In this document: piece by piece, positions 1 to 50,356 of the stretch | Layout of the letters: each line of letters opens with the position of its first letter | Numbering within the stretch: the first letter of the stretch is position 1 | Assembly (NCBI GenBank): GCA_020058085.1 | Contig: JAGVER010000014.1 | Location: 99,747 to 150,102 of the forward strand | Direction: 5' to 3' | Length of the DNA: 50,356 bases | DNA from: Candidatus Omnitrophota bacterium | Lineage (GTDB): Bacteria > Omnitrophota > Gorgyraeia > Gygaellales > Profunditerraquicolaceae | Position numbers and translations under genes: made by a program | Notes under the pieces: model-generated | The model's database searches: none | What the model was told of the DNA's origin: nothing | Seen by the model: the letters and a program-made list of their open reading frames with translations, nothing else

Positions 1-1
1 A

Positions 2-3000
2 GAAGGGTATTTTACTATACTTATTAACTCTAATCCGGCAACTATTATGACCGATCCCGGATTAGCGGATATTACCTATATTGAGCCCCTTACCGTTGAG
101 ATTGTAACCAAAATTATTGCTAAGGAGCGACCGGATGCGATACTGCCGACTCTCGGCGGACAGACAGGTTTAAATCTCGCTTTCTTTTTAATGAAAGAGG
201 GGATCTTAAAGAAATATGGAGTAGAGTCTATTGGCGCTTCGGTAAGCGCAATATCTTGCGCTGAAGATAGGAAGCTTTTTAAGAAAGCGATGCAGGAGAT
301 AGGTGTTGATCTGCCAAAAAGTGGGATAGCCACTTCTTTGGAAGAAGGGATGAGGATTGGTTTGGCAATAGGTTTCCCGTTAATTTTAAGGCCGGCCTAT
401 ACTTTGGGAGGCAGCGGAGGGTCAATTGCTTACAATCGCGAGGAGCTTGAGAAGTTCTTGGCTAAGGGTTTAGAGGTTAGCCCGGTGCATCAAATTCTGG
501 TTGAACAATCAGTTTTAGGTTGGAAGGAGATTGAGTTTGAAGTTATGCGTGATTGCGTGGATAACGTAATTATGATTACTTCTATGGAGAATGTAGACCC
601 AATGGGTGTGCATACCGGAGATAGTATCGTAGTTGCGCCTGCGCAGACTTTAACCAGAGATGAGTATAATGATTTCGTAAATTTATCCAAGAAGATTATC
701 CGTAGGATCGGCATTACCGGAGGAGGAGCAAATATCCAGTTTGCCCAGAACCCGGATAACGGCCGCATTGTTATTATTGAAGTTAACCCAAGGCTTTCTC
801 GTTCATCTGCCCTAGCTTCAAAGGCAACCGGTTTTCCTATCGCGCGCGTAGCCACAAAATTAGCTGTCGGGTTTACCCTACCCGAGGTAATGAACCAGAT
901 TACGGGTAAGACCGCATCATTTTTTGAACCTACAGTTGATTATTGTGTATTTAAAATTTGCCGTTTTACTTTTGAAAAATTCCCTCGCGCAGAACGCACC
1001 CTTAATACATCAATGAAAGCAGTGGGGGAAGCAATGTCTATCGGCAGAAACTTTAAGGAGGCTTTTCAGAAAGGCATTCGTTCTATAGAGATATCGCGTT
1101 TTGGCTTTGGCGCAGATGGTAAAGATAAGATTACCGACGAGCAGTTAAAGAAAGCCGATAATACTCTGATTAAGTTAATCCGCGATAAGATTCGTGTACC
1201 TAATGATGAGAGGATTTTCTATATCCGTTATGCGCTTAAGCTAGGTTTATCCGTGGATGAAATTTATGCATTATCGCATATTGACCGTTGGTTTATTGAT
1301 AACATGAAGGAGCTAGTTGAAGTCGAGGGGAAAATAATAAAATACAGAAATAACAAGCCGGAAGAAGAGATAAGATTGCCCCTTGAATTATTAAAGACTG
1401 CTAAGGAGAATGGTTTTTCTGACCGGCAGCTTGCATTCATCTTAAATTCCAAGGAGGATAAAGTGCGGGAATCGCGCAAGAAGCAAAACATAAAAGTAGC
1501 CTATAAGTTAGTTGATACATGTGCCGGGGAGGTCGCGGCTAAGCAGCCTTACTATTACTCTACTTATGAGACAACCGATGAATCTAGGTCAAGCAAGAAT
1601 AAAAAAGTAGTGATTTTAGGTGGCGGCCCTAACCGAATTGGACAAGGCATTGAGTTTGACTATTGTTGTTGTCATGCAGCCTATGCTTTAAAAGACGAGG
1701 GCGTTGATAGTATTATGGTTAATTGTAACCCCGAGACTGTTTCCACAGATTATGATACCTCGGACAGGCTATATTTCGAGCCGCTTACCTTCGAAGATAT
1801 CATGAATATCATTGAACTTGAAAAACCCATGGGCGTAATTGTGCAGTTTGGAGGGCAAACACCATTAAACTTAGCTGTATCATTGCGTAAAGCAGGGGTG
1901 AATCTTTTAGGGACATCAGCAGATAGTATTGATATTGCCGAAGACCGCAAGCGTTTTAAGCAGATGCTTCATAAATTAAACCTTTTGCAGCCAGAGAATG
2001 GTACTGTTTTTAATTTTGAAGAAGCAAAAGAAGTGGCTAAGAAGATAGGCTATCCTGTATTAGTCAGGCCTTCGTATGTTTTAGGCGGGCGGGCCATGGA
2101 GATAGCTTATGATGAAAACACTCTCGAACAATTTATTAAAGAGGCAGCCGAAGTCTCCGGTGAGCATCCGGTATTAATTGATAAGTTCTTAGAGGATGCT
2201 ATCGAGGTTGATGTAGATTTAATCGGCGATGGCGAAACATTCGTTATTGGCGGAATATTAGAGCATATTGAATATGCCGGGGTTCATTCAGGGGATGCGG
2301 CTATGTCTCTTCCTACATATACTTTATCAGAGGATATTCTGCATAAGATACGCCTTGCGACACAAGAAATGGCCAAAGAATTAAACGTAGTGGGTTTAAT
2401 GAATGTGCAGTATGCGGTCAAAGACGATAAGGTTTATATCCTAGAGGTAAATCCGCGGGCGTCCAGAACCGTGCCTTTTGTCTCAAAAGCGATAGGCGTA
2501 CCGTTAGCCAAGTTAGCTACTAAAGTTATGTTGGGTAAAAAACTAAAGGATTTAGGTTTTACTAAAGAGATTATACCTAAGTATTTTGCAATTAAAGAAT
2601 CGGTATTTCCTTTTAATCGCTTTCCCGGAGTGGATGTTATTTTAGGGCCGGAGATGAAGTCTACCGGAGAAGTTATGGGCATAGATAAAGATTTTGGTTT
2701 GGCTTATATTAAGAGCCAGCTCGCAGCCGGGCAGAAACTGCCTAAGAAGGGCAATGTCTTTATTTCAGTACGTGACAGAGATAAGCGGCAGATGCTCTTT
2801 ATCGCTAAGAAGCTGGAAGATTTAGGATTTAATATCTATGCTACTATTGGCACAGCTGAAGCTCTGGAGAAAAACAATATTAAGGTTACTGTATTACCTA
2901 AAATTTCCGAGGGAAGGCCGAATATCCTGGATTTAATGAAGGACGGGAAGATACAGTTGGTGATTAATACCCCTTCGGGCAGAATCCCGCGGCAGGATGA

Positions 3001-3157
3001 AGTGAGAATCCGTTCGCAGGTAATATTGTATAATATACCTTATACTACAAGTATATCTGCGGCTTCGGCTACAGTAAGCGGCATTGAGGTATTATTAAAG
3101 AAAGGTTTGGATATTAAGTCTTTGCAGTCTTATCATAAAGGTATAAAAAAATTGTAA
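2..3157 (+). CDS. carB: carbamoyl-phosphate synthase large subunit, 5' end cut by the window edge
   Basis: The frame is open back to nt 2 ([29 protein letters not shown]...), which matches the region about 60 aa into bacterial CarB. Two ATP-grasp halves and a C-terminal MGS-like domain are present. The internal ATG at 47 is not the true start. Confidence 0.95.
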
Positions 3158-3167
3158 AGGAGCGATA

Positions 3168-3968
3168 ATGCCGGAGCTGCCGGAAGTTGAGACTATAAAA
3201 CGGGATTTAGAAAAAGTTATTATAGGGAAAAAGATTACCGAAGTTTGTGTGCACAACTCTAGAGTAATCCGGGAGCCTTCTTTACAAAAATTTAAACAAG
3301 GATTAAGCGGAGTGAGGGTTAACAAGGTTTTGCGCTGCGCAAAGGTCCTGATATTAGAATTATCAAATGCCAAGTCTTTGGTTATCCATTTGAGGATGAC
3401 TGGCCAACTTGTTTACCCGGGTGATGGCAAGAGCGCGAGAGTAACTTTCTATTTATCTGACGGCAAGAGGCTGGATTTTAATGATCAGAGGTTATTTGGT
3501 GAGCTTAGGCTTTTAGATGACTGGAGGAAGCTAAAATTTATCCAGGATTTGGGTCCCGAGCCAAAAGACCTAACCTCAAAGAGGTTTAAAGAGATGCTGG
3601 CTATGAAAAAAACTAAAATTAAACCATTGCTTATGGATCAGAAATTTATTTCTGGTATTGGTAATCTTTATGCTGCAGAAATTCTATTTCGTGCTAAAAT
3701 TAATCCTGAACGTAAAGCAAGCGAACTTTTAAACAGGGAAAAAGAACTTTTGTTTAGCTCTATACAGGATATTTTAGCCGAGGCCATACGCTATGGTGGT
3801 TCTTCCGTGGATGATTATGTAAGATTATCTGGGGGGAAAGGGAAATATATAAAGTATCACAGAGTTTACGGCCGGGAAGGTAAGCCCTGTTTTATCTGTA
3901 AAACTTTAATAAGAAGGAATGTTTTGGGAGGAAGAGGCACTTATTTCTGTCCTAAGTGCCAAAAGTAG
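3168..3968 (+). CDS. mutM: formamidopyrimidine-DNA glycosylase
   Basis: N-terminal MPELPEVE catalytic motif. C-terminal zinc finger CFIC-x16-CPKC. 266 aa. Confidence 0.9.
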   Translation: MPELPEVETIKRDLEKVIIGKKITEVCVHNSRVIREPSLQKFKQGLSGVRVNKVLRCAKVLILELSNAKSLVIHLRMTGQLVYPGDGKSARVTFYLSDGKRLDFNDQRLFGELRLLDDWRKLKFIQDLGPEPKDLTSKRFKEMLAMKKTKIKPLLMDQKFISGIGNLYAAEILFRAKINPERKASELLNREKELLFSSIQDILAEAIRYGGSSVDDYVRLSGGKGKYIKYHRVYGREGKPCFICKTLIRRNVLGGRGTYFCPKCQK

Positions 3969-3970
3969 AT

Positions 3971-4675
3971 ATGAAAAAACGACTTAAAATAAATGGCCTG
4001 GTTATGTTGTTAGCTACTCTTCTATTGGCGGCATTTCCCGCGGTATTTTTGCGTAAAAATATAACTGGTTCTTCAGATAATGCCGCGGAGATCTTTGGGG
4101 TTGCTTCGATTCTTTTAGGGCAGTTAGTGCGGGTATCCGCACGGGGCTTCAAATCCGAACATTCTCAGAATGGCAATGTTTTGATCGAAGGTGGCCCCTA
4201 TTCCTTAGTGCGCAATCCTATGTACTTGGGTATATTTTTAATCGGGCTGGGAGTTGTGCTCATGCTTTTTAAATGGTGGGTAGTAGCTATTTTTATAGTA
4301 TTTTTTATCATTCGCTACATATTATTAATATACCAAGAGGAGAAAAAACTAAAGTCTCTATTTCCTGAAAAATATCCTGCTTATTGCAGGAATGTCCCTC
4401 ATCGTATACGCCCTTCAATAAAGGCGCTTTTAGAAAAAGACATCTGTGAATATCTTCCTTTGAAATTAAGTTGGATAAAGAAAGAGATCGGCTCTATTAT
4501 CGCGGTTTTATTCTTGGTCCTTTTGGTAGAATCTTGGGAGGATATCAAGCGCGGCGGGATACAGGAATATTTTAGAGAATTAGCGGGGATCTCAGCGGTT
4601 ATCCTGTTATTTGTATTCTTGGTTGGTTATTTAAATTGGTGTACGGTTAATCAGAATGGTTCAAATAAAAAATAA
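3971..4675 (+). CDS. ICMT/phospholipid-methyltransferase-family membrane protein
   Basis: Polytopic membrane protein with the RNPMYLG motif typical of isoprenylcysteine carboxyl / phospholipid methyltransferase-like proteins. The start is ambiguous (ATG 3956 or 3971). Confidence 0.6.
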   Translation: MKKRLKINGLVMLLATLLLAAFPAVFLRKNITGSSDNAAEIFGVASILLGQLVRVSARGFKSEHSQNGNVLIEGGPYSLVRNPMYLGIFLIGLGVVLMLFKWWVVAIFIVFFIIRYILLIYQEEKKLKSLFPEKYPAYCRNVPHRIRPSIKALLEKDICEYLPLKLSWIKKEIGSIIAVLFLVLLVESWEDIKRGGIQEYFRELAGISAVILLFVFLVGYLNWCTVNQNGSNKK

Positions 4676-5432
4676 AATAATTTATAATGAGAAGTTTAAG
4701 GGGAATTATTGGCACTGTATTTTTGAAGCCCCTCTAATTGCTAAAATAGCCAAACCCGGGCAATTTGTAAATATAAAATTATCCGATGGCCTTAAGCCAT
4801 TTTTAAGAAGGCCCTTTAGCATACACAATATTTCCGGGAGTAAATTAGAAATTTTATATGAAGTTTTAGGAGAGGGGACAAAAATTCTCGCGGGTAGGAA
4901 AAAAGGCGAGTATTTGGATATTATTGGCCCATTAGGAAATGGGTTTGATTATCGGCGAGTTGATAAGCCTTCTGGCCAAAAAACTATTTTAGTTGCAGGG
5001 GGCATTGGCGTTGCGCCGCTACTTTTTTTATCTGAAAAAATTAAAGCAAAAGATAAAATTGTTCTAATCGGCGCGAAGACTAAAAAACAGGTTCTTTGTG
5101 AAAAAGAGTTTAAGAATTCGGGTTGCGATGTTAAAATAGCGACAGATGATGGATCAGTTGGTTTTAAGGGCAGAGTTACTGATTTGCTAAAGTCTATACT
5201 GCCTGCACTTGATCATAGGCTATCGATTCTCTACGCCTGCGGCCCGAACCCAATGCTTAAGGCATTATCTGATATTACCCAAAAGAATAATCTTCCGGCG
5301 CAGGTATCCATGGAGGAGCATATGAGTTGTGGAATTGGCGCTTGTTTAGGTTGTGTGGTTAAAACGAAAAATGGTTTAGAGAGAGTTTGTAAAGAAGGCC
5401 CAGTATTTAATGCAAAACATTTAATTTGGTGA
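4656..5432 (+). CDS. pyrK: dihydroorotate dehydrogenase (class 1B) electron-transfer subunit
   Basis: Ferredoxin-reductase-like fold (RRPFSI) with a C-terminal 2Fe-2S cysteine cluster (MSCGIGACLGC...VCKEGPVF). It lies directly upstream of pyrD. Confidence 0.9.
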   Translation: MVQIKNKIIYNEKFKGNYWHCIFEAPLIAKIAKPGQFVNIKLSDGLKPFLRRPFSIHNISGSKLEILYEVLGEGTKILAGRKKGEYLDIIGPLGNGFDYRRVDKPSGQKTILVAGGIGVAPLLFLSEKIKAKDKIVLIGAKTKKQVLCEKEFKNSGCDVKIATDDGSVGFKGRVTDLLKSILPALDHRLSILYACGPNPMLKALSDITQKNNLPAQVSMEEHMSCGIGACLGCVVKTKNGLERVCKEGPVFNAKHLIW

Positions 5433-5436
5433 AATA

Positions 5437-6354
5437 ATGAGTATTAATCTTTCGGTTAAAATAGGTAAGCTGAAGTTGAAGAATCCGGTAATGGTCGCTT
5501 CCGGAACATTTGGTTATGCTGAAGAGTTCAAAGATTTTATTAACTTAAAAGAACTCGGGGCAATTGTTACTAAAACCATAACCTTAAATCCGCGCCAAGG
5601 AAATTTACCGCCGCGCACCTGTGAAACTCCCGCAGGGATGCTTAACTCTATCGGCCTTGAGAATCCTGGGTTGGAATTATTTTTAAAAGATAAACTGCCA
5701 TTTCTTAAAAAGTTAGGTATACCGGTAATTATAAGTATTGCCTTGGAAGATGATCCTAGAGAATTTGTTGAGCTCGCCAAAAGAATCAATAAGATAAATG
5801 CGCTATCTGCATTAGAGTTGAATATATCCTGCCCTAATGTCGCCGGGCAGAAGACTTTAATATCTCAAGACCCTAAGGCTACTTACCAGACCGTCAGCTC
5901 TGTACGTAAGATTACTTCTAAAACCCTGATTACCAAATTATCTCCTAATATTACTTGTATTAGTGAAATTGCTCAAGCAGCAGAGGCTGCAGGAAGCGAT
6001 GCAGTATCTCTTATCAATACATTATCAGGAATGAGTATAGATCTTGCAAGAAGAAAGCCTAAGCTTGCCGCAATAACTGGTGGTTTAAGCGGTCCGGCGA
6101 TCAGGCCAGTAGCTTTAAAGATGGTCTGGGAGGCATATAATAAAATCAAGATTCCTATTATAGGAATGGGTGGTATAATAGATACTTTGAGTGCTCTGGA
6201 ATTCTTTATTGCCGGAGCAACCGCAGTAAGTGTAGGCACAGTAAATTTCATTAACCCTAAGGCGGGTGTTGAGATAATATCTGGATTAAAAGAGTATTTA
6301 GAGCGTAATAAAATTAACAGGATAGGGAAACTTACTGGGAATTTAAAGATATGA
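5437..6354 (+). CDS. pyrD: dihydroorotate dehydrogenase catalytic subunit (class 1B)
   Basis: Contains LKNPVMVASGTFG, ELNISCPN (class 1 catalytic Cys) and GGLSGPAIRP motifs. It follows pyrK. Confidence 0.92.
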   Translation: MSINLSVKIGKLKLKNPVMVASGTFGYAEEFKDFINLKELGAIVTKTITLNPRQGNLPPRTCETPAGMLNSIGLENPGLELFLKDKLPFLKKLGIPVIISIALEDDPREFVELAKRINKINALSALELNISCPNVAGQKTLISQDPKATYQTVSSVRKITSKTLITKLSPNITCISEIAQAAEAAGSDAVSLINTLSGMSIDLARRKPKLAAITGGLSGPAIRPVALKMVWEAYNKIKIPIIGMGGIIDTLSALEFFIAGATAVSVGTVNFINPKAGVEIISGLKEYLERNKINRIGKLTGNLKI

Positions 6355-7034
6355 GACCGGAAATTATTCTTGCTTTAGATGTAGACAGCTTAAAAAAAGC
6401 TAAGTATTTTATAAATAAGCTTTATCCTATTATTAAAAATTTTAAGGTTGGTTCCCAGCTTTTTACGGCTTGCGGGCCAAAAGTAATTGAAGTTATCAAT
6501 AAAAAAGGGGCAAACGTATTTCTGGATTTAAAGTTTTTCGATATTCCTAATACTGTTGCCTATGCCATACGCAATGCCACAAGGTGTAAGGTTAAGATGA
6601 TGACTCTACATATTTTAGGCGATGAAGAGATGATAAAAGCTGCAGTTTTCTCTGCCCGGGATGAGGCAAGAAAGTTGAAGATAAAAAAGCCGCTTTTAAT
6701 CGGAGTTACGGTCTTAACCAGTAAAGAAGCTAAATCCAGCGATGTATTAATCTTAGCCAGAATGGGGATAGAGTGCGGTTTAGACGGTGTGGTCTGCTCG
6801 GCGCAGGAAGTCAGGATGCTCAGGGAAGAGATGAAGAAAAAATTTATTATTGTTACCCCGGGGATCAGGTCAAAAGGGGGTTCAACAAACGACCAGAGAC
6901 GGACTGCTACGGTTAGCGAAGCTGTAAAAGCAGGAAGCAACTTTTTAGTTGTAGGCCGGCCGATATTAGAATCAAAAGATCCTAAAGCAACCGCCAGAGA
7001 AATGTCAGGAGAAATAGATGACAGAAGAGATTAA
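6351..7034 (+). CDS. pyrF: orotidine 5'-phosphate decarboxylase
   Basis: Contains ILALDV, FLDLKFFDIPNTV and VVGRPI motifs. It overlaps the pyrD stop by 4 nt. Confidence 0.9.
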   Translation: MRPEIILALDVDSLKKAKYFINKLYPIIKNFKVGSQLFTACGPKVIEVINKKGANVFLDLKFFDIPNTVAYAIRNATRCKVKMMTLHILGDEEMIKAAVFSARDEARKLKIKKPLLIGVTVLTSKEAKSSDVLILARMGIECGLDGVVCSAQEVRMLREEMKKKFIIVTPGIRSKGGSTNDQRRTATVSEAVKAGSNFLVVGRPILESKDPKATAREMSGEIDDRRD

Positions 7035-7611
7035 AGACCTAATTACCAAGATCAAGAATGAAGGAATTAAAGCTGCGCAGGATAAGTCAATTCAAATAGA
7101 GCTTCAGGCTCAAGCTTTGGCGGAAAAGATTATTAGAGACTCTAAGGCAGCAGCGGAAAAGATTATTAGTGACGCTCAGCGTGAAGCAGAGCAATATAGG
7201 TCTTCAACCGAGGCATTGTTAAAACAATCGGGCAGGGATATGCTCTTATCTTTGAAAAAAGAGATTGTTGCTATGCTGGGTATGATTATTAAGAAAAATA
7301 TCCGCACTTTTCTTACGCCGGAAGAGATGCTGAAAATAATTAATTTACTGATTAAAGCAAGCGCGCGAAAAGAAGATATAGTTGTAACCGTAAAAAAAGA
7401 AGATTTGAAGAAGATTCAGGGCGGTTTACTATCAGAACTCAGCGAAGAGATGAAAAAACGTGTTATCCTTAAGCCTTCGGATGAGATCAGCTCTGGATTC
7501 ACTATAAGTTATGACGCTGGAAAGTCACTCTTTGATTTTTCAGAAGAAGCTTTGGCAGCATATATAAGCGCCTATCTTAAACCGGAACTAAATGAGATAT
7601 TAAAAGATTAA
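7018..7611 (+). CDS. atpE: V-type ATP synthase subunit E
   Basis: 197 aa with a charged coiled-coil N-terminus (AQ..A..I...A..EAE). It is the first gene of the V-ATPase block. Confidence 0.75.
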   Translation: MTEEIKDLITKIKNEGIKAAQDKSIQIELQAQALAEKIIRDSKAAAEKIISDAQREAEQYRSSTEALLKQSGRDMLLSLKKEIVAMLGMIIKKNIRTFLTPEEMLKIINLLIKASARKEDIVVTVKKEDLKKIQGGLLSELSEEMKKRVILKPSDEISSGFTISYDAGKSLFDFSEEALAAYISAYLKPELNEILKD

Positions 7612-7612
7612 G

Positions 7613-8143
7613 ATGCCCGCATATTACGCATATTTAATATCTAGTTTGCCAATGCTTACTTTCGGCGCAAAACTTCCTTTTAGTTTTGAGGCCTTTATTC
7701 AAAAGTGCAGGTCTTTAATACCGGATGAAGAGACAGAGGTAATCAGGAGGATTTCTTCGCAAGGCGCTTTTTCACTTGAAGATGAAGGTTCAGAAGTACT
7801 AAAGAAGTGGAAAGATTTCGATATTGCTTTAAGGAATGAATTAGTTAAAGTAAGGGCAGCACGTAAAAAGATCGATCCTTTAAAATATCTGCGCCACGAT
7901 GAATATTTTGAGCCGCAGATTGTACATATTGCATCCCTTTCTTTACGCAATCCTTCAATATTTGATGCTGAGAAAGCGCTTGATTTAGAGAGGTGGCGTT
8001 TGCTCGATGAGCTTTCTTACGGACGCTATTTTGATTTTGATACATTAATAATTTACGCGTTAAAGCTTTTAATCTTAGAGCGCTGGGCGAAAATAGGCAT
8101 CGCGGATAAAGAGCGGATTATGCAAGAAACAATAGGGCATTAA
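7613..8143 (+). CDS. V-ATPase operon-associated protein (DUF2764-like, possible C/d-subunit analogue)
   Basis: 176-aa ORF in the slot between subunits E and A. From memory, Bacteroidota and Chlamydiae operons carry a DUF2764-type protein there. No motif could be verified. Confidence 0.45.
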   Translation: MPAYYAYLISSLPMLTFGAKLPFSFEAFIQKCRSLIPDEETEVIRRISSQGAFSLEDEGSEVLKKWKDFDIALRNELVKVRAARKKIDPLKYLRHDEYFEPQIVHIASLSLRNPSIFDAEKALDLERWRLLDELSYGRYFDFDTLIIYALKLLILERWAKIGIADKERIMQETIGH

Positions 8144-8154
8144 AGAGGAGTTGA

Positions 8155-9903
8155 ATGCAAGATAAAAGAAAAGGCGAGATAATTAAGATTAACGGGAATA
8201 TGGTTGTTGCTAGGACCAGTTCATTCGTTATTCAAAACGAAGTAGCTTATATTATTCATGGGCAAGAGCGGCTTAAGGCAGAGGTTATCCGCGTGCGTAT
8301 GAATAATGCCGAGATGCAGGTATTTGAGAATACAGCTGGGCTTAAAGTCGGAGATGGAGTTGAGTTTACCGACGAATTGCTCTCTGTTGAGCTTGGTCCG
8401 GGGCTCTTAGGTCAGATATTTGATGGTTTGGAAAACCCACTTCCTTTGCTTGCCAAGGAGTGTGGTTTCTTTCTCAAAAGAGGAATCTATATTGATGCTT
8501 TGCGTAATGAAGATGAATGGGATTTCAGCCCTCTGGCTAAACCCGGGGAGATCGTTTTAGCCGGAGCAAAATTGGGTTTTGTTCCGGAGAAGGCTTTCAA
8601 GCATTATATAATGGTTCCTTTTAATTTAAAAGGTAGCCTTGAAGTTATAAGCGTTGTTTCCACAGGCAAGTATAATTTTAAGCAGCCGATTGCCCAACTC
8701 AAAGACTCTTTGGGCAAGATAGATGAAGTTTTCTTAAAGCAGCGCTGGCCGGTAAAGATCCCTATTCAGGCGTATACCGAAAAATTGAAGCCTACCGAGC
8801 CGTTGGTTACAAAAATGCGCCTGCTGGATTCTCTTTTCCCGGTTGCCCGCGGAGGAACATATTGCATACCTGGGCCATTCGGCGCAGGTAAAACAGTCCT
8901 GCAGCAGTTAACCAGCCGTCATGCCGAAGTGGATATAGTAATAATTGCCGCCTGCGGAGAACGCGCCGGAGAAGTTGTCGAGACGCTTAAAACATTTCCG
9001 GATATAATCGACCCTAGAACCAATAAGCCTTTAATCGATCGTACGGTAATCATCTGTAATACAAGTTCCATGCCTGTTGCTGCCAGAGAATCCAGCGTTT
9101 ACACTGCGGTAACAATTGCGGAATATTACAGGCAGATGGGCTTAAGTGTTCTTTTGTTAGCGGATTCAACTTCCCGTTGGGCGCAGGCTATGCGTGAGAT
9201 GTCCGGTAGGCTTGAGGAGATTCCGGGAGAAGAGGCATTCCCGTCGTATCTTGAATCTCGAATCGCTTCTTTTTATGAGCGCGCCGGTGTAGTAAAATTG
9301 CGTGACGGTACAACCGGTTCAGTAACTATAGGAGGGGCAGTTAGCCCTGCCGGCGGAAATTTCGAGGAGCCGGTCACTCAGGCGACATTAAAAGTTGTAG
9401 GAGCATTTCATGGCCTTTCCCGCGAGCGTTCTGACAGCCGTCGTTATCCGGCGATTGATCCTTTGCTTAGCTGGAGTAAATATAAGAGTTTTATTGATGA
9501 AAAACAGGAAGAAAAAGGGCATTATATATTGCGCCGTAGCAATGAAGTCTTTCAGATGATGAAGGTTATTGGTGAAGAAGGGACATCTTTAAAGGATTAT
9601 ATAGATTATCTTAAGGGAGAATTTTTTGATTATGTCTATCTGCAGCAAAATGCATTTGATTCTGTTGATGAAGCTACTTCCCAAGAGCGACAGGTCTATG
9701 TTTTTAATTTTATTTACGAGATACTTGAATCGGATTTCAATCTAGCAGATAAAGAAAAAGCTCTGCATTTTTTCCAACAATTGAGACAATTAATGCGCAC
9801 GTGGAATTCTTCTCAATGGAAGACGGATGAGTTTGAAAGATTAGAGGAAGAGATCTCCCTTTTGTTGGAGGAGAAAAGGGAGGAGCCTAAGAAAAATGCA
9901 TAA
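8155..9903 (+). CDS. atpA: V-type ATP synthase catalytic subunit A
   Basis: Walker [10 protein letters not shown], Walker [12 protein letters not shown], and the non-homologous insert typical of V/A-type A subunits. 582 aa. Confidence 0.95.
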
Positions 9904-11191
9904 GGTATACACGAATATTATTCAGATTGCCGGTGACGTGATTACAGTTGAAGCCGAAGCAATAGGATATATGGAGATTGCCGAAGTTACTGCTCGTCGC
10001 GGAATTTCTTTGGCGCAGGTTATTCGTATTGACGGCAAGAAGGTTTCCTTGCAAGTCTTTGCCGGGAGTCGCGGTATATCTACTGGAGATAGAGTACGTT
10101 TCTTAGGCCATTCGATGCGTGTATCAAGCGGAGATGACCTTTTGGGCCGTATCTTTAATGGCAGTGGGATACCCTTAGATCGCGGCCCGGCTTTATCGAA
10201 TAATCTGATTGATATAGGTGGTCCTGCGGTAAATCCGGTAAAGAGGATTATTCCAAACAAGATGATCCGCACCGGAATCCCGATGATTGATGTTTTTAAC
10301 TCTTTGGTAGAGTCTCAAAAGCTTCCGGTATTTTCTATTGCCGGAGAGCCTTATAATGAACTTTTGGCACGTATTGCCGTACAGGCAGAAGTAGATATTA
10401 TTATTTTAGGTGGTATGGGATTAAAATATGACGACTATTTATTCTTCCGCGATATATTGAAAGAGCAGGGAGCGATATCGCGCTGCGTATTCTTCATTCA
10501 TACCGCAGCTGACCCGGTTGTAGAGTGCTTGCTTGTCCCGGATATATCTTTGGCAGTCGCCGAAAACTTTGCGCTTGCTGGTAAACGTGTACTAGTCTTA
10601 CTTACGGATATGACAAATTTCAGCGATGCTCTTAAAGAGATCTCTATTACTATGGAGCAGGTTCCTTCTAATCGTGGATATCCCGGCGACCTTTATAGCC
10701 AACTTGCTTCAAGATACGAAAAAGCAGTTGATTTCGATAACGCTGGTTCTATTACAATACTATCAGCAACTACTATGCCCGGTGATGACGTTACCCACCC
10801 TGTGCCGGATAATACAGGGTATATTACTGAAGGGCAATTTTATCTCAAAGGGGGAGTTATTGAGCCATTTGGTTCGTTAAGCCGGCTTAAGCAGCAAGTT
10901 AATGGCAAGACCCGGTCTGATCACCGTGCGATTATGGATACAATGATTCAACTCTTCTCTGATTATCGTTCGGTATTAGAAAAGCAATCTATGGGTTTTC
11001 AGATGAGTCTTTGGGATAAGAAACTACTTAAATATGGCAAGCTTTTCGAAGAGAAGATGATGTCGCTTAAAGTGAATATTCCTCTTGAACAGGCATTAGA
11101 TCTGGGCTGGCAGATTATGAGTGATTGTTTTTCTCCGGAAGAGACCGGAATTAAACGTTCAATCATTGAAGAATACTGGCCCAAATCATAA
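9896..11191 (+). CDS. atpB: V-type ATP synthase subunit B
   Basis: 431-aa alpha/beta-family fold without a canonical P-loop. Contains LLTDMTNF and [11 protein letters not shown] motifs. It follows subunit A with an 8-nt overlap. Confidence 0.92.
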
Positions 11192-11237
11192 CACCCGGCC
11201 TTAAAGGAGTGGCCGGTGCGCCCTTCTGGGCAGGAAG
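11192..11237 (+). promoter_or_regulatory. conserved two-hairpin intergenic RNA motif, copy 1
   Basis: CACC[C]GGCC - TTAAAGGAGT - GGCCGGTG, then GCCC-TTCT-GGGC, then AGGAAG before ATG 11243. It starts immediately after the atpB stop. Confidence 0.6.
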
Positions 11238-11242
11238 TAAAA

Positions 11243-11860
11243 ATGGCGAGAATCAAACTTACCAAAGGAGAGCTTAAAAAACAGAGAGACGCTTTAAAGC
11301 AATACGAGCGTTACCTCCCCACACTACAACTTAAAAAACAGCAATTGCAACTTGAAATTCTGCGTCAGTCGGTAATCCTTGAAGAAAAGAAGTGCAATCA
11401 AGAAAAAATCATAAGTTCGATAATTTCCTGGATAGGGTTGCTTGAGGACCCGATAATATCTATAAAACCATATCTGGTTATTAACAAAATAACAACCGGT
11501 TTAAAGAATATCGCAGGAATAGATATTCCTGTATATGAAAAAACCGAATTTGCTCCTGCGGAGTATGATTTATTCCTTGCTCCTTTATGGGTGGACGCGG
11601 CAATTGATCACCTGCGCGATTACATATCTCTAGATACAGAGATCTCCGTAATTGGGAAAGGGATAATAATATTGAAACAAGAGTTACGTATCACTACCCA
11701 GAGAGTAAATTTGTTTGAGAAAATTAAAATTCCGGAGTCTAAAGAGAATATACGCCTGATTAAGATTTATATCGGAGATCAATTAAGTAATGCTGTCGGG
11801 CGTTGTAAAATCGCTAAAAGAAAGATCGAAGATTTTGTTTTAGAGGAGGCTAGCGTATGA
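11243..11860 (+). CDS. atpD: V-type ATP synthase subunit D
   Basis: MARIKLTKGELKKQRDALK... is a typical D-subunit N-terminus. ATG 11243 is preceded by AGGAAG. The GTG at 11216 in the ORF track lies inside the intergenic hairpin motif and is not preferred. Confidence 0.85.
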   Translation: MARIKLTKGELKKQRDALKQYERYLPTLQLKKQQLQLEILRQSVILEEKKCNQEKIISSIISWIGLLEDPIISIKPYLVINKITTGLKNIAGIDIPVYEKTEFAPAEYDLFLAPLWVDAAIDHLRDYISLDTEISVIGKGIIILKQELRITTQRVNLFEKIKIPESKENIRLIKIYIGDQLSNAVGRCKIAKRKIEDFVLEEASV

Positions 11861-13629
11861 TCGTAGCCATGAAAAAAGCATTCTTAGTGGTGCAAAATAA
11901 GGATGCGGATAGCTCTATAAGAAATCTGCGCGAACTAGGATTACTTCATGTTGAACATGAACGTGATCCTAAAGGCCGGGAGATAACCTTAATCCAGGAT
12001 GATCTGAATTTGGTTAATCAGGTAGTCGGGATATTGGGGAATTTTACTAGAGAATCTTTAACCGTTGAGGGGAAGCTTAAAAACCAGGGAGACTTAAAGG
12101 TGATTATGCAACATATCGTAGATGCGCATAAACGATATGAACATTTGAAGGAATACTCCGTTACTCTTAAGAGCCGCATCAACCAGTGGGAGCGTTGGGG
12201 TGATTTTGAGCCTAAGGATATTCAAGCCCTAAAGAATGATAATATTTATTTAAGATTTTACGAAGTTTTAAAGGATCAGATCAGCAATTTTCCTAAAAAT
12301 GTGATTATAAAAAAGATCTTTACTCAGGGTGCAGTAGTAAATTGTTTGGCTATTTCAACGGGTGAGCCGGAGATTATTTTTAAGGAGATAGAGCCGCCTA
12401 AAGCCTCTTTAAGCGTGATGAGAGAGAGGTTGAAGAAGGATGCCCTTGCCTTAAGATCCATCCAGGATAATATCGCCGAGCATGCGTCTTATCTGGATGA
12501 TTTATTTACTTTAAAGAACTCTTTGCATAGGGATTTAGAGTTTTACGAAACACTTTACGGTATGGGGCAAGAGGAAGGGCTTACGTATTTAAAGGGATAT
12601 ATACCTTTTGATGCTGAAAAAAAACTTATTGCCGCGGCTAAAAAAGAAGGTTGGGGCATTTTACTTAAAGAGCCTTTAGACAATGATAATGTTCCTACAT
12701 TAATGCGTAATCCTGCCTGGATTTCTTTGATTCGCCCGGTACTTAAGCTTCTTGAAGTTGTTCCCGGTTACCGCGAATTGGATATAAGCCCTGTATTTCT
12801 TATTTTCTTCAGCCTCTTCTTCGGTATGCTTATCGGTGATGCCGGGTATGGCCTGGTTTATTTATTCTTAACGCTCTTTATGCATAAGAAAATAGGCGGG
12901 AGAGTTAAGAATAAAAGTGTATTTTTTCTCTTTTACGTTTTAAGTTCTTGCGCTATTATATGGGGGTTGTTAATTGGGGCTTTTTTTGGCCAGGAATGGC
13001 TTTTAAAGGCGGGATTTAAGCCTTTTGCGCCTAGCCTGAACAATGTTTCTTTTATTCAGGCGTTCTGTTTCTTTATCGGAGCAGTGCACTTATCTATTGC
13101 GCATTCTTGGAGAGCTATTTTAAAAGCCCCCTCATTATCCGCGCTGGCGGATATAGGTTGGATATTTGTATTATGGGCAGCATTTTTTATAGCTAAAACC
13201 CTGCTTCTTGGAGATCCATTCCCCGGATTTGGCAAGTGGTTGATTAGCGCCGGCCTTATTTTAGTTTTGTTCTTTACTAACCCGCAGAGAAATATATTGA
13301 AAGCTGTAGGAGAGGGTGCAGCTACAATCGCCTTAGGCCTGATGAATAATTTTACCGATATAGTATCTTATGTTCGTCTCTTTGCCGTAGGCCTTGCGGG
13401 AGTGGCTATTGCCGATGCGTTTAATGCTATGGCGGTTTCCGTTGCTTCAAGCGGTACTATTGCGCTTATTATGGGTGGGGTTATCCTTATTGCCGGGCAT
13501 GCATTGAATATAATTTTAGGGCCGATGTCGGTTTTGGTACATGGAGTAAGGCTTAATGTTTTGGAGTTTTCCGGTCATGCTAATGTTACTTGGAGTGGAT
13601 TTGAGTATAAGCCTTTAAGTAGAAAATAA
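11857..13629 (+). CDS. atpI: V-type ATP synthase subunit I (a-subunit homologue)
   Basis: 590 aa with a soluble N-terminal half and a polytopic C-terminal half (VSYVRLFAVGLA, containing the conserved Arg). Operon position fits. Confidence 0.88.
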   Translation: MIVAMKKAFLVVQNKDADSSIRNLRELGLLHVEHERDPKGREITLIQDDLNLVNQVVGILGNFTRESLTVEGKLKNQGDLKVIMQHIVDAHKRYEHLKEYSVTLKSRINQWERWGDFEPKDIQALKNDNIYLRFYEVLKDQISNFPKNVIIKKIFTQGAVVNCLAISTGEPEIIFKEIEPPKASLSVMRERLKKDALALRSIQDNIAEHASYLDDLFTLKNSLHRDLEFYETLYGMGQEEGLTYLKGYIPFDAEKKLIAAAKKEGWGILLKEPLDNDNVPTLMRNPAWISLIRPVLKLLEVVPGYRELDISPVFLIFFSLFFGMLIGDAGYGLVYLFLTLFMHKKIGGRVKNKSVFFLFYVLSSCAIIWGLLIGAFFGQEWLLKAGFKPFAPSLNNVSFIQAFCFFIGAVHLSIAHSWRAILKAPSLSALADIGWIFVLWAAFFIAKTLLLGDPFPGFGKWLISAGLILVLFFTNPQRNILKAVGEGAATIALGLMNNFTDIVSYVRLFAVGLAGVAIADAFNAMAVSVASSGTIALIMGGVILIAGHALNIILGPMSVLVHGVRLNVLEFSGHANVTWSGFEYKPLSRK

Positions 13630-13643
13630 AAAGGGAGGTTTTG

Positions 13644-14096
13644 ATGGATACAGGAGCTTTAGTTCAATTTAAGGATTTAGGTCTAGGTCTAGTTCTCGGG
13701 CTTTCCGCTCTGGGTTCAGGCGCCGGGGCAGGGGTAGCGGGTATGGCCGCTATTGGCGCATGGAAAAAGAACTTTTCCCAGAATAAGAGCGCATCATTTT
13801 TATTGGTAGCTTTAGTGGGAGCGCCTTTAACCCAGACGATTTACGGAAATATTGTTATGACCAAGATGATTGAATTGGCGAACCAAGGGCATTATTTATG
13901 GGGAATAGGCGCACTCTCCGGAGCGGCCATAGGTTTATCCGCGTATTGGCAAGGTAAGTGCGCTGCCTGTGCCTGCGACGCAATGGGAGAGACCGGCAAG
14001 GGTTTTGGAAATTATCTGGCAGTCTTAGGTATTACTGAAACCGTTGCGCTTTTAGTTATGGTTTTTACGCTGATTATTTTAGGGAAGGTAGCATAA
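13644..14096 (+). CDS. atpK: V-type ATP synthase proteolipid subunit K
   Basis: About 150 aa with a 4-TM hairpin duplication. Shows a TQ / QGK / ET ion-site pattern. GGGAGG lies 7 nt upstream of ATG 13644. Confidence 0.88.
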   Translation: MDTGALVQFKDLGLGLVLGLSALGSGAGAGVAGMAAIGAWKKNFSQNKSASFLLVALVGAPLTQTIYGNIVMTKMIELANQGHYLWGIGALSGAAIGLSAYWQGKCAACACDAMGETGKGFGNYLAVLGITETVALLVMVFTLIILGKVA

Positions 14097-14174
14097 GAAA
14101 ATAATTCCGGCCTTAATCTGTCTATAAACCCGCTTACTAAATTGCTTGCAATTTTGGAATATCGGGTATAAATG

Positions 14175-14211
14175 AAAACGGACAACTTTAGTTTTTAACT
14201 ATTATCGTCCG
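14175..14211 (-). terminator. possible intrinsic terminator of the minus-strand lipoprotein pair
   Basis: On the minus strand, CGGAC...GTCCG outer stem with an inner TAGTT/AACTA stem, followed by TTTT. The stem is imperfect with a large internal loop. Confidence 0.3.
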
Positions 14212-14224
14212 CTACAAAAAGTTA

Positions 14225-14443
14225 TTATTTACCTGTAGGTTGAGAGAGCTGGATGTTTGAGTTGGTTGTTTCGTTAGTACCAATAACACCCAAGAAAGCA
14301 TTGTATTGAACTTTTTGTTTTTCTATGTTTAAACCACCACGACCATCGCTGGAGATGTTTGATACAAAAGGACCAGCTGTAGAGCAGCCTGCAAGCGTTA
14401 CGAGCATTAGAGGTATTGCTATTAAGATTGCTATTTTCCTCAT
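14225..14443 (-). CDS. small lipoprotein (72 aa)
   Basis: MRKIAILIAIPLMLVTLAGC has a perfect lipobox (LAGC). GAGGAGG precedes ATG 14443. The longer ORF-track start at 14500 lacks an RBS. Confidence 0.7.
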   Translation of the reverse strand: MRKIAILIAIPLMLVTLAGCSTAGPFVSNISSDGRGGLNIEKQKVQYNAFLGVIGTNETTNSNIQLSQPTGK

Positions 14444-14474
14444 TTTATCCTCCTCAGTTTGTTGTAGAGAAGAT

Positions 14475-14876
14475 TTAGGGCTTTGATTTTTGTTCTCCAA
14501 ATTTATAACCGGGGCAATAATAATAATCAGCCAAAGCAGTCATAGAGTCAACTGAGCTGAAACCTCCACCACCTACACCATTATATACTGAAGCCGAACC
14601 GGAACTTCTCTGACCTCTTGCCAAGTCGGTTATAACGACTACGTTAGCACCGTAAAGGGTTGCTCTTTGTTTAAAATAATCGTAACACTTTCCCCCTGCT
14701 TGGCTACAAGCTTTCTGAATTTTATACTCACAATTTTTATTGGGAACTTCTTTCTCAATTCTAACCTGTTCCCATCCTGGGAATCGTCTATTGTATCGTA
14801 TATTTCGGCTTGCACAGCTAGATAGAGAGATTAAAAACACTAATACTAAGATTGAGGATGTAATTTTTCTAAACAT
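14475..14876 (-). CDS. lipoprotein (133 aa, possibly DUF4156-like)
   Basis: Signal peptide plus lipobox LSSC. Cys-containing mature domain with YGANVVVI and a Gly-rich stretch. The family assignment is from memory only. Confidence 0.6.
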   Translation of the reverse strand: MFRKITSSILVLVFLISLSSCASRNIRYNRRFPGWEQVRIEKEVPNKNCEYKIQKACSQAGGKCYDYFKQRATLYGANVVVITDLARGQRSSGSASVYNGVGGGGFSSVDSMTALADYYYCPGYKFGEQKSKP

Positions 14877-14907
14877 TATTCCCCATTTTATAAAAGATTA
14901 TGTCCCA

Positions 14908-14936
14908 ATTATACTCCTAAAGGAGGCCTATGCCAA
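14908..14936 (-). promoter_or_regulatory. sigma70-like promoter for the minus-strand lipoprotein operon
   Basis: On the minus strand: TTGGCA, a 17-nt spacer, then TATAAT, about 30 nt upstream of ATG 14876. The spacer contains the palindrome CCTCCTTTAGGAGG. Confidence 0.55.
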
Positions 14937-14990
14937 GAAAAAATAGTTAGATTTTTTCACTTCCTGCGTCTTTGTGTAGGAGGCGTAGAA

Positions 14991-15158
14991 ATGATTAGTC
15001 CGATTACTTGGCTATGGAACATAAGGCATGGGAAGCTATTAGAGCGGACAAGGCGAACAATTGATACTTTAATTCTGATTAACAATATCAAGAGGAAGCA
15101 GTGTTGCTACTACCTGTGCAGGTATCTAAAGAAGGTTGTTGCTCGGGTTGAGGGTTAG
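14991..15158 (+). CDS. candidate small basic Cys-containing protein (55 aa)
   Basis: Below the ORF-track size cut-off. AGGAGG lies 7 nt before ATG 14991. Translation: MISPITWLWNIRHGKLLERTRRTIDTLILINNIKRKQCCYYLCRYLKKVVARVEG. There is no homology evidence. Confidence 0.25.
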   Translation: MISPITWLWNIRHGKLLERTRRTIDTLILINNIKRKQCCYYLCRYLKKVVARVEG

Positions 15159-15167
15159 CGGTATAAT
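15139..15167 (+). promoter_or_regulatory. sigma70-like promoter (TTGCTC-17-TATAAT)
   Basis: -35 TTGCTC at 15139-15144, a 17-nt spacer, and -10 TATAAT at 15162-15167. The palindrome TACCTGTGCAGGTA at 15111-15124 lies just upstream. Confidence 0.4.
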
Positions 15168-15220
15168 CTTCTCAATATCACAAAGGAGAGGTAGTGGGGT
15201 TAAAGTAGTTAAATATAAGG

Positions 15221-15248
15221 CAACTCTCTAAATAGGGGTTGTTTTTTT
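15221..15248 (+). terminator. intrinsic terminator / attenuator hairpin upstream of the DUF1622-like gene
   Basis: CAACTC (15221-26) pairs with GGGTTG (15236-41), with one G-U pair, followed by T7 (15242-48). It lies 26 nt before ATG 15275. Confidence 0.5.
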
Positions 15249-15274
15249 AAAAGAAAGGAAGGTATATTAATAAA

Positions 15275-15601
15275 ATGGATACTCTACACAGCGTTATTAA
15301 TAACATCAGTCTTTTATTAAATATCATCGGTGCTTTAATTATTATTTGGGGGGCAGGTATTTCTCTGTTTGAATTCTTAAAAAAAGAGATTGTGGATAGA
15401 AGCAAGGCAATGCAATTAAATGAAGCTATTCGTATTCGTTTGGGAAGTTATTTAGTTTTAGCTTTGGAATTTTTTATTGCTGGCGATATCATTAAAACCA
15501 TTATCACTCCTACCTGGGAGAGCCTAGGAATATTAGGAGCGATTGTTGTAATCCGAACGGTATTAAGCTATTTTTTAACCAAGGATTTAAAAAAGATTTA
15601 A
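15275..15601 (+). CDS. DUF1622-like small membrane protein
   Basis: 108 aa with predicted TM helices. RLGSYLVLALEFFIAGDIIKTI resembles DUF1622 proteins, from memory. Confidence 0.6.
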   Translation: MDTLHSVINNISLLLNIIGALIIIWGAGISLFEFLKKEIVDRSKAMQLNEAIRIRLGSYLVLALEFFIAGDIIKTIITPTWESLGILGAIVVIRTVLSYFLTKDLKKI

Positions 15602-15657
15602 TTTAGAAGATAACTAATATTTATCATTTGTGCAGTAGGGACATTGAAGGAGGGAAA

Positions 15658-16008
15658 ATGAAGAAGATAATTAACTCCGTTGTTCTGTTCATATTTATTA
15701 TTAATATGACTGGCTGTGCGACAATTCTTAAACCTAAAGAAACTCAAATGAAAGTAACAAGTGAGCCAGAAGGTGCAGAGATTTATCAAACTGTTGGAAG
15801 GAGGTTCGGCAGGGGTAAAGAAGTTAGAGTAGGCAGAACGCCGACCACAATAACTCTTGATAATAAGCGCGAAGCCAACCTCACCTTTAGGAAAGATGGA
15901 TATGAAGAAATCACCTATAGGGCTAAGCCATACAAGCATCCTGGTTGGCTGCTTGTTTCATTTGCCTGTGCTTATAATTCCAGCTTTTATAGATTGGGTA
16001 ACACATAA
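15658..16008 (+). CDS. PEGA-domain lipoprotein, apparently frameshifted near its 3' end
   Basis: GAAGGAGGG RBS. MKKIINSVVLFIFIINMTGC signal peptide and lipobox. VTSEPEGAEIY is a PEGA motif. A family-like C-terminus (IDWVTHNSYYFKEREIKVTLDP) continues in the +1 frame to 16096. Confidence 0.65.
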   Translation: MKKIINSVVLFIFIINMTGCATILKPKETQMKVTSEPEGAEIYQTVGRRFGRGKEVRVGRTPTTITLDNKREANLTFRKDGYEEITYRAKPYKHPGWLLVSFACAYNSSFYRLGNT

Positions 16009-16150
16009 TTCTTATTATTTTAAGGAAAGAGAAATTAAAGTAACTCTCGACCCAGTATTACCGAAACAAGCCGACCAAATTAATACTAAGAAATAAAGTA
16101 AGTAGTAATTAGCTCATCCGCTTCATCATCTGGGCACTAAAGACATTGGA

Positions 16151-17584
16151 ATGGGAATGAAGATATTGCTGATTAATCCCTTTGGTTCGAATTGGGTCGA
16201 GGGTATGGAAGACTATACAGAGATAGCGATCCGCATGGCGCCTATTGGAATCCTATCTATTGCCGCGTATCTTTTGCGAGAAAAGCATAAAGTAGCGGTC
16301 CATGATTGCGGGGGGCCGGTGAACCGCCTTGGGATCGAAGAGGTTATGGCCCGCGTCAATTCGTTCAGGCCCGATATCGTTGGTTTTACTGCTGTAACTT
16401 CGAGTTTCATGAATGCATATCTTTTGGCGGAGAAGATCAAGCGGGAAGCGTCCCATATCAAGATTGTCTTCGGTGGTGTACATGTTTCCGCTCTAGGTAG
16501 GAAGATACTCGAAAAGTTTTCGTCCATAGATTTCGTTATTACCGGAGAAGGTGAGAAGGCCATGGCTGATCTCGCAGCAGGTGTTCAGCTCGGGAAGATT
16601 CAGGGATTGGTGTTTCGTGAGGGCTCTAATATACGAGAGAATGATCTGCGCACTGACCTCTGCGAACTCGACACGCTTCCGTTTCCCGCTTACTATACGC
16701 TTGATGGTTTTCCGAGGAGCTTTAAGGCGGCGCTGTTTAATTATCCGAAAGCCCCAACCGCAACTATTATCTCTAGCCGTGGCTGTCCCTATCAGTGTTC
16801 CTATTGCGACCGTTCGGTCTATCGCAGAAGCTTTCGTTTCAATTCGGCGGAATATCTTTATGAGCATATGATCTCTCTTAAAGTTGATTTCGGCATTAGG
16901 CACGTTATTTTCTATGATGATCTGTTTACTTTTAATCGTAACCGGATCGAGAAATTATGCGAACTGTTGCAAAAGAAACCGCTTAAGATGACCTTTAACT
17001 GCGCTGTGCGCGTAGGGCATATTGACGATGATTTGCTCAAATTGCTAAAAGCCTCGGGGTGTTGGATGGTTAGTCTTGGAATCGAATCAGGCGCGCCAGA
17101 GATTCTTGCTAGACATAAGACAAAAGCAGATTTTTTTGAGATGAAGATGACGGTGAAAAGAATTCAGAAGGCAGGTTTACGGGCAAAAGGGCTTTTTATG
17201 ATGGGCTTGCCCGGAGAGACCGAGGAGACTATCAAGATGACGACAGATTTTATCAATGGCCTTGAACTGGATGATATGAACATGACTAAGTTTACGCCAT
17301 TCCCGGGGTCACCTATTTATCAGAACATCCGGGAAGAGGGGTCGTTTGAGGAAAAATGGGAGCTGATGAACTGCCTTAATTTTGTTTTTGTCCCCAAGGG
17401 CATTAAATCAAAGGCGCGTCTTGAGAATTTGTATAAGAAATTCATTAAACAGTTCTATTCCAGTCGGAACTGGATAAGTAAATTCCTGCCGCTGATCTTT
17501 AAGTCTCCTCATAGTATCTACCGGATTGTGAGAAATTTGCCGATTTTTCTGAAGATTAAAAGCGATTTTGAGCCGAGAAAGTAG
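16151..17584 (+). CDS. cobalamin-binding-domain (class B) radical SAM protein
   Basis: N-terminal MKILLINP... Rossmann-like B12-type domain, then the SSRGCPYQCSYCD CxxxCxxC cluster. 477 aa. It is markedly more GC-rich than its neighbours. Confidence 0.8.
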   Translation: MGMKILLINPFGSNWVEGMEDYTEIAIRMAPIGILSIAAYLLREKHKVAVHDCGGPVNRLGIEEVMARVNSFRPDIVGFTAVTSSFMNAYLLAEKIKREASHIKIVFGGVHVSALGRKILEKFSSIDFVITGEGEKAMADLAAGVQLGKIQGLVFREGSNIRENDLRTDLCELDTLPFPAYYTLDGFPRSFKAALFNYPKAPTATIISSRGCPYQCSYCDRSVYRRSFRFNSAEYLYEHMISLKVDFGIRHVIFYDDLFTFNRNRIEKLCELLQKKPLKMTFNCAVRVGHIDDDLLKLLKASGCWMVSLGIESGAPEILARHKTKADFFEMKMTVKRIQKAGLRAKGLFMMGLPGETEETIKMTTDFINGLELDDMNMTKFTPFPGSPIYQNIREEGSFEEKWELMNCLNFVFVPKGIKSKARLENLYKKFIKQFYSSRNWISKFLPLIFKSPHSIYRIVRNLPIFLKIKSDFEPRK

Positions 17585-17725
17585 TGGGCTCGTTCTCTCA
17601 AATATCCATTTGCCAAGCCTCATATTTTAGGTTAAAATAGTTAAAATTCAGCATAGTAATACATCCGCGCTCTGGCGCATTAGTTTACATTTTCGGTAGA
17701 GAATAAGGTATGTTTTAAAAGTTCT

Positions 17726-17754
17726 TTGACAAAATCGAACCAACGTATTATTGT
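17726..17754 (+). promoter_or_regulatory. sigma70-like promoter (TTGACA-17-TATTGT)
   Basis: Consensus -35 at 17726-17731, a 17-nt spacer, and TATTGT at 17749-17754. It lies 19 nt upstream of ATG 17773. Confidence 0.5.
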
Positions 17755-17772
17755 GTATATTGGTGATTAATA

Positions 17773-18453
17773 ATGAAAGAAAAAGAGAGAGATGAAGCAA
17801 GAAGATTAAGAAGAGACGGTTGGTCCTTAAGAACTATTTCAAAAAAGATCAATTGTTCTAAGAGCTCTGTAAGTCAGTGGATAAGAGATATTAATCTTAC
17901 GTCGGTACAAATATCAAAGCTAAAATCGGCTCAGGATAGAGGTAGAGCCAAAGCTGCAAATCATCCTAATAGCTCTAGGGTGAAGTGGGCTAGGATACGC
18001 GAAGAGGCAATTTCTTCAGCGAGAAAAGAATTGCCTTCTCATATATCATTTTTGCATCTTAAATTAATCGGTGCAGTTCTCTATTGGGCAGAGGGGTATA
18101 CTGCTTCAAGAAACCTGTTTATTTTTGCTAACAGTGACCCAGCGATGATTTGTTTAATGAAGTTATTCTTGGAGCAAGTTTGTAAAGTTCCTCCAGATCA
18201 ATTCCGAGGAAGAGTTAATATTCACCCCCATTTAGATATTAAGGCAGCCGAAAAGTATTGGTCAAAAGTAAGTAAGATATCCATCCGTAGATTTCATAAG
18301 CCTTTATTAGCCGTTAGCAAGGCGAGTAAACAAAAGAGAAAAACATTGCCATATGGAACATTTAGAATTGTTATTTCCGATGTTTTTTTATGCTGTAAAA
18401 TAAAAGGTTGGATTGATAAATTAAAAACTTGGGCGATTAGCTCAGCTGGTTAG
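17773..18453 (+). CDS. HTH-domain protein with a LAGLIDADG-like C-terminal region
   Basis: N-terminal RLRRDGWSLRTISKKINCSKSSVSQWIR is a resolvase/terminase-type HTH. LYWAEGY...FANSDP resembles a LAGLIDADG-type motif. The 3' 23 nt run into tRNA-Val. Confidence 0.5.
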   Translation: MKEKERDEARRLRRDGWSLRTISKKINCSKSSVSQWIRDINLTSVQISKLKSAQDRGRAKAANHPNSSRVKWARIREEAISSARKELPSHISFLHLKLIGAVLYWAEGYTASRNLFIFANSDPAMICLMKLFLEQVCKVPPDQFRGRVNIHPHLDIKAAEKYWSKVSKISIRRFHKPLLAVSKASKQKRKTLPYGTFRIVISDVFLCCKIKGWIDKLKTWAISSAG

Positions 18454-18507
18454 AGCATCTGCTTTACACGCAGAGGGTCAGGGGTTCAAGTCCTCTATCG
18501 CCCACCA
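18431..18507 (+). tRNA. tRNA-Val (anticodon TAC), CCA encoded
   Basis: Hand-folded cloverleaf: acceptor GGGCGAT/ATCGCCC, D arm GCTC/GAGC, anticodon stem TCTGC/GCAGA with loop TTTACAC, T arm AGGGG-TTCAAGT-CCTCT, discriminator A, CCA. Confidence 0.9.
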
Positions 18508-18512
18508 TTTTT

Positions 18513-19244
18513 ATGTCGAAAGATAAGAAAATAGCTTTGGTTGTAGGAGGGAGCCGTGGGATTGGCAGGGCAATAGCTTTAAGCCTTGCTCGTTCAGGCT
18601 TTGATATCTGGCTAACTTATCAGAGCAATCATCAAGCCGCTGAGAATACAAAAAAAGAAATAGAGAAAAACGGCGCAGCCTGCCGTTTATTTGCTTTTGA
18701 TATCTCCGACTGTAAGGCTACCGAAGAGGCCTTGGGGAAAATAAGCGACGCAACTCCGCCGCACGTAGTTGTATATAATGCCGGTATCGCCAGGGATAAT
18801 TTGATGGTTTGGATGACTAAAGATGAGTGGGATAAGGTTATTGATACTAATTTAAATGGATTTTATAATATAATGCATGTTCTGCTTTTTGCGATACTAC
18901 GCGAAAAACGCGGCAGGATTGTGATTATTTCATCTACTTCAGGAGAGACCGGACAAGCAGGACAGGTTAATTATTCTGCTTCAAAGGCCGGGCTTATCGG
19001 CGCAGCTAAGGCGCTAGCTCGGGAAGTGGGTAAGAAAAATATATTAGTGAATGTAGTTGCTCCTGGGGTTATTGATACTGAGATGACCGCAGAATTACCA
19101 AAAGAAAAAATCCTTCCCCTTATCCCCTTAAATCGGTTCGGTCAACCGGAAGATGTGGCTTCTGTAGTAAATTTCTTGTGCACTCAGGAGAATATGTATA
19201 TTCACGGACAGGTAATCGGAGTTAATGGCGGCCTAAATATCTAG
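18513..19244 (+). CDS. fabG: 3-oxoacyl-ACP reductase (SDR)
   Basis: GGSRGIGRAIA cofactor motif, NAG, and the YSASKAG catalytic YxxxK. 243 aa. Confidence 0.88.
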   Translation: MSKDKKIALVVGGSRGIGRAIALSLARSGFDIWLTYQSNHQAAENTKKEIEKNGAACRLFAFDISDCKATEEALGKISDATPPHVVVYNAGIARDNLMVWMTKDEWDKVIDTNLNGFYNIMHVLLFAILREKRGRIVIISSTSGETGQAGQVNYSASKAGLIGAAKALAREVGKKNILVNVVAPGVIDTEMTAELPKEKILPLIPLNRFGQPEDVASVVNFLCTQENMYIHGQVIGVNGGLNI

Positions 19245-19256
19245 ATAACAAAATCC

Positions 19257-20759
19257 TTGATTAAAGAGTACGATCATATAGTTGTGGGTGGTGGAGTCAG
19301 CGGTTTAACCTTAGCATTACTCCTTGCGTTAAACGGACGAAAAATTCTCCTTCTTGAGAAAGGCAGGCATATTGGTGGGAGCCTTACTCGTTTTTATAAA
19401 GAAGGCGTGCCTTTCGATACGGGTTTTCACTTTACCGGTGGTTTCTCTCCTGGTGGAATTCTGGTAGATATGCTTCATGTCTTGGGGGTTGCCGACCGCA
19501 TCAAACCTATTTTTCTTTCTGGGCCGGGGTCAGGTGTTTTTGTCTTTGATCAGGACCAAGCAGTCTACGATATGCCCTCTGGAACGGAAAACTTCCGCAC
19601 CACTTTGCATAAATATTTCCCGGATGAATCAGTTGCGATCGATGAATATTTCACCCGGGTTAAAAAAGTATGGCAGGCAACGGTATCGCTTGAACTGCGT
19701 AACATTGCGCTTTCTGCTAAACCAATTGAGGAAGACTTCATTAGTCTTGAACAAGTTCTTGATTCTTTAACTACTAATTACAAGCTTAAAGGGCTTTTGT
19801 CTATTTTTTGCTTATGCTATGGGACTAATCCTAAGGAAGTATCGTTTGCAAACCATGCTCGCGTAGCCGGCGGGTTGTATGATTCAGTAGCGCGCATTGA
19901 GCACGGAGGCGAAGCGCTTATCCGGGCATTTCGCGACTGCTTTGTAAAAGTCAACATCGAGGTCCTCTGTAATACTACTATTGCCGAATGTTCTGATGTA
20001 AAAGATGATCGTGTGGGTAACTTTGTTCTGGATAACGGGGATAAAGTTTCGGCTAATGACTGTACCTTTACCATTCATCCCCAGGAAATTTTAAAAATAC
20101 TGCCCCGTCAACACTTGAAGAAGGCTTTTGTGGAGAGGGTTTCATCTTTTGAAACATCTAACGGGTTCTTCTCTGTATTTGGCGTAGTTGAAAATGCCGA
20201 TCCCTTAACCTTTGGGCCGAGCATCACATCACTTCTTCCTTCTTACGATTTAAATGTTCTTCTAGATCCTCTTTACGATGGCCCCGGTGCCCTAGCCGTT
20301 ATTCGTAGTGTTGAAAGAAACGGCGATAAAACGCATTGTGTGATTAATGCCTTTGAGCCGGAATTTTATGCGCGGGTTAAGCAATGGGCAGATTCTTCCG
20401 TGGGGAATAGGCCTCTTGCTTATTCTGAGTATAAGGCGCGTAAAGTTAAGGAAATCAAGGAGCGAATTTGTAATTTATATCCGCAGTGTCGTCAGGATTT
20501 AAAAATTCTTGATGCGGCCTCGGTATTAACCTTTCGGGATTATCTTTTTTCTCCCGAGGGGAATGCTTATGGAATAAAACAAAAAATCGGGCAATTTAAT
20601 CTTTTTGGTAGACAGTCGCTTTCGAATATTTATGTTGCCGGCCAGAGTGCGATTTTACCGGGGTTGGTAGGAGCAATGCTTTCCTCTTTTATTATTGCCA
20701 GGAGTCTTGTTGGAAAAGAAAAATATACTAGTTTTATAGAGCAAAGATTATGCAATTAA
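19257..20759 (+). CDS. FAD/NAD(P)-dependent oxidoreductase, phytoene-desaturase (CrtI)-like family
   Basis: N-terminal HIVVGGGVSGLTLALLLA..LLLEKGRHIGG dinucleotide-binding motif. About 500 aa. TTG start assumed. Confidence 0.7.
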   Translation: MIKEYDHIVVGGGVSGLTLALLLALNGRKILLLEKGRHIGGSLTRFYKEGVPFDTGFHFTGGFSPGGILVDMLHVLGVADRIKPIFLSGPGSGVFVFDQDQAVYDMPSGTENFRTTLHKYFPDESVAIDEYFTRVKKVWQATVSLELRNIALSAKPIEEDFISLEQVLDSLTTNYKLKGLLSIFCLCYGTNPKEVSFANHARVAGGLYDSVARIEHGGEALIRAFRDCFVKVNIEVLCNTTIAECSDVKDDRVGNFVLDNGDKVSANDCTFTIHPQEILKILPRQHLKKAFVERVSSFETSNGFFSVFGVVENADPLTFGPSITSLLPSYDLNVLLDPLYDGPGALAVIRSVERNGDKTHCVINAFEPEFYARVKQWADSSVGNRPLAYSEYKARKVKEIKERICNLYPQCRQDLKILDAASVLTFRDYLFSPEGNAYGIKQKIGQFNLFGRQSLSNIYVAGQSAILPGLVGAMLSSFIIARSLVGKEKYTSFIEQRLCN

Positions 20760-21982
20760 GAAGAGTTGTTATAACCGGACTAGGGGCAATTACTCCCTTG
20801 GGTAATGATGTCGCTACGTTAATTTCTGGGATCGAATCCGGGAAGAGCGCGGTTGAGCATATTCCGGAGTGGGAGAATTATATTGGGATGCGCTGTACGG
20901 TAGCAGCACCAGCCCATATTGAGAATGAAAAATTAATTCCTCGTCAAAATCGTCGTTCTATGGGGCGTTTAAGTATTTTTGCTGTGCAGGCAGCTGAACA
21001 AGCAATCAAGGATGCCGGAATTAAAAGTGGATCATTAACCGGTGGGAAGCTAGGTTGTGTTATGGGTTCGACTATGGGAAGCGCTGAGAGTATTGCCGAG
21101 GCTTTCGAAATCATGGGCACGGGAAAAGATTTGAGTAAGTTATCCGCAACTAAATTTTTTCAGTGTGTATCGCATACTGCGGCAATGAATGTTGCCCAGT
21201 ATCTAGGTATAACCGGGTATGTTTTAGCGACATCTGCTGCCTGTGCCTCAGCATTACAGGCAATAGGTACAGGTTTTGATTTAATTCGTCTGGGTAAGCA
21301 GGATATAATGCTATGCGGAGGGGCAGAGGGTTTGCATCCGACAGTAGTAGGTTCTTTTGATGTACTTTATGCCACATCATCAAATTATAATAAAGAGCCT
21401 AAAAAGACGCCACGGCCTTTTGATTCTAAGCGTGATGGATTAGTCTGCGGCGAGGGGAGCGGAGTATTGGTTCTAGAGGATTATGAAATGGCACGTAATC
21501 GTGGGGCCAAGATTTACGCTGAAATTATTGGGTATAACAGTTGCGGTAATGGCAGCCATGTAAGTGAATCAAATCATGAAGCCATAGTTTTCTGTATTCA
21601 AGAGGCGCTAAAGAGCGCGGGCATTACATTCAAAGATATAGATTATATAAATGCTCATGCTACCGCTACTATTCAAGGGGATAAAGAAGAGGCCAATGCT
21701 ATTCGTCATATTTTTGGCGATAGTGTTCCGGTAAGCAGCCTAAAGGGTTATATTGGGCATACCTTAGGTGCATCCGGGGCGATAGAGTTGATTGCCTCTT
21801 TAATAATGATGCAGAAAGGTAAAATTTACCCGACTCTGAATTTAGAAGATCCGGATAAAGAGTGTTCCGGGATACAGCACGTGATGAAGCCCGTAAATAA
21901 AAAAATAAATATACTTTTAAAAAACTGTTTTGCTTTTGGCGGAATTAACGCGGTGTTAATTTGTAAAAGCACCCGGCCTTAA
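20750..21982 (+). CDS. fabF: beta-ketoacyl-ACP synthase II-type ketosynthase
   Basis: Catalytic Cys (ATSAACASALQAIG) and His-His (NAHATAT, GHTLGASG). 410 aa. Confidence 0.88.
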   Translation: MQLRRVVITGLGAITPLGNDVATLISGIESGKSAVEHIPEWENYIGMRCTVAAPAHIENEKLIPRQNRRSMGRLSIFAVQAAEQAIKDAGIKSGSLTGGKLGCVMGSTMGSAESIAEAFEIMGTGKDLSKLSATKFFQCVSHTAAMNVAQYLGITGYVLATSAACASALQAIGTGFDLIRLGKQDIMLCGGAEGLHPTVVGSFDVLYATSSNYNKEPKKTPRPFDSKRDGLVCGEGSGVLVLEDYEMARNRGAKIYAEIIGYNSCGNGSHVSESNHEAIVFCIQEALKSAGITFKDIDYINAHATATIQGDKEEANAIRHIFGDSVPVSSLKGYIGHTLGASGAIELIASLIMMQKGKIYPTLNLEDPDKECSGIQHVMKPVNKKINILLKNCFAFGGINAVLICKSTRP

Positions 21983-22011
21983 AGGATGGGCCGGTGTGCA
22001 CTTACTGTGCA
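21970..22011 (+). promoter_or_regulatory. conserved two-hairpin intergenic RNA motif, copy 2
   Basis: CACC[C]GGCC - TTAAAGGATG - GGCCGGTG, then TGCAC-TTACT-GTGCA. The KS stop codon TAA is the TAA of the loop. Confidence 0.6.
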
Positions 22012-22012
22012 A

Positions 22013-22062
22013 CACCCGGCGCTAAAGGAATTGCGCCGGTGTGTCCATTCTGGGCAAGGAGG
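22013..22062 (+). promoter_or_regulatory. conserved two-hairpin intergenic RNA motif, copy 3 (tandem to copy 2)
   Basis: CACC[C]GGCGC - TAAAGGAATT - GCGCCGGTG, then TGTCCA-TTC-TGGGCA, then AGGAGG 6 nt before the ACP ATG at 22069. Confidence 0.6.
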
Positions 22063-22068
22063 ATATGA

Positions 22069-22326
22069 ATGACTGAACAGGATGCTATAAGAATGACTAA
22101 TGAAGTATTTATTGATTCTTTTGAAATTCCAAAGGATAAGTTAGCCCCGCAGGCAAATATTTTTAATGACTTAGGGCTGGATAGCCTTGATATCGTAGAT
22201 TTAGTGGTGGCTTTACAGAAGAAATTCGGGATTATGATCAGAAGTGATGAACGCGTACGCAACATTCGCACTTTAGGTGATATTTATCAATTTATTTTAG
22301 TGATAAAAAAAGAGCTCGAGAAATAA
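22069..22326 (+). CDS. acyl carrier protein (ACP-1)
   Basis: 85 aa with the LGLDSLDIVDLV phosphopantetheine-attachment motif. Confidence 0.9.
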   Translation: MTEQDAIRMTNEVFIDSFEIPKDKLAPQANIFNDLGLDSLDIVDLVVALQKKFGIMIRSDERVRNIRTLGDIYQFILVIKKELEK

Positions 22327-23081
22327 TGCGGATTTTAAGAATCGTATATTTAAATATAAGTTTCTACGTTCTTACCACAACATTTTTATTAACTTGCTTG
22401 CCAGCTTTGGGTAGTTTGATGATCATCTTCGCCCTTATCTTGCCTAAACGAATGATGATGAGGCGTTTGCGCCGGGCAATTAGCTGGTTTGGCGCAGTGG
22501 TGATAAGAATTTTCCCTTGGCCGCTGGTGCGTTTAAGTTATAAAGACTTTTCCGGAAACGATACTCGCGGGCCGTATTTATTCGTTTGTAATCATCGTTC
22601 AGCTTCGGATCCTTTTTTAATGAGCGTGTTGCCTTATGAAGGTATCCAGGTAGTTAATATTTGGCCTTTTCGACTTCCGATTTTAGGAGTAATCGCTAAA
22701 AGTGCCGGGTATTTAAGTGTAAGGGAACTGCCTTTTGAAGCGTTCTTGGCTAAAACATCGAAATTACTCAAAGATGGAGTTTCTATAGCTGTATTTCCAG
22801 AAGGCACGCGTTCACGTGATAAACAAGTAGGGCAATTCCATAGCGCGATATTTCGCGTAGCTTTAGAGACAAAGATGCCTATTGTGCCCTTATGCATTAC
22901 AGGAAATGAGTTTATTCCTCCAGTCGGGTCGCCTTATTTAAGGCCGGGCTTAATTAAACTACATAGGCTTGAAGCGATAACTTGGGGAGAGTACCGAGGT
23001 TTTAGTCCGTTTAAACTTAAGAATTACGTGCGGGATATCATTATTAAGGAAGCCGCGTTAATGGACAAGAAAAATGTTTAA
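22326..23081 (+). CDS. lysophospholipid / 1-acyl-glycerol-3-phosphate acyltransferase-family protein
   Basis: N-terminal TM segments, NHRSASDP (HX4D) and VFPEGTRS motifs. Confidence 0.8.
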   Translation: MRILRIVYLNISFYVLTTTFLLTCLPALGSLMIIFALILPKRMMMRRLRRAISWFGAVVIRIFPWPLVRLSYKDFSGNDTRGPYLFVCNHRSASDPFLMSVLPYEGIQVVNIWPFRLPILGVIAKSAGYLSVRELPFEAFLAKTSKLLKDGVSIAVFPEGTRSRDKQVGQFHSAIFRVALETKMPIVPLCITGNEFIPPVGSPYLRPGLIKLHRLEAITWGEYRGFSPFKLKNYVRDIIIKEAALMDKKNV

Positions 23082-24363
23082 TTTAGATGCTTACGAAGAT
23101 TTAGAATTTGCTTCAGCGAAGAAGATAAGAAGCGTCCAGGAGAAACTATTACAGCAGCATCTTAATTATTGCATAAGCAATTCTAAATATTACCGTAGGC
23201 ATTTAAAAGGAGTAGATCTTAAGAAAATAAGTATTGATAATTTAACAAAACTACCTTTTACCGATAAATCTGATATTGAAGAATATAATAATGATTTTCT
23301 GGCAGTAAGTAAGAACAAAGTCGCGGATATAGTTTTATCATCCGGAACTACCGGAAAACCGACCAAGATTGCTTATACTGATTCGGATTTAAAACGGCTG
23401 GCATATAATGAGAAACAATCTTTTTCTTCTTGCGGTCTGACTTCTAAAGACACGGTTTTATTGACCTGTACCCTTGATCGTTGTTTTGTCGCGGGATTAG
23501 CTTATTTTTTAGGTATTCGTGCCTTGGGCGCCGCAGCTATTAGGAATGGCGTAAATAGCCTGGAGAGCCATTTTGAAATAATCAAACGTATGCGTCCCAG
23601 CGCAATTGTGGGCGTGCCAAGCTTTTTAAGAAAGTTGGGTTTGTATTTAAATGGACACGAGTTTATTGCTAACAAATCCGGAGTACGTAAATTAATTTGC
23701 ATCGGAGAGCCTCTGCGGGATAAAGATTTAAGGTTTTTAAAGCTCGGTGAAGATTTGGAGAAAATCTGGGAGGCCAAGGCACATTCTACTTATTCTTCCT
23801 CTGAGATAATCTCTACTTTTTGCGAGTGCTTTGCGCAAAGAGGCGGACACTTGCATCCTGATTTAGCTATAGTTGAAATTGTTGATGGGAAAGGCAATCC
23901 TCTTAGGGCTGGTGAATCCGGAGAACTGGTAGTTACACCTTTGCAGGTTGAAGGGATGCCTTTGGTGCGTTTTAAGACAGGAGATATAAGTTTTTTAATC
24001 AATCAACCCTGTGCTTGCGGCAGAAATTCTTTAAGGCTCGGTCCAATATTAGGCAGAAAAAAACAGATGATGAAAGTCTGCGGCACTACACTTTATCCGC
24101 AGGCAATTTTTTCTTGTTTAGAAGAGATAAAGGGAATAAACGAGTACTATGTTGTAGCTACTAGTAATGACAGGCTTTCCGACAGCATTGAGGTTTATGC
24201 GGCGGTAATTGACCGCTCGTGTACTGCGCGGGTAATTGAAAGTAAGCTTAATGCGCGTTTAAGAGTAAAACCAAAAGTATTTATTACTGATGAAGAATTA
24301 GTACGAGAGCGGGTTTATAGCCCTAGATCGCGTAAACCCGTGCGTTTTTTTGACAGGAGGTAA
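23074..24363 (+). CDS. adenylate-forming enzyme, phenylacetate-CoA ligase / F390 synthetase-like (PaaK family)
   Basis: SSGTTGKPTK P-loop-like motif. 429 aa, with the domain order of COG1541-type ligases. Candidate starter-unit activator. Confidence 0.7.
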   Translation: MFNLDAYEDLEFASAKKIRSVQEKLLQQHLNYCISNSKYYRRHLKGVDLKKISIDNLTKLPFTDKSDIEEYNNDFLAVSKNKVADIVLSSGTTGKPTKIAYTDSDLKRLAYNEKQSFSSCGLTSKDTVLLTCTLDRCFVAGLAYFLGIRALGAAAIRNGVNSLESHFEIIKRMRPSAIVGVPSFLRKLGLYLNGHEFIANKSGVRKLICIGEPLRDKDLRFLKLGEDLEKIWEAKAHSTYSSSEIISTFCECFAQRGGHLHPDLAIVEIVDGKGNPLRAGESGELVVTPLQVEGMPLVRFKTGDISFLINQPCACGRNSLRLGPILGRKKQMMKVCGTTLYPQAIFSCLEEIKGINEYYVVATSNDRLSDSIEVYAAVIDRSCTARVIESKLNARLRVKPKVFITDEELVRERVYSPRSRKPVRFFDRR

Positions 24364-24368
24364 ATATT

Positions 24369-25850
24369 TTGGCTAGTTGTCAGGCGATAACGCCTAATTT
24401 TGAATTTAGTAATCAGGAGATAGAAGAAGCAGTGAGAAATAATCGTCTTCTTTCTATGGAGATAGAATTTTCTCTGCGTTGTAATTTTCACTGTCAGTAT
24501 TGTTATGTGCCACAGCAGCCCGTTTTTGATAATGAACTTAATCCTGAAGAGATACAGGGCGCGATACTGCAAGCTCGCGATTTAGGCGCAAGGAAAATTA
24601 TTGTTTTAGGCGGTGAGCCGATGGCATATCCGTATATTTTAAAGATGCTTAAGTTTATCCGAGGTGAAGGCTTAGGCATAGAGATGTTTACCAATGGTTT
24701 CCAGATTAATGCTGATATAGCAAGCCAGCTTTTTGCTTTAGGTGTAGACGTAATCTTAAAGATGAATAGCCAGAATGAGAATATTCAAGATGCGCTTGCC
24801 GGGAAGAAAGGCGCGCATAAGATTATACAGGAAGCTTTTTATAATCTAAAACAGGCAGGTTATCCCGCTAAAGATAAACGTTTGGGTGTTAGTACTATTA
24901 TTTGCAAGCAGAATTTTGATGAGTTAATCGGGATGTGGGAATGGCTGCGTAAACAAAATATTGAACCGTATTTTGAAATAATGACCCCGCAGGGAAAAGC
25001 GCGCAGCAATGAATGGCTCTATGTTGATCTGCCTGAACTTAAAGATTTATTCTTTAAAATATCCGAAATAGACCGGCAGAAGTTTGGTCTTAAATGGAAT
25101 CCTCAGCCGCCTTTAATGGGGATTAAATGTCTAAGGCATCAATTCTCCTGCCTGCTTAATTCGCAAGGTTATGTTTTGCCATGTGTTGGGGTAAATATAC
25201 CATTAGGTAATATTCGTCAGAATAGTTTAAAAAATATCCTTGCGGAAAGCGAGGTAATGGAAGATTTAAGAAACTACCGGGTTAATATTAAAGGACCTTG
25301 TCGTGAGTGTAGTAAATCTGATAATTGTTACGGCTGCAGAGGCGCTGCTTATCAGTTAACCGGAGATTATTTAGCCAGCGATCCTTTATGTTGGGAGAAT
25401 GTTGAGCACCAGAATGATATTGTGCATTTACCGATGGCCGTAGATAGGCTTATACCGCAAAAGCCGCCTATGCGTGTAATTGATAATCTAATTAAGGTCG
25501 GAGAACGGGCCGCGGAATTTAATGTAACCATATCTAATGATATGCTTTTTGTGCGTGAGGATGGCGTACTTGAAGAATCGGTTTATTTAGAGATGATCGC
25601 GCAGGCCGCCGCCGCATTAACCGGGTTCAAAAATTTAGGAGTGAATGATAAGGTAGTCGACGGGCTTTTGCTGGGTGCTAAGAAATTTGATCTTTTGGGT
25701 AAAGCGCATATAGGAGATACGTTGACTATATCGATCTCTAAATATGCGCGTTTTGGCGACTTTGCTATTATCAAAGGCAAGGTATCTCTTGGCGAAGATA
25801 TGATTGCACAAGGCGAGATTAAGATCTGGCAGAATAAAGGGGATAGCTAA
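24369..25850 (+). CDS. radical SAM / SPASM-type protein fused to a C-terminal hotdog (ApeI/FabZ-like) domain
   Basis: AGGAGG 9 nt before TTG 24369. CNFHCQYC (CxxxCxxC). Cys-rich auxiliary region FSCLLNSQGYVLPC ... CRECSKSDNCYGC. The C-terminal ~130 aa (PMRVIDNLI...YLEMIAQAAA...LLGAKKF) reads as a hotdog fold. Confidence 0.7.
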   Translation: MASCQAITPNFEFSNQEIEEAVRNNRLLSMEIEFSLRCNFHCQYCYVPQQPVFDNELNPEEIQGAILQARDLGARKIIVLGGEPMAYPYILKMLKFIRGEGLGIEMFTNGFQINADIASQLFALGVDVILKMNSQNENIQDALAGKKGAHKIIQEAFYNLKQAGYPAKDKRLGVSTIICKQNFDELIGMWEWLRKQNIEPYFEIMTPQGKARSNEWLYVDLPELKDLFFKISEIDRQKFGLKWNPQPPLMGIKCLRHQFSCLLNSQGYVLPCVGVNIPLGNIRQNSLKNILAESEVMEDLRNYRVNIKGPCRECSKSDNCYGCRGAAYQLTGDYLASDPLCWENVEHQNDIVHLPMAVDRLIPQKPPMRVIDNLIKVGERAAEFNVTISNDMLFVREDGVLEESVYLEMIAQAAAALTGFKNLGVNDKVVDGLLLGAKKFDLLGKAHIGDTLTISISKYARFGDFAIIKGKVSLGEDMIAQGEIKIWQNKGDS

Positions 25851-25851
25851 G

Positions 25852-26484
25852 ATGTTTAAGAAGTTTATCTTTATTTCTATTCTCTGTTTGGGTTTCTCCC
25901 CTTCTCTTGGTTGTTCTGATACAGAGGTAACTCCCTTGCTTAAGAGATTAGAAGAAAAGATATCCGGGGTAAAGACTTTAGAGACAGGGTTTATTCAAGA
26001 GAAGAAATTAGCTGTCTTTAATCGTGCAGTTGTTCTGGAAGGAAAAGTTTTTATTCAAGAGCCGGATTTTTTTGCTTGGCATACTGATAAACCAGTTCAT
26101 TACATAATGGTCATAAAAGGAGATATTATAAAGCAATGGGATGAGGATACTAGGCAGGTTCAGTCTTTGTCGCTCTCTAGAAATCCTGCACTCCTCGTCG
26201 CGGTGAACCAGATGAAAGTTTGGTTCTCCGGGAAATATTCCAGTCTTTTGAAGGACTATGAGGCGAAAGCTATCTCCTCTAAACCGATCATATTGGAATT
26301 TACGCCTAAGGTAAGCGCGGAAGCTTTTAATATTATAAATAAAGTCAGAATGACTTTTCAAGAGGATGAACGCTATATAGCAAGAATAGATATAGAAGAA
26401 AAGAATCAAGATTCGACCAGCCTCGTATTTATTAATACTAAAATAAATTCTTCGATAAACCACTCTGCCTGGGAATTAAGATAA
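25852..26484 (+). CDS. LolA-like outer-membrane lipoprotein carrier family protein
   Basis: MFKKFIFISILCLGFSPSLGC signal sequence. About 210 aa. Its position ahead of the MMPL exporter matches APE-type clusters. ATG 25852 is preferred over 25804. Confidence 0.65.
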   Translation: MFKKFIFISILCLGFSPSLGCSDTEVTPLLKRLEEKISGVKTLETGFIQEKKLAVFNRAVVLEGKVFIQEPDFFAWHTDKPVHYIMVIKGDIIKQWDEDTRQVQSLSLSRNPALLVAVNQMKVWFSGKYSSLLKDYEAKAISSKPIILEFTPKVSAEAFNIINKVRMTFQEDERYIARIDIEEKNQDSTSLVFINTKINSSINHSAWELR

Positions 26485-26485
26485 C

Positions 26486-28864
26486 GTGTTTGATAGGTAT
26501 TTTTCTATAGTCAGTGGTTTTGTCTCTCTTCATAAGCGCGCAATCATAACCGCGATAGTCACTTTAGTTATCCTTGCGTGTTCCGGGGTAGTCTTTATTA
26601 AATACGATAATAATATTGAGTTAATGCTCCCGCGGGACAAGGATATAGCTTTAAGCATGCGCTTTCTGCGCCAGTCACATTTTTCAGATAAGGCTATCGT
26701 ATCATTGGGTTTGAATTCCGAAGCGCATACTACTAGCGATCTTATTCTTGCTGCGGATAAATTTTGTGCGGAGTTAAAGTCGCCGTTAATTACAAAAGTT
26801 ACCCTCGGTATTTCAGGGGATAATCCGCAGGAGCAGATAATTGATTTCTTAAAGTTCGCTCCGCAACTTATTACTCCCGTAGAATTGATTAAAAGTGACA
26901 ATCAGCTTAATGCTCAAGGAGTAAATGCGGCTCTAAAGAGCAACTATCATAAATTGCTTACTCCGGGAGGCACTTTTATGATGCCTTTTATCCGCCTTGA
27001 CCCTTTAGGAATTAAGACGGGTATCCTGCGCAACCTGAGTAAGATCTCTAATGCTTTAGGCTATAATATTATTGTTGAGGACGGACATTTTCTAAGTCCG
27101 GATAAAAGGCACACTTTACTGATTATAAATACAAATATTCCGCTTACTGATGGCTTTGGTGCGCGCAAACTGGTAAATTTTCTCCAGGAAAAGATAAAGT
27201 CCCTCCCTGTTTTTGTAAGCGGCTATATTATTGCTGGGCATATGCACGCGGTAAGTAATGAAGATATTATCAAAAAAGATATTCAGCGTACGGTTACTAT
27301 TGCTATAATCGCGTTCTTGATCGTATTTTTAGCGACTTTTAAGGATCTGAGAGCGCTCATTTTTTTAATTATACCTTTGGGGGCGGTGGCAATTGCGATG
27401 AATTTTTCTGCGTTTGTCTTTGGGAAACTTTCTTATTTTATTGTCGGTTTAGGCGCGGTTATTATCGGCGTAGCCGATGATTATGGAATTCATGCTTATG
27501 TAGCAGTGCATACTAAAGGCAGGAGAGATGCGGTTGGCGAGATAGCCAAGCCGCTTGTTATTGCCGCGCTTACTACGATAAGTGTATTTGCCACTTTCTT
27601 TTTTTCTTCGGTTAAAGGCTATCATCAGCTTGCCCTATTTGCGATCACCAGTATTATTCTTTGTCTCTTGTTTGTCTTATTGATTTTTCCGCACTTCCTT
27701 AAGGAGCATCAGAAGCCGGATAAAAGATTGGATTCTAATATTAAAGTGCAGAGGCTGATTTCAGATAAAGCATGTATCTGGCTCTGGGTTTTAGCCATGG
27801 TTATTCTTATTGGGTTTTCTTTAAAGACTAAGTTTAATAGCGATATATCCCAGTTTGACGGGAGCAAGAAAGAGATTATTTCCGTGGAGGAAGAATTTAA
27901 AGAGACTTATGGCCGCCAAGAGCAACCGGCTATACTTGTTGTTTCAGTAAAGGGTAAGGAGAATGCCTTAGAGAGAAATGAGGAGATCTATCTTAAGGCC
28001 GTATCTTTGGTGGGAGAGAAGGAGTACAGTACTTTTACCTCTCTCTGGCCTTCGCTTAAGAGAAGAAAAGCCAACGTTTTGTTTTGGGAAAAGTTTTGGC
28101 GCGGGGAAAGGCAAGATAAACTAGAGTTGTTGTTGAGCCGGTATTCTGCGCGATATAATTTCTCCAGCGAAGCCTTCGCGCCTTTTTTCGCTAATTTATA
28201 CACTGGGATGAAAATAGAGGAAGGTCCGGATAATTTGGAGCTATTTCAGAATATAAAAGAAAGGTTTATTCAGGAGGATGAAGGTTCCTGGCAGGTGTTT
28301 TCATTCTTTCCAGATAAAGATGAATTTATTAATCCACTGATTAAATTGAGCAAAGATAACCCCGGGGTTTTTATCGTATCGCGTAAAGCGTTCTCTAAGG
28401 CAGTTTCAAATTCTATAACGCGCGAAATTTTATCTCTTTCTTTTATTGCGGGGATACTAGTGCTTATTTTGACAGTAGCCTTATTAAAAGATATAAAATT
28501 AACGCTTATTTCCCTGTTATCAGTGGCAAGCGCCATTATTGCTATCCTCGGTACATTTGCTATTTTCAGGATTCCTATAAATGCCGCGGCGGTTATCGCT
28601 TCAATGATGGTGGTTGGCCTGTGTATTGATTATGGTGTTTTTATGCTTTACAGTTTCAGGCATAAGTTAAATACCGGGACAGTAAAGGCAATCTGGGTCT
28701 CTGCCTTAACTACTCTTATCGGGGCATTTTCGCTTTTATTCGCGAAGCACCCGATCTTATTTTCCATAGGTTTAACTTTAGTTGCGGGGTTATTTAGCGG
28801 TTATATTTCTTCCCAAACGGTAATTCCCGCTCTCTACCGGATTTTTGTAAAGGAAAAGGGATAA
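26486..28864 (+). CDS. MMPL/RND-superfamily exporter
   Basis: 792 aa with two 5-6-TM bundles separated by large soluble loops. Paired with the LolA-like gene. GTG start. Confidence 0.75.
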   Translation: MFDRYFSIVSGFVSLHKRAIITAIVTLVILACSGVVFIKYDNNIELMLPRDKDIALSMRFLRQSHFSDKAIVSLGLNSEAHTTSDLILAADKFCAELKSPLITKVTLGISGDNPQEQIIDFLKFAPQLITPVELIKSDNQLNAQGVNAALKSNYHKLLTPGGTFMMPFIRLDPLGIKTGILRNLSKISNALGYNIIVEDGHFLSPDKRHTLLIINTNIPLTDGFGARKLVNFLQEKIKSLPVFVSGYIIAGHMHAVSNEDIIKKDIQRTVTIAIIAFLIVFLATFKDLRALIFLIIPLGAVAIAMNFSAFVFGKLSYFIVGLGAVIIGVADDYGIHAYVAVHTKGRRDAVGEIAKPLVIAALTTISVFATFFFSSVKGYHQLALFAITSIILCLLFVLLIFPHFLKEHQKPDKRLDSNIKVQRLISDKACIWLWVLAMVILIGFSLKTKFNSDISQFDGSKKEIISVEEEFKETYGRQEQPAILVVSVKGKENALERNEEIYLKAVSLVGEKEYSTFTSLWPSLKRRKANVLFWEKFWRGERQDKLELLLSRYSARYNFSSEAFAPFFANLYTGMKIEEGPDNLELFQNIKERFIQEDEGSWQVFSFFPDKDEFINPLIKLSKDNPGVFIVSRKAFSKAVSNSITREILSLSFIAGILVLILTVALLKDIKLTLISLLSVASAIIAILGTFAIFRIPINAAAVIASMMVVGLCIDYGVFMLYSFRHKLNTGTVKAIWVSALTTLIGAFSLLFAKHPILFSIGLTLVAGLFSGYISSQTVIPALYRIFVKEKG

Positions 28865-28870
28865 GTTTCT

Positions 28871-29533
28871 ATGATAAAAAAGCTCATTATTATATTAACT
28901 ATATCTGTCTGCGGCTGTAGCAGTATACCATTCAGGCATTCGGATTATCTTTCTTTTGACGGTATTGACCCGCAAACCTTAAGGCTTAATTTCTCAGAAG
29001 AGTTACCGCAGGAATTTGAATTATTAAATAGCGCTATCTTTAGGTATTCCTATCTTCACTTCTCAGCTTTAGGGGTTGTTCGCGTGGATACGTTTAAAAA
29101 AAGCCTTGATCTCGCCGGTTTTAACCATCTAGGAGTGATGTTCTTTGAGCTTAGCCTCGACAGTGAAGGCAAAGTGGATTGTAAATATGCCTTACCTGAG
29201 TTCACCAAGCATAAGGATTTCGCCTCCTTTGTCCTAAATGATATAAAAAAGATATACTTTGACCGCGTTCCTCCTCAGTCGGCAGTAGTAAAGCGGGAGA
29301 GACGCAAGGTTGTTTTTAGGGATTCTTTAAAAGATACGTTTACAGAGTATGTTTTTGCCGGAGAAGGCCGGTTTCTGGCAGAGAAGAATTATTATGAGAA
29401 ACATAGGAAAGTTTGGAGCGTTTTTTATTACGAATACACGCCTAAGGATGGTAAAATATATCCAGAGGGGATTCTTCTTAAACATTATAAGTACGGGTAT
29501 AAATTGATTATTAGATTAAAGGAGATACGTTAA
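28871..29533 (+). CDS. lipoprotein (DUF3261-like by position)
   Basis: MIKKLIIILTISVCGC lipobox. About 220 aa. It occupies the slot after MMPL that a DUF3261 lipoprotein holds in APE clusters. The assignment is by position only. Confidence 0.5.
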   Translation: MIKKLIIILTISVCGCSSIPFRHSDYLSFDGIDPQTLRLNFSEELPQEFELLNSAIFRYSYLHFSALGVVRVDTFKKSLDLAGFNHLGVMFFELSLDSEGKVDCKYALPEFTKHKDFASFVLNDIKKIYFDRVPPQSAVVKRERRKVVFRDSLKDTFTEYVFAGEGRFLAEKNYYEKHRKVWSVFYYEYTPKDGKIYPEGILLKHYKYGYKLIIRLKEIR

Positions 29534-29535
29534 CT

Positions 29536-29916
29536 GTGAGCCAGCTTATGCGTTCGATCAAGGGTTGTATGTCGGATTTAGAGTTTGCTCCGGATAATAC
29601 TTTGAGCGCTAATTTTATATTTCCCGTTGATTTTTTAGGTTTTAAGGGACATTTTCCGGGTAAACCTATTCTTCCCGGGGTATGCGAAATACAAGCAGTA
29701 TTACTTATGCTTGAAGAGTTTAAGAAGAAGAATGTGCTGTTAAGGGAGATAGTTCAGATTAAGTTTTTTTCTCCTGTTTCTTGCGATGAAAGGATAGCTT
29801 TTAAATTAGAAGAGAAATTGGAGCTTAACGGAGAAGTTAGCGTTAAGGCTATGGTGGCAAGTGAAGACAAAAGAATTGCGGAGATTCATTTAAGGGTTAA
29901 TATCATCAATAAGTGA
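29536..29916 (+). CDS. hotdog-fold 3-hydroxyacyl-ACP dehydratase (FabZ-like)
   Basis: FKGHFPGKPILPGV matches the FabZ active-site motif (HFPxxPxxPG). 126 aa. GTG start with AAGGAG upstream. Confidence 0.75.
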   Translation: MSQLMRSIKGCMSDLEFAPDNTLSANFIFPVDFLGFKGHFPGKPILPGVCEIQAVLLMLEEFKKKNVLLREIVQIKFFSPVSCDERIAFKLEEKLELNGEVSVKAMVASEDKRIAEIHLRVNIINK

Positions 29917-29932
29917 TTAAAAAGGGTTTTTT

Positions 29933-30418
29933 ATGAGCGTGAGAAGAAAAGAATACTTTGAGAAAAACGCCGGTTATCCTGAACCTGTAACTTTCAGCCT
30001 AAAAAGAAGGGCGAGCTTTAACGAAGTAGATGTTATGGGTATTGTTTGGTATGGCCACTATGCTATTTATTTTGAAGAGGCGTTAAGAGAATTGGGAAGG
30101 CGCTGTGGATTATCTTATCAGGATTATTTTGCCGCTGGTTTGCAGGCTCCTATCGTATCGTTCCACATTGATTATCAACAGCCTCTTTATCTGGATGAAG
30201 AATTTACAATTAAGGCTTCTTTAGTATGGAGCGAGGGTGCTAAGATTAATACTGAATATGAAATCATTAAAGAGGACGGGAGTATTGCTACCCGTGGCTA
30301 TACCATACAGGTGTTAGTAGAGGCGCAATCAGCCGGCGAAGCATGCATTATTGTCCCGGAATTAATCGAGCGTTTACGTAAGCGCTGGTTAGAAGGGGAA
30401 TTCAAGTGCCTGAGGTAA
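29933..30418 (+). CDS. 4HBT/YbgC-type acyl-CoA or acyl-ACP thioesterase
   Basis: 161 aa. FNEVDVMGIVWYGHYAIYFEEA is typical of 4-hydroxybenzoyl-CoA thioesterase-family hotdog proteins. Confidence 0.75.
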   Translation: MSVRRKEYFEKNAGYPEPVTFSLKRRASFNEVDVMGIVWYGHYAIYFEEALRELGRRCGLSYQDYFAAGLQAPIVSFHIDYQQPLYLDEEFTIKASLVWSEGAKINTEYEIIKEDGSIATRGYTIQVLVEAQSAGEACIIVPELIERLRKRWLEGEFKCLR

Positions 30419-31539
30419 AGGTTGTTATTGCCGGTTATGATTTAATTACTGCGTATGGTTTGGGGGTTTCTCCTCTCTGGAGAGGGCTTTTGGAAAAGAA
30501 GACCTGCATTAATAATCTAAGACGATTTTCCGTTAAATCTTTCCAAAGCGTTAACGCTGCTTGTGTTGACGGGCTCACTTATCTGAAAAATAAATCTTTA
30601 GCCTTACAGATGCTCGAAAAAGTATTCGCCAGAAATAATTTAGGTATTCCTAGAGATTCATTTTTAATTTTAGCTACCACCATAGGGGAAATAGATATAT
30701 TAGAAAAATATGTTTTAAGGGGAAGGGGCAGCGCAAGAGGGAGCGTCGTGACCAATCTTTTGAGAAAAACAGGTAGGTTAGCCAAAATAAAAGTTCCCGG
30801 GATGGTTGTTTCTTGCGCTTGTGCGTCTTCAAGCGCCGCTATCGCTCAAGCCGCGAGTTTAATTTGCAACGGTAAAAAAGATTCTGTTTTAGTTGCAGCA
30901 GCAGACAGTGTAAGCGAGTTTGTCTTTAGCGGTTTTTCTTCTCTCATGGCTTTGGACAAGAAGAGGGCCAAGCCCTTTGATAAGGACAGGAGCGGTCTAT
31001 CTTTAGGGGAAGCAGCAGGTTTCATCTTATTGATGAGCGAGGAGCGAGCAAGGAAGGAAAGAAAGAAGATACAGGGTGAAGTTTTGGGCTGGGGGTTGAA
31101 TTGCGACGCAAATCATATAACCGGTCCGTCAGCCGACGGAAGCGGTTTAAGCGGGGCGATTTTAAAGGCATTAAAGTCGGCGAAAGTCTCTTCTTCTGAT
31201 ATAGGCTGTATTTCAGCCCATGGGACAGGGACTCTTTATAATGATTCTATGGAGATTAAAGCATTCAGGAAGATCTATAAAAGACCTCTACCCGCTTATT
31301 CTATCAAAGGGGCTATCGGGCATACTTTAGGCGCTGCCGGATTAGTTGAGGCGATCGTGGCCTTGATGATTCTGCAAGAAAAAGTAATCCCCGCTACTGT
31401 GGGTTTAGAAAATATTGATCGGGAAGCCAAGGGTTGGGTTTCTTTATTCCCGCGAAAACTAAAGAAGAATACGGTTATTTTAAATAATTGTGGATTCGGC
31501 GGAATAAACGCAGCGTTGGTCTTGAGGGTAAATGATTAA
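30406..31539 (+). CDS. ketosynthase (KS-2)
   Basis: Cys in VVSCACASSSAAIAQA and His-His in SAHGTGT / GHTLGAAG. 377 aa. GTG start. Confidence 0.85.
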   Translation: MPEVKVVIAGYDLITAYGLGVSPLWRGLLEKKTCINNLRRFSVKSFQSVNAACVDGLTYLKNKSLALQMLEKVFARNNLGIPRDSFLILATTIGEIDILEKYVLRGRGSARGSVVTNLLRKTGRLAKIKVPGMVVSCACASSSAAIAQAASLICNGKKDSVLVAAADSVSEFVFSGFSSLMALDKKRAKPFDKDRSGLSLGEAAGFILLMSEERARKERKKIQGEVLGWGLNCDANHITGPSADGSGLSGAILKALKSAKVSSSDIGCISAHGTGTLYNDSMEIKAFRKIYKRPLPAYSIKGAIGHTLGAAGLVEAIVALMILQEKVIPATVGLENIDREAKGWVSLFPRKLKKNTVILNNCGFGGINAALVLRVND

Positions 31540-32092
31540 AACTTTAGGTGTAGGCTGGATTAAAAAAGGCAAATGCGGATTAAGAGATAAGGGCTTAACT
31601 TATAAATACGCCGATTTAAAATCACTCTATTTAGTATTGAAAGAAAAGGGGATATTTAGTTTTCCGGTGGAAAATTTTGCCAGATTTGATCAAGCGTCCA
31701 AGCTAGCTACTATTGCGGTAGGCTTGGCTCTTTATGATGCAGACTTTGTTTATGCCCAAGGCAAGAAACAGGATATAGGTATATTGGCTACAAATAAAAA
31801 CGGCTCTTTGGACGCGCAGTTAGCTTATTTCAAGGATTATATAGATAGTGGAAGAACTTTAGGCAGAGGGAACCTTTTTATCTATACTCTGCCTTCCAGC
31901 CCTTTAGCTGAAGCAGCGATACATTTTGGTTTGACAGGCCCGCTTCTTTATATGAATTTTCCTGATAGCGCAAAAAATATCAGGTTGATGGTATACGCGC
32001 AAGAGATGATTAGGGCAGGGCAGGCAAAAACGATGTTAGTTTTGAAATCTACCAATCAAGAAACAGCCTGTTTTGTTGTCGGGGCACTATGA
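31532..32092 (+). CDS. short ketosynthase-like partner lacking the catalytic triad (chain-length-factor-like)
   Basis: 186 aa. Overlaps the KS-2 stop by 8 nt. Thiolase-fold-like sequence without the Cys/His/His motifs. Analogous to the small KS partner of APE clusters. Confidence 0.55.
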   Translation: MIKTLGVGWIKKGKCGLRDKGLTYKYADLKSLYLVLKEKGIFSFPVENFARFDQASKLATIAVGLALYDADFVYAQGKKQDIGILATNKNGSLDAQLAYFKDYIDSGRTLGRGNLFIYTLPSSPLAEAAIHFGLTGPLLYMNFPDSAKNIRLMVYAQEMIRAGQAKTMLVLKSTNQETACFVVGAL

Positions 32093-33345
32093 AAATAAAA
32101 CTTATATATCCAAAGTGGCCGAAGCTAAAGAATCAACCGGAGTTTAATCTTCCTCCGCATGGCCCGGTTTGTTTTGCCGCTGCGCTACCCTTAGATATTC
32201 AGCTTTCTTTTACTGATGAGAATGTTGAGCCGTTAGATTTTAATGAGGAAGCTGACCTGATCTGTCTATCGGTGATGCTTACTTGCCAGATGCCGCGTGC
32301 TTGGGAAATCGCGGATGCATACCGGCTAAGAGGGAAAAAAGTCCTCTTCGGCGGTATAGCTACAATGCTGCACTATGAAGAAGTTACCCTTCACGCGGAT
32401 AGCGTGTTTTTAGGCGAAGCCGAAGGAAGGATGGAAGAGATAATCAATGATTTCAAGTCCGGGTCGCTCAAAAAAACCTATAATTATCTCCATAATTTTC
32501 CCGATACAAATTTAATCAACACCGCCCGCAGGGATATTTTAAACCGCGAACTTTATAATTTTCGCGGAGTACAGATGGTAGACCTTGTGCATGCTTCCCG
32601 CGGTTGTCGTTTTAATTGTTTTCCCTGTTGTACTCCCTATTTGGGCGGTTGTAAATTCCGGCCTCGGCCAATTGATAAAGTAGTAAAAGAATTAGAATCT
32701 ATCAAAAATAACCGACTTTTTATTGTGGATAATTCATTGTCGCAGGATGACGCGTGGGAGAAGGAACTTTTTAGGGCGATCGCTCCATTGAAAAAGAAAT
32801 GGGTTTCACATCCCATAAAAGATGATGATGAAATATTAGACTTAGCGGTTAAGGCTGGATGTTGGTATATCTATCAAGCGGTGGTGGATACATCGGAGCA
32901 TATCCGCAAGAAAGTAAGAAGGCTTAAAGAGCGCGGTATCAGTGTTGAGGGGACAATAATTTTAGGGATGGATAACCACGATGAGGATTATATTAAGCGG
33001 TTAGTTGATTTTTTGCTGGAGATAGAACTAGATTTAGCGGAGTTTACAATCCTTACTCCTTTTTCGCATACCCCGATAAGGCAACAGTTAGAGAGAGAAG
33101 GGCGGATCCTGCATAATGACTGGTTGCGCTATAGCGGAGGGGAAGTAGTTTTTAAGCCCGCGAAGATGAGCGTGGAATCGTTGGAGAAAATGTATCAATA
33201 TGCCTGGGATACTTTTTACTCTGATTTTAGCAAAGAAGTTAAGATGGCAAAATTATATTTAAAAGTAATTGAGAAAGAAAAGGCAGATGGAACTTACAGC
33301 GGCCCGAAATTAAGAAATAGGGCTAAATGGGGAAAGCAGCAGTAA
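32089..33345 (+). CDS. cobalamin-binding-domain radical SAM protein
   Basis: MKIKLIYP... N-terminal B12-type domain and an ASRGCRFNCFPCC CxxxCxxC cluster. 418 aa. Confidence 0.8.
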   Translation: MKIKLIYPKWPKLKNQPEFNLPPHGPVCFAAALPLDIQLSFTDENVEPLDFNEEADLICLSVMLTCQMPRAWEIADAYRLRGKKVLFGGIATMLHYEEVTLHADSVFLGEAEGRMEEIINDFKSGSLKKTYNYLHNFPDTNLINTARRDILNRELYNFRGVQMVDLVHASRGCRFNCFPCCTPYLGGCKFRPRPIDKVVKELESIKNNRLFIVDNSLSQDDAWEKELFRAIAPLKKKWVSHPIKDDDEILDLAVKAGCWYIYQAVVDTSEHIRKKVRRLKERGISVEGTIILGMDNHDEDYIKRLVDFLLEIELDLAEFTILTPFSHTPIRQQLEREGRILHNDWLRYSGGEVVFKPAKMSVESLEKMYQYAWDTFYSDFSKEVKMAKLYLKVIEKEKADGTYSGPKLRNRAKWGKQQ

Positions 33346-34712
33346 TGAGAATATTCCTTATATCTTCAAACATAGCCAATACTCCTTATTCGGTTTATCC
33401 TTTGGGCCTAAGTATGGTTGCCTCAAGCTTGCACAACGCCGGCCACGAAATTAAGCAGTTTGATTTTCTGGCTAGTAACCGTTCTGTAGATGAGTTAGTC
33501 AAAGAAATAAATGTATTCAATCCGGATATTATTGGAGTATCCATACGCAATATTGATAATGTAAACCTCCTTAATGAGCAGCGCTATATTGAAGCGGTAA
33601 GAGATATCGTCCAGAAAGCGCGCAAGGTAACTTCTGCCAAGATAATTCTAGGCGGCTCCGGTTTTTCCATTATGCCCGAGGCAATATTAGATGAAGTAGG
33701 AGCTGATTACGGTATCGTCGGAGAAGGAGAATCACTCATCCTGGATTTTATTAACAAGGTAGAAAATGAGATCCCGATTAAAGAGAGGATCTTGCGTTCT
33801 ACTCCTAGCCTTAAGGGTAAGGATATTCCTTCCGCTTATTATGATCAGCGGATTATGCAGTTTTATTTAAAAAGCGGTAATGTCGCTTCCGTGCAGACTA
33901 AGCGCGGGTGTATTCATAAGTGTATATATTGTTCTTATCCGATATTAGAAGGAGATAAGATCCGCGTCCGCGAGGCAAAGTTAGTAGTTGATGACATAGA
34001 AGGGCTGATTAATAAGCATAAGGCCAAATATATATTCTTTACGGATTCGGTTTTTAACGATGATCAGGGAAATTATTTAAAAGTATTAGAAGAGATGCGC
34101 TCGAGAAGAATAAATATTCCTTGGACTGCTTTTTTCAAGCCCGCGAGAATTGATGATAAAAGTCTATTACTCATGCAGGCGACCGGGTTAAAAGCTGCTG
34201 AAATCGGTGCAGATGCTCCGTCGGACCTTACCTTGAAAAATATCGGCAAGTCATTCTTATTCGAGGATATAGTTAGCTGTAATGATATCTTTGCTAGGTA
34301 TAATATTGCCACTGCGCATTATTTCATGTTCGGATGCCCCGGAGAGACTAAGGATACAGTTTTAGAAGGAATAGATAATATTAAGTCTCTTAAGAAAACC
34401 GTATCTTTTATTTTTATGGGGATACGAATCCTGCCTTGTACATCTCTTGCTAAAATTGCCGAGAAAGACGGTTTGATAAAAAAAGGACAGAATTTACTTG
34501 AACCAGTTTATTATATTGCTCCGGGGATTAGCCATAAGTGGCTAGAAGAGGTATTAACTGAAAGTTTTAAGGGGATGCGGAATTGTGTCTTTCCGCCTGA
34601 TGCCCTGGATTCTAGTTTAGCATTTTTGCATAAGTTAGGTTATTCCGGTTCGCTTTGGGATATGCTTATCCCCGGTAATGCCAAGAGAAATCGCAAAAGG
34701 AAAGATGCCTAA
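33345..34712 (+). CDS. cobalamin-binding-domain radical SAM protein
   Basis: MRIFLISS... start in a TAATG overlap with the upstream stop (the ORF track offers 33327). TKRGCIHKCIYCSY cluster. Confidence 0.8.
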   Translation: MRIFLISSNIANTPYSVYPLGLSMVASSLHNAGHEIKQFDFLASNRSVDELVKEINVFNPDIIGVSIRNIDNVNLLNEQRYIEAVRDIVQKARKVTSAKIILGGSGFSIMPEAILDEVGADYGIVGEGESLILDFINKVENEIPIKERILRSTPSLKGKDIPSAYYDQRIMQFYLKSGNVASVQTKRGCIHKCIYCSYPILEGDKIRVREAKLVVDDIEGLINKHKAKYIFFTDSVFNDDQGNYLKVLEEMRSRRINIPWTAFFKPARIDDKSLLLMQATGLKAAEIGADAPSDLTLKNIGKSFLFEDIVSCNDIFARYNIATAHYFMFGCPGETKDTVLEGIDNIKSLKKTVSFIFMGIRILPCTSLAKIAEKDGLIKKGQNLLEPVYYIAPGISHKWLEEVLTESFKGMRNCVFPPDALDSSLAFLHKLGYSGSLWDMLIPGNAKRNRKRKDA

Positions 34713-35892
34713 GGATAATAAATTGCCTACGAAGCATATCTGGTGTGTTATCCCGGTTTTTAATAACCGAGATACCATAAAAGATATTGCCTTGGGCTGC
34801 AGGGAGATCCTTGAGCATATTATTGTGGTTGATGATGGTTCTTCTGATTGCGATCTAAAAGAATTACTCTCTGATACGGGTATAATCGTTTTAAAGCATG
34901 AGCATAATCTAGGGAAAGGAGAGGCTATTTGTACGGCCTTACATTTTATAGAAAAAACGGACGGCCGGTTTATGATCACTATTGATGGCGATGGACAGCA
35001 CTACCCCGATGATATTAATAAATTTATTCCGCTATTGCAGGATGAAGATGCTTCTATTATTATAGGTTGCCGGGATTTTTCAGGAGAAAATATCCCGGGC
35101 AAGAGCCGGTTTGGCCGGGAATTTTCTAATCTCTGGCTTAGGCTTGAAACCGGGATTGCGATAGGAGATTCTCAGAGTGGTTTCCGGGCTTATCCGGTTA
35201 AATATTTATCAAAGATAAAACTAAGCGGAAGGCATTATGATTTTGAAGTGGAAGTATTGATTCGCGCGATATGGGTAGGGTTAACCATAAGAACAGTCCC
35301 AATCAAAGTTTTCTATCCTAAAAAAGAGTTACGCGTAACCAGTTTTCGTCCTTTTATAGATAACTTGCGTATTTCACTTATGCATACTCGTTTAGTGGGC
35401 CGCAGGCTTTTGCCTATTCCCTACCGTAAATTAGTAATTTCGGTTAAAAAAAATAATTTTCCCGGAGCATTTAAGCACCCTATAAAATTTTTGGGAAGAT
35501 TATTAAGAGAAGAAGCAACTCCTTTAGGTTTGGCTCTTGCCGCGGGGGTAGGAATATTACTTGGTGTTTTACCTTTAGTATCTATGCATACTCTGGCAAT
35601 CATTTATGTGGCAACTCGGCTGCATTTAAATAAAATAATGGCCTTAAGCATACAAAACTTATGCATGCCTCCGTTTGTTCCTCTGGCTTGTATTGAATTG
35701 GGGCACTTCATGCTTTATGGTAAATGGCTTACGGATCTTTCTTGGCAGGCGGTCTTTGGCTCTATCCCAGAGCGGCTCTGGGAGTGGTTTTTAGGTTCCC
35801 TGATTTTAGCGCCGCTTATGGCAATAATTACAGCTATTATCGTATATTTAATTACGTTGACTCTGAAAAAGAGAAGAGTTAGTTATGCCTAA
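34705..35892 (+). CDS. family-2 glycosyltransferase fused to a C-terminal polytopic (DUF2062-like) membrane domain
   Basis: VIPVFNN..., VVDDGSSD and TIDGDGQH (DxD) motifs, then about 130 aa of TM segments. AAAGGAAAG precedes ATG 34705. Confidence 0.75.
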   Translation: MPKDNKLPTKHIWCVIPVFNNRDTIKDIALGCREILEHIIVVDDGSSDCDLKELLSDTGIIVLKHEHNLGKGEAICTALHFIEKTDGRFMITIDGDGQHYPDDINKFIPLLQDEDASIIIGCRDFSGENIPGKSRFGREFSNLWLRLETGIAIGDSQSGFRAYPVKYLSKIKLSGRHYDFEVEVLIRAIWVGLTIRTVPIKVFYPKKELRVTSFRPFIDNLRISLMHTRLVGRRLLPIPYRKLVISVKKNNFPGAFKHPIKFLGRLLREEATPLGLALAAGVGILLGVLPLVSMHTLAIIYVATRLHLNKIMALSIQNLCMPPFVPLACIELGHFMLYGKWLTDLSWQAVFGSIPERLWEWFLGSLILAPLMAIITAIIVYLITLTLKKRRVSYA

Positions 35893-36790
35893 AGATAATA
35901 AGCCAAAGATATTTACCAAGATCAGAGGAAACAGGTTAGGGTTTTGGTTTTTTGAGTTCTTCTTAAAAGCCTTCGGCTTAAGAGGGGCATACGCTTTATT
36001 ATATGGCGTAGCACTGCATTACCTTCTTTTTGATAGAGAGGCTGTGCTAGGCGCGCTTAGTTATATAAAAAGAAGATTTCCGCCGGGTAAAAGTTTTTTA
36101 AAGAACAGGTTGCATGTTTATCGCTTGTTTGTTAGCCAGGGTAAGCAGCTTATTGACCGCTTTGCCGTATTATCGGGTAGGAATCTATTCGATATTAAAC
36201 TTAAAGGTTATGATGAACTAGTTGCTTTATTATCAGAAAAAAATAATGGGTTTATTCTTTTAACCGCGCATCTTGGTAACTGGCAGATTGCTTTGACTAC
36301 TTTAAAGAATATGCATAAGCCGGTTTATCTTATGATGCGCCCTGAAGATAACCCGGCAGTAAAAGAATCGCTCAAGATTGACGGTCAGGATAGCTTTATC
36401 AGGATTATTTCTCCTGATGGTTATCTGGGTGGAGTAGTTGAAGCGATGAATATCTTAAGAAGCGGAGGGATTCTTTCAATTATGGGAGATCGCAGATACG
36501 GTTTTGAAGGGATCGGAGTCTCCTTCCTAAACGATGAAGCTTACTTTCCTTTTGGAGCATTTAGTATTGCTGCGGCAAGCAATCTTCCGGTCGTAGTATT
36601 GTTGTCGGCGAAACTCCCCGGAAATAAATATGTTGTCGATGTTTCCAATATTTTATATCCGCGCTATAATAGTCCTAAAGATAAGAAAGAACAGTTAAAA
36701 AAGTATCTAGAGGAATTTGTCGGAATTTTAGAGAAATATACTTTGGAATACCCTTATCAGTGTTTTTTATTTCATGATGTTTGGAGTTAA
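35885..36790 (+). CDS. LpxL/HtrB-family lipid acyltransferase
   Basis: LLTAHLGNWQ resembles the HxGNWE active-site motif of lipid A late acyltransferases. 301 aa. Confidence 0.65.
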   Translation: MPKDNKPKIFTKIRGNRLGFWFFEFFLKAFGLRGAYALLYGVALHYLLFDREAVLGALSYIKRRFPPGKSFLKNRLHVYRLFVSQGKQLIDRFAVLSGRNLFDIKLKGYDELVALLSEKNNGFILLTAHLGNWQIALTTLKNMHKPVYLMMRPEDNPAVKESLKIDGQDSFIRIISPDGYLGGVVEAMNILRSGGILSIMGDRRYGFEGIGVSFLNDEAYFPFGAFSIAAASNLPVVVLLSAKLPGNKYVVDVSNILYPRYNSPKDKKEQLKKYLEEFVGILEKYTLEYPYQCFLFHDVWS

Positions 36791-36793
36791 TGA

Positions 36794-36835
36794 GGCCACA
36801 ACTTATGGAGCAAAGCGAACATAAGTTGTTCGGCC
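36794..36835 (+). promoter_or_regulatory. long intergenic hairpin A upstream of ACP-2
   Basis: GGCC-a-CAACTTATG [12-nt loop] CATAAGTTG-ttc-GGCC gives 13 bp with one internal loop. Confidence 0.5.
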
Positions 36836-36853
36836 GAATTAATCCCGTTGAGT

Positions 36854-36884
36854 GCAACAAAATTATCGTAGAGAATTTTGTTGC
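36854..36884 (+). promoter_or_regulatory. long intergenic hairpin B upstream of ACP-2
   Basis: GCAACAAAATT [atcgtagag] AATTTTGTTGC is a perfect 11-bp stem with no U-tract. Confidence 0.5.
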
Positions 36885-36925
36885 GTTGACGAGACGGGAT
36901 AAAGCAAATAACGAGAGGAGAAAAA

Positions 36926-37204
36926 ATGGAAGATAACAAAGAACAGGAACTAAAGGCGATACGCAAGAAATTGAAAGAATTATTAGTTAGCCATCTTTCC
37001 TTGGAAGATATTAAACCCGAAGAGATCAAAGATGACGAGATTCTTTTTGGTGAAGGGTTGGGTCTTGATTCCTTGGATGCAGTAGAGATTGTAGTCTTGC
37101 TGCAGCGTAACTTTGGTTTGGAAGTAAAAGATATGAATCAGGGGAGAAAAATATTTTATTCCGTGGATACCTTAGCAAACTATATTTACGAAAACAAAAA
37201 ATAA
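36926..37204 (+). CDS. acyl carrier protein (ACP-2)
   Basis: 92 aa with the LGLDSLDAVEIVV motif. GAGAGGAG RBS. Confidence 0.9.
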   Translation: MEDNKEQELKAIRKKLKELLVSHLSLEDIKPEEIKDDEILFGEGLGLDSLDAVEIVVLLQRNFGLEVKDMNQGRKIFYSVDTLANYIYENKK

Positions 37205-37207
37205 TTA

Positions 37208-38374
37208 ATGCCTGAAAATATTGCCATAACTGGATTAGGCTCAATTTCTGCCTGCGGGAATAATACCGAGGAAACCTTAGAGAGTTTTTCTTCTGGCAAG
37301 AGAAGCGCGGGTCCGGTATCCCTATTTAAAACAGAGCTGAAATACCCGGTTTTTGAGGTAAAGAATTTTTTTAATAAAGATATTTCTGTTATGCGTACAT
37401 TAAATCTTGCCTTTCAGGCATTGGCAGAGGCGGTTAGTGACGCAAGCTTGGAGGATTTAAGCGGCTATCGAGTAGGAATCTGTTTAGGCACGACCGTAGC
37501 CAGTCAGTTAAACGATATAGATTTTTATAAGACTTACCGTGAAAAAGGAAGCGCTCCGCTTGAAAGAGCAAAGCGTTTTTTAAATAGCAACCTTGCGCAG
37601 GCGGTGGTAGATTTTCTTAAAATTAAAACTAAATTTTGCTGTACTGTAGTAAATGCCTGTTCTTCTGGGACAGATGCAATTGGTCTAGGTTTATCTTGGT
37701 TACGCAATGACTATTGCGATATAGTTATTGCCGGAGGGGCGGATGAATTAAATCGTGTTCCTTTTGATGGTTTTGTTTCTTTAGGTGTAGTCAGTAATTC
37801 CCTATCTCTTCCTTTTGACCGGGAACGTTCTGGCCTTAATCTTGGCGAAGGAGCAGGAATAGTTATCCTGGAAAAAGAATCTATCGCGCTTAGAAGAGGG
37901 CGGAAACCGGACTTATTCCTTAAAGGATATGGCTTAGCAGCAGATGGTTATCATCTAACAGCTCCTCATCCAGAAGGAAAGGGCCTAGAGAAAGCCTTAA
38001 AAATCGCCTTGTCTGAGGCAGGTATAAATGTTGGTGGGGTTGCTTTTGTTAATGCTCATGGCACAGCCACAAAAGATAATGATAAGGTAGAGGGCGTAGT
38101 TTTAAAGAAAGTTTTTGGTCCGAAACTAAAATTTTTATCCACAAAAGGTTTTACCGGGCACACCTTGGGCGCTGCCGGCGGCTTAGAGGCAGTCTTTAGC
38201 GCTTTAGCTTTACGTCAAGGGTGGATTCCGGCAAGTAGCGGATTCATTAATCAAGATGATGAGATTGGCATTTCTCCGGTTCAACAAAAAACAGAGATAA
38301 AAGGTAGTCACGCAGTCTCTACTTCGTTAGCTTTTGGCGGTAATAATTCCGCCTTAGTAATCTCAAGGAATTAA
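37208..38374 (+). CDS. ketosynthase (KS-3)
   Basis: Cys in VVNACSSGTDAIG and His-His in NAHGTAT / GHTLGAAG. 388 aa. Confidence 0.87.
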   Translation: MPENIAITGLGSISACGNNTEETLESFSSGKRSAGPVSLFKTELKYPVFEVKNFFNKDISVMRTLNLAFQALAEAVSDASLEDLSGYRVGICLGTTVASQLNDIDFYKTYREKGSAPLERAKRFLNSNLAQAVVDFLKIKTKFCCTVVNACSSGTDAIGLGLSWLRNDYCDIVIAGGADELNRVPFDGFVSLGVVSNSLSLPFDRERSGLNLGEGAGIVILEKESIALRRGRKPDLFLKGYGLAADGYHLTAPHPEGKGLEKALKIALSEAGINVGGVAFVNAHGTATKDNDKVEGVVLKKVFGPKLKFLSTKGFTGHTLGAAGGLEAVFSALALRQGWIPASSGFINQDDEIGISPVQQKTEIKGSHAVSTSLAFGGNNSALVISRN

Positions 38375-38376
38375 TT

Positions 38377-39024
38377 ATGCGTATATCCGGAATTGGGGTT
38401 ATCTTGGATAAGAGCCGCAAAGATAAGTTTGTTTTAAAAGATATCCGTCGCGCAGACGACTTAATCAAGATGGCGGTATTGGCTGCTTATGACGCGTTTG
38501 TTGATAGTGGATTAGATAATAGCGCGAAGGATAATCTTGGTCTAATTTTGGCTACGGCTTTTGGGCCGCACGTAACTACATTTCGTTTCTTGGATGAAAT
38601 CTTAGATTATGGGGATGCCAATGTTTCGCCCACATTATTTTCGCATTCTGTGCATAACGCTGCCAATTCATATATATCTTCTAACTTGGGTATTCATGGT
38701 CCGACTCTAACTCTAACTAATTTTAGCGCATCTTTCTATCAAGCTCTCTTAGTTGCGCAAAGCTGGTTAAATGAGGGTAGATGCGAAAATATACTGGTCG
38801 GTAGTGTAGAACAATATGGGAAGGAGATGGAATATATTCTTTCTGGGGTAGCGCCTGAACTTAATTATAAAGAGGGGAGCGCGTTTTTCTTGGTTAGCGT
38901 AGGGGAGTGTTTAAAAAAATATTGCTCAATTTGTGTATTACCGTATCGAGATGAATTCGCTTCTGGTTTTAGCTTAGCCACGAGTTTACTTGAAGATAAA
39001 AGTAATAAAGGCACCCAATTCTAA
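38377..39024 (+). CDS. short ketosynthase-like partner (chain-length-factor-like)
   Basis: 215 aa. Starts 3 nt after KS-3. No catalytic Cys/His/His pattern. Parallels the 31532 gene. Confidence 0.55.
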   Translation: MRISGIGVILDKSRKDKFVLKDIRRADDLIKMAVLAAYDAFVDSGLDNSAKDNLGLILATAFGPHVTTFRFLDEILDYGDANVSPTLFSHSVHNAANSYISSNLGIHGPTLTLTNFSASFYQALLVAQSWLNEGRCENILVGSVEQYGKEMEYILSGVAPELNYKEGSAFFLVSVGECLKKYCSICVLPYRDEFASGFSLATSLLEDKSNKGTQF

Positions 39025-39055
39025 AGGATGAATTGGTGCCCATAACTATGGGAGG
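39012..39055 (+). promoter_or_regulatory. conserved two-hairpin intergenic RNA motif, copy 4
   Basis: CACC[C]AATTC - TAAAGGAT - GAATTGGTG, then CCCAT-AACT-ATGGG running into GGGAGG before ATG 39061. The upstream stop TAA is in the loop. Confidence 0.6.
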
Positions 39056-39060
39056 TAAGT

Positions 39061-39669
39061 ATGAGTATCTTGAGGAGGTTACTTGTGTCTTGTATTGTTG
39101 TTTTTGCCGCGGCATCTTTATTATGTGCTACTGATGCTGAAAGTACGGCGTATTACACAAGAGTAAATATCTGGTATGAGGATCCGGCAAAAATAGTTTC
39201 TACTAATTATCATCGTGGAGCAATTATTCCCTATGGTTCAAAAGTAAAGATCACAAGCAAGAGTGGTGAGAAGATTAAATTTACTGTTGAAGATCAAGCA
39301 GGTATTACATTTACTTTAACCAATATAAGTAAATATAGCCTGATGAGTCTGGATGAATTATCTAAGCTTTATTTTTCGCAGAATAATCCTAAGGCGCAGG
39401 GCGCAGAGTTTAGCAAGTTTGACGCACGGGAAAAAGAGAATATTGAGAATGGTACGATAGAGCAAGGGATGAGTAAAGAAGCAGTCATTGCTTCTTATGG
39501 CTATCCTCCTAAACATAAGACTCCCGCTCTTACCAGTAATGTTTGGAATTATTGGGATGCGCGCTCTGTCAGGAGATTAGTTACTTTTAAGAACAATAAA
39601 CTTACCAAACATGAGGAGATAAATGAATATGAGAGTGGGCGTCCGCGCTGGTACCATTACGTCCCATAA
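39061..39669 (+). CDS. secreted protein with a BamE/SmpA_OmlA-like C-terminal region
   Basis: N-terminal signal peptide (LLVSCIVVFAAASLLCA). GMSKEAVIASYGYPP resembles the BamE-type motif. The function is unknown. Confidence 0.45.
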   Translation: MSILRRLLVSCIVVFAAASLLCATDAESTAYYTRVNIWYEDPAKIVSTNYHRGAIIPYGSKVKITSKSGEKIKFTVEDQAGITFTLTNISKYSLMSLDELSKLYFSQNNPKAQGAEFSKFDAREKENIENGTIEQGMSKEAVIASYGYPPKHKTPALTSNVWNYWDARSVRRLVTFKNNKLTKHEEINEYESGRPRWYHYVP

Positions 39670-39684
39670 TATTTAAAGAATAAT

Positions 39685-39930
39685 ATGAAGCTAAAAGATA
39701 TAGAGGGAAAGCTCGGCCGGCAGCTTTCTATAATTCTAAGTATACCTGTCGTCGACCTTAAGCCCGAGATTCCCCTGCACGAATTAGGTGTTGATTCTTT
39801 AAGTTTTGTAGAGCTCCTGGTTTTTATTGAAAAGGAATTTAAGATAAAGCTTATGGAATCCGGAATTACCCGTGAAGATTTTAGGACGCTGCATTCTTTG
39901 GCAAGGTGCATTAATAAAATAACAGGATGA
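39685..39930 (+). CDS. acyl carrier protein (ACP-3)
   Basis: 81 aa with the LGVDSLSFVELLV motif. Confidence 0.85.
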   Translation: MKLKDIEGKLGRQLSIILSIPVVDLKPEIPLHELGVDSLSFVELLVFIEKEFKIKLMESGITREDFRTLHSLARCINKITG

Positions 39931-41198
39931 AGCGATATTTAACCGGAATTGATTGGATTATCCACGCTTTAGACTATAGTTCGCGCAAGAAAACCGGCAT
40001 AGGCAATACCTCGCAAGTTGTTTTAGAGTTAGACGGTTTTCTTAGCGAAGAAGTATTGAATGAACGTTTAAAGATAATCGCCTGTGAATTTCCGATCATT
40101 TTTGGTTATCCTTCCCGCGCCATTAATCTCTGCCCCTATTGGAAGAATAGCCATAAGCAAGGCGAGCTCCGTCTAAAGCTGCATCGTTTAAGTTCCGGTA
40201 GTGATTTTAACGATCTCATGAGAATCTTCTCAGAGGAACTAAACAAGCCTTTCTCGAACCAGAGGGAGCATCTTTTATTCAACCTTATATATCAGGGTAA
40301 ACGAAGCTTCTTAGGCATGATTTTTGATCACCGTTTGATGGAGGCTAGAGGGGCTGAAGCTTTTTTAGGTCTTTTAGGAGGCGGGCGCGGGCTTTCTTTA
40401 GGAGGCTCGCTTTATGAACCTAGCCATTTAAATAATTGGCTGGATAAATTTCGTGCCGGCCGTGAGGTGAATCGCGTTTTCTTAAATTTAACCGAAGGCA
40501 GGCCTAGGGCTTTAGAGCCGGTCCCTGATGGTGTTGGATCAGAATTTAAAATCATCAATTTTAATCAAGAAAGAAGTTCTAATATTACTCAAGATGCCCT
40601 TAGCCAAGCAGGTTATCTTATGTTCATGCCTTATATCCTAAGTAAAAGCATTATGATCTTACACCAAATATTCGAAGAGAGAAAAATCCTTCCCCAAGAT
40701 TATCTTATTCCAGTATCTATTGACACCAGGCCTAATGATCTTGTTAGAAAGGAGATATTATTTAACCATCTCTCTTTCTTTCTTTTTAGAATTACCGTGC
40801 AGGAGGCAGATAGTTTTCAATTGATCTTAAGTTCTGTTAAAGAACAGATGTATAATCAAATCAAGGTTCGTTTACCGCAGGCGATTAAGGAGGCAAGTTT
40901 CTTAATGCGCATAGCGCCTTTACCCCTTATTAATTCCATTCTTAAAATTATGAGTAAGGGAAATACTGCGTCATTTTCTTTTGCTTTTGTCGGAGAGGGC
41001 GCGTATGTTTCAAATAGTTTTATGCAAATTCCCGTAAAGAATATATTCCATTTGCCGCGTGTTCCTTTGCCACCGGGTTTAGGTATATTCTTTAATCAAT
41101 ATCAGGGGAATCTCAATGCAGTTTTCTCTTATGCCCATGGGTTATTAAGCGAAGATGAGATAGCAAGAGTAAGTTTAGGGATAAATTCTTTAGCATGA
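39927..41198 (+). CDS. condensation-domain-like acyltransferase (divergent HHxxxDG-type motif)
   Basis: 423 aa. FDHRLMEARGAEAFL aligns with the HHxxxDG motif of the C-domain / WS-DGAT / PapA5 superfamily, with Glu-Ala in place of Asp-Gly. It directly follows an ACP. There is no other support. Confidence 0.35.
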   Translation: MKRYLTGIDWIIHALDYSSRKKTGIGNTSQVVLELDGFLSEEVLNERLKIIACEFPIIFGYPSRAINLCPYWKNSHKQGELRLKLHRLSSGSDFNDLMRIFSEELNKPFSNQREHLLFNLIYQGKRSFLGMIFDHRLMEARGAEAFLGLLGGGRGLSLGGSLYEPSHLNNWLDKFRAGREVNRVFLNLTEGRPRALEPVPDGVGSEFKIINFNQERSSNITQDALSQAGYLMFMPYILSKSIMILHQIFEERKILPQDYLIPVSIDTRPNDLVRKEILFNHLSFFLFRITVQEADSFQLILSSVKEQMYNQIKVRLPQAIKEASFLMRIAPLPLINSILKIMSKGNTASFSFAFVGEGAYVSNSFMQIPVKNIFHLPRVPLPPGLGIFFNQYQGNLNAVFSYAHGLLSEDEIARVSLGINSLA

Positions 41199-42349
41199 GA
41201 TATAAGCGCATGAATTGCGATATATTGGTAGTTGGCGCAGGGGCCTCTGGTGTTGCTGCGGCAGTTGCTGCTGCTAAAAGAGGTGCTTCGGTTATTTTAC
41301 TGGAGCAAAATAAATTCCCCGGGGGTACAGCAATTATTGCTATGCATAATTTTATCTGTGGGGTAAGCCGCGATAGAAAAGGTTTATTAAGAGAAATTTT
41401 GAACAAAATTGCCCCGGGAGAACGACTGATAAAAAAAGGCAGGGTTTTTCTTTTGCCTTTTAAGAGAGAGCGGATGGTTTTAGGTTTAACCCAGATTATT
41501 AAGAACGAGAAGAAAGTCAGAGTTTTTTATAACAACAAAGTGGTATCGCTTCGGAGATTTAAGAACCGGGTAGTTTCAGTTATCAGCAAAAATGCTCGCG
41601 GCAGAATGTTGATTAACCCTAAGGTTGTGATCGATGCTTCAGGAAAAGGAGTTCTTATTAAATTAAGCGGAGCAAAATATAAGATATCCGCGTTAAGTAA
41701 AAAACAGCTTTCCGGTTTTAGTTTTATGGTCAAGAATATAAAAGGTAATAATGGAGCATTGGCTTGGAAGGTCCCCTATTCTTTAACTCAAGGTGCCCGG
41801 GCTGGAGAATTACCCAAATATTTTAAATTTAGTCTTTTCTCTTCGGGCTATTCTCAAGGCGAAGGATTTATTAGATTAAATATCCCTCCCCTAAAACAAG
41901 GGGGCAATAGTAAAATTACAAACAAGAAAGCTATCTTTATTCATAATTATCTGCGTAGGTCATTAGCTGAATTTAAGCATTCTTATATTAAGCAAGTATC
42001 TCCCTATCTTAGCGATCGCGAAGGTATAAGGCTTTTAGGGGAATATATTTTAAGAAAGAAAGACGTATTAGGCCAAAAGAAATTCCCGGATGTTGTGGCT
42101 TACGGGTATTGGCCAATTGAGTTTTGGCATAGAAAAAACGGCCCTTGTTTTACATATCTTAAAAAAGATGGTTTCTATGAAATACCCCTACGTTCTCTCA
42201 AGTCAAAAAACATAGATAATCTTTTTGCTACAGGCAGATGCATTTCGGCTGATCCCTATGCTTTGGCCTCAACACGGGTTTTGGGGACCTGTATTTCTTT
42301 AGGGGAGGCAGCAGGTATTGCCGCGAGTAAATTATGCGCATACTTTTAG
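41195..42349 (+). CDS. FAD-dependent oxidoreductase
   Basis: ILVVGAGASGVAAAVAAAKRGASVILLEQ..PGGT dinucleotide-binding motif. 384 aa. Confidence 0.7.
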   Translation: MRYKRMNCDILVVGAGASGVAAAVAAAKRGASVILLEQNKFPGGTAIIAMHNFICGVSRDRKGLLREILNKIAPGERLIKKGRVFLLPFKRERMVLGLTQIIKNEKKVRVFYNNKVVSLRRFKNRVVSVISKNARGRMLINPKVVIDASGKGVLIKLSGAKYKISALSKKQLSGFSFMVKNIKGNNGALAWKVPYSLTQGARAGELPKYFKFSLFSSGYSQGEGFIRLNIPPLKQGGNSKITNKKAIFIHNYLRRSLAEFKHSYIKQVSPYLSDREGIRLLGEYILRKKDVLGQKKFPDVVAYGYWPIEFWHRKNGPCFTYLKKDGFYEIPLRSLKSKNIDNLFATGRCISADPYALASTRVLGTCISLGEAAGIAASKLCAYF

Positions 42350-43770
42350 TTAAGCCATATCCAGAACTCTTAGTCGCCCGAAGATTGCAGGAAGGGTTTT
42401 TGCATCTTGAGCCATTAGAGCTTGAGATTGTAGCCGGCGGAGCCCCTTTAACCGAAGAAGTAAGAATTTTAGATTTAAGTTTAGAGGGGAATAGGCCTTG
42501 GGAAGTCTTTGATAAGACAATTAAGGATTGGTATCCGGATTTAGTAGGTTTTAGCGGTTATAGCACGAATGTCAATTTAGTCAAGAAACTGGCTCTTTTT
42601 GTCAAAAGCATTAATCCTAAGATTATAACTATGGTTGGCGGGATACACGCTACGTTGCTTCCGCAAGATTATGATATACCTGAAATTGATCTTATTGTGC
42701 GCGGAGAAGGTGGGTCGGTTTTACGCAAAATATTGGAACGGATTAGAGATAAAGAGCCGTTTTTCTTTGATAATGTTGTGCTTTCGCCTAAAGACCTGGA
42801 GTTTTCTAGTAAAGCACAATTATCTCCTCCTCCATATCCGGATCCGAGCGAAATACCAATGCCGCGCAGAGATTTAGTCAAGCGTGATCGCTACTTCTGT
42901 ATTTGGACTTCTAGTGATACCGGAAGGTTGAATAAATTATTTCCTCAAGTTGCCAGTATGCGCACATCAGTGGGCTGCGCGTTCTCTTGTTCTTTCTGTG
43001 TTATCCCGCACCTTATGCGTGGGAAGTATTTACAGTGGCAGCCGGAACGAGTAATTGATGAAATAGCCGCATTAAAAGAAAAATATGTATATTTTTTAGA
43101 CGACGAGATGTTTTTAAATATCGAACGTGTTAAAAAGATCGCCGAGCTCTTACTTAAACGCGGTATAAAGAAGAAATATATAAGTTGGGCTCGGAGTGAT
43201 ACGATCGTAAAGCATGCACATATTTTTAAGCTCTGGAAAGAAGCAGGGCTGGATACGCTTTATGTTGGATTAGAGTCTATGGATGAAGCAAAGCTCAATG
43301 AATATAAAAAGCGGCTTCCCGTTGAAACTAATCGTAAGGCAATCGGTATTTTACGCGAATTAGGGATTACTCTGCATGCTGCTTTTATCGTCCATCCGGA
43401 ATTTAGCGCCGATGATTTCCAAAGTTTAGAAAAAGAGGTTTTAGCCCTTTGCCCGGCAGAGGTAACTTTTACGGTTTTATCTCCTTCTCCGGGAACGCCA
43501 TTTTGGCATGAGAACAAAAATAGGTTTATCTGTGACCCGTATCGTTTCTATGACTGCATGCATACAATTTTGCCTACGCGCTTGCCTTTAAGGCGCTTCT
43601 ATCAGCATTTTAGTCGGTTGACCAATCTGGCTTTGCGCGCCAATCCTCTACGCGTGAATAAAATTAAGGTTCCTTTTAAAGACTTTATCAGGGCAATCAT
43701 TGCCGGGACAAAATATATTATTGCTTTACAATTGATATACCGAGATTATGTTTTTAAAAAAAATGAATAA
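42334..43770 (+). CDS. cobalamin-binding-domain radical SAM protein
   Basis: MRILLVKP... N-terminal B12-type domain and a TSVGCAFSCSFCVI CxxxCxxC cluster. 478 aa. Confidence 0.8.
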   Translation: MRILLVKPYPELLVARRLQEGFLHLEPLELEIVAGGAPLTEEVRILDLSLEGNRPWEVFDKTIKDWYPDLVGFSGYSTNVNLVKKLALFVKSINPKIITMVGGIHATLLPQDYDIPEIDLIVRGEGGSVLRKILERIRDKEPFFFDNVVLSPKDLEFSSKAQLSPPPYPDPSEIPMPRRDLVKRDRYFCIWTSSDTGRLNKLFPQVASMRTSVGCAFSCSFCVIPHLMRGKYLQWQPERVIDEIAALKEKYVYFLDDEMFLNIERVKKIAELLLKRGIKKKYISWARSDTIVKHAHIFKLWKEAGLDTLYVGLESMDEAKLNEYKKRLPVETNRKAIGILRELGITLHAAFIVHPEFSADDFQSLEKEVLALCPAEVTFTVLSPSPGTPFWHENKNRFICDPYRFYDCMHTILPTRLPLRRFYQHFSRLTNLALRANPLRVNKIKVPFKDFIRAIIAGTKYIIALQLIYRDYVFKKNE

Positions 43771-45196
43771 TATTGTCGATACGATAGTTGATGAAACAAA
43801 GGGCTATCTGAAGAAGATTGCTGTTATTGATGGAGAGAGTAAGGTTTCTTATGCAGAGTTGCTTGAAGCGGTTAAAGATTCAAGCGAGGAATTAAAAAAG
43901 CGGGGCGTCTTAAAATTTCAGCGTGTGGCCTTATTATCCGAAGACGGTATTGACTATATTGTCGCTAGCCTTGCAGTATTAAAACTACACTCTGTTATTG
44001 TCCCTATTCCCATTGGATCGTCTTTGGAGGAGATTGAGAGTGTACTCTCTAATCTTAAGGTAAACTTTATTATCTTTGAGAAAGATTGTTATACCAAGAA
44101 AGGAGCTCTTCGGATATTCAAGAAGAGTGCGTTCAAAAAAGAGTTTTCAATTTTTCAGCTTAATCCCAAAAAAGGTTTGCCCCAAGATTTTTTTAAGATC
44201 AATCCGGCCTTTATACGTTTTTCATCAGGGACAACCGGGGAGAGTAAGGGAGTAGTGCTTTCGCACGAAACAATTATTGCCCGGACTTCTGCCGCAAATA
44301 AGGGTTTAAAAGTTACCTCCAAGGACCAGATTATCTGGGTGCTCTCAATGAGTTTCCATTTTGTGGTAACCATACTTTTATTCTTACGCCGCGCCGCAAC
44401 GATTATTATTTCCAGCCGTCAATTCCCTTATGAATTGTTAGATAACCTTAGGAAATATAAGCCTACCTTTATTTATGCTTCACCGGTACACTATCATATA
44501 CTCTCTAGTTTAAATCTCCCGAAGAAGTCGTTTTCGCGCCTTCGTTTAGTAGTTTCCACCGCAGTAAAATTAGCGCCTAATATCGCGGATAGATTCTACC
44601 GGGAGTTTAATTTAGAATTAGCTGAAGCCTATGGAATTATTGAAGTGGGTTTGCCATTCATTAATCTTTCGAAACGTAAATCTAAGCGTGGTTCAGTCGG
44701 CAAGATCATTTCGGACTATAATCTCAAAATAGCAGATAAAGATAAAGAAGGGATCGGTAAGATCTATATTAAGGGAAAGGGTATTTTTGACGCTTATTTT
44801 TCACCATGGCGTAATAGAAAAGATATCCTCACTAAAGGTTGGTTTAATACCGGTGATCTAGGAAAGTTAGATAAAGACGGTTTCTTGTATATTGTGGGTA
44901 GAGAGAAAAACATGATTAATTTTAGCGGGATGAAGGTATTTCCCTTTGAAGTAGAGAGTATTTTGAACCAGCACCCTTTGGTTCAGGAGTCTTATGTTTA
45001 TGGGGTAGCTCATCCTGAATATGGGCAGGTTCCTCTGGCCAAAGTTATTTTAAGAGCAGGGGAGAAGAGGGCGCGCAGCCTTAAAGTATTACGCAGGTTT
45101 TGTTACAAGACTCTGGCTTCTTATAAAGTTCCTAAAGAATTTGAATTTGTAGATAAACTTCCCAAGACTGCCAGCGGAAAAACAAAATATTTTTAA
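43748..45196 (+). CDS. ANL-family AMP-dependent synthetase/ligase (acyl-CoA or acyl-ACP ligase)
   Basis: Contains FSSGTTGESKGV, GWFNTGDLG..DGFLYIVGR and PKTASGK motifs. The start is 43748 or 43763. Confidence 0.85.
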   Translation: MFLKKMNNIVDTIVDETKGYLKKIAVIDGESKVSYAELLEAVKDSSEELKKRGVLKFQRVALLSEDGIDYIVASLAVLKLHSVIVPIPIGSSLEEIESVLSNLKVNFIIFEKDCYTKKGALRIFKKSAFKKEFSIFQLNPKKGLPQDFFKINPAFIRFSSGTTGESKGVVLSHETIIARTSAANKGLKVTSKDQIIWVLSMSFHFVVTILLFLRRAATIIISSRQFPYELLDNLRKYKPTFIYASPVHYHILSSLNLPKKSFSRLRLVVSTAVKLAPNIADRFYREFNLELAEAYGIIEVGLPFINLSKRKSKRGSVGKIISDYNLKIADKDKEGIGKIYIKGKGIFDAYFSPWRNRKDILTKGWFNTGDLGKLDKDGFLYIVGREKNMINFSGMKVFPFEVESILNQHPLVQESYVYGVAHPEYGQVPLAKVILRAGEKRARSLKVLRRFCYKTLASYKVPKEFEFVDKLPKTASGKTKYF

Positions 45197-45216
45197 GAAA
45201 ACTTAGCAGTTTTTTA

Positions 45217-45251
45217 TAGTACAGGAAAGTATAAAACACTTTCCTGTACTA
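45217..45251. terminator. strong bidirectional hairpin between convergent operons
   Basis: TAGTACAGGAAAGT [ataaaac] ACTTTCCTGTACTA is a perfect 14-bp stem, preceded by T5 on the + strand. It overlaps the stop codon of the minus-strand gene. Confidence 0.75.
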
Positions 45252-46508
45252 CTGCGAAAATCGCTTAAAGTTATCGCCGAAGGCGATTTTCTTGATTTTA
45301 TCCCGCATATAATAATAAAGAAGAGAATAAGAATATGATGATAGAAGGGCTAAGAATGGCACTAGAACAATGAAATATCTTGAATTATAACGGCAAGAAT
45401 AAACCGCGAGAAAATAAGATATGATTAGCATAAAACAAATGGCTTCTCCTAGTTTTCTTTTTACAAAAAGCACAAGCATCGCCAAGAAGCTCGAAAAAAA
45501 CACGCAGATAATAAAGAATAGCGCGGAATATTGAAATATTCTCCATCCCGAACCGTATTCTTTAAGTACTCTAAAATAATCTTTAGGGTTATCAGTAACC
45601 AATTCTAATTTTGTTGGATCATATCCGAGGGCACGCATTAACCCGAATGTCCCTGTACCGAGGAAAAATCGTTTTCTTTCCCAGAAGAAGTTTTTAATGC
45701 AGGGAATAGGGCTCTCTTTTTTTAGGAGGAGAGGCTTTTCTTTATTTATTGCATCTAAGTCCGCGGGTAAGGATTCAATTATTCTTACCATTTTTTGCGA
45801 TAAGGCGAATTTTCCATAGGCACGGTAATTATAAATTAACAAAGGCAATAGTATTAAAATATATATAAGAGCAAAGAAGAGCATTTTCTTGAATGACTGC
45901 TTGAGGCTTGGTAAGTATTTGGCAAAAATTATAGCTGCGACTATTACCGGGAAAAAGATAAATGTTTCTTTTGTTAATGTAAGCAATCCTAGAATTACCG
46001 CAGTAAGCGCTCCGTAAATCCGTTTTTCATTTTTCAAATAACTTAAGAATGTATAAAATGCAAAAGATATCAGGAGTAGGTATAATGCTTCTGCCGCGGG
46101 ATAGAGGATATCAATTAAAAGAGTTGGGAAGAAGATCATGGTAGCCGCGGTAATTAATGCGCGTACTTCGTTAAAGAAATATGCTATTGTTAAATAGAGG
46201 ATGCATACTGCTAAGGAGAAGAGAATAATATTTAAAATGCTCGCCAAAAAGTAACTCATACCAAATATTTTGAAGAATACAGCCAGAAACATTGGGTAGA
46301 GTGGGACATCCCATGGTAGGGTGCTCTCATTTAATATGGTTCCTGCTTCTTTAATATACCTGGCTTCATCAACATGAATTAATACGGAGAGGTCTCCTTG
46401 ATGTGTTAATGAGGTAAAGTAGAGCAGAAGCAGCCGCGTTGATAAGGTTAACAAGACTATTAGGACTGCGCGCGAGATTTTAATTTTTTTATTGAATTCT
46501 TTTTTCAC
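45249..46508 (-). CDS. polytopic membrane protein, GT-C (ArnT/PMT-like) glycosyltransferase candidate
   Basis: 419 aa with about 10 predicted TM helices. It follows and overlaps a GT2 gene. The call rests on topology and context only. Confidence 0.4.
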   Translation of the reverse strand: MKKEFNKKIKISRAVLIVLLTLSTRLLLLYFTSLTHQGDLSVLIHVDEARYIKEAGTILNESTLPWDVPLYPMFLAVFFKIFGMSYFLASILNIILFSLAVCILYLTIAYFFNEVRALITAATMIFFPTLLIDILYPAAEALYLLLISFAFYTFLSYLKNEKRIYGALTAVILGLLTLTKETFIFFPVIVAAIIFAKYLPSLKQSFKKMLFFALIYILILLPLLIYNYRAYGKFALSQKMVRIIESLPADLDAINKEKPLLLKKESPIPCIKNFFWERKRFFLGTGTFGLMRALGYDPTKLELVTDNPKDYFRVLKEYGSGWRIFQYSALFFIICVFFSSFLAMLVLFVKRKLGEAICFMLIISYFLAVYSCRYNSRYFIVLVPFLALLSSYSYSLLYYYMRDKIKKIAFGDNFKRFSQ

Positions 46509-47475
46509 GGATAAATAAATAGGAAAGTGCCCCGGATAATATCCCTGCTCCCATAACTAACATATCAATATAAGTAACGATTAAAGATTTGAGCATAAAA
46601 ACGGTCCCTTTTTCCTTGTACAAGAATTTAAAAAATGGCGTATTTAAGGCTAAAAACATGCCTAATAGCATGTAGACTAAGATTGTATTTTGCGGCCAGA
46701 ATTTTAATGTCATAAAGTTAAGTAGCACTATGGGAGAGATTATCAGACTTGCTATTTGATTGAGCTTGGCATGCGCGAACCCGCCATATCTGGTTAAGTG
46801 GTTTATACCGCGGTATTTCAAAAAAATCCTCGACCAATCATATGGAATAATGAAGTCGTTTTTTATAAATGAAATAAAATTATATGCCTTAAGATGAATA
46901 ACCTCAAGGTCTCTGTTTAGGGCTATTTTTCTGTTTGCTATTTTATAACGTTGGCCTGCTTCCGTGTCATCAGCCTTTAATCTTGTTTGGGAAAAGCTTA
47001 AATAAGCCTCTTTTCTAATCGCGCAGATTGAGGTGAATAAGAAATCTACGTAACCGCAAATTCGCGAGAAGGCAAAGTGCATATAGAGGTTTTTGTATTG
47101 GCTAAAGAAATTTTTGTTCGGATGTTCTTTAGAAAATAATCCGATAATAGCATCTAACTCCGCATCATTACTGAAAGAATCCATTACTATGCCCAGGGTA
47201 TTCTTTTTTACCATAACATCGGCATCTATAAAGAGCAGGATTTCTCCGGAAGAGCTATCTACAGCGACATTTCTTGCATATCCTGAACCGTGGTTTTTCT
47301 CTAAGGAGATAAGCTTGACCGGGAATTGCTTTGCTATTTCAGCGCCTTTGTCAATGCTGGTATCGTCAACGACAATGACTTCAAAAGGCTTAACTGAAGA
47401 TGAAAATACGGATCTAAGGCTATCCTCTAAAGTATCCGCTGAATTATAAATTGGTATAATGACGGATATTTTCAT
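46489..47475 (-). CDS. family-2 glycosyltransferase with C-terminal TM segments
   Basis: Contains ISVIIPIYNSADTL, VVDDTSIDKG and FIDADV (DxD) motifs. Confidence 0.8.
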   Translation of the reverse strand: MKISVIIPIYNSADTLEDSLRSVFSSSVKPFEVIVVDDTSIDKGAEIAKQFPVKLISLEKNHGSGYARNVAVDSSSGEILLFIDADVMVKKNTLGIVMDSFSNDAELDAIIGLFSKEHPNKNFFSQYKNLYMHFAFSRICGYVDFLFTSICAIRKEAYLSFSQTRLKADDTEAGQRYKIANRKIALNRDLEVIHLKAYNFISFIKNDFIIPYDWSRIFLKYRGINHLTRYGGFAHAKLNQIASLIISPIVLLNFMTLKFWPQNTILVYMLLGMFLALNTPFFKFLYKEKGTVFMLKSLIVTYIDMLVMGAGILSGALSYLFIREKRIQ

Positions 47476-48521
47476 AAATCTTTAGGGGATTTTTTATCTA
47501 AGAAATTTATAAGTGTTTCGATATTTTTATTTTTATCTGAACCGGTTAGAAAAGTATATGTTTTTGTTTTTAAAACAGCATTGCATGAATTTCTAAGGCG
47601 CGAAGCTAGAAGAGCACTTTTCTTAATAAGTTCAAGCGGGCTATTTTGTATAAGAAATTCAATGCCTTGGTATACGCCAAGCCCGATTACCGAATTGATT
47701 ACGAAAGCCCTAAGCATTTGTAACTTTGGAGCAGGTATTATCCGGGAATTGTTGCCAAGGCATCTTACTCCTTCAAAGGCGAATTTCAGTTTACATGGGT
47801 ATTTCGCAATTTTATCTTTAAAATACTCTATATCAAGCAGATATTTTGGCTCAAACTCCATCCTTTTGACTAGCCTAAGGTATTTTTCCGGAAAATCCGG
47901 GAGTTTCGCATTGGCATCAATACCGATCCTAATCGGGAAGGGGAGTATCTCTCCGGAAGAGTTTATTAAAGGGGTGTCTTCCGATATAAGTTTTACATTC
48001 GGGTATTTGAGTAATTCCAGCATAAGCGTAGTCTTTCCTCCTCCTTGCGGGAGAAGAATTAAAACTCCTTTGCCATTTATTTCGAGCCCTAAACCATGCA
48101 CTCTGTGGATATTCCTGGCATCAAAGTTTTGGCCAACAAGCGATAGAATCGAGAGGAAAGCAATCTCATGCCTAAGGTGAGGTTCTGAACTAAAAATTCT
48201 GTATTCTTTTTTTATTGAGTCGACTATTAAGAGGGCTTTTCCGAAGTAATCGATAAATAATAGATTTTCATAGCGATAAGAGAAATTCCTTGGCGAATGC
48301 GATGACGGCCGTAACGTCGGGAGAGAATGATAGTCGGGCGGTACGGTGAATATCTCAAAATGTACATCTGGAGTTTTGTTTGTATCTACAAAAAAAGAAA
48401 AATCCCTATGGATATTATCGATAGTTTGGTTGTCCGAAGATCTTACTTTAATTCCAAAACCGTAAAAAGAAAAGATAATTGATTCTTTTGTTTCAATCAT
48501 TTCATGATGGGCAATGTTCAC
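47472..48521 (-). CDS. HPr-kinase-like P-loop protein (HprK C-terminal-domain family)
   Basis: HGLGLEINGKGVLILLPQGGGKTTLMLELL resembles the HprK/P-type Walker A region. 349 aa. GTG start. Confidence 0.5.
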   Translation of the reverse strand: MNIAHHEMIETKESIIFSFYGFGIKVRSSDNQTIDNIHRDFSFFVDTNKTPDVHFEIFTVPPDYHSLPTLRPSSHSPRNFSYRYENLLFIDYFGKALLIVDSIKKEYRIFSSEPHLRHEIAFLSILSLVGQNFDARNIHRVHGLGLEINGKGVLILLPQGGGKTTLMLELLKYPNVKLISEDTPLINSSGEILPFPIRIGIDANAKLPDFPEKYLRLVKRMEFEPKYLLDIEYFKDKIAKYPCKLKFAFEGVRCLGNNSRIIPAPKLQMLRAFVINSVIGLGVYQGIEFLIQNSPLELIKKSALLASRLRNSCNAVLKTKTYTFLTGSDKNKNIETLINFLDKKSPKDL

Positions 48522-48555
48522 GAATTATCCCTATTGCGGGATTTGAGACTTTATT

Positions 48556-48584
48556 AGTATACTACTTTTACTCTTCTCTGCCAA
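48556..48584 (-). promoter_or_regulatory. sigma70-like promoter for the minus-strand glycosylation operon
   Basis: On the minus strand: TTGGCA, a 17-nt spacer, then TATACT. It lies about 35 nt upstream of the GTG at 48521. Confidence 0.45.
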
Positions 48585-48665
48585 ATGATTTCCTTGATCT
48601 CACTTATGTTCGATCAAGGATCCAGCCTTTAGGGCTAGACAAAAGCTTAAGGTGCTCAATTTAAT

Positions 48666-48693
48666 TTGATTTTCTCACTAAGAAGCATATAAT
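48666..48693 (+). promoter_or_regulatory. sigma70-like promoter (TTGATT-16-TATAAT)
   Basis: It lies in the divergent intergenic region, about 125 nt upstream of ATG 48820. Confidence 0.35.
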
Positions 48694-48819
48694 AATACTC
48701 GGCCTTTCTTTATTATCTAGTTTTTATTTTAATAACCAATAGGGAGCATCTTGATGTTGCCTCGTTTTGTATCCTCTTTTGTGCTTAACTTATTTAATCC
48801 AAATGATTTACGTTAGCCT

Positions 48820-50151
48820 ATGAAACAAACCATTATCGTTGGCGCTGGCCCTTCAGGCCTTGCCGCAGGTTACTATTTAGCTAAAAATAAAAGAAACGTG
48901 GTTTTGTTTGAAAAGGATTCTCTTGTTGGGGGCCTCTCTAAAACCATTATCTATAAGGGATGCTATTTTGATGTTGGAGGGCATCGTTTCTTTACGGATA
49001 TCCCGGAAGTGAAGGCCCTTTGGCAAGAAGTTTTAGGCGATGGGCTTTTGAAAAAAACAAGGGTTTCGCGCATTTTTTACCGCGGCAAGTTTTTCAACTA
49101 TCCTTTAAGTCTCTCGAACATCCTTTCGAATATAAGTTTAATAAGTTCCGGATGCTGTTTTCTAAGTTATTTTGCTTCTCAGTTAACTCCGTCCCAAAAA
49201 ACCGATAGTTTCGAAGATTACATAGTCAAACATTTTGGCAAGAGGCTTTATAAGATATTCTTTAAGGGTTATACAGAAAAAGTATGGGGAATCTCCTGCT
49301 CTAATCTATCTTGCGATTGGGCTGCTGAACGTATTAAAGGTCTTTCACTTATTGCTGCTTTTACTGCTACCTTAGGGCTTAATGGCCACATCCGTACGCT
49401 GATAAAAGAATTCTATTATCCTCTTCTTGGCCCAGGGATGATGTATGAAGCAATAGCAGAGCGAATTCAGAGCCTTGGGTGTCCTATTGAAATGGATAGA
49501 GAAGTTATAAGGGTAGTGCACGATTCTAAAAAAATTGTCTCTGTAATAACTAGAGATAAAGAAGGAAAAGAGCAGGAGTCTTTTGGGGATGATTTCATTT
49601 CCAGTATGCCTATTACCGAATTCGTTAATAAATTATACCCTCTTCCGCCAGATAATATTTTAGAAACAGCTCGAAAGCTGCATTACAGAGATTTATTAGT
49701 AGTGAATCTTATTTGTGCAAACGAAAACGTTTTTCCGGATAATTGGATATATGTTCACTCACCGGAAGTGAAAGTCTCCCGGATACAGAATTATAAAAAT
49801 TGGAGCCCTGCTGTTATCCCGGAATTGAAAAAGACTACGCTCGGGCTTGAATACTTCTGTTCGGCAAGAGATGAATTTTGGAAGAGAGATGATAAAGAGA
49901 TAGAGGGCATGGCAGCACTTGAGTTAGAGTATCTTGGATTTAACACAACTATTGAAGATAGCTTCGTCTATCGCGCCCCCCAGGCGTACCCTATCTATAC
50001 TTTAGGATATAGAGAAGCGGCAGGGATATTAAAAGGATATCTGAACCGTTTTAATAATTTAGCGCTCATCGGTAGGGCAGGCCGATTCCAATACGATAAT
50101 ATGGATAGTGCAATTGCCTCTGGGATCAATGCTGCTAAGGGCATACTATAA
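48820..50151 (+). CDS. NAD(P)/FAD-dependent oxidoreductase (protoporphyrinogen/amine-oxidase-like fold)
   Basis: IIVGAGPSGLAAGYYLAK..VVLFEKDSLVGGL dinucleotide-binding motif. 443 aa. Confidence 0.7.
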   Translation: MKQTIIVGAGPSGLAAGYYLAKNKRNVVLFEKDSLVGGLSKTIIYKGCYFDVGGHRFFTDIPEVKALWQEVLGDGLLKKTRVSRIFYRGKFFNYPLSLSNILSNISLISSGCCFLSYFASQLTPSQKTDSFEDYIVKHFGKRLYKIFFKGYTEKVWGISCSNLSCDWAAERIKGLSLIAAFTATLGLNGHIRTLIKEFYYPLLGPGMMYEAIAERIQSLGCPIEMDREVIRVVHDSKKIVSVITRDKEGKEQESFGDDFISSMPITEFVNKLYPLPPDNILETARKLHYRDLLVVNLICANENVFPDNWIYVHSPEVKVSRIQNYKNWSPAVIPELKKTTLGLEYFCSARDEFWKRDDKEIEGMAALELEYLGFNTTIEDSFVYRAPQAYPIYTLGYREAAGILKGYLNRFNNLALIGRAGRFQYDNMDSAIASGINAAKGIL

Positions 50152-50164
50152 ACCCTAAAACTCC

Positions 50165-50193
50165 TTGACGCTTTTGATAAAAAACCGTATAAT
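50165..50193 (+). promoter_or_regulatory. near-consensus sigma70 promoter for tRNA-Asp
   Basis: TTGACG (50165-70), a 17-nt spacer, then TATAAT (50188-93). It ends 12 nt before the tRNA 5' end. Confidence 0.65.
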
Positions 50194-50205
50194 TATTCCA
50201 CTTTA

Positions 50206-50284
50206 GGGGTCGTAGCTTAGCCCGGCTTAAAGCGCCTCCCTGTCACGGAGGAGATCGCGAGTCCGAATCTCGTCGGCCCCGCCA
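50206..50284 (+). tRNA. tRNA-Asp (anticodon GTC), CCA encoded
   Basis: Hand-folded: acceptor GGGGTCG/CGGCCCC, D arm GCTT/AAGC with an 11-nt loop, anticodon stem CCTCC/GGAGG with loop CTGTCAC, T arm GCGAG-TCCGAAT-CTCGT, discriminator G, CCA. Confidence 0.85.
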
Positions 50285-50356
50285 GTTTTAGATACCTGTT
50301 CTTAGGGGCAGGTATGAAAACGGCTAAATCCAAGAAAGATATGGAGTTTCCTTCCA

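Follow-up and report, generated by a model that had tools for sequence, protein, structure and literature searches.

The stretch of DNA analysed here (50,356 nt, hereafter the window) comes from a member of the Omnitrophota, uncultured and mostly ultra-small bacteria whose compact genomes make a dispersed repeat conserved across the phylum unexpected. Its genes are otherwise packed, with overlaps or spacers of less than 16 nt, and no more than four intra-operon spacers exceed 30 nt; three of them are accounted for by copies of a two-hairpin unit, the fourth being the interval 36791–36925. An earlier note, made from the sequence, had described four co-oriented copies of this unit, and their exact positions were reproduced: the pattern CACCC-N4-7-TAAAGGA-N5-10-GGTG has exactly four matches in the window, all on the + strand, and none in 100 dinucleotide shuffles of the window, and a covariance model searched with filters off recovered only the same four copies. 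Their hairpins are as follows.

11192..11218, + strand: unit 1, hairpin 1 (CACC, bulged C, GGCC stem, UUAAAGGAGU loop, GGCC, GGUG)
11220..11231, + strand: unit 1, hairpin 2 (GCCC UUCU GGGC)
21970..21996, + strand: unit 2, hairpin 1 (loop TAA, 21980–21982, is the ketoacyl synthase stop codon)
21997..22011, + strand: unit 2, hairpin 2 (UGCAC UUACU GUGCA)
22013..22041, + strand: unit 3, hairpin 1 (GGCGC stem, loop UAAAGGAAUU)
22042..22056, + strand: unit 3, hairpin 2 (UGUCCA UUC UGGGCA)
39012..39038, + strand: unit 4, hairpin 1 (AAUUC stem; loop TAA, 39022–39024, is the stop codon of a 215-aa ketoacyl synthase-like gene)
39039..39052, + strand: unit 4, hairpin 2 (CCCAU AACU AUGGG)

All four copies lie in spacers or gene ends at three intra-operon junctions, and the gene contexts proposed for them were borne out by Pfam. 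Unit 1 separates the V-type ATPase subunit genes B and D; the atpB stop codon TAA (11189–11191) lies directly 5′ of hairpin 1, the Shine–Dalgarno (SD) sequence AGGAAG (11232–11237) directly 3′ of hairpin 2, and the atpD ATG at 11243. Units 2 and 3 stand in tandem, with one A (22012) between them, at the junction of a ketoacyl synthase (KS) gene and an acyl carrier protein (ACP) gene; the SD sequence AGGAGG (22057–22062) comes after hairpin 2 of unit 3, and the ACP ATG is at 22069. Unit 4 is preceded by the gene for the 215-aa protein, in which Pfam finds the KS N-terminal domain only, and followed by that for a 202-aa protein with a hydrophobic N-terminus and no Pfam match; here the 3′ strand of hairpin 2 overlaps the SD sequence GGGAGG (39050–39055), with the ATG at 39061. 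The stop codons had been read correctly, the ORFs ending at 11191, 21982 and 39024, and the next gene's SD sequence does lie at the end of hairpin 2 for copies 1, 3 and 4, copy 2 running into copy 3. Hairpin 1 measures 27–31 nt and the full unit, made up of both hairpins and one purine, approximately 40–46 nt, hairpin 2 beginning 0–1 nt after hairpin 1 in every copy. Single-sequence RNA folding of the window copies returned hairpin 1 every time and hairpin 2 less consistently; the latter is backed by covariation across the wider family.

That family became visible when the search was extended beyond the window, as the earlier note had proposed. A strict pattern, CACCCGGC-N1-3-TAAAGGA-N2-6-GCCGGTG, was scanned against one genome per GTDB species (185,579 species genomes, 596 Gb), for which we estimate about one match by chance. 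It returned 58 loci, of which 57 are in Omnitrophota metagenome-assembled genomes (MAGs), representing approximately 45 assemblies; some of the assemblies carrying such loci are labelled Planctomycetales, and the 58th locus is a coding-region match in Azospirillum. Viral contigs yielded no matches. The motif had not been recognised as a named one, and Rfam release 15 agrees: at the gathering score the window gives two tRNAs only, and the best match around units 2 and 3 has an E value of 0.58. Nor did literature searches on palindromic repeats or RNA motifs of Omnitrophota/Omnitrophica bring up a description of the family. The units are a previously undescribed hairpin repeat family of about 40 bases, almost confined to Omnitrophota.

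Since hairpins at operon junctions are common, and unrelated palindromes occupy other junctions in relatives, the units might in principle be stabilising or terminator-like hairpins that arose independently and converged. Such an origin is extremely improbable for at least 16 specified bases, together with a shared architecture, at non-orthologous sites in approximately 45 assemblies against about one chance match; moreover, no U-tract follows hairpin 2. Four other classes of element were considered and rejected. A kissing loop or pseudoknot between the hairpin-1 loop, the hairpin-2 loop and downstream sequence, sought by eye across the variants, is not conserved, and the conserved unpaired bases are too few for a self-cleaving ribozyme. 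Integron attC sites, which are 57–141 nt long and flank cassettes, have a similar foot and extrahelical base, but the units sit inside ATPase and fatty-acid-type operons. In a CRISPR-like array, the 'spacers' of approximately 15 nt would be the conserved hairpins themselves.

A two-hairpin covariance model gave 94 matches in the window and the 58 loci, across which the bulged C hardly varies and neither does the CACC/GGUG foot, any rare change in one strand of the foot being compensated in the other (GGCC/GGCC, CCCC/GGGG, UACC/GGUA). The upper stem of hairpin 1 has five pairs and varies freely, and hairpin 2 has the consensus U-N-C-N-C / G-N-G-N-A with a pyrimidine-rich loop. The TAAAGGA loop had been called invariant, which is true within the window only; elsewhere the loop may be UAAAGGA, UAUAGGA, UAUCGGA or UAUUGGA, or belong to a separate TTATTTGAATT / UUAUUUGAAUU class. 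The compensatory changes first noticed among the four copies are a property of the whole family, in which 94.5% of cells are paired and both sides have changed in 13 of 14 pairs, values that none of 500 shuffles reached and that collapsed in slid controls. Because the copies are paralogous repeats and the alignment was fitted to the model, what this covariation demonstrates is that structure is constrained at the level of the family and not of the individual site. Furthermore, G·U (17) is not commoner than A·C (14) among the non-Watson–Crick cells, which fits random decay and not long-term selection on one RNA strand. Copies are no more alike within a MAG than between MAGs (distances of 0.42 and 0.40, in a sample biased by the seeding pattern), and so show no sign of recent master-copy bursts. 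Their density is uneven, with four in the 50 kb of the window versus approximately ten in 580 kb of homologous loci.

The matches fall into 77 arrays (63 single, 12 double and 2 triple) with a period of approximately 43–46 nt. All 14 multi-unit arrays are direct tandems, and a head-to-head pair of units was seen only once (L047, 6005–6112). The strong tie to gene junctions and to the next gene's SD sequence, proposed from the window, is a feature of the family: an SD sequence, start codon and ORF follow directly 3′ on the same strand in 41 of the 77 arrays, and on the opposite strand in 2, in a test passed by 3.9% of random positions. The register is tight, the SD core of 36 of the 41 gene-followed arrays starting no more than 1 nt from where hairpin 2 ends. 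Purines flank the unit on both sides, 5′ of hairpin 1 in 87 of 93 units and 3′ of hairpin 2 in 92 of 93; the 5′ flank reads (T/A)-R-A before the paired CACC, and at the 3′ end the paired GGTG leads into hairpin 2. Orientation was judged by the SD and ATG test, a greedy gene set and a count of strand skew, with 77 matches on the coding-strand side against 21 (about 4:1). GC skew is positive across the window (1–50356, +0.08 to +0.19) and nearly all of its genes are on the + strand, so that gene orientation and strand composition are confounded where the orientation of the repeats is concerned. Roughly one-third of the upstream ORFs have their stop codon within the unit, either the TAA of the loop or the TAG in GGAUAGG, about the share expected from random reading frames. 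Judged from their first residues, the genes 3′ of arrays presumably include rpsC, rplU, panD, ribH, purE, fabG and those for a cold-shock protein, HU and SSB; several of the downstream genes (rpsC, rplU, cold-shock, HU, SSB, fabG and ACP) would be highly expressed.

The strong sense bias and the fixed register to the SD sequence are what a cis-acting RNA module would show, and a module of this kind is a possible, if doubtful, explanation. Hairpin 1 would be recognised, through its foot, bulged C and GGA loop, by a factor conserved in Omnitrophota, be it an RNA-binding protein, a ribonuclease or the 30S subunit, and the module, lying just 5′ of the SD sequence, would enhance or insulate translation initiation or stabilise the downstream cistron; it would have spread by duplication because it is useful, leaving antisense and decayed copies as by-products. 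Arrays of two or three units precede genes read from their first residues as encoding cold-shock and glycine-rich proteins, and single units precede rpsC, rplU, HU, SSB and fabG (again from first residues) and ACP (by Pfam). Loop, foot and bulge are conserved phylum-wide, the loop AAAGGA with the 3′ foot GGUG matches an extended SD sequence, and in hairpin 2 of the orthologous rplV–rpsC copies a G-C pair is replaced by A-U (L034 versus L037 and L048), a compensatory change.

Orthologous sites in relatives tell against such a module. From a metagenome scan with AtpD we obtained 80 orthologous loci, and none of the approximately 50 atpB–atpD junctions inspected holds a unit, stop and start codons overlapping or adjoining in most of them. 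One of these loci, L059, is syntenic with the window at 80–83% nucleotide identity, and its empty site (..AAATTAGCCAAGAAGTAAAAATG / ..CCCAAATTAGCCAAGAAGTAAAAATG) differs from the window by a clean 40-nt indel equal to hairpins 1 and 2 (11192–11231). On this comparison the insertion cost AtpB three C-terminal residues, with a new TAA at the 5′ edge of the insert, and the AGGAAG that serves atpD in the window corresponds to former AAGAAG codons. At the KS–ACP junction, the two tandem units of the window are matched by a unit nested in the loop of another in L059, and by 14 nt with no unit in L061. Two further sets of orthologous sites (L138 filled, L094 empty; L098 filled, L131 and L115 empty) have hairpin 2 adjoining an AGGAGG that is present in the empty sites too; indeed, hairpin 2 abuts an SD run shared with the empty sites in all of the filled sites compared. 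The junction before the c-subunit gene (atpK) is 11 nt long in the window, whereas L102 has a decayed mosaic array of approximately 230 nt there and L098 an antisense unit.

The filled and empty sites differ by a clean 40–44 nt, with no terminal inverted repeats or clear target-site duplication in these comparisons and an ambiguous repeat of 1–2 nt at most (TA for L138 versus L094, CA for L098). A subfamily with a UACC/GGUA foot is nested in the loop of a CACC/GGUG unit in both L059 (13238–13331) and L125 (13916–14007), which suggests that hairpin loops may themselves be insertion targets. Gain, loss, tandem duplication, nesting and decay of units take place on the time scale that separates genomes of approximately 80–88% identity.

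Other repeats and indels lie in the same regions. The fourth long spacer of the window (36791–36925) contains two different strong hairpins (−46 kcal/mol), and there are partial matches to it in L051, L094, L016 (two copies) and L041, the one in L094 lying in a stretch of approximately 120 nt (15072–15192) outside the L138 alignment; the spacer appears to represent a second family of dispersed palindromic repeats in Omnitrophota. Unrelated palindromic inserts are found at atpB–atpD junctions approximately 100 nt upstream of the atpD start in L060/L061, L066, L070, L071, L092 and L115, that of L060/L061 being MITE-like with terminal inverted repeats (GTCATYCTGAAG...CTCAGAATGAC), and inserts seem to have landed at this junction repeatedly. 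A 4.3-kb segment of the window (14103–18402), between atpK and a tRNA gene (18431–18504), is absent from L059, where the tRNA directly follows atpK; the segment is an indel or an island by the tRNA gene. Near this indel, a half-remnant of the motif had been proposed at 14107–14116, which turned out to be a bare 10-nt identity with no covariance model match.

Units are also found as reverse complements beside or within riboswitches. The FMN riboswitches that Rfam identifies in L031, L045 and L020 are on the strand opposite to the units. In L045, where the riboswitch (3833–4079) lies upstream of ribBA, reverse-complement units fill P3 and P6, giving loops of 87 nt (13 in the model) and 46 nt (4 in the model), respectively. 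Unit-expanded P3/P6 loops were seen in L045, L031 and L020 and, by sequence, in L002, L040 and L047, the expanded aptamers holding one or two reverse-complement units and spanning 190–276 nt versus 138. In L047 Rfam calls no FMN riboswitch at the gathering score, although on our reading there is riboswitch core sequence near the units on both strands, and unit insertions may hide riboswitches from standard scans. Reverse-complement units also separate TPP and c-di-GMP riboswitches, which are on the opposite strand, from the gene that follows, and are found ahead of a 16S gene. On our reading of the sequence, those at the TPP and c-di-GMP riboswitches are apparently placed after the terminator hairpin, and the A-run that follows hairpin 2 on the unit's own strand in antisense cases would be the complement of the terminator U-tract.

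Taken with the empty junctions of close relatives, whose genes show no sign of lost function, these riboswitch copies weigh against the claim that covariation reflects selection on a regulatory RNA at each site. Units of perfect consensus are transcribed as reverse complements within riboswitches, other units are nested, tandem or decayed, G·U pairs show no excess over A·C mismatches, and the density of the family is low as well as uneven.

A CsrA-type dual site fares worse, and we consider it very unlikely. In such a site a dimer would bridge the GGA of the hairpin-1 loop and that of the SD sequence 20–30 nt downstream, repressing translation, and this spacing is within the bridging range known from E. 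coli and B. subtilis systems. Although no part of the loop is as constant as its GGA (AAAGGA, AUAGGA, AUCGGA), the loop has 8–10 nt in place of the usual hexaloop, and the second loop class (UUAUUUGAAUU) lacks GGA. The CACC/GGUG foot, the bulged C and hairpin 2 are all features that CsrA does not need, and the insertion polymorphism argues here as it does against the cis-acting module. A weak, non-significant Rfam similarity to PrrB/RsmZ was noted at 22018–22037 (8.9 bits, E = 6.3), and no csrA gene was found in approximately 1 Mb of sampled Omnitrophota sequence.

Our data are most readily accommodated by a model in which the units are a non-autonomous, REP/MITE-like hairpin insertion repeat specific to Omnitrophota, and we regard this explanation as probable. 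It is the gain and loss at orthologous sites, the tandem and nested copies, the occurrence in both orientations, the purine adjacency and the decay that identify the units as insertions, and they are likely to be small mobile insertions ahead of ribosome-binding sites rather than proven regulatory RNA. In this model, a trans-acting enzyme would recognise the unit in its folded, single-stranded form (as DNA or possibly as RNA) by the CACC/GGTG foot, by a loop of the U-A-N-N-G-G-A type and by the bulged C that lies five pairs beneath it, and would place new copies beside purine runs. Its targets would be the AGGAGG of ribosome-binding sites in the sense orientation, and A-runs complementary to terminator U-tracts in the antisense orientation. 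Copies would survive where they do no harm; in packed operons this leaves the short gap from a stop codon to the SD sequence that follows. There the unit would bring a TAA (in the loop) and often a TAG (GGAUAGG), in two frames, and so re-terminate the truncated upstream gene, while the SD sequence would stay single-stranded.

Within the mRNA, the two hairpins would form a structured spacer of 50 nt in place of the ancestral stop/start overlap, as at atpB–atpD. They would probably uncouple the cistrons and insulate the ribosome-binding site; like REP elements, they may also slow exonucleases. Such effects on RNA would be secondary and not the reason for the presence of the unit. The orientation bias could come from strand-specific single-strand insertion, from the choice of target, or from selection against pairing of an antisense loop (AUCCUUUA) with the SD sequence, and these three sources are inseparable by the present data. 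Several observations count against the insertion model: the strong orientation bias and precise SD register also fit a selected RNA function; sequence features are kept phylum-wide, beyond what is typical of REP families; the compared sites show neither a clear target-site duplication nor terminal inverted repeats; the copies give no sign of recent bursts; and several genes 3′ of arrays are, on our reading, highly expressed ones. A tblastn search for a mobilising gene with E. coli RayT, a Y1 transposase of the kind that REP families have as a single-copy gene between repeats, in approximately 1 Mb of sampled Omnitrophota loci, gave spurious matches only (a radical-SAM-like ORF and membrane-protein ORFs).

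Mobility and function could also be combined, in that the mobile module may have been domesticated across the phylum as a 'portable ribosome-binding-site leader' and be read on the mRNA by an Omnitrophota factor or the 30S subunit. The 30S subunit would act through the SD-like AAAGGA...GGUG, and insertion 5′ of an SD sequence would re-programme the translation or stability of the downstream gene. We consider this combination unlikely; were it true, the family would not be junk but a naturally occurring expression cassette that spreads itself.

As well as adding a repeat family to the Omnitrophota, the insertion model has practical consequences. The units alter gene ends, by supplying stop codons and shortening C-termini, they would break translational coupling in operons, and they add enough length to riboswitch loops to affect detection by Rfam; gene callers will be confused by them, as will RNA-motif screens that take covariation among paralogous repeats as evidence of regulation. 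The precise docking at SD runs and the nesting in loops point to a copying mechanism that reads hairpins and is specific for its target, and the family represents both a handle for finding the mobilising enzyme and a marker for strain-level variation in Omnitrophota.

Among known systems, REP elements and REPINs, which are mobilised by RAYT transposases in Proteobacteria and others, resemble the units as short (20–40 nt), G+C-rich imperfect palindromes with a conserved foot and an extrahelical base (PMC3733652, PMC3116915). Like them, the units are dispersed in the extragenic spacers of operons, keep their structure whilst stem sequence varies by subfamily, persist vertically over long periods, and are transcribed within mRNAs, where such hairpins can affect stability and translation. 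They are also small and repetitive in the manner of REP elements, with four copies in 50 kb and 94 matches in the window and the 58 loci. However, one end of the elements in the REP superfamilies bears an unpaired tag, GTAG or CGTC (PMC3733652), which the units lack, their foot being the paired CACC/GGTG. Instead of the inverted dimers of REPINs and BIMEs, the units form direct tandems and nested insertions; they are mostly found upstream of the next SD sequence, whereas REP elements lie downstream of coding regions or between convergent genes; their hairpin 1 is always accompanied by a second, different hairpin; and they have the same sequence features across a whole phylum.

The likeness to MITEs (the Correia elements of Neisseria, the Rickettsia palindromic elements, RUP/BOX; PMC3184786, PMC10969869) is one of behaviour. 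The units, too, are non-autonomous and polymorphic between close relatives, as observed at the atpB–atpD, KS–ACP and pre-atpK junctions and in the L138/L094 and L098/L131/L115 comparisons; they are tolerated in permissive places, here the final codons of the genes that precede them and the FMN riboswitch loops P3 and P6, and like MITEs can supply or alter expression signals. In contrast to MITEs, which are single long foldbacks of approximately 100–300 nt, the unit is far smaller (approximately 40 nt), sets two hairpins side by side, and lacks both terminal inverted repeats and any demonstrated target-site duplication. The possibility raised at the outset, that the copies would prove to be a known REP/MITE family scattered regardless of junction and orientation, holds in spirit, as their behaviour is REP/MITE-like; the family is not a known one, and its copies are not scattered in that way.

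IS200/IS605 elements such as IS608 and ISDra2 transpose as single strands through HUH enzymes, which recognise, on one strand, imperfect subterminal hairpins that carry an extrahelical base. Their insertion is specific for strand and sequence, takes place beside a short target and causes no duplication; this offers a mechanistic analogy only, and would explain both the purine-run adjacency and the orientation bias of the units. The left and right hairpins of these insertion sequences resemble each other, whereas hairpins 1 and 2 of the units do not, and no transposase gene was found between or near the units. Lacking the tag, the inverted dimers, the terminal inverted repeats and the target-site duplications, the Omnitrophota units stand outside any described family, and the way in which they work is that of REP elements and MITEs.

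What the first reader, a model, noticed from the sequence alone, without database searches (positions are those of the whole stretch)
18513..45196. 27-gene, ~27-kb co-directional lipid/polyketide operon: aryl-polyene-like core and export genes plus a set of cobalamin radical SAM enzymes
Seen directly. From fabG (18513) to the ANL ligase (ends 45196), every gene is on the + strand, with overlaps or gaps of at most 135 nt. The run ends at a perfect 14-bp hairpin. Content: 3 Cys-His-His ketosynthases, 2 short KS-like partners, 3 ACPs, FabG, a FabZ-like hotdog, a 4HBT thioesterase, a PaaK-like and an ANL adenylating enzyme, PlsC-like and LpxL-like acyltransferases, GT2-DUF2062, LolA-like + MMPL + lipoprotein, 2 FAD oxidoreductases, and a condensation-like protein. 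It also has 3 B12-domain radical SAM proteins (32089, 33345, 42334) and a radical SAM/SPASM::hotdog fusion (24369). A fourth B12-rSAM sits just upstream at 16151. Established knowledge: the block ACP / LPLAT / adenylating enzyme / hotdog / GT / thioesterase / LolA / MMPL / DUF3261 / KS + CLF / KR is the hallmark of aryl-polyene (APE) and flexirubin-type clusters. Multiple B12-rSAMs next to FabF/ACP/FabZ and a phytoene-desaturase-like gene is the set proposed (but not proven) for ladderane biosynthesis in anammox bacteria. Inference: I see no enoyl-ACP reductase motif set, no ammonia-lyase or chorismate-lyase for an aryl starter, and no SAM methyltransferase. The product is therefore probably not a classical APE. 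A polyene or fatty-acyl envelope lipid remodelled by radical chemistry (C-methylation, cyclisation or C-C cross-linking) and exported by LolA/MMPL fits better.
Basis: partly seen in the sequence, partly recalled or inferred. Interest (0 to 1): 0.85.

Follow-up and report, generated by a model that had tools for sequence, protein, structure and literature searches.

The report
Aryl-polyene-like lipid operon with radical SAM enzymes
This is a real 27-gene operon for an aryl-polyene-like outer-membrane lipid with built-in radical SAM enzymes, but it is one ordinary member of a gene-cluster family spread through hundreds of anaerobic species and noted since 2009, whose product is still unknown.

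Summary
There are 27 co-directional genes from 18513 to 45196, with gaps of at most 135 nt, ending at a perfect 14-bp hairpin. Every domain call was confirmed.

The core is an aryl-polyene (APE)/flexirubin-type system. Eleven of 18 E. coli CFT073 Ape proteins have BLAST homologues here. The ApeP half of the split dehydratase is fused to a radical SAM/SPASM enzyme.

Gene 33327 is a scoring member of NCBIfam TIGR04072 ("rSAM_ladder_B12"). Gene 32089 is the most conserved protein, yet its best structural match is AprD4, which binds no cobalamin. The B12-type genes at 42334 and 16151 are accessory.

The cluster is not unique. At least 474 species-representative genomes carry the fusion gene (Omnitrophota, Nitrospirota, Desulfobacterota, Planctomycetota, Geobacter, Pelobacter). 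In 77 of 80 fetched loci the genes are colinear with the window.

Rattray et al. (2009) described this synteny between Kuenenia and Desulfotalea/Geobacter/Pelobacter. antiSMASH "ladderane" clusters have been reported in Omnitrophota. No paper I found assigns a product.

The host is probably Omnitrophota, not an anammox bacterium. The most likely product is a radically tailored polyene-type acyl lipid, anchored and exported to the outer membrane.

Verdict: new member of a known but uncharacterised kind; moderate interest.

The parts
16151..17584 (+). B12-binding radical SAM 'a' (HpnJ/BchE-like). Accessory gene, detached upstream of the operon.
   Evidence: Pfam B12-binding + Radical_SAM. Best NCBIfam match is HpnJ, 181 bits, below cut-off. 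CxxxCxxC at residue 212. It is 65% identical (608 bits) to a B12-rSAM that lies inside the cluster in L081. Absent from the other loci.
17773..18453 (+). HTH protein, a possible local regulator. Membership of the cluster is uncertain.
   Evidence: Only weak HTH_23 Pfam hits. No NCBIfam hit. No homologue next to any related cluster.
18513..19244 (+). 3-ketoacyl-ACP reductase (ApeQ/FlxB/FabG type).
   Evidence: adh_short_C2 at 180 bits. Passes NCBIfam FabG model NF004200 (288 > 273). Best match FlxB at 300 bits, below its 340 cut-off. 43% identical to E. coli ApeQ, reciprocal best hit.
19257..20759 (+). Phytoene-desaturase/amine-oxidase-like flavoprotein.
   Evidence: NAD_binding_8 and Amino_oxidase. 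Weak CrtD/CrtI-family hits, far below cut-offs. Conserved at this position in 53 loci, mean 55% identity. No counterpart in the E. coli ape cluster.
20750..21982 (+). Ketosynthase KS1, ApeR type (FabB-like homodimeric KS).
   Evidence: Cys-His-His present. 43% identical to E. coli ApeR. Its two best PDB matches are 7F27 (A. baumannii ApeR) and 4EWG (a Paraburkholderia ApeR homologue), at 367 and 331 bits.
22069..22326 (+). Acyl carrier protein 1.
   Evidence: PP-binding with GLDSL serine. 36% identical to an E. coli ape carrier protein.
22326..23081 (+). PlsC-type lysophospholipid acyltransferase (ApeD-like).
   Evidence: PF01553. 30% identical to E. coli ApeD.
23074..24363 (+). PaaK/FlxY-type adenylating ligase, the putative starter-acid loader.
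   Evidence: AMP-binding + AMP-binding_C_2. Best NCBIfam match is the flexirubin ligase FlxY, 470 bits against a cut-off of 520. No BLAST similarity to E. coli ApeH.
24369..25850 (+). Radical SAM-SPASM enzyme fused to an ApeP-like hotdog (half of the split dehydratase).
   Evidence: Radical_SAM + SPASM. CxxxCxxC at residue 38 plus Cys-rich SPASM motifs. The C-terminal part (residues 362-488) is 28% identical to E. coli ApeP and matches PDB 6qsr_B and PF22817 weakly. The E..MAQ glutamate (E408) is invariant. More than 2000 homologues have the same architecture.
25804..26484 (+). LolA-like carrier (ApeL-like). The start of the ORF looks like a lipoprotein signal.
   Evidence: PF03548. Best NCBIfam match LolA2_flexi, 92 bits against a cut-off of 125. 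N-terminal ...SLGC motif.
26486..28864 (+). MMPL/RND-type exporter (ApeM-like).
   Evidence: MMPL and SecD_SecF_C. HAE3/HpnN-like hits. 22% identical to E. coli ApeM, reciprocal best hit.
28871..29533 (+). DUF3261 lipoprotein (ApeN-like).
   Evidence: PF11659. N-terminal signal with Cys. Same position as DUF3261 in the E. coli ape cluster.
29536..29916 (+). ApeI-like hotdog dehydratase half, which carries the catalytic His.
   Evidence: Weak ApeI-like/FabA Pfam hits. The GHFP motif aligns with E. coli ApeI. 27% identical to ApeI.
29933..30418 (+). 4HBT-type thioesterase (ApeK-like).
   Evidence: 4HBT_2/4HBT. 34% identical to E. coli ApeK.
30406..31539 (+). Ketosynthase KS2.
   Evidence: Cys-His-His present. 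35% identical to ApeO over the C-terminal two thirds. Best PDB match 9s5h_B.
31532..32092 (+). Short chain-length-factor-like partner CLF2 (186 aa, no catalytic triad).
   Evidence: Weak ketoacyl-synt hit. No Cys/His motifs. Conserved after KS2 in 40 loci.
32089..33345 (+). Radical SAM 'b' with a Rossmann-type N-domain (AprD4-like). The most conserved protein of the cluster; cobalamin use not established.
   Evidence: Both Pfam domains below gathering score. CxxxCxxC at residue 173. Mean 74.6% identity across phyla. More than 6000 homologues, 73-93% identical among the top 120. AF2 pLDDT 88.9. Best Foldseek hit is AprD4 6fd2, E 5e-17, TMq 0.78. AprD4 binds no cobalamin (PMC12931638).
33327..34712 (+). 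B12-binding radical SAM 'c', a member of TIGR04072 (rSAM_ladder_B12).
   Evidence: 629 bits against a cut-off of 360. Pfam B12-binding at 74 bits + Radical_SAM. Best PDB match is TsrM 6wte, 116 bits.
34678..35892 (+). GT2 glycosyltransferase fused to the DUF2062 membrane domain (like the ApeJ N-half).
   Evidence: Pfam. 34% identical to the N-terminal half of E. coli ApeJ.
35885..36790 (+). LpxL-type acyltransferase (like the ApeJ C-half).
   Evidence: PF03279. 24% identical to residues 258-550 of E. coli ApeJ.
36926..37204 (+). Acyl carrier protein 2.
   Evidence: PP-binding. Passes NF006617 (77.6 > 70). 35% identical to the E. coli ape phosphopantetheine-binding protein.
37208..38374 (+). 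Ketosynthase KS3 (reciprocal best hit of ApeO).
   Evidence: NACSSG Cys plus two His motifs. 32% identical to ApeO over the full length.
38377..39024 (+). Short chain-length-factor-like partner CLF3 (215 aa).
   Evidence: ketoacyl-synt and Ketoacyl-synt_2. No triad. Orthologues are 212 aa in the closest relative and 340-359 aa elsewhere.
39061..39669 (+). Secreted or lipoprotein-like protein of 202 aa with no family. Accessory.
   Evidence: No Pfam or NCBIfam hit. Signal peptide. Orthologues only in L081, L084 and L042.
39685..39930 (+). Acyl carrier protein 3.
   Evidence: PP-binding and ACP_SdgA_C. GVDSL serine.
39927..41198 (+). Stand-alone condensation/CAT-superfamily acyltransferase.
   Evidence: No Pfam or NCBIfam hit. 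AF2 pLDDT 90.2, pTM 0.91. Foldseek E about 1e-20 and TMq up to 0.71 to NRPS C/Cy/E domains and TRI3. D134-H135 of a DHRxx[D/E]A motif are invariant. 139 representatives of 50%-identity clusters at E <= 1e-30.
41195..42349 (+). FAD-dependent oxidoreductase (PF12831).
   Evidence: 234 bits. Conserved after the condensation-like gene in L081-L085.
42334..43770 (+). B12-binding radical SAM 'd' (HpnR-like). Accessory.
   Evidence: Pfam. Best NCBIfam match HpnR, 233 bits against a cut-off of 650. Orthologues 71-89% identical in L081, L083, L084 and L085; absent in Desulfosarcina BuS5.
43748..45196 (+). ANL-family acyl-CoA/ACP ligase (FadD/MenE-like). Last gene of the cluster.
   Evidence: AMP-binding + AMP-binding_C. 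All NCBIfam matches below cut-off. It is the last cluster gene in L081, L084 and L085, followed there by unrelated genes; in L083 a contig-end ORF sits at this position but was not annotated.
45217..45251 (.). Perfect 14-bp inverted repeat (7-nt loop) between the convergent ends of the operon and the - strand gene.
   Evidence: No T-run on the + strand.
45273..45287 (+). Canonical terminator-like stem-loop with a T-rich tail.

Best explanation
The window carries one complete copy of a widely conserved biosynthetic operon, running from the FabG-type reductase to the ANL ligase, plus a detached accessory B12-type radical SAM gene at 16151. It is an aryl-polyene/flexirubin-type type II PKS/FAS system with radical SAM enzymes built into it.

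Shown by homology, motifs and synteny:
- A PaaK/FlxY-type ligase and carrier proteins.
- An ApeR-type ketosynthase and two ketosynthase/short-chain-length-factor pairs.
- One ketoreductase.
- A split dehydratase. The His-bearing half is the ApeI-like protein. The Glu-bearing ApeP-like half is the C-terminus of a radical SAM-SPASM enzyme.
- A thioesterase.
- PlsC-type and LpxL-type acyltransferases and a GT2-DUF2062 enzyme.
- A LolA/MMPL/DUF3261 export set.
- No recognisable enoyl reductase.

Inferred mechanism:
1. A carboxylic-acid starter is adenylated and loaded on ACP1.
2. It is extended with malonyl units, keto-reduced and dehydrated without enoyl reduction, giving a conjugated or otherwise unsaturated chain.
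3. The radical SAM domain tethered to the dehydratase acts on the ACP-bound beta-hydroxy or enoyl intermediate. The two core radical SAM enzymes (the AprD4-like 32089 and the TIGR04072 member 33327) and the accessory HpnR-like and HpnJ-like ones carry out radical tailoring: C-methylation, dehydration/rearrangement or C-C bond formation.
4. A second module (ACP2/KS3/CLF3, ACP3, ANL ligase, flavoproteins) builds or modifies a second acyl part.
5. The stand-alone condensation-type enzyme joins that part by an ester or amide bond.
6. The product is attached to a (glyco)lipid anchor and exported to the outer membrane.

The chemical identity of the product is unknown.
For: - Gene content and motifs.
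- Direct comparison with the E. coli CFT073 ape cluster: 11 of 18 Ape proteins have BLAST homologues, mostly reciprocal best hits. Three more (LolA, DUF3261, chain-length factor) share Pfam families or annotation.
- KS1's best solved relatives are two ApeR proteins.
- Split active site: GHFP in 29536, and E..MAQ with invariant E408 in the hotdog of 24369.
- The fusion architecture is kept in more than 2000 homologues.
- Gene order FabG..GT2 is colinear in 77 of 80 genome loci from at least 8 phylum-level labels.
- The distal half (GT2..ANL) is conserved in L081-L085, including cultured Desulfosarcina sp. BuS5.
- 33327 scores 629 bits on TIGR04072, cut-off 360.
- 32089 is the most conserved protein, mean 74.6% identity.
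- The four B12-type proteins are four separate orthogroups, only 20-26% identical to each other.
- The orthologue of 16151 lies inside the cluster in L081.
- 39927 has a condensation-domain fold with a conserved catalytic His.
- Flanking genes are not conserved near related clusters, which sets the boundaries.
- Literature: the same kind of synteny was described for Kuenenia, Desulfotalea, Geobacter and Pelobacter (PMC2649909).
Against: - There are no chemical or expression data for this or any related cluster. Heterologous expression of the Kuenenia homologues gave no new fatty acids (PMC4790861).
- The starter acid is unknown. The ligase is below the FlxY cut-off and unrelated to E. coli ApeH.
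- The two flavoproteins could act as enoyl reductases, in which case the chain would not be a polyene.
- Cobalamin dependence is untested for all of them and doubtful for 32089.
- The roles given to the second KS/CLF/ACP set, the ANL ligase and the condensation-type enzyme rest on inference from gene content only.
- A single transcription unit is inferred from overlaps, not shown.
Confidence: 0.6

Rival explanations
1. It makes an ordinary aryl-polyene pigment. The radical SAM enzymes only replace oxygen-independent decorating steps, for example methylating the aryl head in place of the missing ApeB methyltransferase, so the product is a classical APE with minor decoration.
For: The full APE core is present. 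ApeB has no homologue here. 33327's best solved relative is TsrM, an sp2 C-methyltransferase. 42334 is closest to the hopanoid C-3 methylase HpnR. The ligase is closest to the flexirubin ligase FlxY.
Against: - Beyond methylases there is much extra conserved machinery: a second KS/CLF pair, a third ACP, a condensation-type enzyme, two flavoproteins and a second ligase.
- The most conserved enzyme (32089) resembles a non-methylating dehydratase.
- The radical SAM-SPASM domain is fused to the dehydratase itself, which points to chemistry on the growing chain rather than on the head group.
Confidence: 0.2
2. It is an anaerobic route to polyunsaturated fatty acids or hydrocarbons, as Rattray et al. 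(2009) proposed for the homologous Kuenenia and Desulfotalea clusters. Desaturase-like flavoproteins and radical SAM enzymes would insert double bonds into FAS II products.
For: Two desaturase-like flavoproteins and several radical SAM enzymes sit beside FAS-like genes. D. psychrophila, which carries such clusters, makes C31:8/C31:9 hydrocarbons (PMC2649909).
Against: - The link was circumstantial, as the paper's own reviewers noted.
- The KS/KR/split-dehydratase set without an enoyl reductase already yields unsaturation in the APE manner.
- The anchor and export genes (LPLAT, GT2, LolA, MMPL, DUF3261) fit an outer-membrane-bound product, not free hydrocarbons.
- From my own knowledge, not checked here: such polyunsaturated hydrocarbons are attributed to Pfa/Ole pathways.
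Confidence: 0.1
3. It is a ladderane (cyclobutane lipid) pathway outside the anammox bacteria.
For: It contains a member of TIGR04072 'rSAM_ladder_B12', a phytoene-desaturase-like gene, KS/CLF pairs and ACPs, as in the sets proposed for ladderanes. antiSMASH labels 'ladderane' clusters in Omnitrophota and other phyla (PMC9902471).
Against: - Ladderanes are known only from anammox bacteria, and none were found in D. psychrophila, which has the syntenic cluster (PMC2649909).
- The cluster occurs in at least 474 species of many phyla.
- The cluster now favoured for ladderanes (Cluster I, kuste3603-3608) is anammox-specific and differently built. It has amxFabZ and a full-length mutated FabF partner, whereas the partners here are 186 and 215 aa.
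- The closest relatives of three cluster proteins are in Omnitrophota MAGs.
Confidence: 0.03
4. The run is a chance juxtaposition of an APE cluster with unrelated radical SAM and lipid genes, not one functional unit.
For: The 135-nt and 86-nt gaps could hold internal promoters. The accessory genes (16151, 42334, 39061) vary between genomes.
Against: The same order and strand are kept across phyla in 77 of 80 loci, and from FabG to ANL in full-length loci. One radical SAM is fused in frame to ApeP. Most genes overlap or abut.
Confidence: 0.03

Closest known systems
Aryl-polyene (APE) gene cluster of E. coli CFT073 (apeA-S) and the A. baumannii/Xenorhabdus Ape enzymes
   Same: Homologues of ApeR, ApeQ, ApeO, ApeP, ApeI, ApeK, ApeJ (both halves), ApeD, ApeM and both carrier proteins (22-43% identity). 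The LolA, DUF3261 and chain-length-factor families are shared. The dehydratase has the same split His/Glu active site. No enoyl reductase.
   Different: - ApeP is fused to a radical SAM-SPASM enzyme.
- Up to four extra B12-type radical SAM genes, two flavoproteins, a second KS/CLF pair, a third ACP, a condensation-type enzyme and a second (ANL) ligase.
- No homologue of ApeB (methyltransferase), ApeA, ApeG or the ApeH ligase.
- ApeJ is split into two genes with a DUF2062 domain.
Flexirubin-type clusters (NCBIfam Flx models)
   Same: The best NCBIfam matches of three proteins are flexirubin models: FlxY ligase (470 bits), FlxB reductase (300 bits) and LolA2 (92 bits). A two-part product joined by an ester, as in flexirubin, would fit the second module and the condensation-type enzyme (inference).
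   Different: All three scores are below the curated cut-offs (520, 340, 125). No tyrosine ammonia-lyase or dialkylresorcinol genes were found. The radical SAM complement is not part of the described flexirubin clusters (my knowledge of those clusters, not checked here).
The FAS II-like/radical SAM clusters shared by Kuenenia stuttgartiensis (kuste3335-3352), Desulfotalea psychrophila, Geobacter and Pelobacter (Rattray et al. 2009); NCBIfam TIGR04072
   Same: The same inventory as described there: several radical SAM enzymes, phytoene-dehydrogenase-like flavoproteins, a phenylacetyl-CoA-ligase/F390-synthetase-like ligase, a glycosyltransferase, an MMPL-like membrane protein and several FabF paralogues. 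33327 is a scoring TIGR04072 member. Geobacter and Pelobacter MAG loci (L053, L076) are colinear with the window.
   Different: The host is a different phylum (probably Omnitrophota). The Kuenenia list includes two SAM methylases and a polysaccharide-deacetylase-like gene that are absent here. I could not compare sequences with the anammox or Desulfotalea genes directly.
Anammox 'Cluster I' (kuste3603-3608: amxACP, amxFabZ, PDH, B12-rSAM, amxFabF2/amxFabFmut)
   Same: It combines a dedicated ACP, a KS with a non-catalytic partner, a phytoene-desaturase-like flavoprotein and a B12-type radical SAM enzyme.
   Different: It is six genes and anammox-specific. The partner is a full-length FabF with a mutated triad, not a 186-215 aa protein. 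It has no APE export or anchor genes and no radical SAM-hotdog fusion.
Jawsamycin Jaw5 / iterative PKS (a radical SAM enzyme acting on enoyl intermediates during chain growth)
   Same: This is a mechanistic analogy only: a radical SAM enzyme coupled to an iterative ketosynthase/dehydratase cycle. It is cited as the only other proposed radical SAM modification of ketoacyl lipids (PMC13459092).
   Different: Jaw5 belongs to a different radical SAM class (HemN-like, from my own knowledge) and is not fused to a dehydratase. No sequence relationship was tested.
AprD4 (radical SAM 1,2-diol dehydratase, PDB 6FD2)
   Same: It is the best structural match of 32089 (E 5e-17, TMq 0.78). It has a Rossmann-type N-domain and a radical SAM barrel.
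   Different: Only 17% identity. AprD4 acts on an aminoglycoside and binds no cobalamin. Whether 32089 binds cobalamin, and what its substrate is, are unknown.

Membership tests
Aryl-polyene / flexirubin-type biosynthetic cluster | ApeR-type stand-alone ketosynthase plus a KS/chain-length-factor pair | tested here: met
   KS1 is 43% identical to E. coli ApeR, and its best PDB hits are 7F27 and 4EWG, both ApeR. KS3 and KS2 are 32-35% identical to ApeO. Their short partners lack the triad.
Aryl-polyene / flexirubin-type biosynthetic cluster | Ketoreductase plus a heteromeric ApeI:ApeP dehydratase, and no enoyl reductase | tested here: met
   ApeQ homologue at 43% identity. ApeI-like protein with GHFP. 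ApeP-like domain with E..MAQ. No FabI/K/L/V-type hit. Variation: ApeP is fused to a radical SAM enzyme.
Aryl-polyene / flexirubin-type biosynthetic cluster | Dedicated starter-loading adenylating enzyme for an aryl acid | tested here: inconclusive
   23074 is closest to the flexirubin ligase FlxY (470 bits), below the 520 cut-off, and has no BLAST similarity to E. coli ApeH. Substrate unknown.
Aryl-polyene / flexirubin-type biosynthetic cluster | Anchor and export set: LPLAT-type acyltransferases, GT2, thioesterase, LolA-like, MMPL, DUF3261 | tested here: met
   Pfam. BLAST to ApeD, ApeJ, ApeK and ApeM. LolA and DUF3261 are matched by family only.
Aryl-polyene / flexirubin-type biosynthetic cluster | Aryl-head tailoring methyltransferase (ApeB) or aryl-starter supply gene (ammonia-lyase) | tested here: not met
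   No homologue of ApeB. No methyltransferase or lyase domain in any of the 27 proteins. The E. coli cluster itself has no annotated starter-supply gene, so this feature is not universal.
Aryl-polyene / flexirubin-type biosynthetic cluster | Product is an aryl-polyene pigment bound to the outer membrane | not testable with these tools
   Needs chemistry.
TIGR04072-containing FAS II-like/radical SAM lipid cluster (Rattray 2009 type; the antiSMASH 'ladderane' label) | A B12-binding radical SAM protein that scores above the TIGR04072 cut-off | tested here: met
   33327-34712 scores 629 bits against a cut-off of 360.
TIGR04072-containing FAS II-like/radical SAM lipid cluster (Rattray 2009 type; the antiSMASH 'ladderane' label) | Co-clustered phytoene-dehydrogenase-like flavoprotein, PaaK/F390-synthetase-like ligase, glycosyltransferase, MMPL-like membrane protein, further radical SAM enzymes and several FabF paralogues | tested here: met
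   compared with the inventory in PMC2649909.
TIGR04072-containing FAS II-like/radical SAM lipid cluster (Rattray 2009 type; the antiSMASH 'ladderane' label) | Synteny with the clusters of Geobacter/Pelobacter and other Desulfobacterota | tested here: met
   L053 (Geobacter MAG), L076 (Pelobacter MAG), several Desulfobacteraceae MAGs and Desulfosarcina BuS5 are colinear with the window.
TIGR04072-containing FAS II-like/radical SAM lipid cluster (Rattray 2009 type; the antiSMASH 'ladderane' label) | Orthology with Kuenenia kuste3335-3352 and D. psychrophila genes | not tested
Anammox ladderane Cluster I | Host is an anammox bacterium (Brocadiia) that makes ladderanes | tested here: not met
   The closest homologues of three cluster proteins are in Candidatus Omnitrophota MAGs. 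The cluster occurs in many non-anammox phyla.
Anammox ladderane Cluster I | amxFabF2 paired with a full-length FabF that has a mutated triad; amxFabZ; amxACP | tested here: not met
   The partners here are 186 and 215 aa, not full-length FabF proteins. The dehydratase is the ApeI/ApeP type. For the Cluster I description see bioRxiv 10.64898/2026.05.19.726425.
Cobalamin-dependent (class B) radical SAM enzymes | N-terminal B12-binding domain plus a CxxxCxxC radical SAM core above family thresholds | tested here: met
   16151, 33327 and 42334: both Pfam domains are above the gathering scores and CxxxCxxC is present.
Cobalamin-dependent (class B) radical SAM enzymes | The same feature, for 32089-33345 | tested here: inconclusive
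   B12-binding scores 31.5 against 32.1, and Radical_SAM 27.2 against 29.5. CxxxCxxC is present. The best structural match is AprD4, which does not bind cobalamin.
Condensation/CAT-superfamily acyltransferases | Two-lobed CAT-like fold with a catalytic His in an HHxxxDG-type motif | tested here: met
   39927: pLDDT 90.2. Foldseek E about 1e-20 to NRPS C/Cy/E domains and TRI3. DHRxx[D/E]A motif with invariant D134-H135. The profile search against PDB sequences was not significant.

The most novel reading that the evidence does not exclude
This conserved FabG-to-ANL operon, present in hundreds of anaerobic diderm species, makes a class of envelope lipid that has not yet been described. In this reading, an APE-type unsaturated acyl chain is remodelled on the carrier protein by radical chemistry. 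A dehydratase-tethered radical SAM-SPASM enzyme and an AprD4-like radical enzyme would form rings, cross-links or rearranged or branched chains. A stand-alone condensation enzyme would then join this chain to a second acyl part. It would be only the third case of radical SAM modification of ketoacyl-derived lipids, and would show what the 'ladderane-type' clusters outside the anammox bacteria really do.
Probability: 0.4. Interest if true: 0.75.

Novelty: new member of a known kind. Interest (0 to 1): 0.45.

Why it matters
The family this operon belongs to is one of the most widespread biosynthetic clusters of strictly anaerobic, mostly uncultured bacteria. It is routinely labelled 'ladderane' or 'aryl polyene' by genome-mining tools, and it has no known product.

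Three points would shape any experiment:
- It is an aryl-polyene-type system.
- A radical enzyme is welded to the dehydratase.
- The best-conserved enzyme resembles a cobalamin-free radical dehydratase.

These features tell experimenters which proteins to reconstitute first. They also argue that the homologous Kuenenia cluster is not the ladderane-specific one.

Culturable carriers (Geobacter, Pelobacter, Desulfotalea, Desulfosarcina BuS5) make the question testable. The window itself adds one more well-preserved Omnitrophota-like example rather than a new kind of system.

Tried and rejected
- Source contig: looking up the contig of the window's own condensation-like protein found nothing on record.
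- Anammox origin: the GC content of about 40% first suggested Kuenenia. I rejected this because the nearest homologues are in Omnitrophota MAGs. Host identity is still only inferred from cluster proteins; no housekeeping gene was compared.
- Direct comparison with Kuenenia or Desulfotalea proteins was not possible. The one genome-collection scan returned only the best 80 of 474 loci, none from those organisms.
- A sequence-profile search of the condensation-like family against PDB gave only insignificant hits to E2 acyltransferases. The fold search settled the question.
- Cluster-member look-up of ten distant condensation-like representatives gave no organism names.
- Literature searches for an assigned product found only genome-mining reports and the 2009/2016 anammox papers. 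The searches used ladderane/radical SAM/aryl polyene/DUF3261/TIGR04072 terms and Geobacter and Desulfotalea locus tags.
- The origin of PDB entry 9s5h (best match of KS2 and KS3) could not be established, so nothing is built on it.
- Promoter-like sites upstream of the operon occur at chance frequency.
- Downstream genes (PMT_2, GT2, an unknown protein and a second amine-oxidase-like gene at 48820) were considered as cluster members. I rejected them because no homologues lie near any related cluster.

Full report
**1. Observation**

The ORF table shows 27 + strand ORFs from 18513 to 45196. Computed spacings run from -47 to +135 nt. The 14-bp perfect inverted repeat lies at 45217-45230 / 45238-45251 with a 7-nt loop. 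It sits between the convergent ends of the operon and a - strand gene, and no T-run follows it on the + strand. A canonical terminator-like stem with a T-rich tail follows at 45273-45287. GC content is uniform at about 0.37-0.43 across the window.

**2. What the genes are**

- The three ketosynthases have the Cys-His-His triad. The two short partners (186 and 215 aa) lack it.
- The three carrier proteins have the DSL serine.
- All five radical SAM proteins have CxxxCxxC.
- The protein at 39927 has no Pfam or NCBIfam hit. It gave a confident model (pLDDT 90.2, pTM 0.91). That model matches NRPS condensation, heterocyclisation and epimerisation domains and the TRI3 acetyltransferase at E about 1e-20. 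A DHRxx[D/E]A motif with invariant Asp134-His135 takes the place of HHxxxDG.
- The only ORF left without a family is 39061-39669, a 202-aa protein with a signal peptide.

Upstream of the cluster lie pyrimidine-synthesis genes, fpg and a V/A-type ATPase operon. Downstream lie glycosyltransferases on the opposite strand.

**3. Test against a real APE cluster**

I fetched the E. coli CFT073 ape cluster (L087) and compared proteins by BLASTP.

Reciprocal best hits:
- ApeR and KS1, 43% identity.
- ApeQ and the reductase, 43%.
- ApeO and KS3, 32% over the full length (KS2 is 35% over part).
- ApeP and residues 362-488 of the radical SAM-SPASM protein, 28%.
- ApeI and 29536, 27%.
- ApeK and the 4HBT thioesterase, 34%.
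- ApeD and the PlsC-type enzyme, 30%.
- ApeM and the MMPL protein, 22%.
- Both carrier proteins, 35-36%.
- ApeJ matches two window genes: its N-half matches GT2-DUF2062 (34%) and its C-half the LpxL-type enzyme (24%).

LolA, DUF3261 and the chain-length factor are shared at family level only. ApeH, ApeG, ApeB and ApeA have no counterpart.

KS1's two best solved relatives are 7F27 and 4EWG, which are ApeR proteins (PMC8358021).

The dehydratase active site is split as in ApeI:ApeP. The GHFP histidine is in 29536. The E..MAQ glutamate (E408, invariant in 14 homologues) is in the hotdog domain of 24369.

Three proteins have flexirubin models as their best NCBIfam match (FlxY, FlxB, LolA2), all below cut-off. 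The core is therefore APE/flexirubin-like, with clear departures.

**4. The radical SAM complement**

- **24369** is a radical SAM-SPASM enzyme fused to the ApeP-like half of the dehydratase. The same architecture is found in more than 2000 homologues.
- **33327** is a scoring member of TIGR04072, 'rSAM_ladder_B12, lipid biosynthesis B12-binding/radical SAM protein' (629 bits, cut-off 360). Its best solved relative is TsrM.
- **32089** scores just below both Pfam thresholds, yet it is the most conserved protein of the cluster. Mean identity is 74.6% across phyla, and the top 120 of more than 6000 homologues are 73-93% identical. Its model (pLDDT 88.9) matches AprD4 best (E 5e-17, TMq 0.78). 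AprD4 has a Rossmann-like domain but does not bind cobalamin (PMC12931638), so calling 32089 B12-dependent is premature.
- **42334** is HpnR-like and **16151** is HpnJ-like, both far below those models' cut-offs.

The four B12-type proteins are only 20-26% identical to each other. They are four separate orthogroups, not recent duplicates.

The orthologue of 16151 (65% identity, 608 bits) lies inside the cluster in L081, between the FAD oxidoreductase and the HpnR-like gene. The upstream gene therefore belongs to the system. 42334 is absent in Desulfosarcina BuS5. The core radical set is thus 24369, 32089 and 33327; 42334 and 16151 are accessory.

**5. Distribution and synteny**

A scan of one genome per species, using an alignment of the fusion protein, found 474 genomes with a relative. 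This is a lower bound, because only two peptide patterns were used.

The best 80 carry these labels: Omnitrophota, Nitrospirota/Thermodesulfovibrionales, Desulfobacterota/Deltaproteobacteria, Planctomycetota, Verrucomicrobiota/Kiritimatiellia/Lentisphaerae, Ratteibacteria, Syntrophales, Geobacter and Pelobacter.

- tblastn of the window proteins shows the order FabG-PDH-KS1-ACP1-PlsC-ligase-rSAM::ApeP-LolA-MMPL-DUF3261-ApeI-4HBT-KS2-CLF2-rSAM b-rSAM c-GT2 in essentially all loci long enough to show it.
- 77 of 80 loci are colinear and on the same strand.
- The distal half (GT2, LpxL-type, ACP, KS, CLF, ACP, condensation-type, FAD oxidoreductase, B12-rSAM, ANL ligase) is conserved in contigs from Omnitrophota-like, Hydrogenedentes and other sources, and in cultured Desulfosarcina sp. 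BuS5.
- The ANL ligase is the last cluster gene in L081, L084 and L085, and is followed there by unrelated genes.
- None of the window's flanking genes (the HTH gene at 17773, DUF1622, the PEGA-like gene, the - strand glycosyltransferases, the amine-oxidase-like gene at 48820) has a homologue near any related cluster. This sets the boundaries.
- The nearest homologues of three cluster proteins are in Candidatus Omnitrophota MAGs. The host is probably of that phylum and not an anammox bacterium.

**6. What is already known**

- Rattray et al. 2009 (PMC2649909) described FAS II-like clusters with radical SAM enzymes, phytoene-dehydrogenase-like genes, a phenylacetyl-CoA-ligase/F390-synthetase-like gene, a glycosyltransferase and an MMPL-like membrane protein in Kuenenia. 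They noted 'striking' synteny with Desulfotalea psychrophila and similar clusters in Geobacter and Pelobacter. No ladderanes were found in D. psychrophila.
- Expression of the Kuenenia genes in E. coli gave no new fatty acids (PMC4790861).
- Current work on ladderanes centres on the anammox-specific Cluster I, kuste3603-3608 (bioRxiv 10.64898/2026.05.19.726425).
- antiSMASH 'ladderane' clusters have been reported, expressed but unexplained, in Omnitrophota, Desulfobacterota and other phyla (PMC9902471).
- I found no paper that assigns a product.
- Three of the ladderane papers I term-searched do not use 'aryl polyene' or 'polyene'.

**7. Most likely mechanism**

Shown by homology, motifs and synteny: an APE-type iterative system is present and conserved as one unit. 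It comprises a ligase, carrier proteins, an ApeR-type KS, KS/CLF pairs, one ketoreductase, a split dehydratase, a thioesterase, anchor acyltransferases and a glycosyltransferase, and a LolA/MMPL/DUF3261 export set. It has no recognisable enoyl reductase.

Inferred:
1. A carboxylic-acid starter is loaded and extended to an unsaturated chain.
2. The radical SAM domain, tethered to the dehydratase, acts on the carrier-bound beta-hydroxy or enoyl intermediate.
3. 32089 (AprD4-like) and 33327 (TsrM-like, TIGR04072) carry out the core radical tailoring.
4. The HpnR-like and HpnJ-like enzymes add lineage-specific changes, probably C-methylation or ring chemistry.
5. The second KS/CLF/ACP set, the ANL ligase and the flavoproteins build or adjust a second acyl part.
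6. The condensation-type enzyme joins that part.
7. The product is anchored and exported to the outer membrane.

I put 0.6 on this general picture and much less on any single step.

**8. Rivals**

- A classical APE with radical SAM methylation only: 0.2.
- The PUFA/hydrocarbon route of Rattray et al.: 0.1.
- True ladderane synthesis: 0.03.
- A chance juxtaposition: 0.03.

The evidence for and against each is given in the Rival explanations section.

**9. Verdict**

Two arguments are weak:
- Absence of an aryl-starter gene says little, since the E. coli cluster has none annotated either.
- The 'ladderane set' it recalled is the cluster type shared with non-ladderane bacteria.

The main correction concerns rarity. 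This is an ordinary, well-preserved member of a very widespread cluster family that has been in the literature since 2009 and has a curated NCBIfam model, although its product is unknown. I rate it a new member of a known kind, with interest 0.45.

The points that may be useful to specialists:
- The explicit APE mapping.
- The dehydratase-radical SAM fusion with a split active site.
- The core versus accessory radical SAM sets.
- The AprD4-like nature of the best-conserved enzyme.
- The stand-alone condensation-fold enzyme.

Noticed in passing
window 32089-33345: This radical SAM protein is far more conserved (68-87% identity across phyla, mean 74.6%) than any other cluster protein, including the reductase and the ACPs. 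Yet it scores below both Pfam thresholds, and structurally it resembles the cobalamin-free dehydratase AprD4.
   Followed up: partly
window 38377-39024; L081, L082, L084, L085: The second chain-length-factor-like protein is 215 aa here and 212 aa in the closest relative (L083). It is 340-359 aa in L081, L082, L084 and L085. The family therefore exists in a short and a long form. No frameshifted remnant is evident, since only 36 nt separate it from the next gene.
   Followed up: partly
window 39061-39669: A 202-aa signal-peptide protein without any family match. Its distribution is patchy: orthologues are found in L081, L084 and L042, but none in L082, L083 or L085.
   Followed up: partly
L087 (E. 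coli CFT073) 8212-9888 versus window 34678-36790: E. coli ApeJ (558 aa) is a fusion of a GT2 domain and an LpxL-type acyltransferase-like domain. In the window these are two genes, and the GT2 carries a DUF2062 membrane domain instead.
   Followed up: no
window 7018-14096: A V/A-type ATPase operon: an unknown protein, a DUF2764 protein, and subunits A, B, D, I-like and c. It lies on the same strand, directly upstream of the region.
   Followed up: no
window 47-7034: Housekeeping block: carB (its N-terminus possibly cut by the window edge), fpg, a PEMT/ICMT-like membrane methyltransferase (3956-4675), pyrK, pyrD and pyrF.
   Followed up: no
window 45249-50151: Convergent - strand genes: a PMT_2-type glycosyltransferase, a GT2 and an unknown 349-aa protein. 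A further amine-oxidase/phytoene-desaturase-like flavoprotein lies on the + strand at 48820-50151. None has a homologue near related clusters.
   Followed up: yes
L082 (Desulfosarcina sp. BuS5) 2976-5840: Three opposite-strand genes (AAA_14/DUF4143 ATPase, a small ORF and an HTH protein) are inserted in the middle of the cluster, between the DUF3261-position gene and the ApeI-like gene. This looks like a mobile or defence-type insertion.
   Followed up: no
window 30406-31539 and 37208-39024: The KS/short-partner pairs and ACP3 give sub-threshold NCBIfam matches to the cispentacin enzymes AmcF, AmcG and AmcB. That is a type II PKS-like system with a short partner that builds a five-membered ring.
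   Followed up: no
window 15275-16008: A DUF1622 membrane protein and a weak PEGA-domain ORF lie between the ATPase operon and the upstream B12-radical SAM gene. Neither is conserved near related clusters.
   Followed up: partly

What the first reader, a model, noticed from the sequence alone, without database searches (positions are those of the whole stretch)
24369..25850. Unusual fusion: radical SAM + SPASM-like Cys-rich domain fused to an ApeI/FabZ-type hotdog domain
The 493-aa ORF has an N-terminal CNFHCQYC radical SAM cluster. It has an auxiliary Cys pattern (C-x5-G-x4-C, then CRECSKSDNCYGC = Cx2Cx5Cx2C) of the SPASM/twitch kind. Its C-terminal ~130 aa read as a hotdog dehydratase-like domain. 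It sits immediately after the adenylating enzyme, the slot held by a stand-alone hotdog dehydratase in APE clusters. A second stand-alone FabZ-like hotdog lies at 29536, and APE dehydratases are reported to act as heterocomplexes. Tethering radical chemistry to the dehydratase or ACP-binding module suggests modification of an ACP-bound beta-hydroxy or enoyl intermediate. I do not recognise this architecture from characterised enzymes.
Basis: partly seen in the sequence, partly recalled or inferred. Interest (0 to 1): 0.7.

Follow-up and report, generated by a model that had tools for sequence, protein, structure and literature searches.

The report
Radical SAM enzyme fused to dehydratase
A real, widely conserved but unstudied gene joins an iron-sulfur "radical SAM" enzyme to one half of a two-part fatty-acid-type dehydratase, inside a lipid- or pigment-building gene cluster of anaerobic bacteria. 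This suggests, without proving it, that radical chemistry is done directly on the growing carrier-bound chain.

Summary
ORF 24369..25850 (+, 493 aa) is one uninterrupted gene with three modules:
- a radical SAM core (C38-x3-C42-x2-C45, GGE);
- a full eight-Cys SPASM domain;
- a C-terminal hotdog domain.

The hotdog domain is ApeP-type, not ApeI/FabZ-type. Its best solved relative is chain B of the X. doucetiae ApeI:ApeP dehydratase heterocomplex (6QSR).

The fusion is not an artefact. Full-length orthologues occur in hundreds of uncultured anaerobes (Omnitrophota, Nitrospirota, Desulfobacterota, PVC phyla). They always sit in the same collinear cluster, an aryl-polyene-like cluster that also carries B12-radical-SAM genes and a phytoene-desaturase-like gene. 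All cluster-binding Cys and a FabZ-type Glu (E408) are invariant in 75/75 orthologues.

The stand-alone ApeI-like hotdog (29536..29916) keeps the catalytic His in 52/52 orthologues and never has the acid. The fused domain has the acid and never the His. The two half-sites are complementary, so I predict one composite dehydratase active site.

My reading: the protein is the ApeP subunit of the cluster's heterodimeric dehydratase, and it holds a three-cluster radical SAM tailoring enzyme at the elongation machinery. The radical reaction itself is unknown.

No curated family or paper describes this architecture. I rate it a new variant of known kinds and moderately to highly interesting.

The parts
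24369..25850 (+). Whole ORF, 493 aa: radical SAM + SPASM + ApeP-like hotdog fusion (stop codon included).
   Evidence: An AGGAGG Shine-Dalgarno lies 8 nt upstream of the TTG start.
24369..24455 (+). N-terminal extension, residues 1-29, with a near-invariant Cys4. Function unknown.
   Evidence: C4 is present in 74/75 orthologues. The extension is conserved in A1, which supports the upstream TTG start. Residues 1-9 have low pLDDT.
24456..24968 (+). Radical SAM core, residues 30-200. It includes C38-x3-C42-x2-C45 (24480..24503) and the GGE SAM-binding motif G81-G82-E83 (24609..24617).
   Evidence: Pfam PF04055, E=1e-19. The motif residues are invariant in 75/75 orthologues. Foldseek matches SkfB, PqqE, SuiB and anSME.
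25128..25391 (+). SPASM domain, residues 254-341, with eight Cys (C254, C261, C272, C311, C314, C320, C323, C341). This is enough to ligate two auxiliary [4Fe-4S] clusters.
   Evidence: Pfam PF13186, 35 bits against a cut-off of 21.5. All eight Cys and G267 are invariant in 75/75. It is the most conserved module, with 71% mean pairwise identity.
25449..25835 (+). ApeP-like hotdog domain, residues 361-489. The central helix Y-L-E408-M-I-A-Q412 carries the FabZ-type catalytic Glu (25590..25592). No catalytic His is present.
   Evidence: phmmer against 6QSR_B, E=2e-6. Foldseek 6qsr_B, target TM 0.78. E408 and Q412 are invariant in 75/75. The His-equivalent positions 396 and 400 are never His.
29536..29916 (+). 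Stand-alone ApeI-like hotdog, 126 aa, the predicted heterodimer partner. It has G-H39-F-P (29650..29652). Q53 (29692..29694) occupies the position of the FabZ catalytic Glu.
   Evidence: Pfam ApeI-like and FabA hits. A profile hits 6QSR_A with E=2.4e-7. H39 is present in 52/52 orthologues. Position 53 is Q, L, M or T and never E or D.
23074..24363 (+). PaaK/ApeH-like adenylating enzyme directly upstream; the presumed starter-unit loader.
   Evidence: AMP-binding and AMP-binding_C_2 domains. It is adjacent in 74/80 related loci.
22069..22326 (+). Acyl carrier protein 1 (85 aa, DSL motif).
   Evidence: Conserved in 64/80 loci.
18513..23081 (+). Upstream core genes: FabG-type ketoreductase 18513..19244, phytoene-desaturase-like flavoprotein 19257..20759, ketosynthase KS1 20750..21982, ACP1, and PlsC-type acyltransferase 22326..23081.
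   Evidence: The order is collinear in related loci.
25852..29533 (+). Export module: LolA-like lipoprotein (probable ATG at 25852, ending 26484), MMPL/RND transporter 26486..28864, and DUF3261 28871..29533. These correspond to ApeL, ApeM and ApeN.
29933..39024 (+). Downstream cluster genes: 4HBT thioesterase, KS2/CLF2, two B12-radical SAM genes (32089..33345 and 33327..34712), GT2-DUF2062, LpxL-like acyltransferase, ACP2 (36926..37204) and KS3/CLF3.
16151..17584 (+). A further B12-binding radical SAM gene at the probable 5' edge of the cluster.
   Evidence: A CX3CX2C motif is present.
41195..45196 (+). Probable 3' part of the cluster: FAD oxidoreductase 41195..42349, a fourth B12-radical SAM 42334..43770, and a second AMP-binding ligase 43748..45196.

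Best explanation
The protein is a bifunctional subunit of an aryl-polyene-like type II polyketide/fatty-acid synthase of anaerobes.

(1) Shown: one ORF encodes a radical SAM core, a SPASM domain with eight Cys and an ApeP-type hotdog. The fusion is old and inherited as a unit.

(2) Strongly inferred (p about 0.75): the hotdog domain is the ApeP half of the cluster's heterodimeric 3-hydroxyacyl-ACP dehydratase. It pairs with the stand-alone ApeI-like protein (29536..29916). The single composite active site uses His39 of ApeI and Glu408 of the fused domain, as in the inter-subunit His/Glu site of FabZ.

(3) Inferred (p about 0.85): the N-terminal module is a competent radical SAM enzyme with three [4Fe-4S] clusters.

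(4) Inferred (p about 0.5): because it is welded to the dehydratase that every elongation cycle visits, its substrate is the ACP-tethered enoyl or polyenoyl chain.

(5) Speculative (p about 0.2-0.3): the 5'-deoxyadenosyl radical abstracts an activated, allylic-type hydrogen from that chain. The two auxiliary clusters then remove the electron. The net result is a two-electron oxidation, either an extra desaturation or a C-C ring closure or cross-link. This would parallel the anSME, AhbD and PqqE class of SPASM enzymes.
For: Architecture and fold.

Conservation:
- More than 120 full-length protein clusters were listed from each of two searches, all with PF04055+PF13186+PF22817 except three rows that lack one of the first two domains (two of them truncated).
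- 373 relatives were found in 185,579 species genomes, and the 80 best all span both parts.
- In 75 full-length orthologues, C38/C42/C45, GGE, all 8 SPASM Cys, E408 and Q412 are invariant. Distances for the N-terminal part and the hotdog correlate with r=0.85.

Dehydratase half-site complementarity:
- The ApeI-like partner has His in 52/52 orthologues and never an acid at the FabZ-Glu position.
- The fused domain has the Glu and never a His.
- No other DH-type hotdog is in the cluster; the only other hotdog-fold protein is the 4HBT thioesterase.

Pairing precedent:
- Natural ApeP-ApeI double-hotdog fusions exist: P0175 and P0221.
- ApeI/ApeP is a heterodimer with a single active site, and ApeH-ApeI fusions occur in A. 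baumannii (PMC8041823).

Same slot: a related cluster has a stand-alone ApeP-like gene in the order ACP-PlsC-[ApeP]-LolA-MMPL-DUF3261-ApeI-TE-KS-CLF (L085). The radical SAM-SPASM part is therefore an N-terminal add-on to the ApeP subunit.

Collinear synteny holds across phyla.
Against: - No experiment exists. Heterodimer formation, Fe-S content, SAM cleavage and the substrate are all untested.
- The Pfam ApeP-like score of the window protein itself is below threshold (12.5 against 27 bits).
- Distant relatives have lost the CX3CX2C motif but keep the hotdog and most SPASM Cys: P0139 from a Planctomycetes MAG and P0149 from Desulfamplus magnetovallimortis. Radical SAM catalysis is therefore dispensable in some lineages, and the fusion may persist for reasons other than substrate channelling.
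- Nearest-family similarity (AhbD/NirJ2 at 113 bits against a cut-off of 500; PqqE and SkfB at E about 1e-9) is too remote to transfer a reaction.
- I could not inspect the model's inter-domain geometry.
- The cluster also has four B12-radical SAM enzymes that could carry the key radical chemistry.
Confidence: 0.5

Rival explanations
1. The hotdog domain is only an acyl-ACP recognition or docking module, the lipid counterpart of the RRE domain of peptide-modifying SPASM enzymes. Dehydration would be done by the ApeI-like protein alone or by the housekeeping FabZ.
For: The fused domain lacks the catalytic His. SPASM maturases commonly carry substrate-recognition domains; the Foldseek neighbours SuiB, SkfB and PqqE are examples.
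Against: E408 and Q412, the FabZ catalytic-helix motif, are invariant in 75/75 orthologues and in stand-alone ApeP relatives. The ApeI-like partner never carries the acid residue, so an ApeI homodimer would lack it. A stand-alone ApeP occupies the same slot in a cluster with no radical SAM gene in the 16.5-kb stretch read.
Confidence: 0.15
2. The radical SAM module acts on something other than the ACP-tethered chain. Candidates are the free starter acid before the ligase loads it, the released lipid, or a partner protein or cofactor. The fusion would only secure stoichiometry or co-localisation.
For: The gene is adjacent to the adenylating enzyme in 74/80 loci. The two variants without the CX3CX2C motif examined both lack that ligase next door. 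The remote best family matches, AhbD and NirJ, act on free small molecules.
Against: Three Nitrospirota loci with an intact radical SAM motif also lack the adjacent ligase, so the correlation is weak. The fusion is to the ApeP subunit specifically and is maintained across phyla with co-varying domains.
Confidence: 0.2
3. The N-terminal module is mainly a redox or structural Fe-S scaffold rather than a SAM-cleaving catalyst. For example, it could be an electron conduit to the neighbouring B12-radical SAM or flavoenzymes.
For: Distant variants lose CX3CX2C yet keep C261, C311, C314, C320 and C341 and the hotdog. SPASM is the most conserved module at 71% identity.
Against: In the core family the CX3CX2C and GGE SAM-binding motifs are invariant in 75/75 orthologues. 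That degree of conservation is not expected for a relic.
Confidence: 0.08
4. The C-terminal hotdog is a thioesterase of the 4HBT type that releases the radical-modified chain.
For: One distant homologue (P0164) gives a faint 4HBT hit, E=0.0065.
Against: The window protein has no 4HBT hit. Its best sequence and structure matches are ApeP and FabZ. A dedicated 4HBT thioesterase is encoded at 29933..30418.
Confidence: 0.04
5. The fusion is an assembly, frameshift or annotation artefact of two separate genes.
For: None was found. Some database entries with extra fusions, such as the 720-aa P0153 with LolA, could be gene-calling read-through.
Against: The frame is uninterrupted. The same 490-500 aa architecture appears in hundreds of independent assemblies from several phyla. 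No split form occurs among the 80 loci.
Confidence: 0.01

Closest known systems
ApeI:ApeP dehydratase heterocomplex of aryl polyene biosynthesis (X. doucetiae, PDB 6QSR; A. baumannii ApeH-ApeI/ApeP)
   Same: The C-terminal domain is the closest sequence match (E=2e-6) and structure match (TM 0.78) to ApeP. The stand-alone partner matches ApeI. The cluster has the same ApeH, K, L, M, N, O, C, Q, D and J-type genes. The known complex is a heterodimer with a single active site, and fusion of a hotdog subunit to another pathway enzyme (ApeH-ApeI) is known.
   Different: Here ApeP carries a 345-aa radical SAM/SPASM module at its N-terminus. X. doucetiae ApeP has a His (DGH) that this family lacks. 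Identity to ApeP is only about 25%. The cluster adds B12-radical SAM genes and phytoene-desaturase-like genes, and the window holds no ApeB-type SAM-dependent methyltransferase gene next to the cluster.
SPASM-domain radical SAM enzymes (anSME, PqqE, SkfB, SuiB, AhbD/NirJ)
   Same: It has the CX3CX2C and GGE motifs and a SPASM domain with two fully Cys-ligated auxiliary-cluster sites. The Cys spacing resembles anSME. These enzymes are the Foldseek and HMM neighbours.
   Different: No equivalog cut-off is approached; the best is 113 bits against 500. There is no peptide substrate or RRE and no tetrapyrrole context. The last Cys pair is spaced x2, not x3. The C-terminal hotdog is, as far as I found, unique among them.
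'Ladderane-type' FASII-like clusters (Kuenenia kuste3335-3352, Desulfotalea psychrophila, Geobacter, Pelobacter; the antiSMASH 'ladderane' class in non-anammox phyla)
   Same: The gene repertoire is shared: phenylacetyl-CoA-ligase-like enzyme, phytoene-desaturase-like flavoprotein, paired radical SAM genes, several FabF paralogues including inactive ones, ACPs, FabG, a FabZ-like protein, a glycosyltransferase and an MMPL-type membrane protein (PMC2649909, PMC4790861, PMC9902471).
   Different: The published gene lists for Kuenenia mention no radical SAM/SPASM-hotdog fusion. The products of the non-anammox clusters are unknown. I did not test orthology to the Kuenenia genes directly, because no sequences were available in the tools.
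Jaw5/C10P radical SAM cyclopropanases working with an iterative PKS
   Same: They set the precedent that a radical SAM enzyme modifies a carrier-bound enoyl intermediate during polyketide elongation (review PMC13459092).
   Different: Those enzymes are HemN-like, not SPASM, and are stand-alone proteins that act with a type I iterative PKS. Here the radical SAM is covalently fused to a type II dehydratase subunit.

Membership tests
Radical SAM superfamily (PF04055) | CX3CX2C motif ligating the SAM-binding [4Fe-4S] cluster | tested here: met
   C38/C42/C45 (CNFHCQYC) are invariant in 75/75 orthologues. Pfam gives 71.8 bits against a cut-off of 29.5.
Radical SAM superfamily (PF04055) | GGE SAM-binding motif and a partial TIM-barrel fold | tested here: met
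   G81-G82-E83 are invariant. The AF2 model has alternating beta/alpha elements over residues 29-204, and Foldseek matches radical SAM structures with E down to 1e-14.
Radical SAM superfamily (PF04055) | Reductive cleavage of SAM to the 5'-deoxyadenosyl radical | not testable with these tools
   This needs anaerobic reconstitution and a 5'-deoxyadenosine assay.
SPASM subfamily (PF13186) | Seven-Cys motif CX9-15GX4C ... CX2CX5CX3C ... C for two auxiliary clusters | tested here: met
   The motif reads C254-x12-G267-x4-C272 (plus C261), C311-x2-C314-x5-C320-x2-C323, and C341. The last spacing is x2, not x3. All are invariant in 75/75. Pfam gives 35 bits against 21.5.
ApeP-type hotdog dehydratase subunit (PF22817) | Profile match above the Pfam gathering score | tested here: not met
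   The window protein scores 12.5 bits against a cut-off of 27 (E=0.11). The precomputed Pfam listing does record PF22817 for all listed homologues.
ApeP-type hotdog dehydratase subunit (PF22817) | Hotdog fold most similar to solved ApeP | tested here: met
   phmmer against 6QSR_B gives E=2e-6 over residues 9-141 of the domain. Foldseek gives 6qsr_B target TM 0.78, rmsd 2.6 Å and 25% identity.
ApeP-type hotdog dehydratase subunit (PF22817) | Co-occurs and pairs with an ApeI-type hotdog to form a heterodimer with a single active site | tested here: inconclusive
   An ApeI-like gene is found in 52 of the 57 related loci that reach DUF3261; some of the other five end at the contig edge before the ApeI slot. 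The His-only and Glu-only half-sites are complementary. Natural ApeP-ApeI double hotdogs exist. Physical pairing was not testable.
FabZ/FabA homodimeric dehydratases (PF07977) | Catalytic His in the GHFP motif together with Glu/Asp in the same polypeptide | tested here: not met
   The fused domain has variable residues (R, G, D, S and others; never His) at position 396, the FabZ-His position, in all 75 orthologues. It has no Pfam FabA hit.
AhbD / NirJ heme-pathway radical SAM enzymes (TIGR04545, TIGR04055) | Score above the NCBIfam equivalog cut-off | tested here: not met
   The scores are 113 and 112 bits against a cut-off of 500. The window has no tetrapyrrole genes.
4HBT-type hotdog thioesterase (PF03061/PF13279) | Profile match | tested here: not met
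   The window protein has no hit. A separate 4HBT protein is encoded at 29933..30418.
Aryl polyene (APE) biosynthetic gene cluster | ApeH ligase, ApeR/O/C ketosynthases, ApeQ KR, ApeI/P DH, ApeE/F ACPs, ApeK TE, ApeL/M/N export, and ApeD/J acyl- and glycosyl-transferases | tested here: met
   A counterpart of each is present by Pfam domain when compared with the E. coli ape gene table in PMC8253772. This is membership of the broad cluster type only, because five radical SAM genes and several flavoenzymes are extra.
Aryl polyene (APE) biosynthetic gene cluster | Product is an aryl polyene built on a 4-hydroxybenzoate starter | not testable with these tools
   The product and the starter unit are unknown.
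Ladderane biosynthesis cluster (anammox) | Occurs in ladderane-producing anammox Planctomycetes, with orthology to the amx genes | not tested
   The relatives found are mostly Omnitrophota, Nitrospirota and Desulfobacterota MAGs. Only similarity of gene repertoire to the published lists was assessed.

The most novel reading that the evidence does not exclude
A radical SAM/SPASM catalytic domain has been built into the elongation machinery of a type II PKS/FAS through the dehydratase heterodimer. It would act processively on the ACP-bound polyene under anoxia to forge C-C bonds, producing carbocyclic or cross-linked lipid chains, for example an aromatic head group made without chorismate or strained rings. 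That would make it the key enzyme of the orphan 'ladderane-type' clusters that antiSMASH finds in non-anammox anaerobes.
Probability: 0.12. Interest if true: 0.9.

Novelty: new variant of a known kind. Interest (0 to 1): 0.6.

Why it matters
Radical SAM enzymes that work on carrier-bound fatty-acyl or polyketide chains are very few. A 2026 review names only the proposed ladderane enzymes and Jaw5 (PMC13459092).

Here a fully equipped three-cluster radical SAM enzyme is physically fused to a subunit of the chain-processing dehydratase. The fusion is conserved in hundreds of uncultured anaerobes across at least six phyla, always in the same about 30-kb cluster.

That cluster type is repeatedly reported as 'ladderane' or 'aryl polyene' by genome-mining surveys of anoxic habitats, and it has no known product.

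The fusion gives a concrete, testable entry point:
- a two-protein complex (fusion protein plus ApeI-like partner) with defined point mutants (E408, H39, C38/C42/C45);
- a defined carrier protein (ACP1).

It also illustrates a general principle. Complementary half-site hotdog heterodimers can serve as adaptors that recruit tailoring enzymes to a type II synthase.

Tried and rejected
- **Exact protein in public assemblies.** None is on record.
- **Cultured, tractable carrier.** A second homologue search seeded with a Geobacter-MAG orthologue and two cluster look-ups gave only MAG and metagenome entries. The exceptions were Desulfamplus magnetovallimortis, which has a degenerate radical SAM motif, and a partial Salinispira pacifica entry.
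- **AhbD/NirJ/PqqE membership.** Rejected, because scores are far below the cut-offs.
- **RiPP-maturase reading.** Rejected. There is no RRE or precursor peptide, and the context is a type II synthase.
- **Thioesterase reading of the hotdog.** Rejected.
- **Loss of the radical SAM motif tracking loss of the adjacent ligase.** Both variants without the CX3CX2C motif lack the ligase. Three intact Nitrospirota loci also lack it, so I dropped this as evidence.
- **Contexts of other stand-alone ApeP relatives.** L084, L088, L089 and L090 are contigs too short or cut to be informative. Only L085 was useful.
- **Primary ApeI:ApeP paper (Grammbitter et al., JACS 2019).** It is not in the library. The 'single active site' statement is taken from PMC8041823.
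- **Chromobacterium paper found by keywords.** Irrelevant.
- **Inter-domain geometry.** I could not read it from the AlphaFold model or model the heterodimer.
Full report
**Observation**

- It starts at a TTG preceded by AGGAGG at an 8-nt spacing, 5 nt after the stop of the upstream adenylating-enzyme gene.
- The first 29 residues are conserved in homologues, including a near-invariant Cys4. The long N-terminus is therefore real.
- Pfam finds Radical_SAM (32-189, E=1e-19) and SPASM (254-314, E=1.7e-8), both above threshold. It finds an ApeP-like hotdog only below threshold (361-487, 12.5 bits against 27).
- The quoted motifs are all literally present: CNFHCQYC, C261-x5-G-x4-C272 and C311-x2-C-x5-C-x2-C323. 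With C254 and C341 they make eight SPASM cysteines. That is enough for two fully ligated auxiliary [4Fe-4S] clusters, spaced much as in anSME.

**Is the C-terminus a hotdog?**

Yes, and specifically ApeP-type.
- The isolated C-terminal 146 residues hit PDB 6QSR chain B with E=2e-6. Chain B is the 180-aa subunit of the X. doucetiae ApeI:ApeP dehydratase heterocomplex; chain A, 119 aa, is ApeI.
- An AlphaFold2 model built on 29 homologues (pLDDT 82.4, pTM 0.81) gives a long helix (405-421) wrapped by a sheet of six strands, at 373-387 and 431-489.
- Foldseek matches this part best to 6qsr_B (target TM 0.78, E=1e-10), then to FabZ structures including anammox amxFabZ. The N-terminal two-thirds match SkfB, PqqE, SuiB and anSME.
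- In a library of 1.84 billion representative proteins, the domain has 1180 relatives at E≤1e-3. Their lengths fall into several groups. Pfam scans of chosen examples show what three of the groups are:
  - 450-526 aa: radical SAM-SPASM fusions;
  - about 290-325 aa: ApeP-ApeI double hotdogs;
  - about 720 aa: forms with an added PlsC or LolA domain.
- Of the 140-155-aa stand-alone group, only P0130 was scanned, and it gave no Pfam hit. Precomputed annotation marks others of that length (P0160, P0144, P0167) as ApeP-like.

**Is the fusion real and conserved?**

- Two independent searches of 5.8 billion proteins each listed 120 clusters of about 490-500 aa. All but three rows carry PF04055+PF13186+PF22817, at 55-91% and 69-100% identity to the respective queries. 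Where named at all, they are called only 'radical SAM protein'.
- A scan of one genome per species (185,579 species) found 373 relatives. The 80 best all cover residues 1 to about 490. They come from MAGs of Omnitrophota, Nitrospirota/Thermodesulfovibrionales, Desulfobacterota (including Geobacter- and Pelobacter-like), Planctomycetota, Verrucomicrobiota, Kiritimatiellia, Lentisphaerae and Ratteibacteria.
- In 75 full-length orthologues the following are invariant: the three radical SAM Cys, GGE, G267, all eight SPASM Cys, E408, Q412, G432, L434 and G436.
- SPASM is the most conserved module at 71% mean pairwise identity. Pairwise distances of the N-terminal part and the hotdog correlate with r=0.85, so the two parts have evolved together as a unit.
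- An artefact is excluded.

**Context**

The window (40% GC) carries a large co-directional cluster from about 16151 to about 45196. In order it encodes:
- a B12-radical SAM and an HTH regulator;
- FabG-type KR, a phytoene-desaturase-like flavoprotein, KS1, ACP1 and a PlsC-type acyltransferase;
- a PaaK/ApeH-like ligase and then the fusion protein;
- LolA, MMPL and DUF3261;
- the ApeI-like hotdog and a 4HBT thioesterase;
- KS2/CLF2, two B12-radical SAM genes, GT2-DUF2062 and an LpxL-like acyltransferase;
- ACP2, KS3/CLF3 and two unknown ORFs;
- an FAD oxidoreductase, a fourth B12-radical SAM and a second AMP ligase.

The order from FabG to GT2 is collinear in essentially every related locus long enough to show it. 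For example, the ligase is adjacent in 74/80 loci, LolA in 73/80 and ApeI in 52/80, limited by contig ends.

Gene for gene this is the aryl-polyene (ape) repertoire (PMC8253772), plus five radical SAM genes and several flavoenzymes. It also resembles the 'ladderane-type' clusters:
- Rattray et al. described them in Kuenenia, Desulfotalea, Geobacter and Pelobacter (PMC2649909).
- antiSMASH reports them in non-anammox anaerobes including Omnitrophota, with unknown function (PMC9902471).

**How the hotdog part most likely works**

In FabZ, each active site uses a His (GHFP motif) from one subunit and a Glu (central helix, E-x-x-A-Q) from the other.
- Aligned to FabZ, the stand-alone ApeI-like protein has G-H39-F-P. 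It has Gln at the Glu position.
- In 52 orthologues the His is invariant, and the Glu position is Q, L, M or T, never acidic.
- The fused domain is the mirror image. Y-L-E408-M-I-A-Q is invariant. The FabZ-His position (396) and the position of the X. doucetiae ApeP 'DGH' His (400) are never His.
- The same pattern holds within the natural double-hotdog proteins: the N-terminal half has the Glu and the C-terminal half has the His.
- No other DH-type hotdog is in the cluster.
- A related cluster (L085) has a stand-alone ApeP-like gene in the identical slot: ACP-PlsC-[ApeP]-LolA-MMPL-DUF3261-ApeI-TE-KS-CLF. No radical SAM or desaturase-like gene lies in the 16.5-kb stretch I read.
- Published work describes ApeI/ApeP as a heterodimer with a single active site, and notes an ApeH-ApeI fusion in A. 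baumannii (PMC8041823).

I therefore infer, at p about 0.75, that the fused domain is the ApeP half of the cluster's dehydratase. It would contribute Glu408 to one composite site with His39 of the protein encoded at 29536..29916.

**How the radical SAM part most likely works**

Strict conservation of every cluster ligand and of the SAM-binding motif argues that the module is an active three-cluster radical SAM enzyme (p about 0.85).

Being welded to a subunit that the ACP-bound chain visits in every elongation cycle, its most economical substrate is that chain (p about 0.5).

By analogy with SPASM enzymes whose auxiliary clusters accept the substrate-radical electron (anSME, AhbD, PqqE class), I favour a net two-electron oxidation of the enoyl or polyenoyl thioester. 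Hydrogen abstraction would start it, and it would end in either an extra desaturation or a C-C ring closure or cross-link. This last step is speculation (p about 0.2-0.3).

The sequence neighbours are too remote to transfer a reaction. AhbD and NirJ2 score 113 bits against a cut-off of 500, and PqqE and SkfB reach E about 1e-9.

**Evidence that cuts the other way**

Distant relatives have lost CX3CX2C while keeping the hotdog and most SPASM Cys. They are a Planctomycetes MAG and the cultured Desulfamplus magnetovallimortis (WP_080798463.1).
- The dehydratase-subunit role is therefore the indispensable one.
- The radical step is a dispensable tailoring step, or the Fe-S part has a second role, such as electron transfer.
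- Both such variants lack the adjacent ligase. Three intact Nitrospirota loci lack it too, so I draw nothing from that.
- The four B12-radical SAM genes could carry the cluster's key radical chemistry.

**Comparison and novelty**

Each module belongs to a known kind: the radical SAM superfamily, the SPASM subfamily and ApeP-type hotdogs. Hotdog heterodimers and one hotdog fusion (ApeH-ApeI) are known.
- New here is the covalent union of a SPASM radical SAM enzyme with a type II synthase dehydratase subunit.
- No NCBIfam model covers it. Among the papers I could search, six full-text searches returned none that describes it.

I class it as a new variant of known kinds. It is common in sequence databases and uncharacterised.

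**Verdict**

The fusion and the heterodimer logic hold. The domain is ApeP-type, not ApeI-type. Action on an ACP-bound intermediate is plausible and untested.
- Interest is 0.6.

Noticed in passing
window 16151..17584, 32089..33345, 33327..34712, 42334..43770: Four B12-binding radical SAM genes lie in one cluster, each with an intact CX3CX2C motif. The adjacent, overlapping pair 32089/33327 is conserved in the related loci, and it recalls the paired radical SAM genes Kuste3342/3343 and DP1853/1855 of Rattray et al., whose adjacency I did not check.
   Followed up: partly
window 25804..26484: The mechanical ORF for the LolA-like gene overlaps the fusion gene by 47 nt. An ATG at 25852, 1 nt after the fusion gene's stop, gives MFKKFIFISILCLGFSPSLGC, a lipoprotein-like signal ending in a Cys. 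That ATG is the likely true start.
   Followed up: partly
window 24378..24380 (Cys4 of the fusion protein): A Cys in the N-terminal extension is present in 74/75 orthologues. It lies outside the recognised cluster-binding motifs and its role is unknown. It could be an extra Fe-S ligand or a catalytic thiol.
   Followed up: no
L081 10001..11581 (Desulfamplus magnetovallimortis LT828540.1); L082/L083 (Planctomycetes MAG): These are naturally degenerate versions of the fusion. The CX3CX2C motif is lost or truncated while the hotdog and most SPASM Cys are kept. The D. magnetovallimortis cluster lacks the PaaK-like ligase, and its KS and CLF are fused into one 581-aa protein.
   Followed up: partly
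P0152 (717 aa), P0153 (720 aa): These are larger fusions of the same protein with its genomic neighbours: PlsC acyltransferase at the N-terminus, or LolA at the C-terminus. They could be real multi-domain proteins or gene-calling read-through.
   Followed up: no
L086 335..2818: An ApeP-ApeI double-hotdog gene lies directly after an aromatic ammonia-lyase gene. This suggests an APE-like cluster primed with a cinnamate or coumarate starter.
   Followed up: no
window 39061..39669 and 39927..41198: Two ORFs inside the cluster (202 and 423 aa) have no Pfam match. The 202-aa one had a relative in only one of the 80 loci.
   Followed up: no
window 31532..32092 and 38377..39024: Two short KS-like proteins (186 and 215 aa) follow KS2 and KS3. 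They look like truncated chain-length-factor partners, much shorter than ApeC-type CLFs.
   Followed up: no
window 47..14096: Housekeeping genes lie upstream of the cluster: carbamoyl-phosphate synthase large subunit, Fpg, a PEMT/ICMT-like methyltransferase, dihydroorotate dehydrogenase B subunits and a V/A-type ATPase operon. An HTH regulator (17773..18453) follows the first B12-radical SAM gene (16151..17584), just upstream of FabG.
   Followed up: no
window 45249..48521 (- strand) and 48820..50151: A divergent block encodes a PMT_2 (ArnT-like) glycosyltransferase, a GT2 and an unknown protein. It is followed by another amine-oxidase-family flavoprotein on the + strand. These may be further lipid-tailoring genes.
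   Followed up: no
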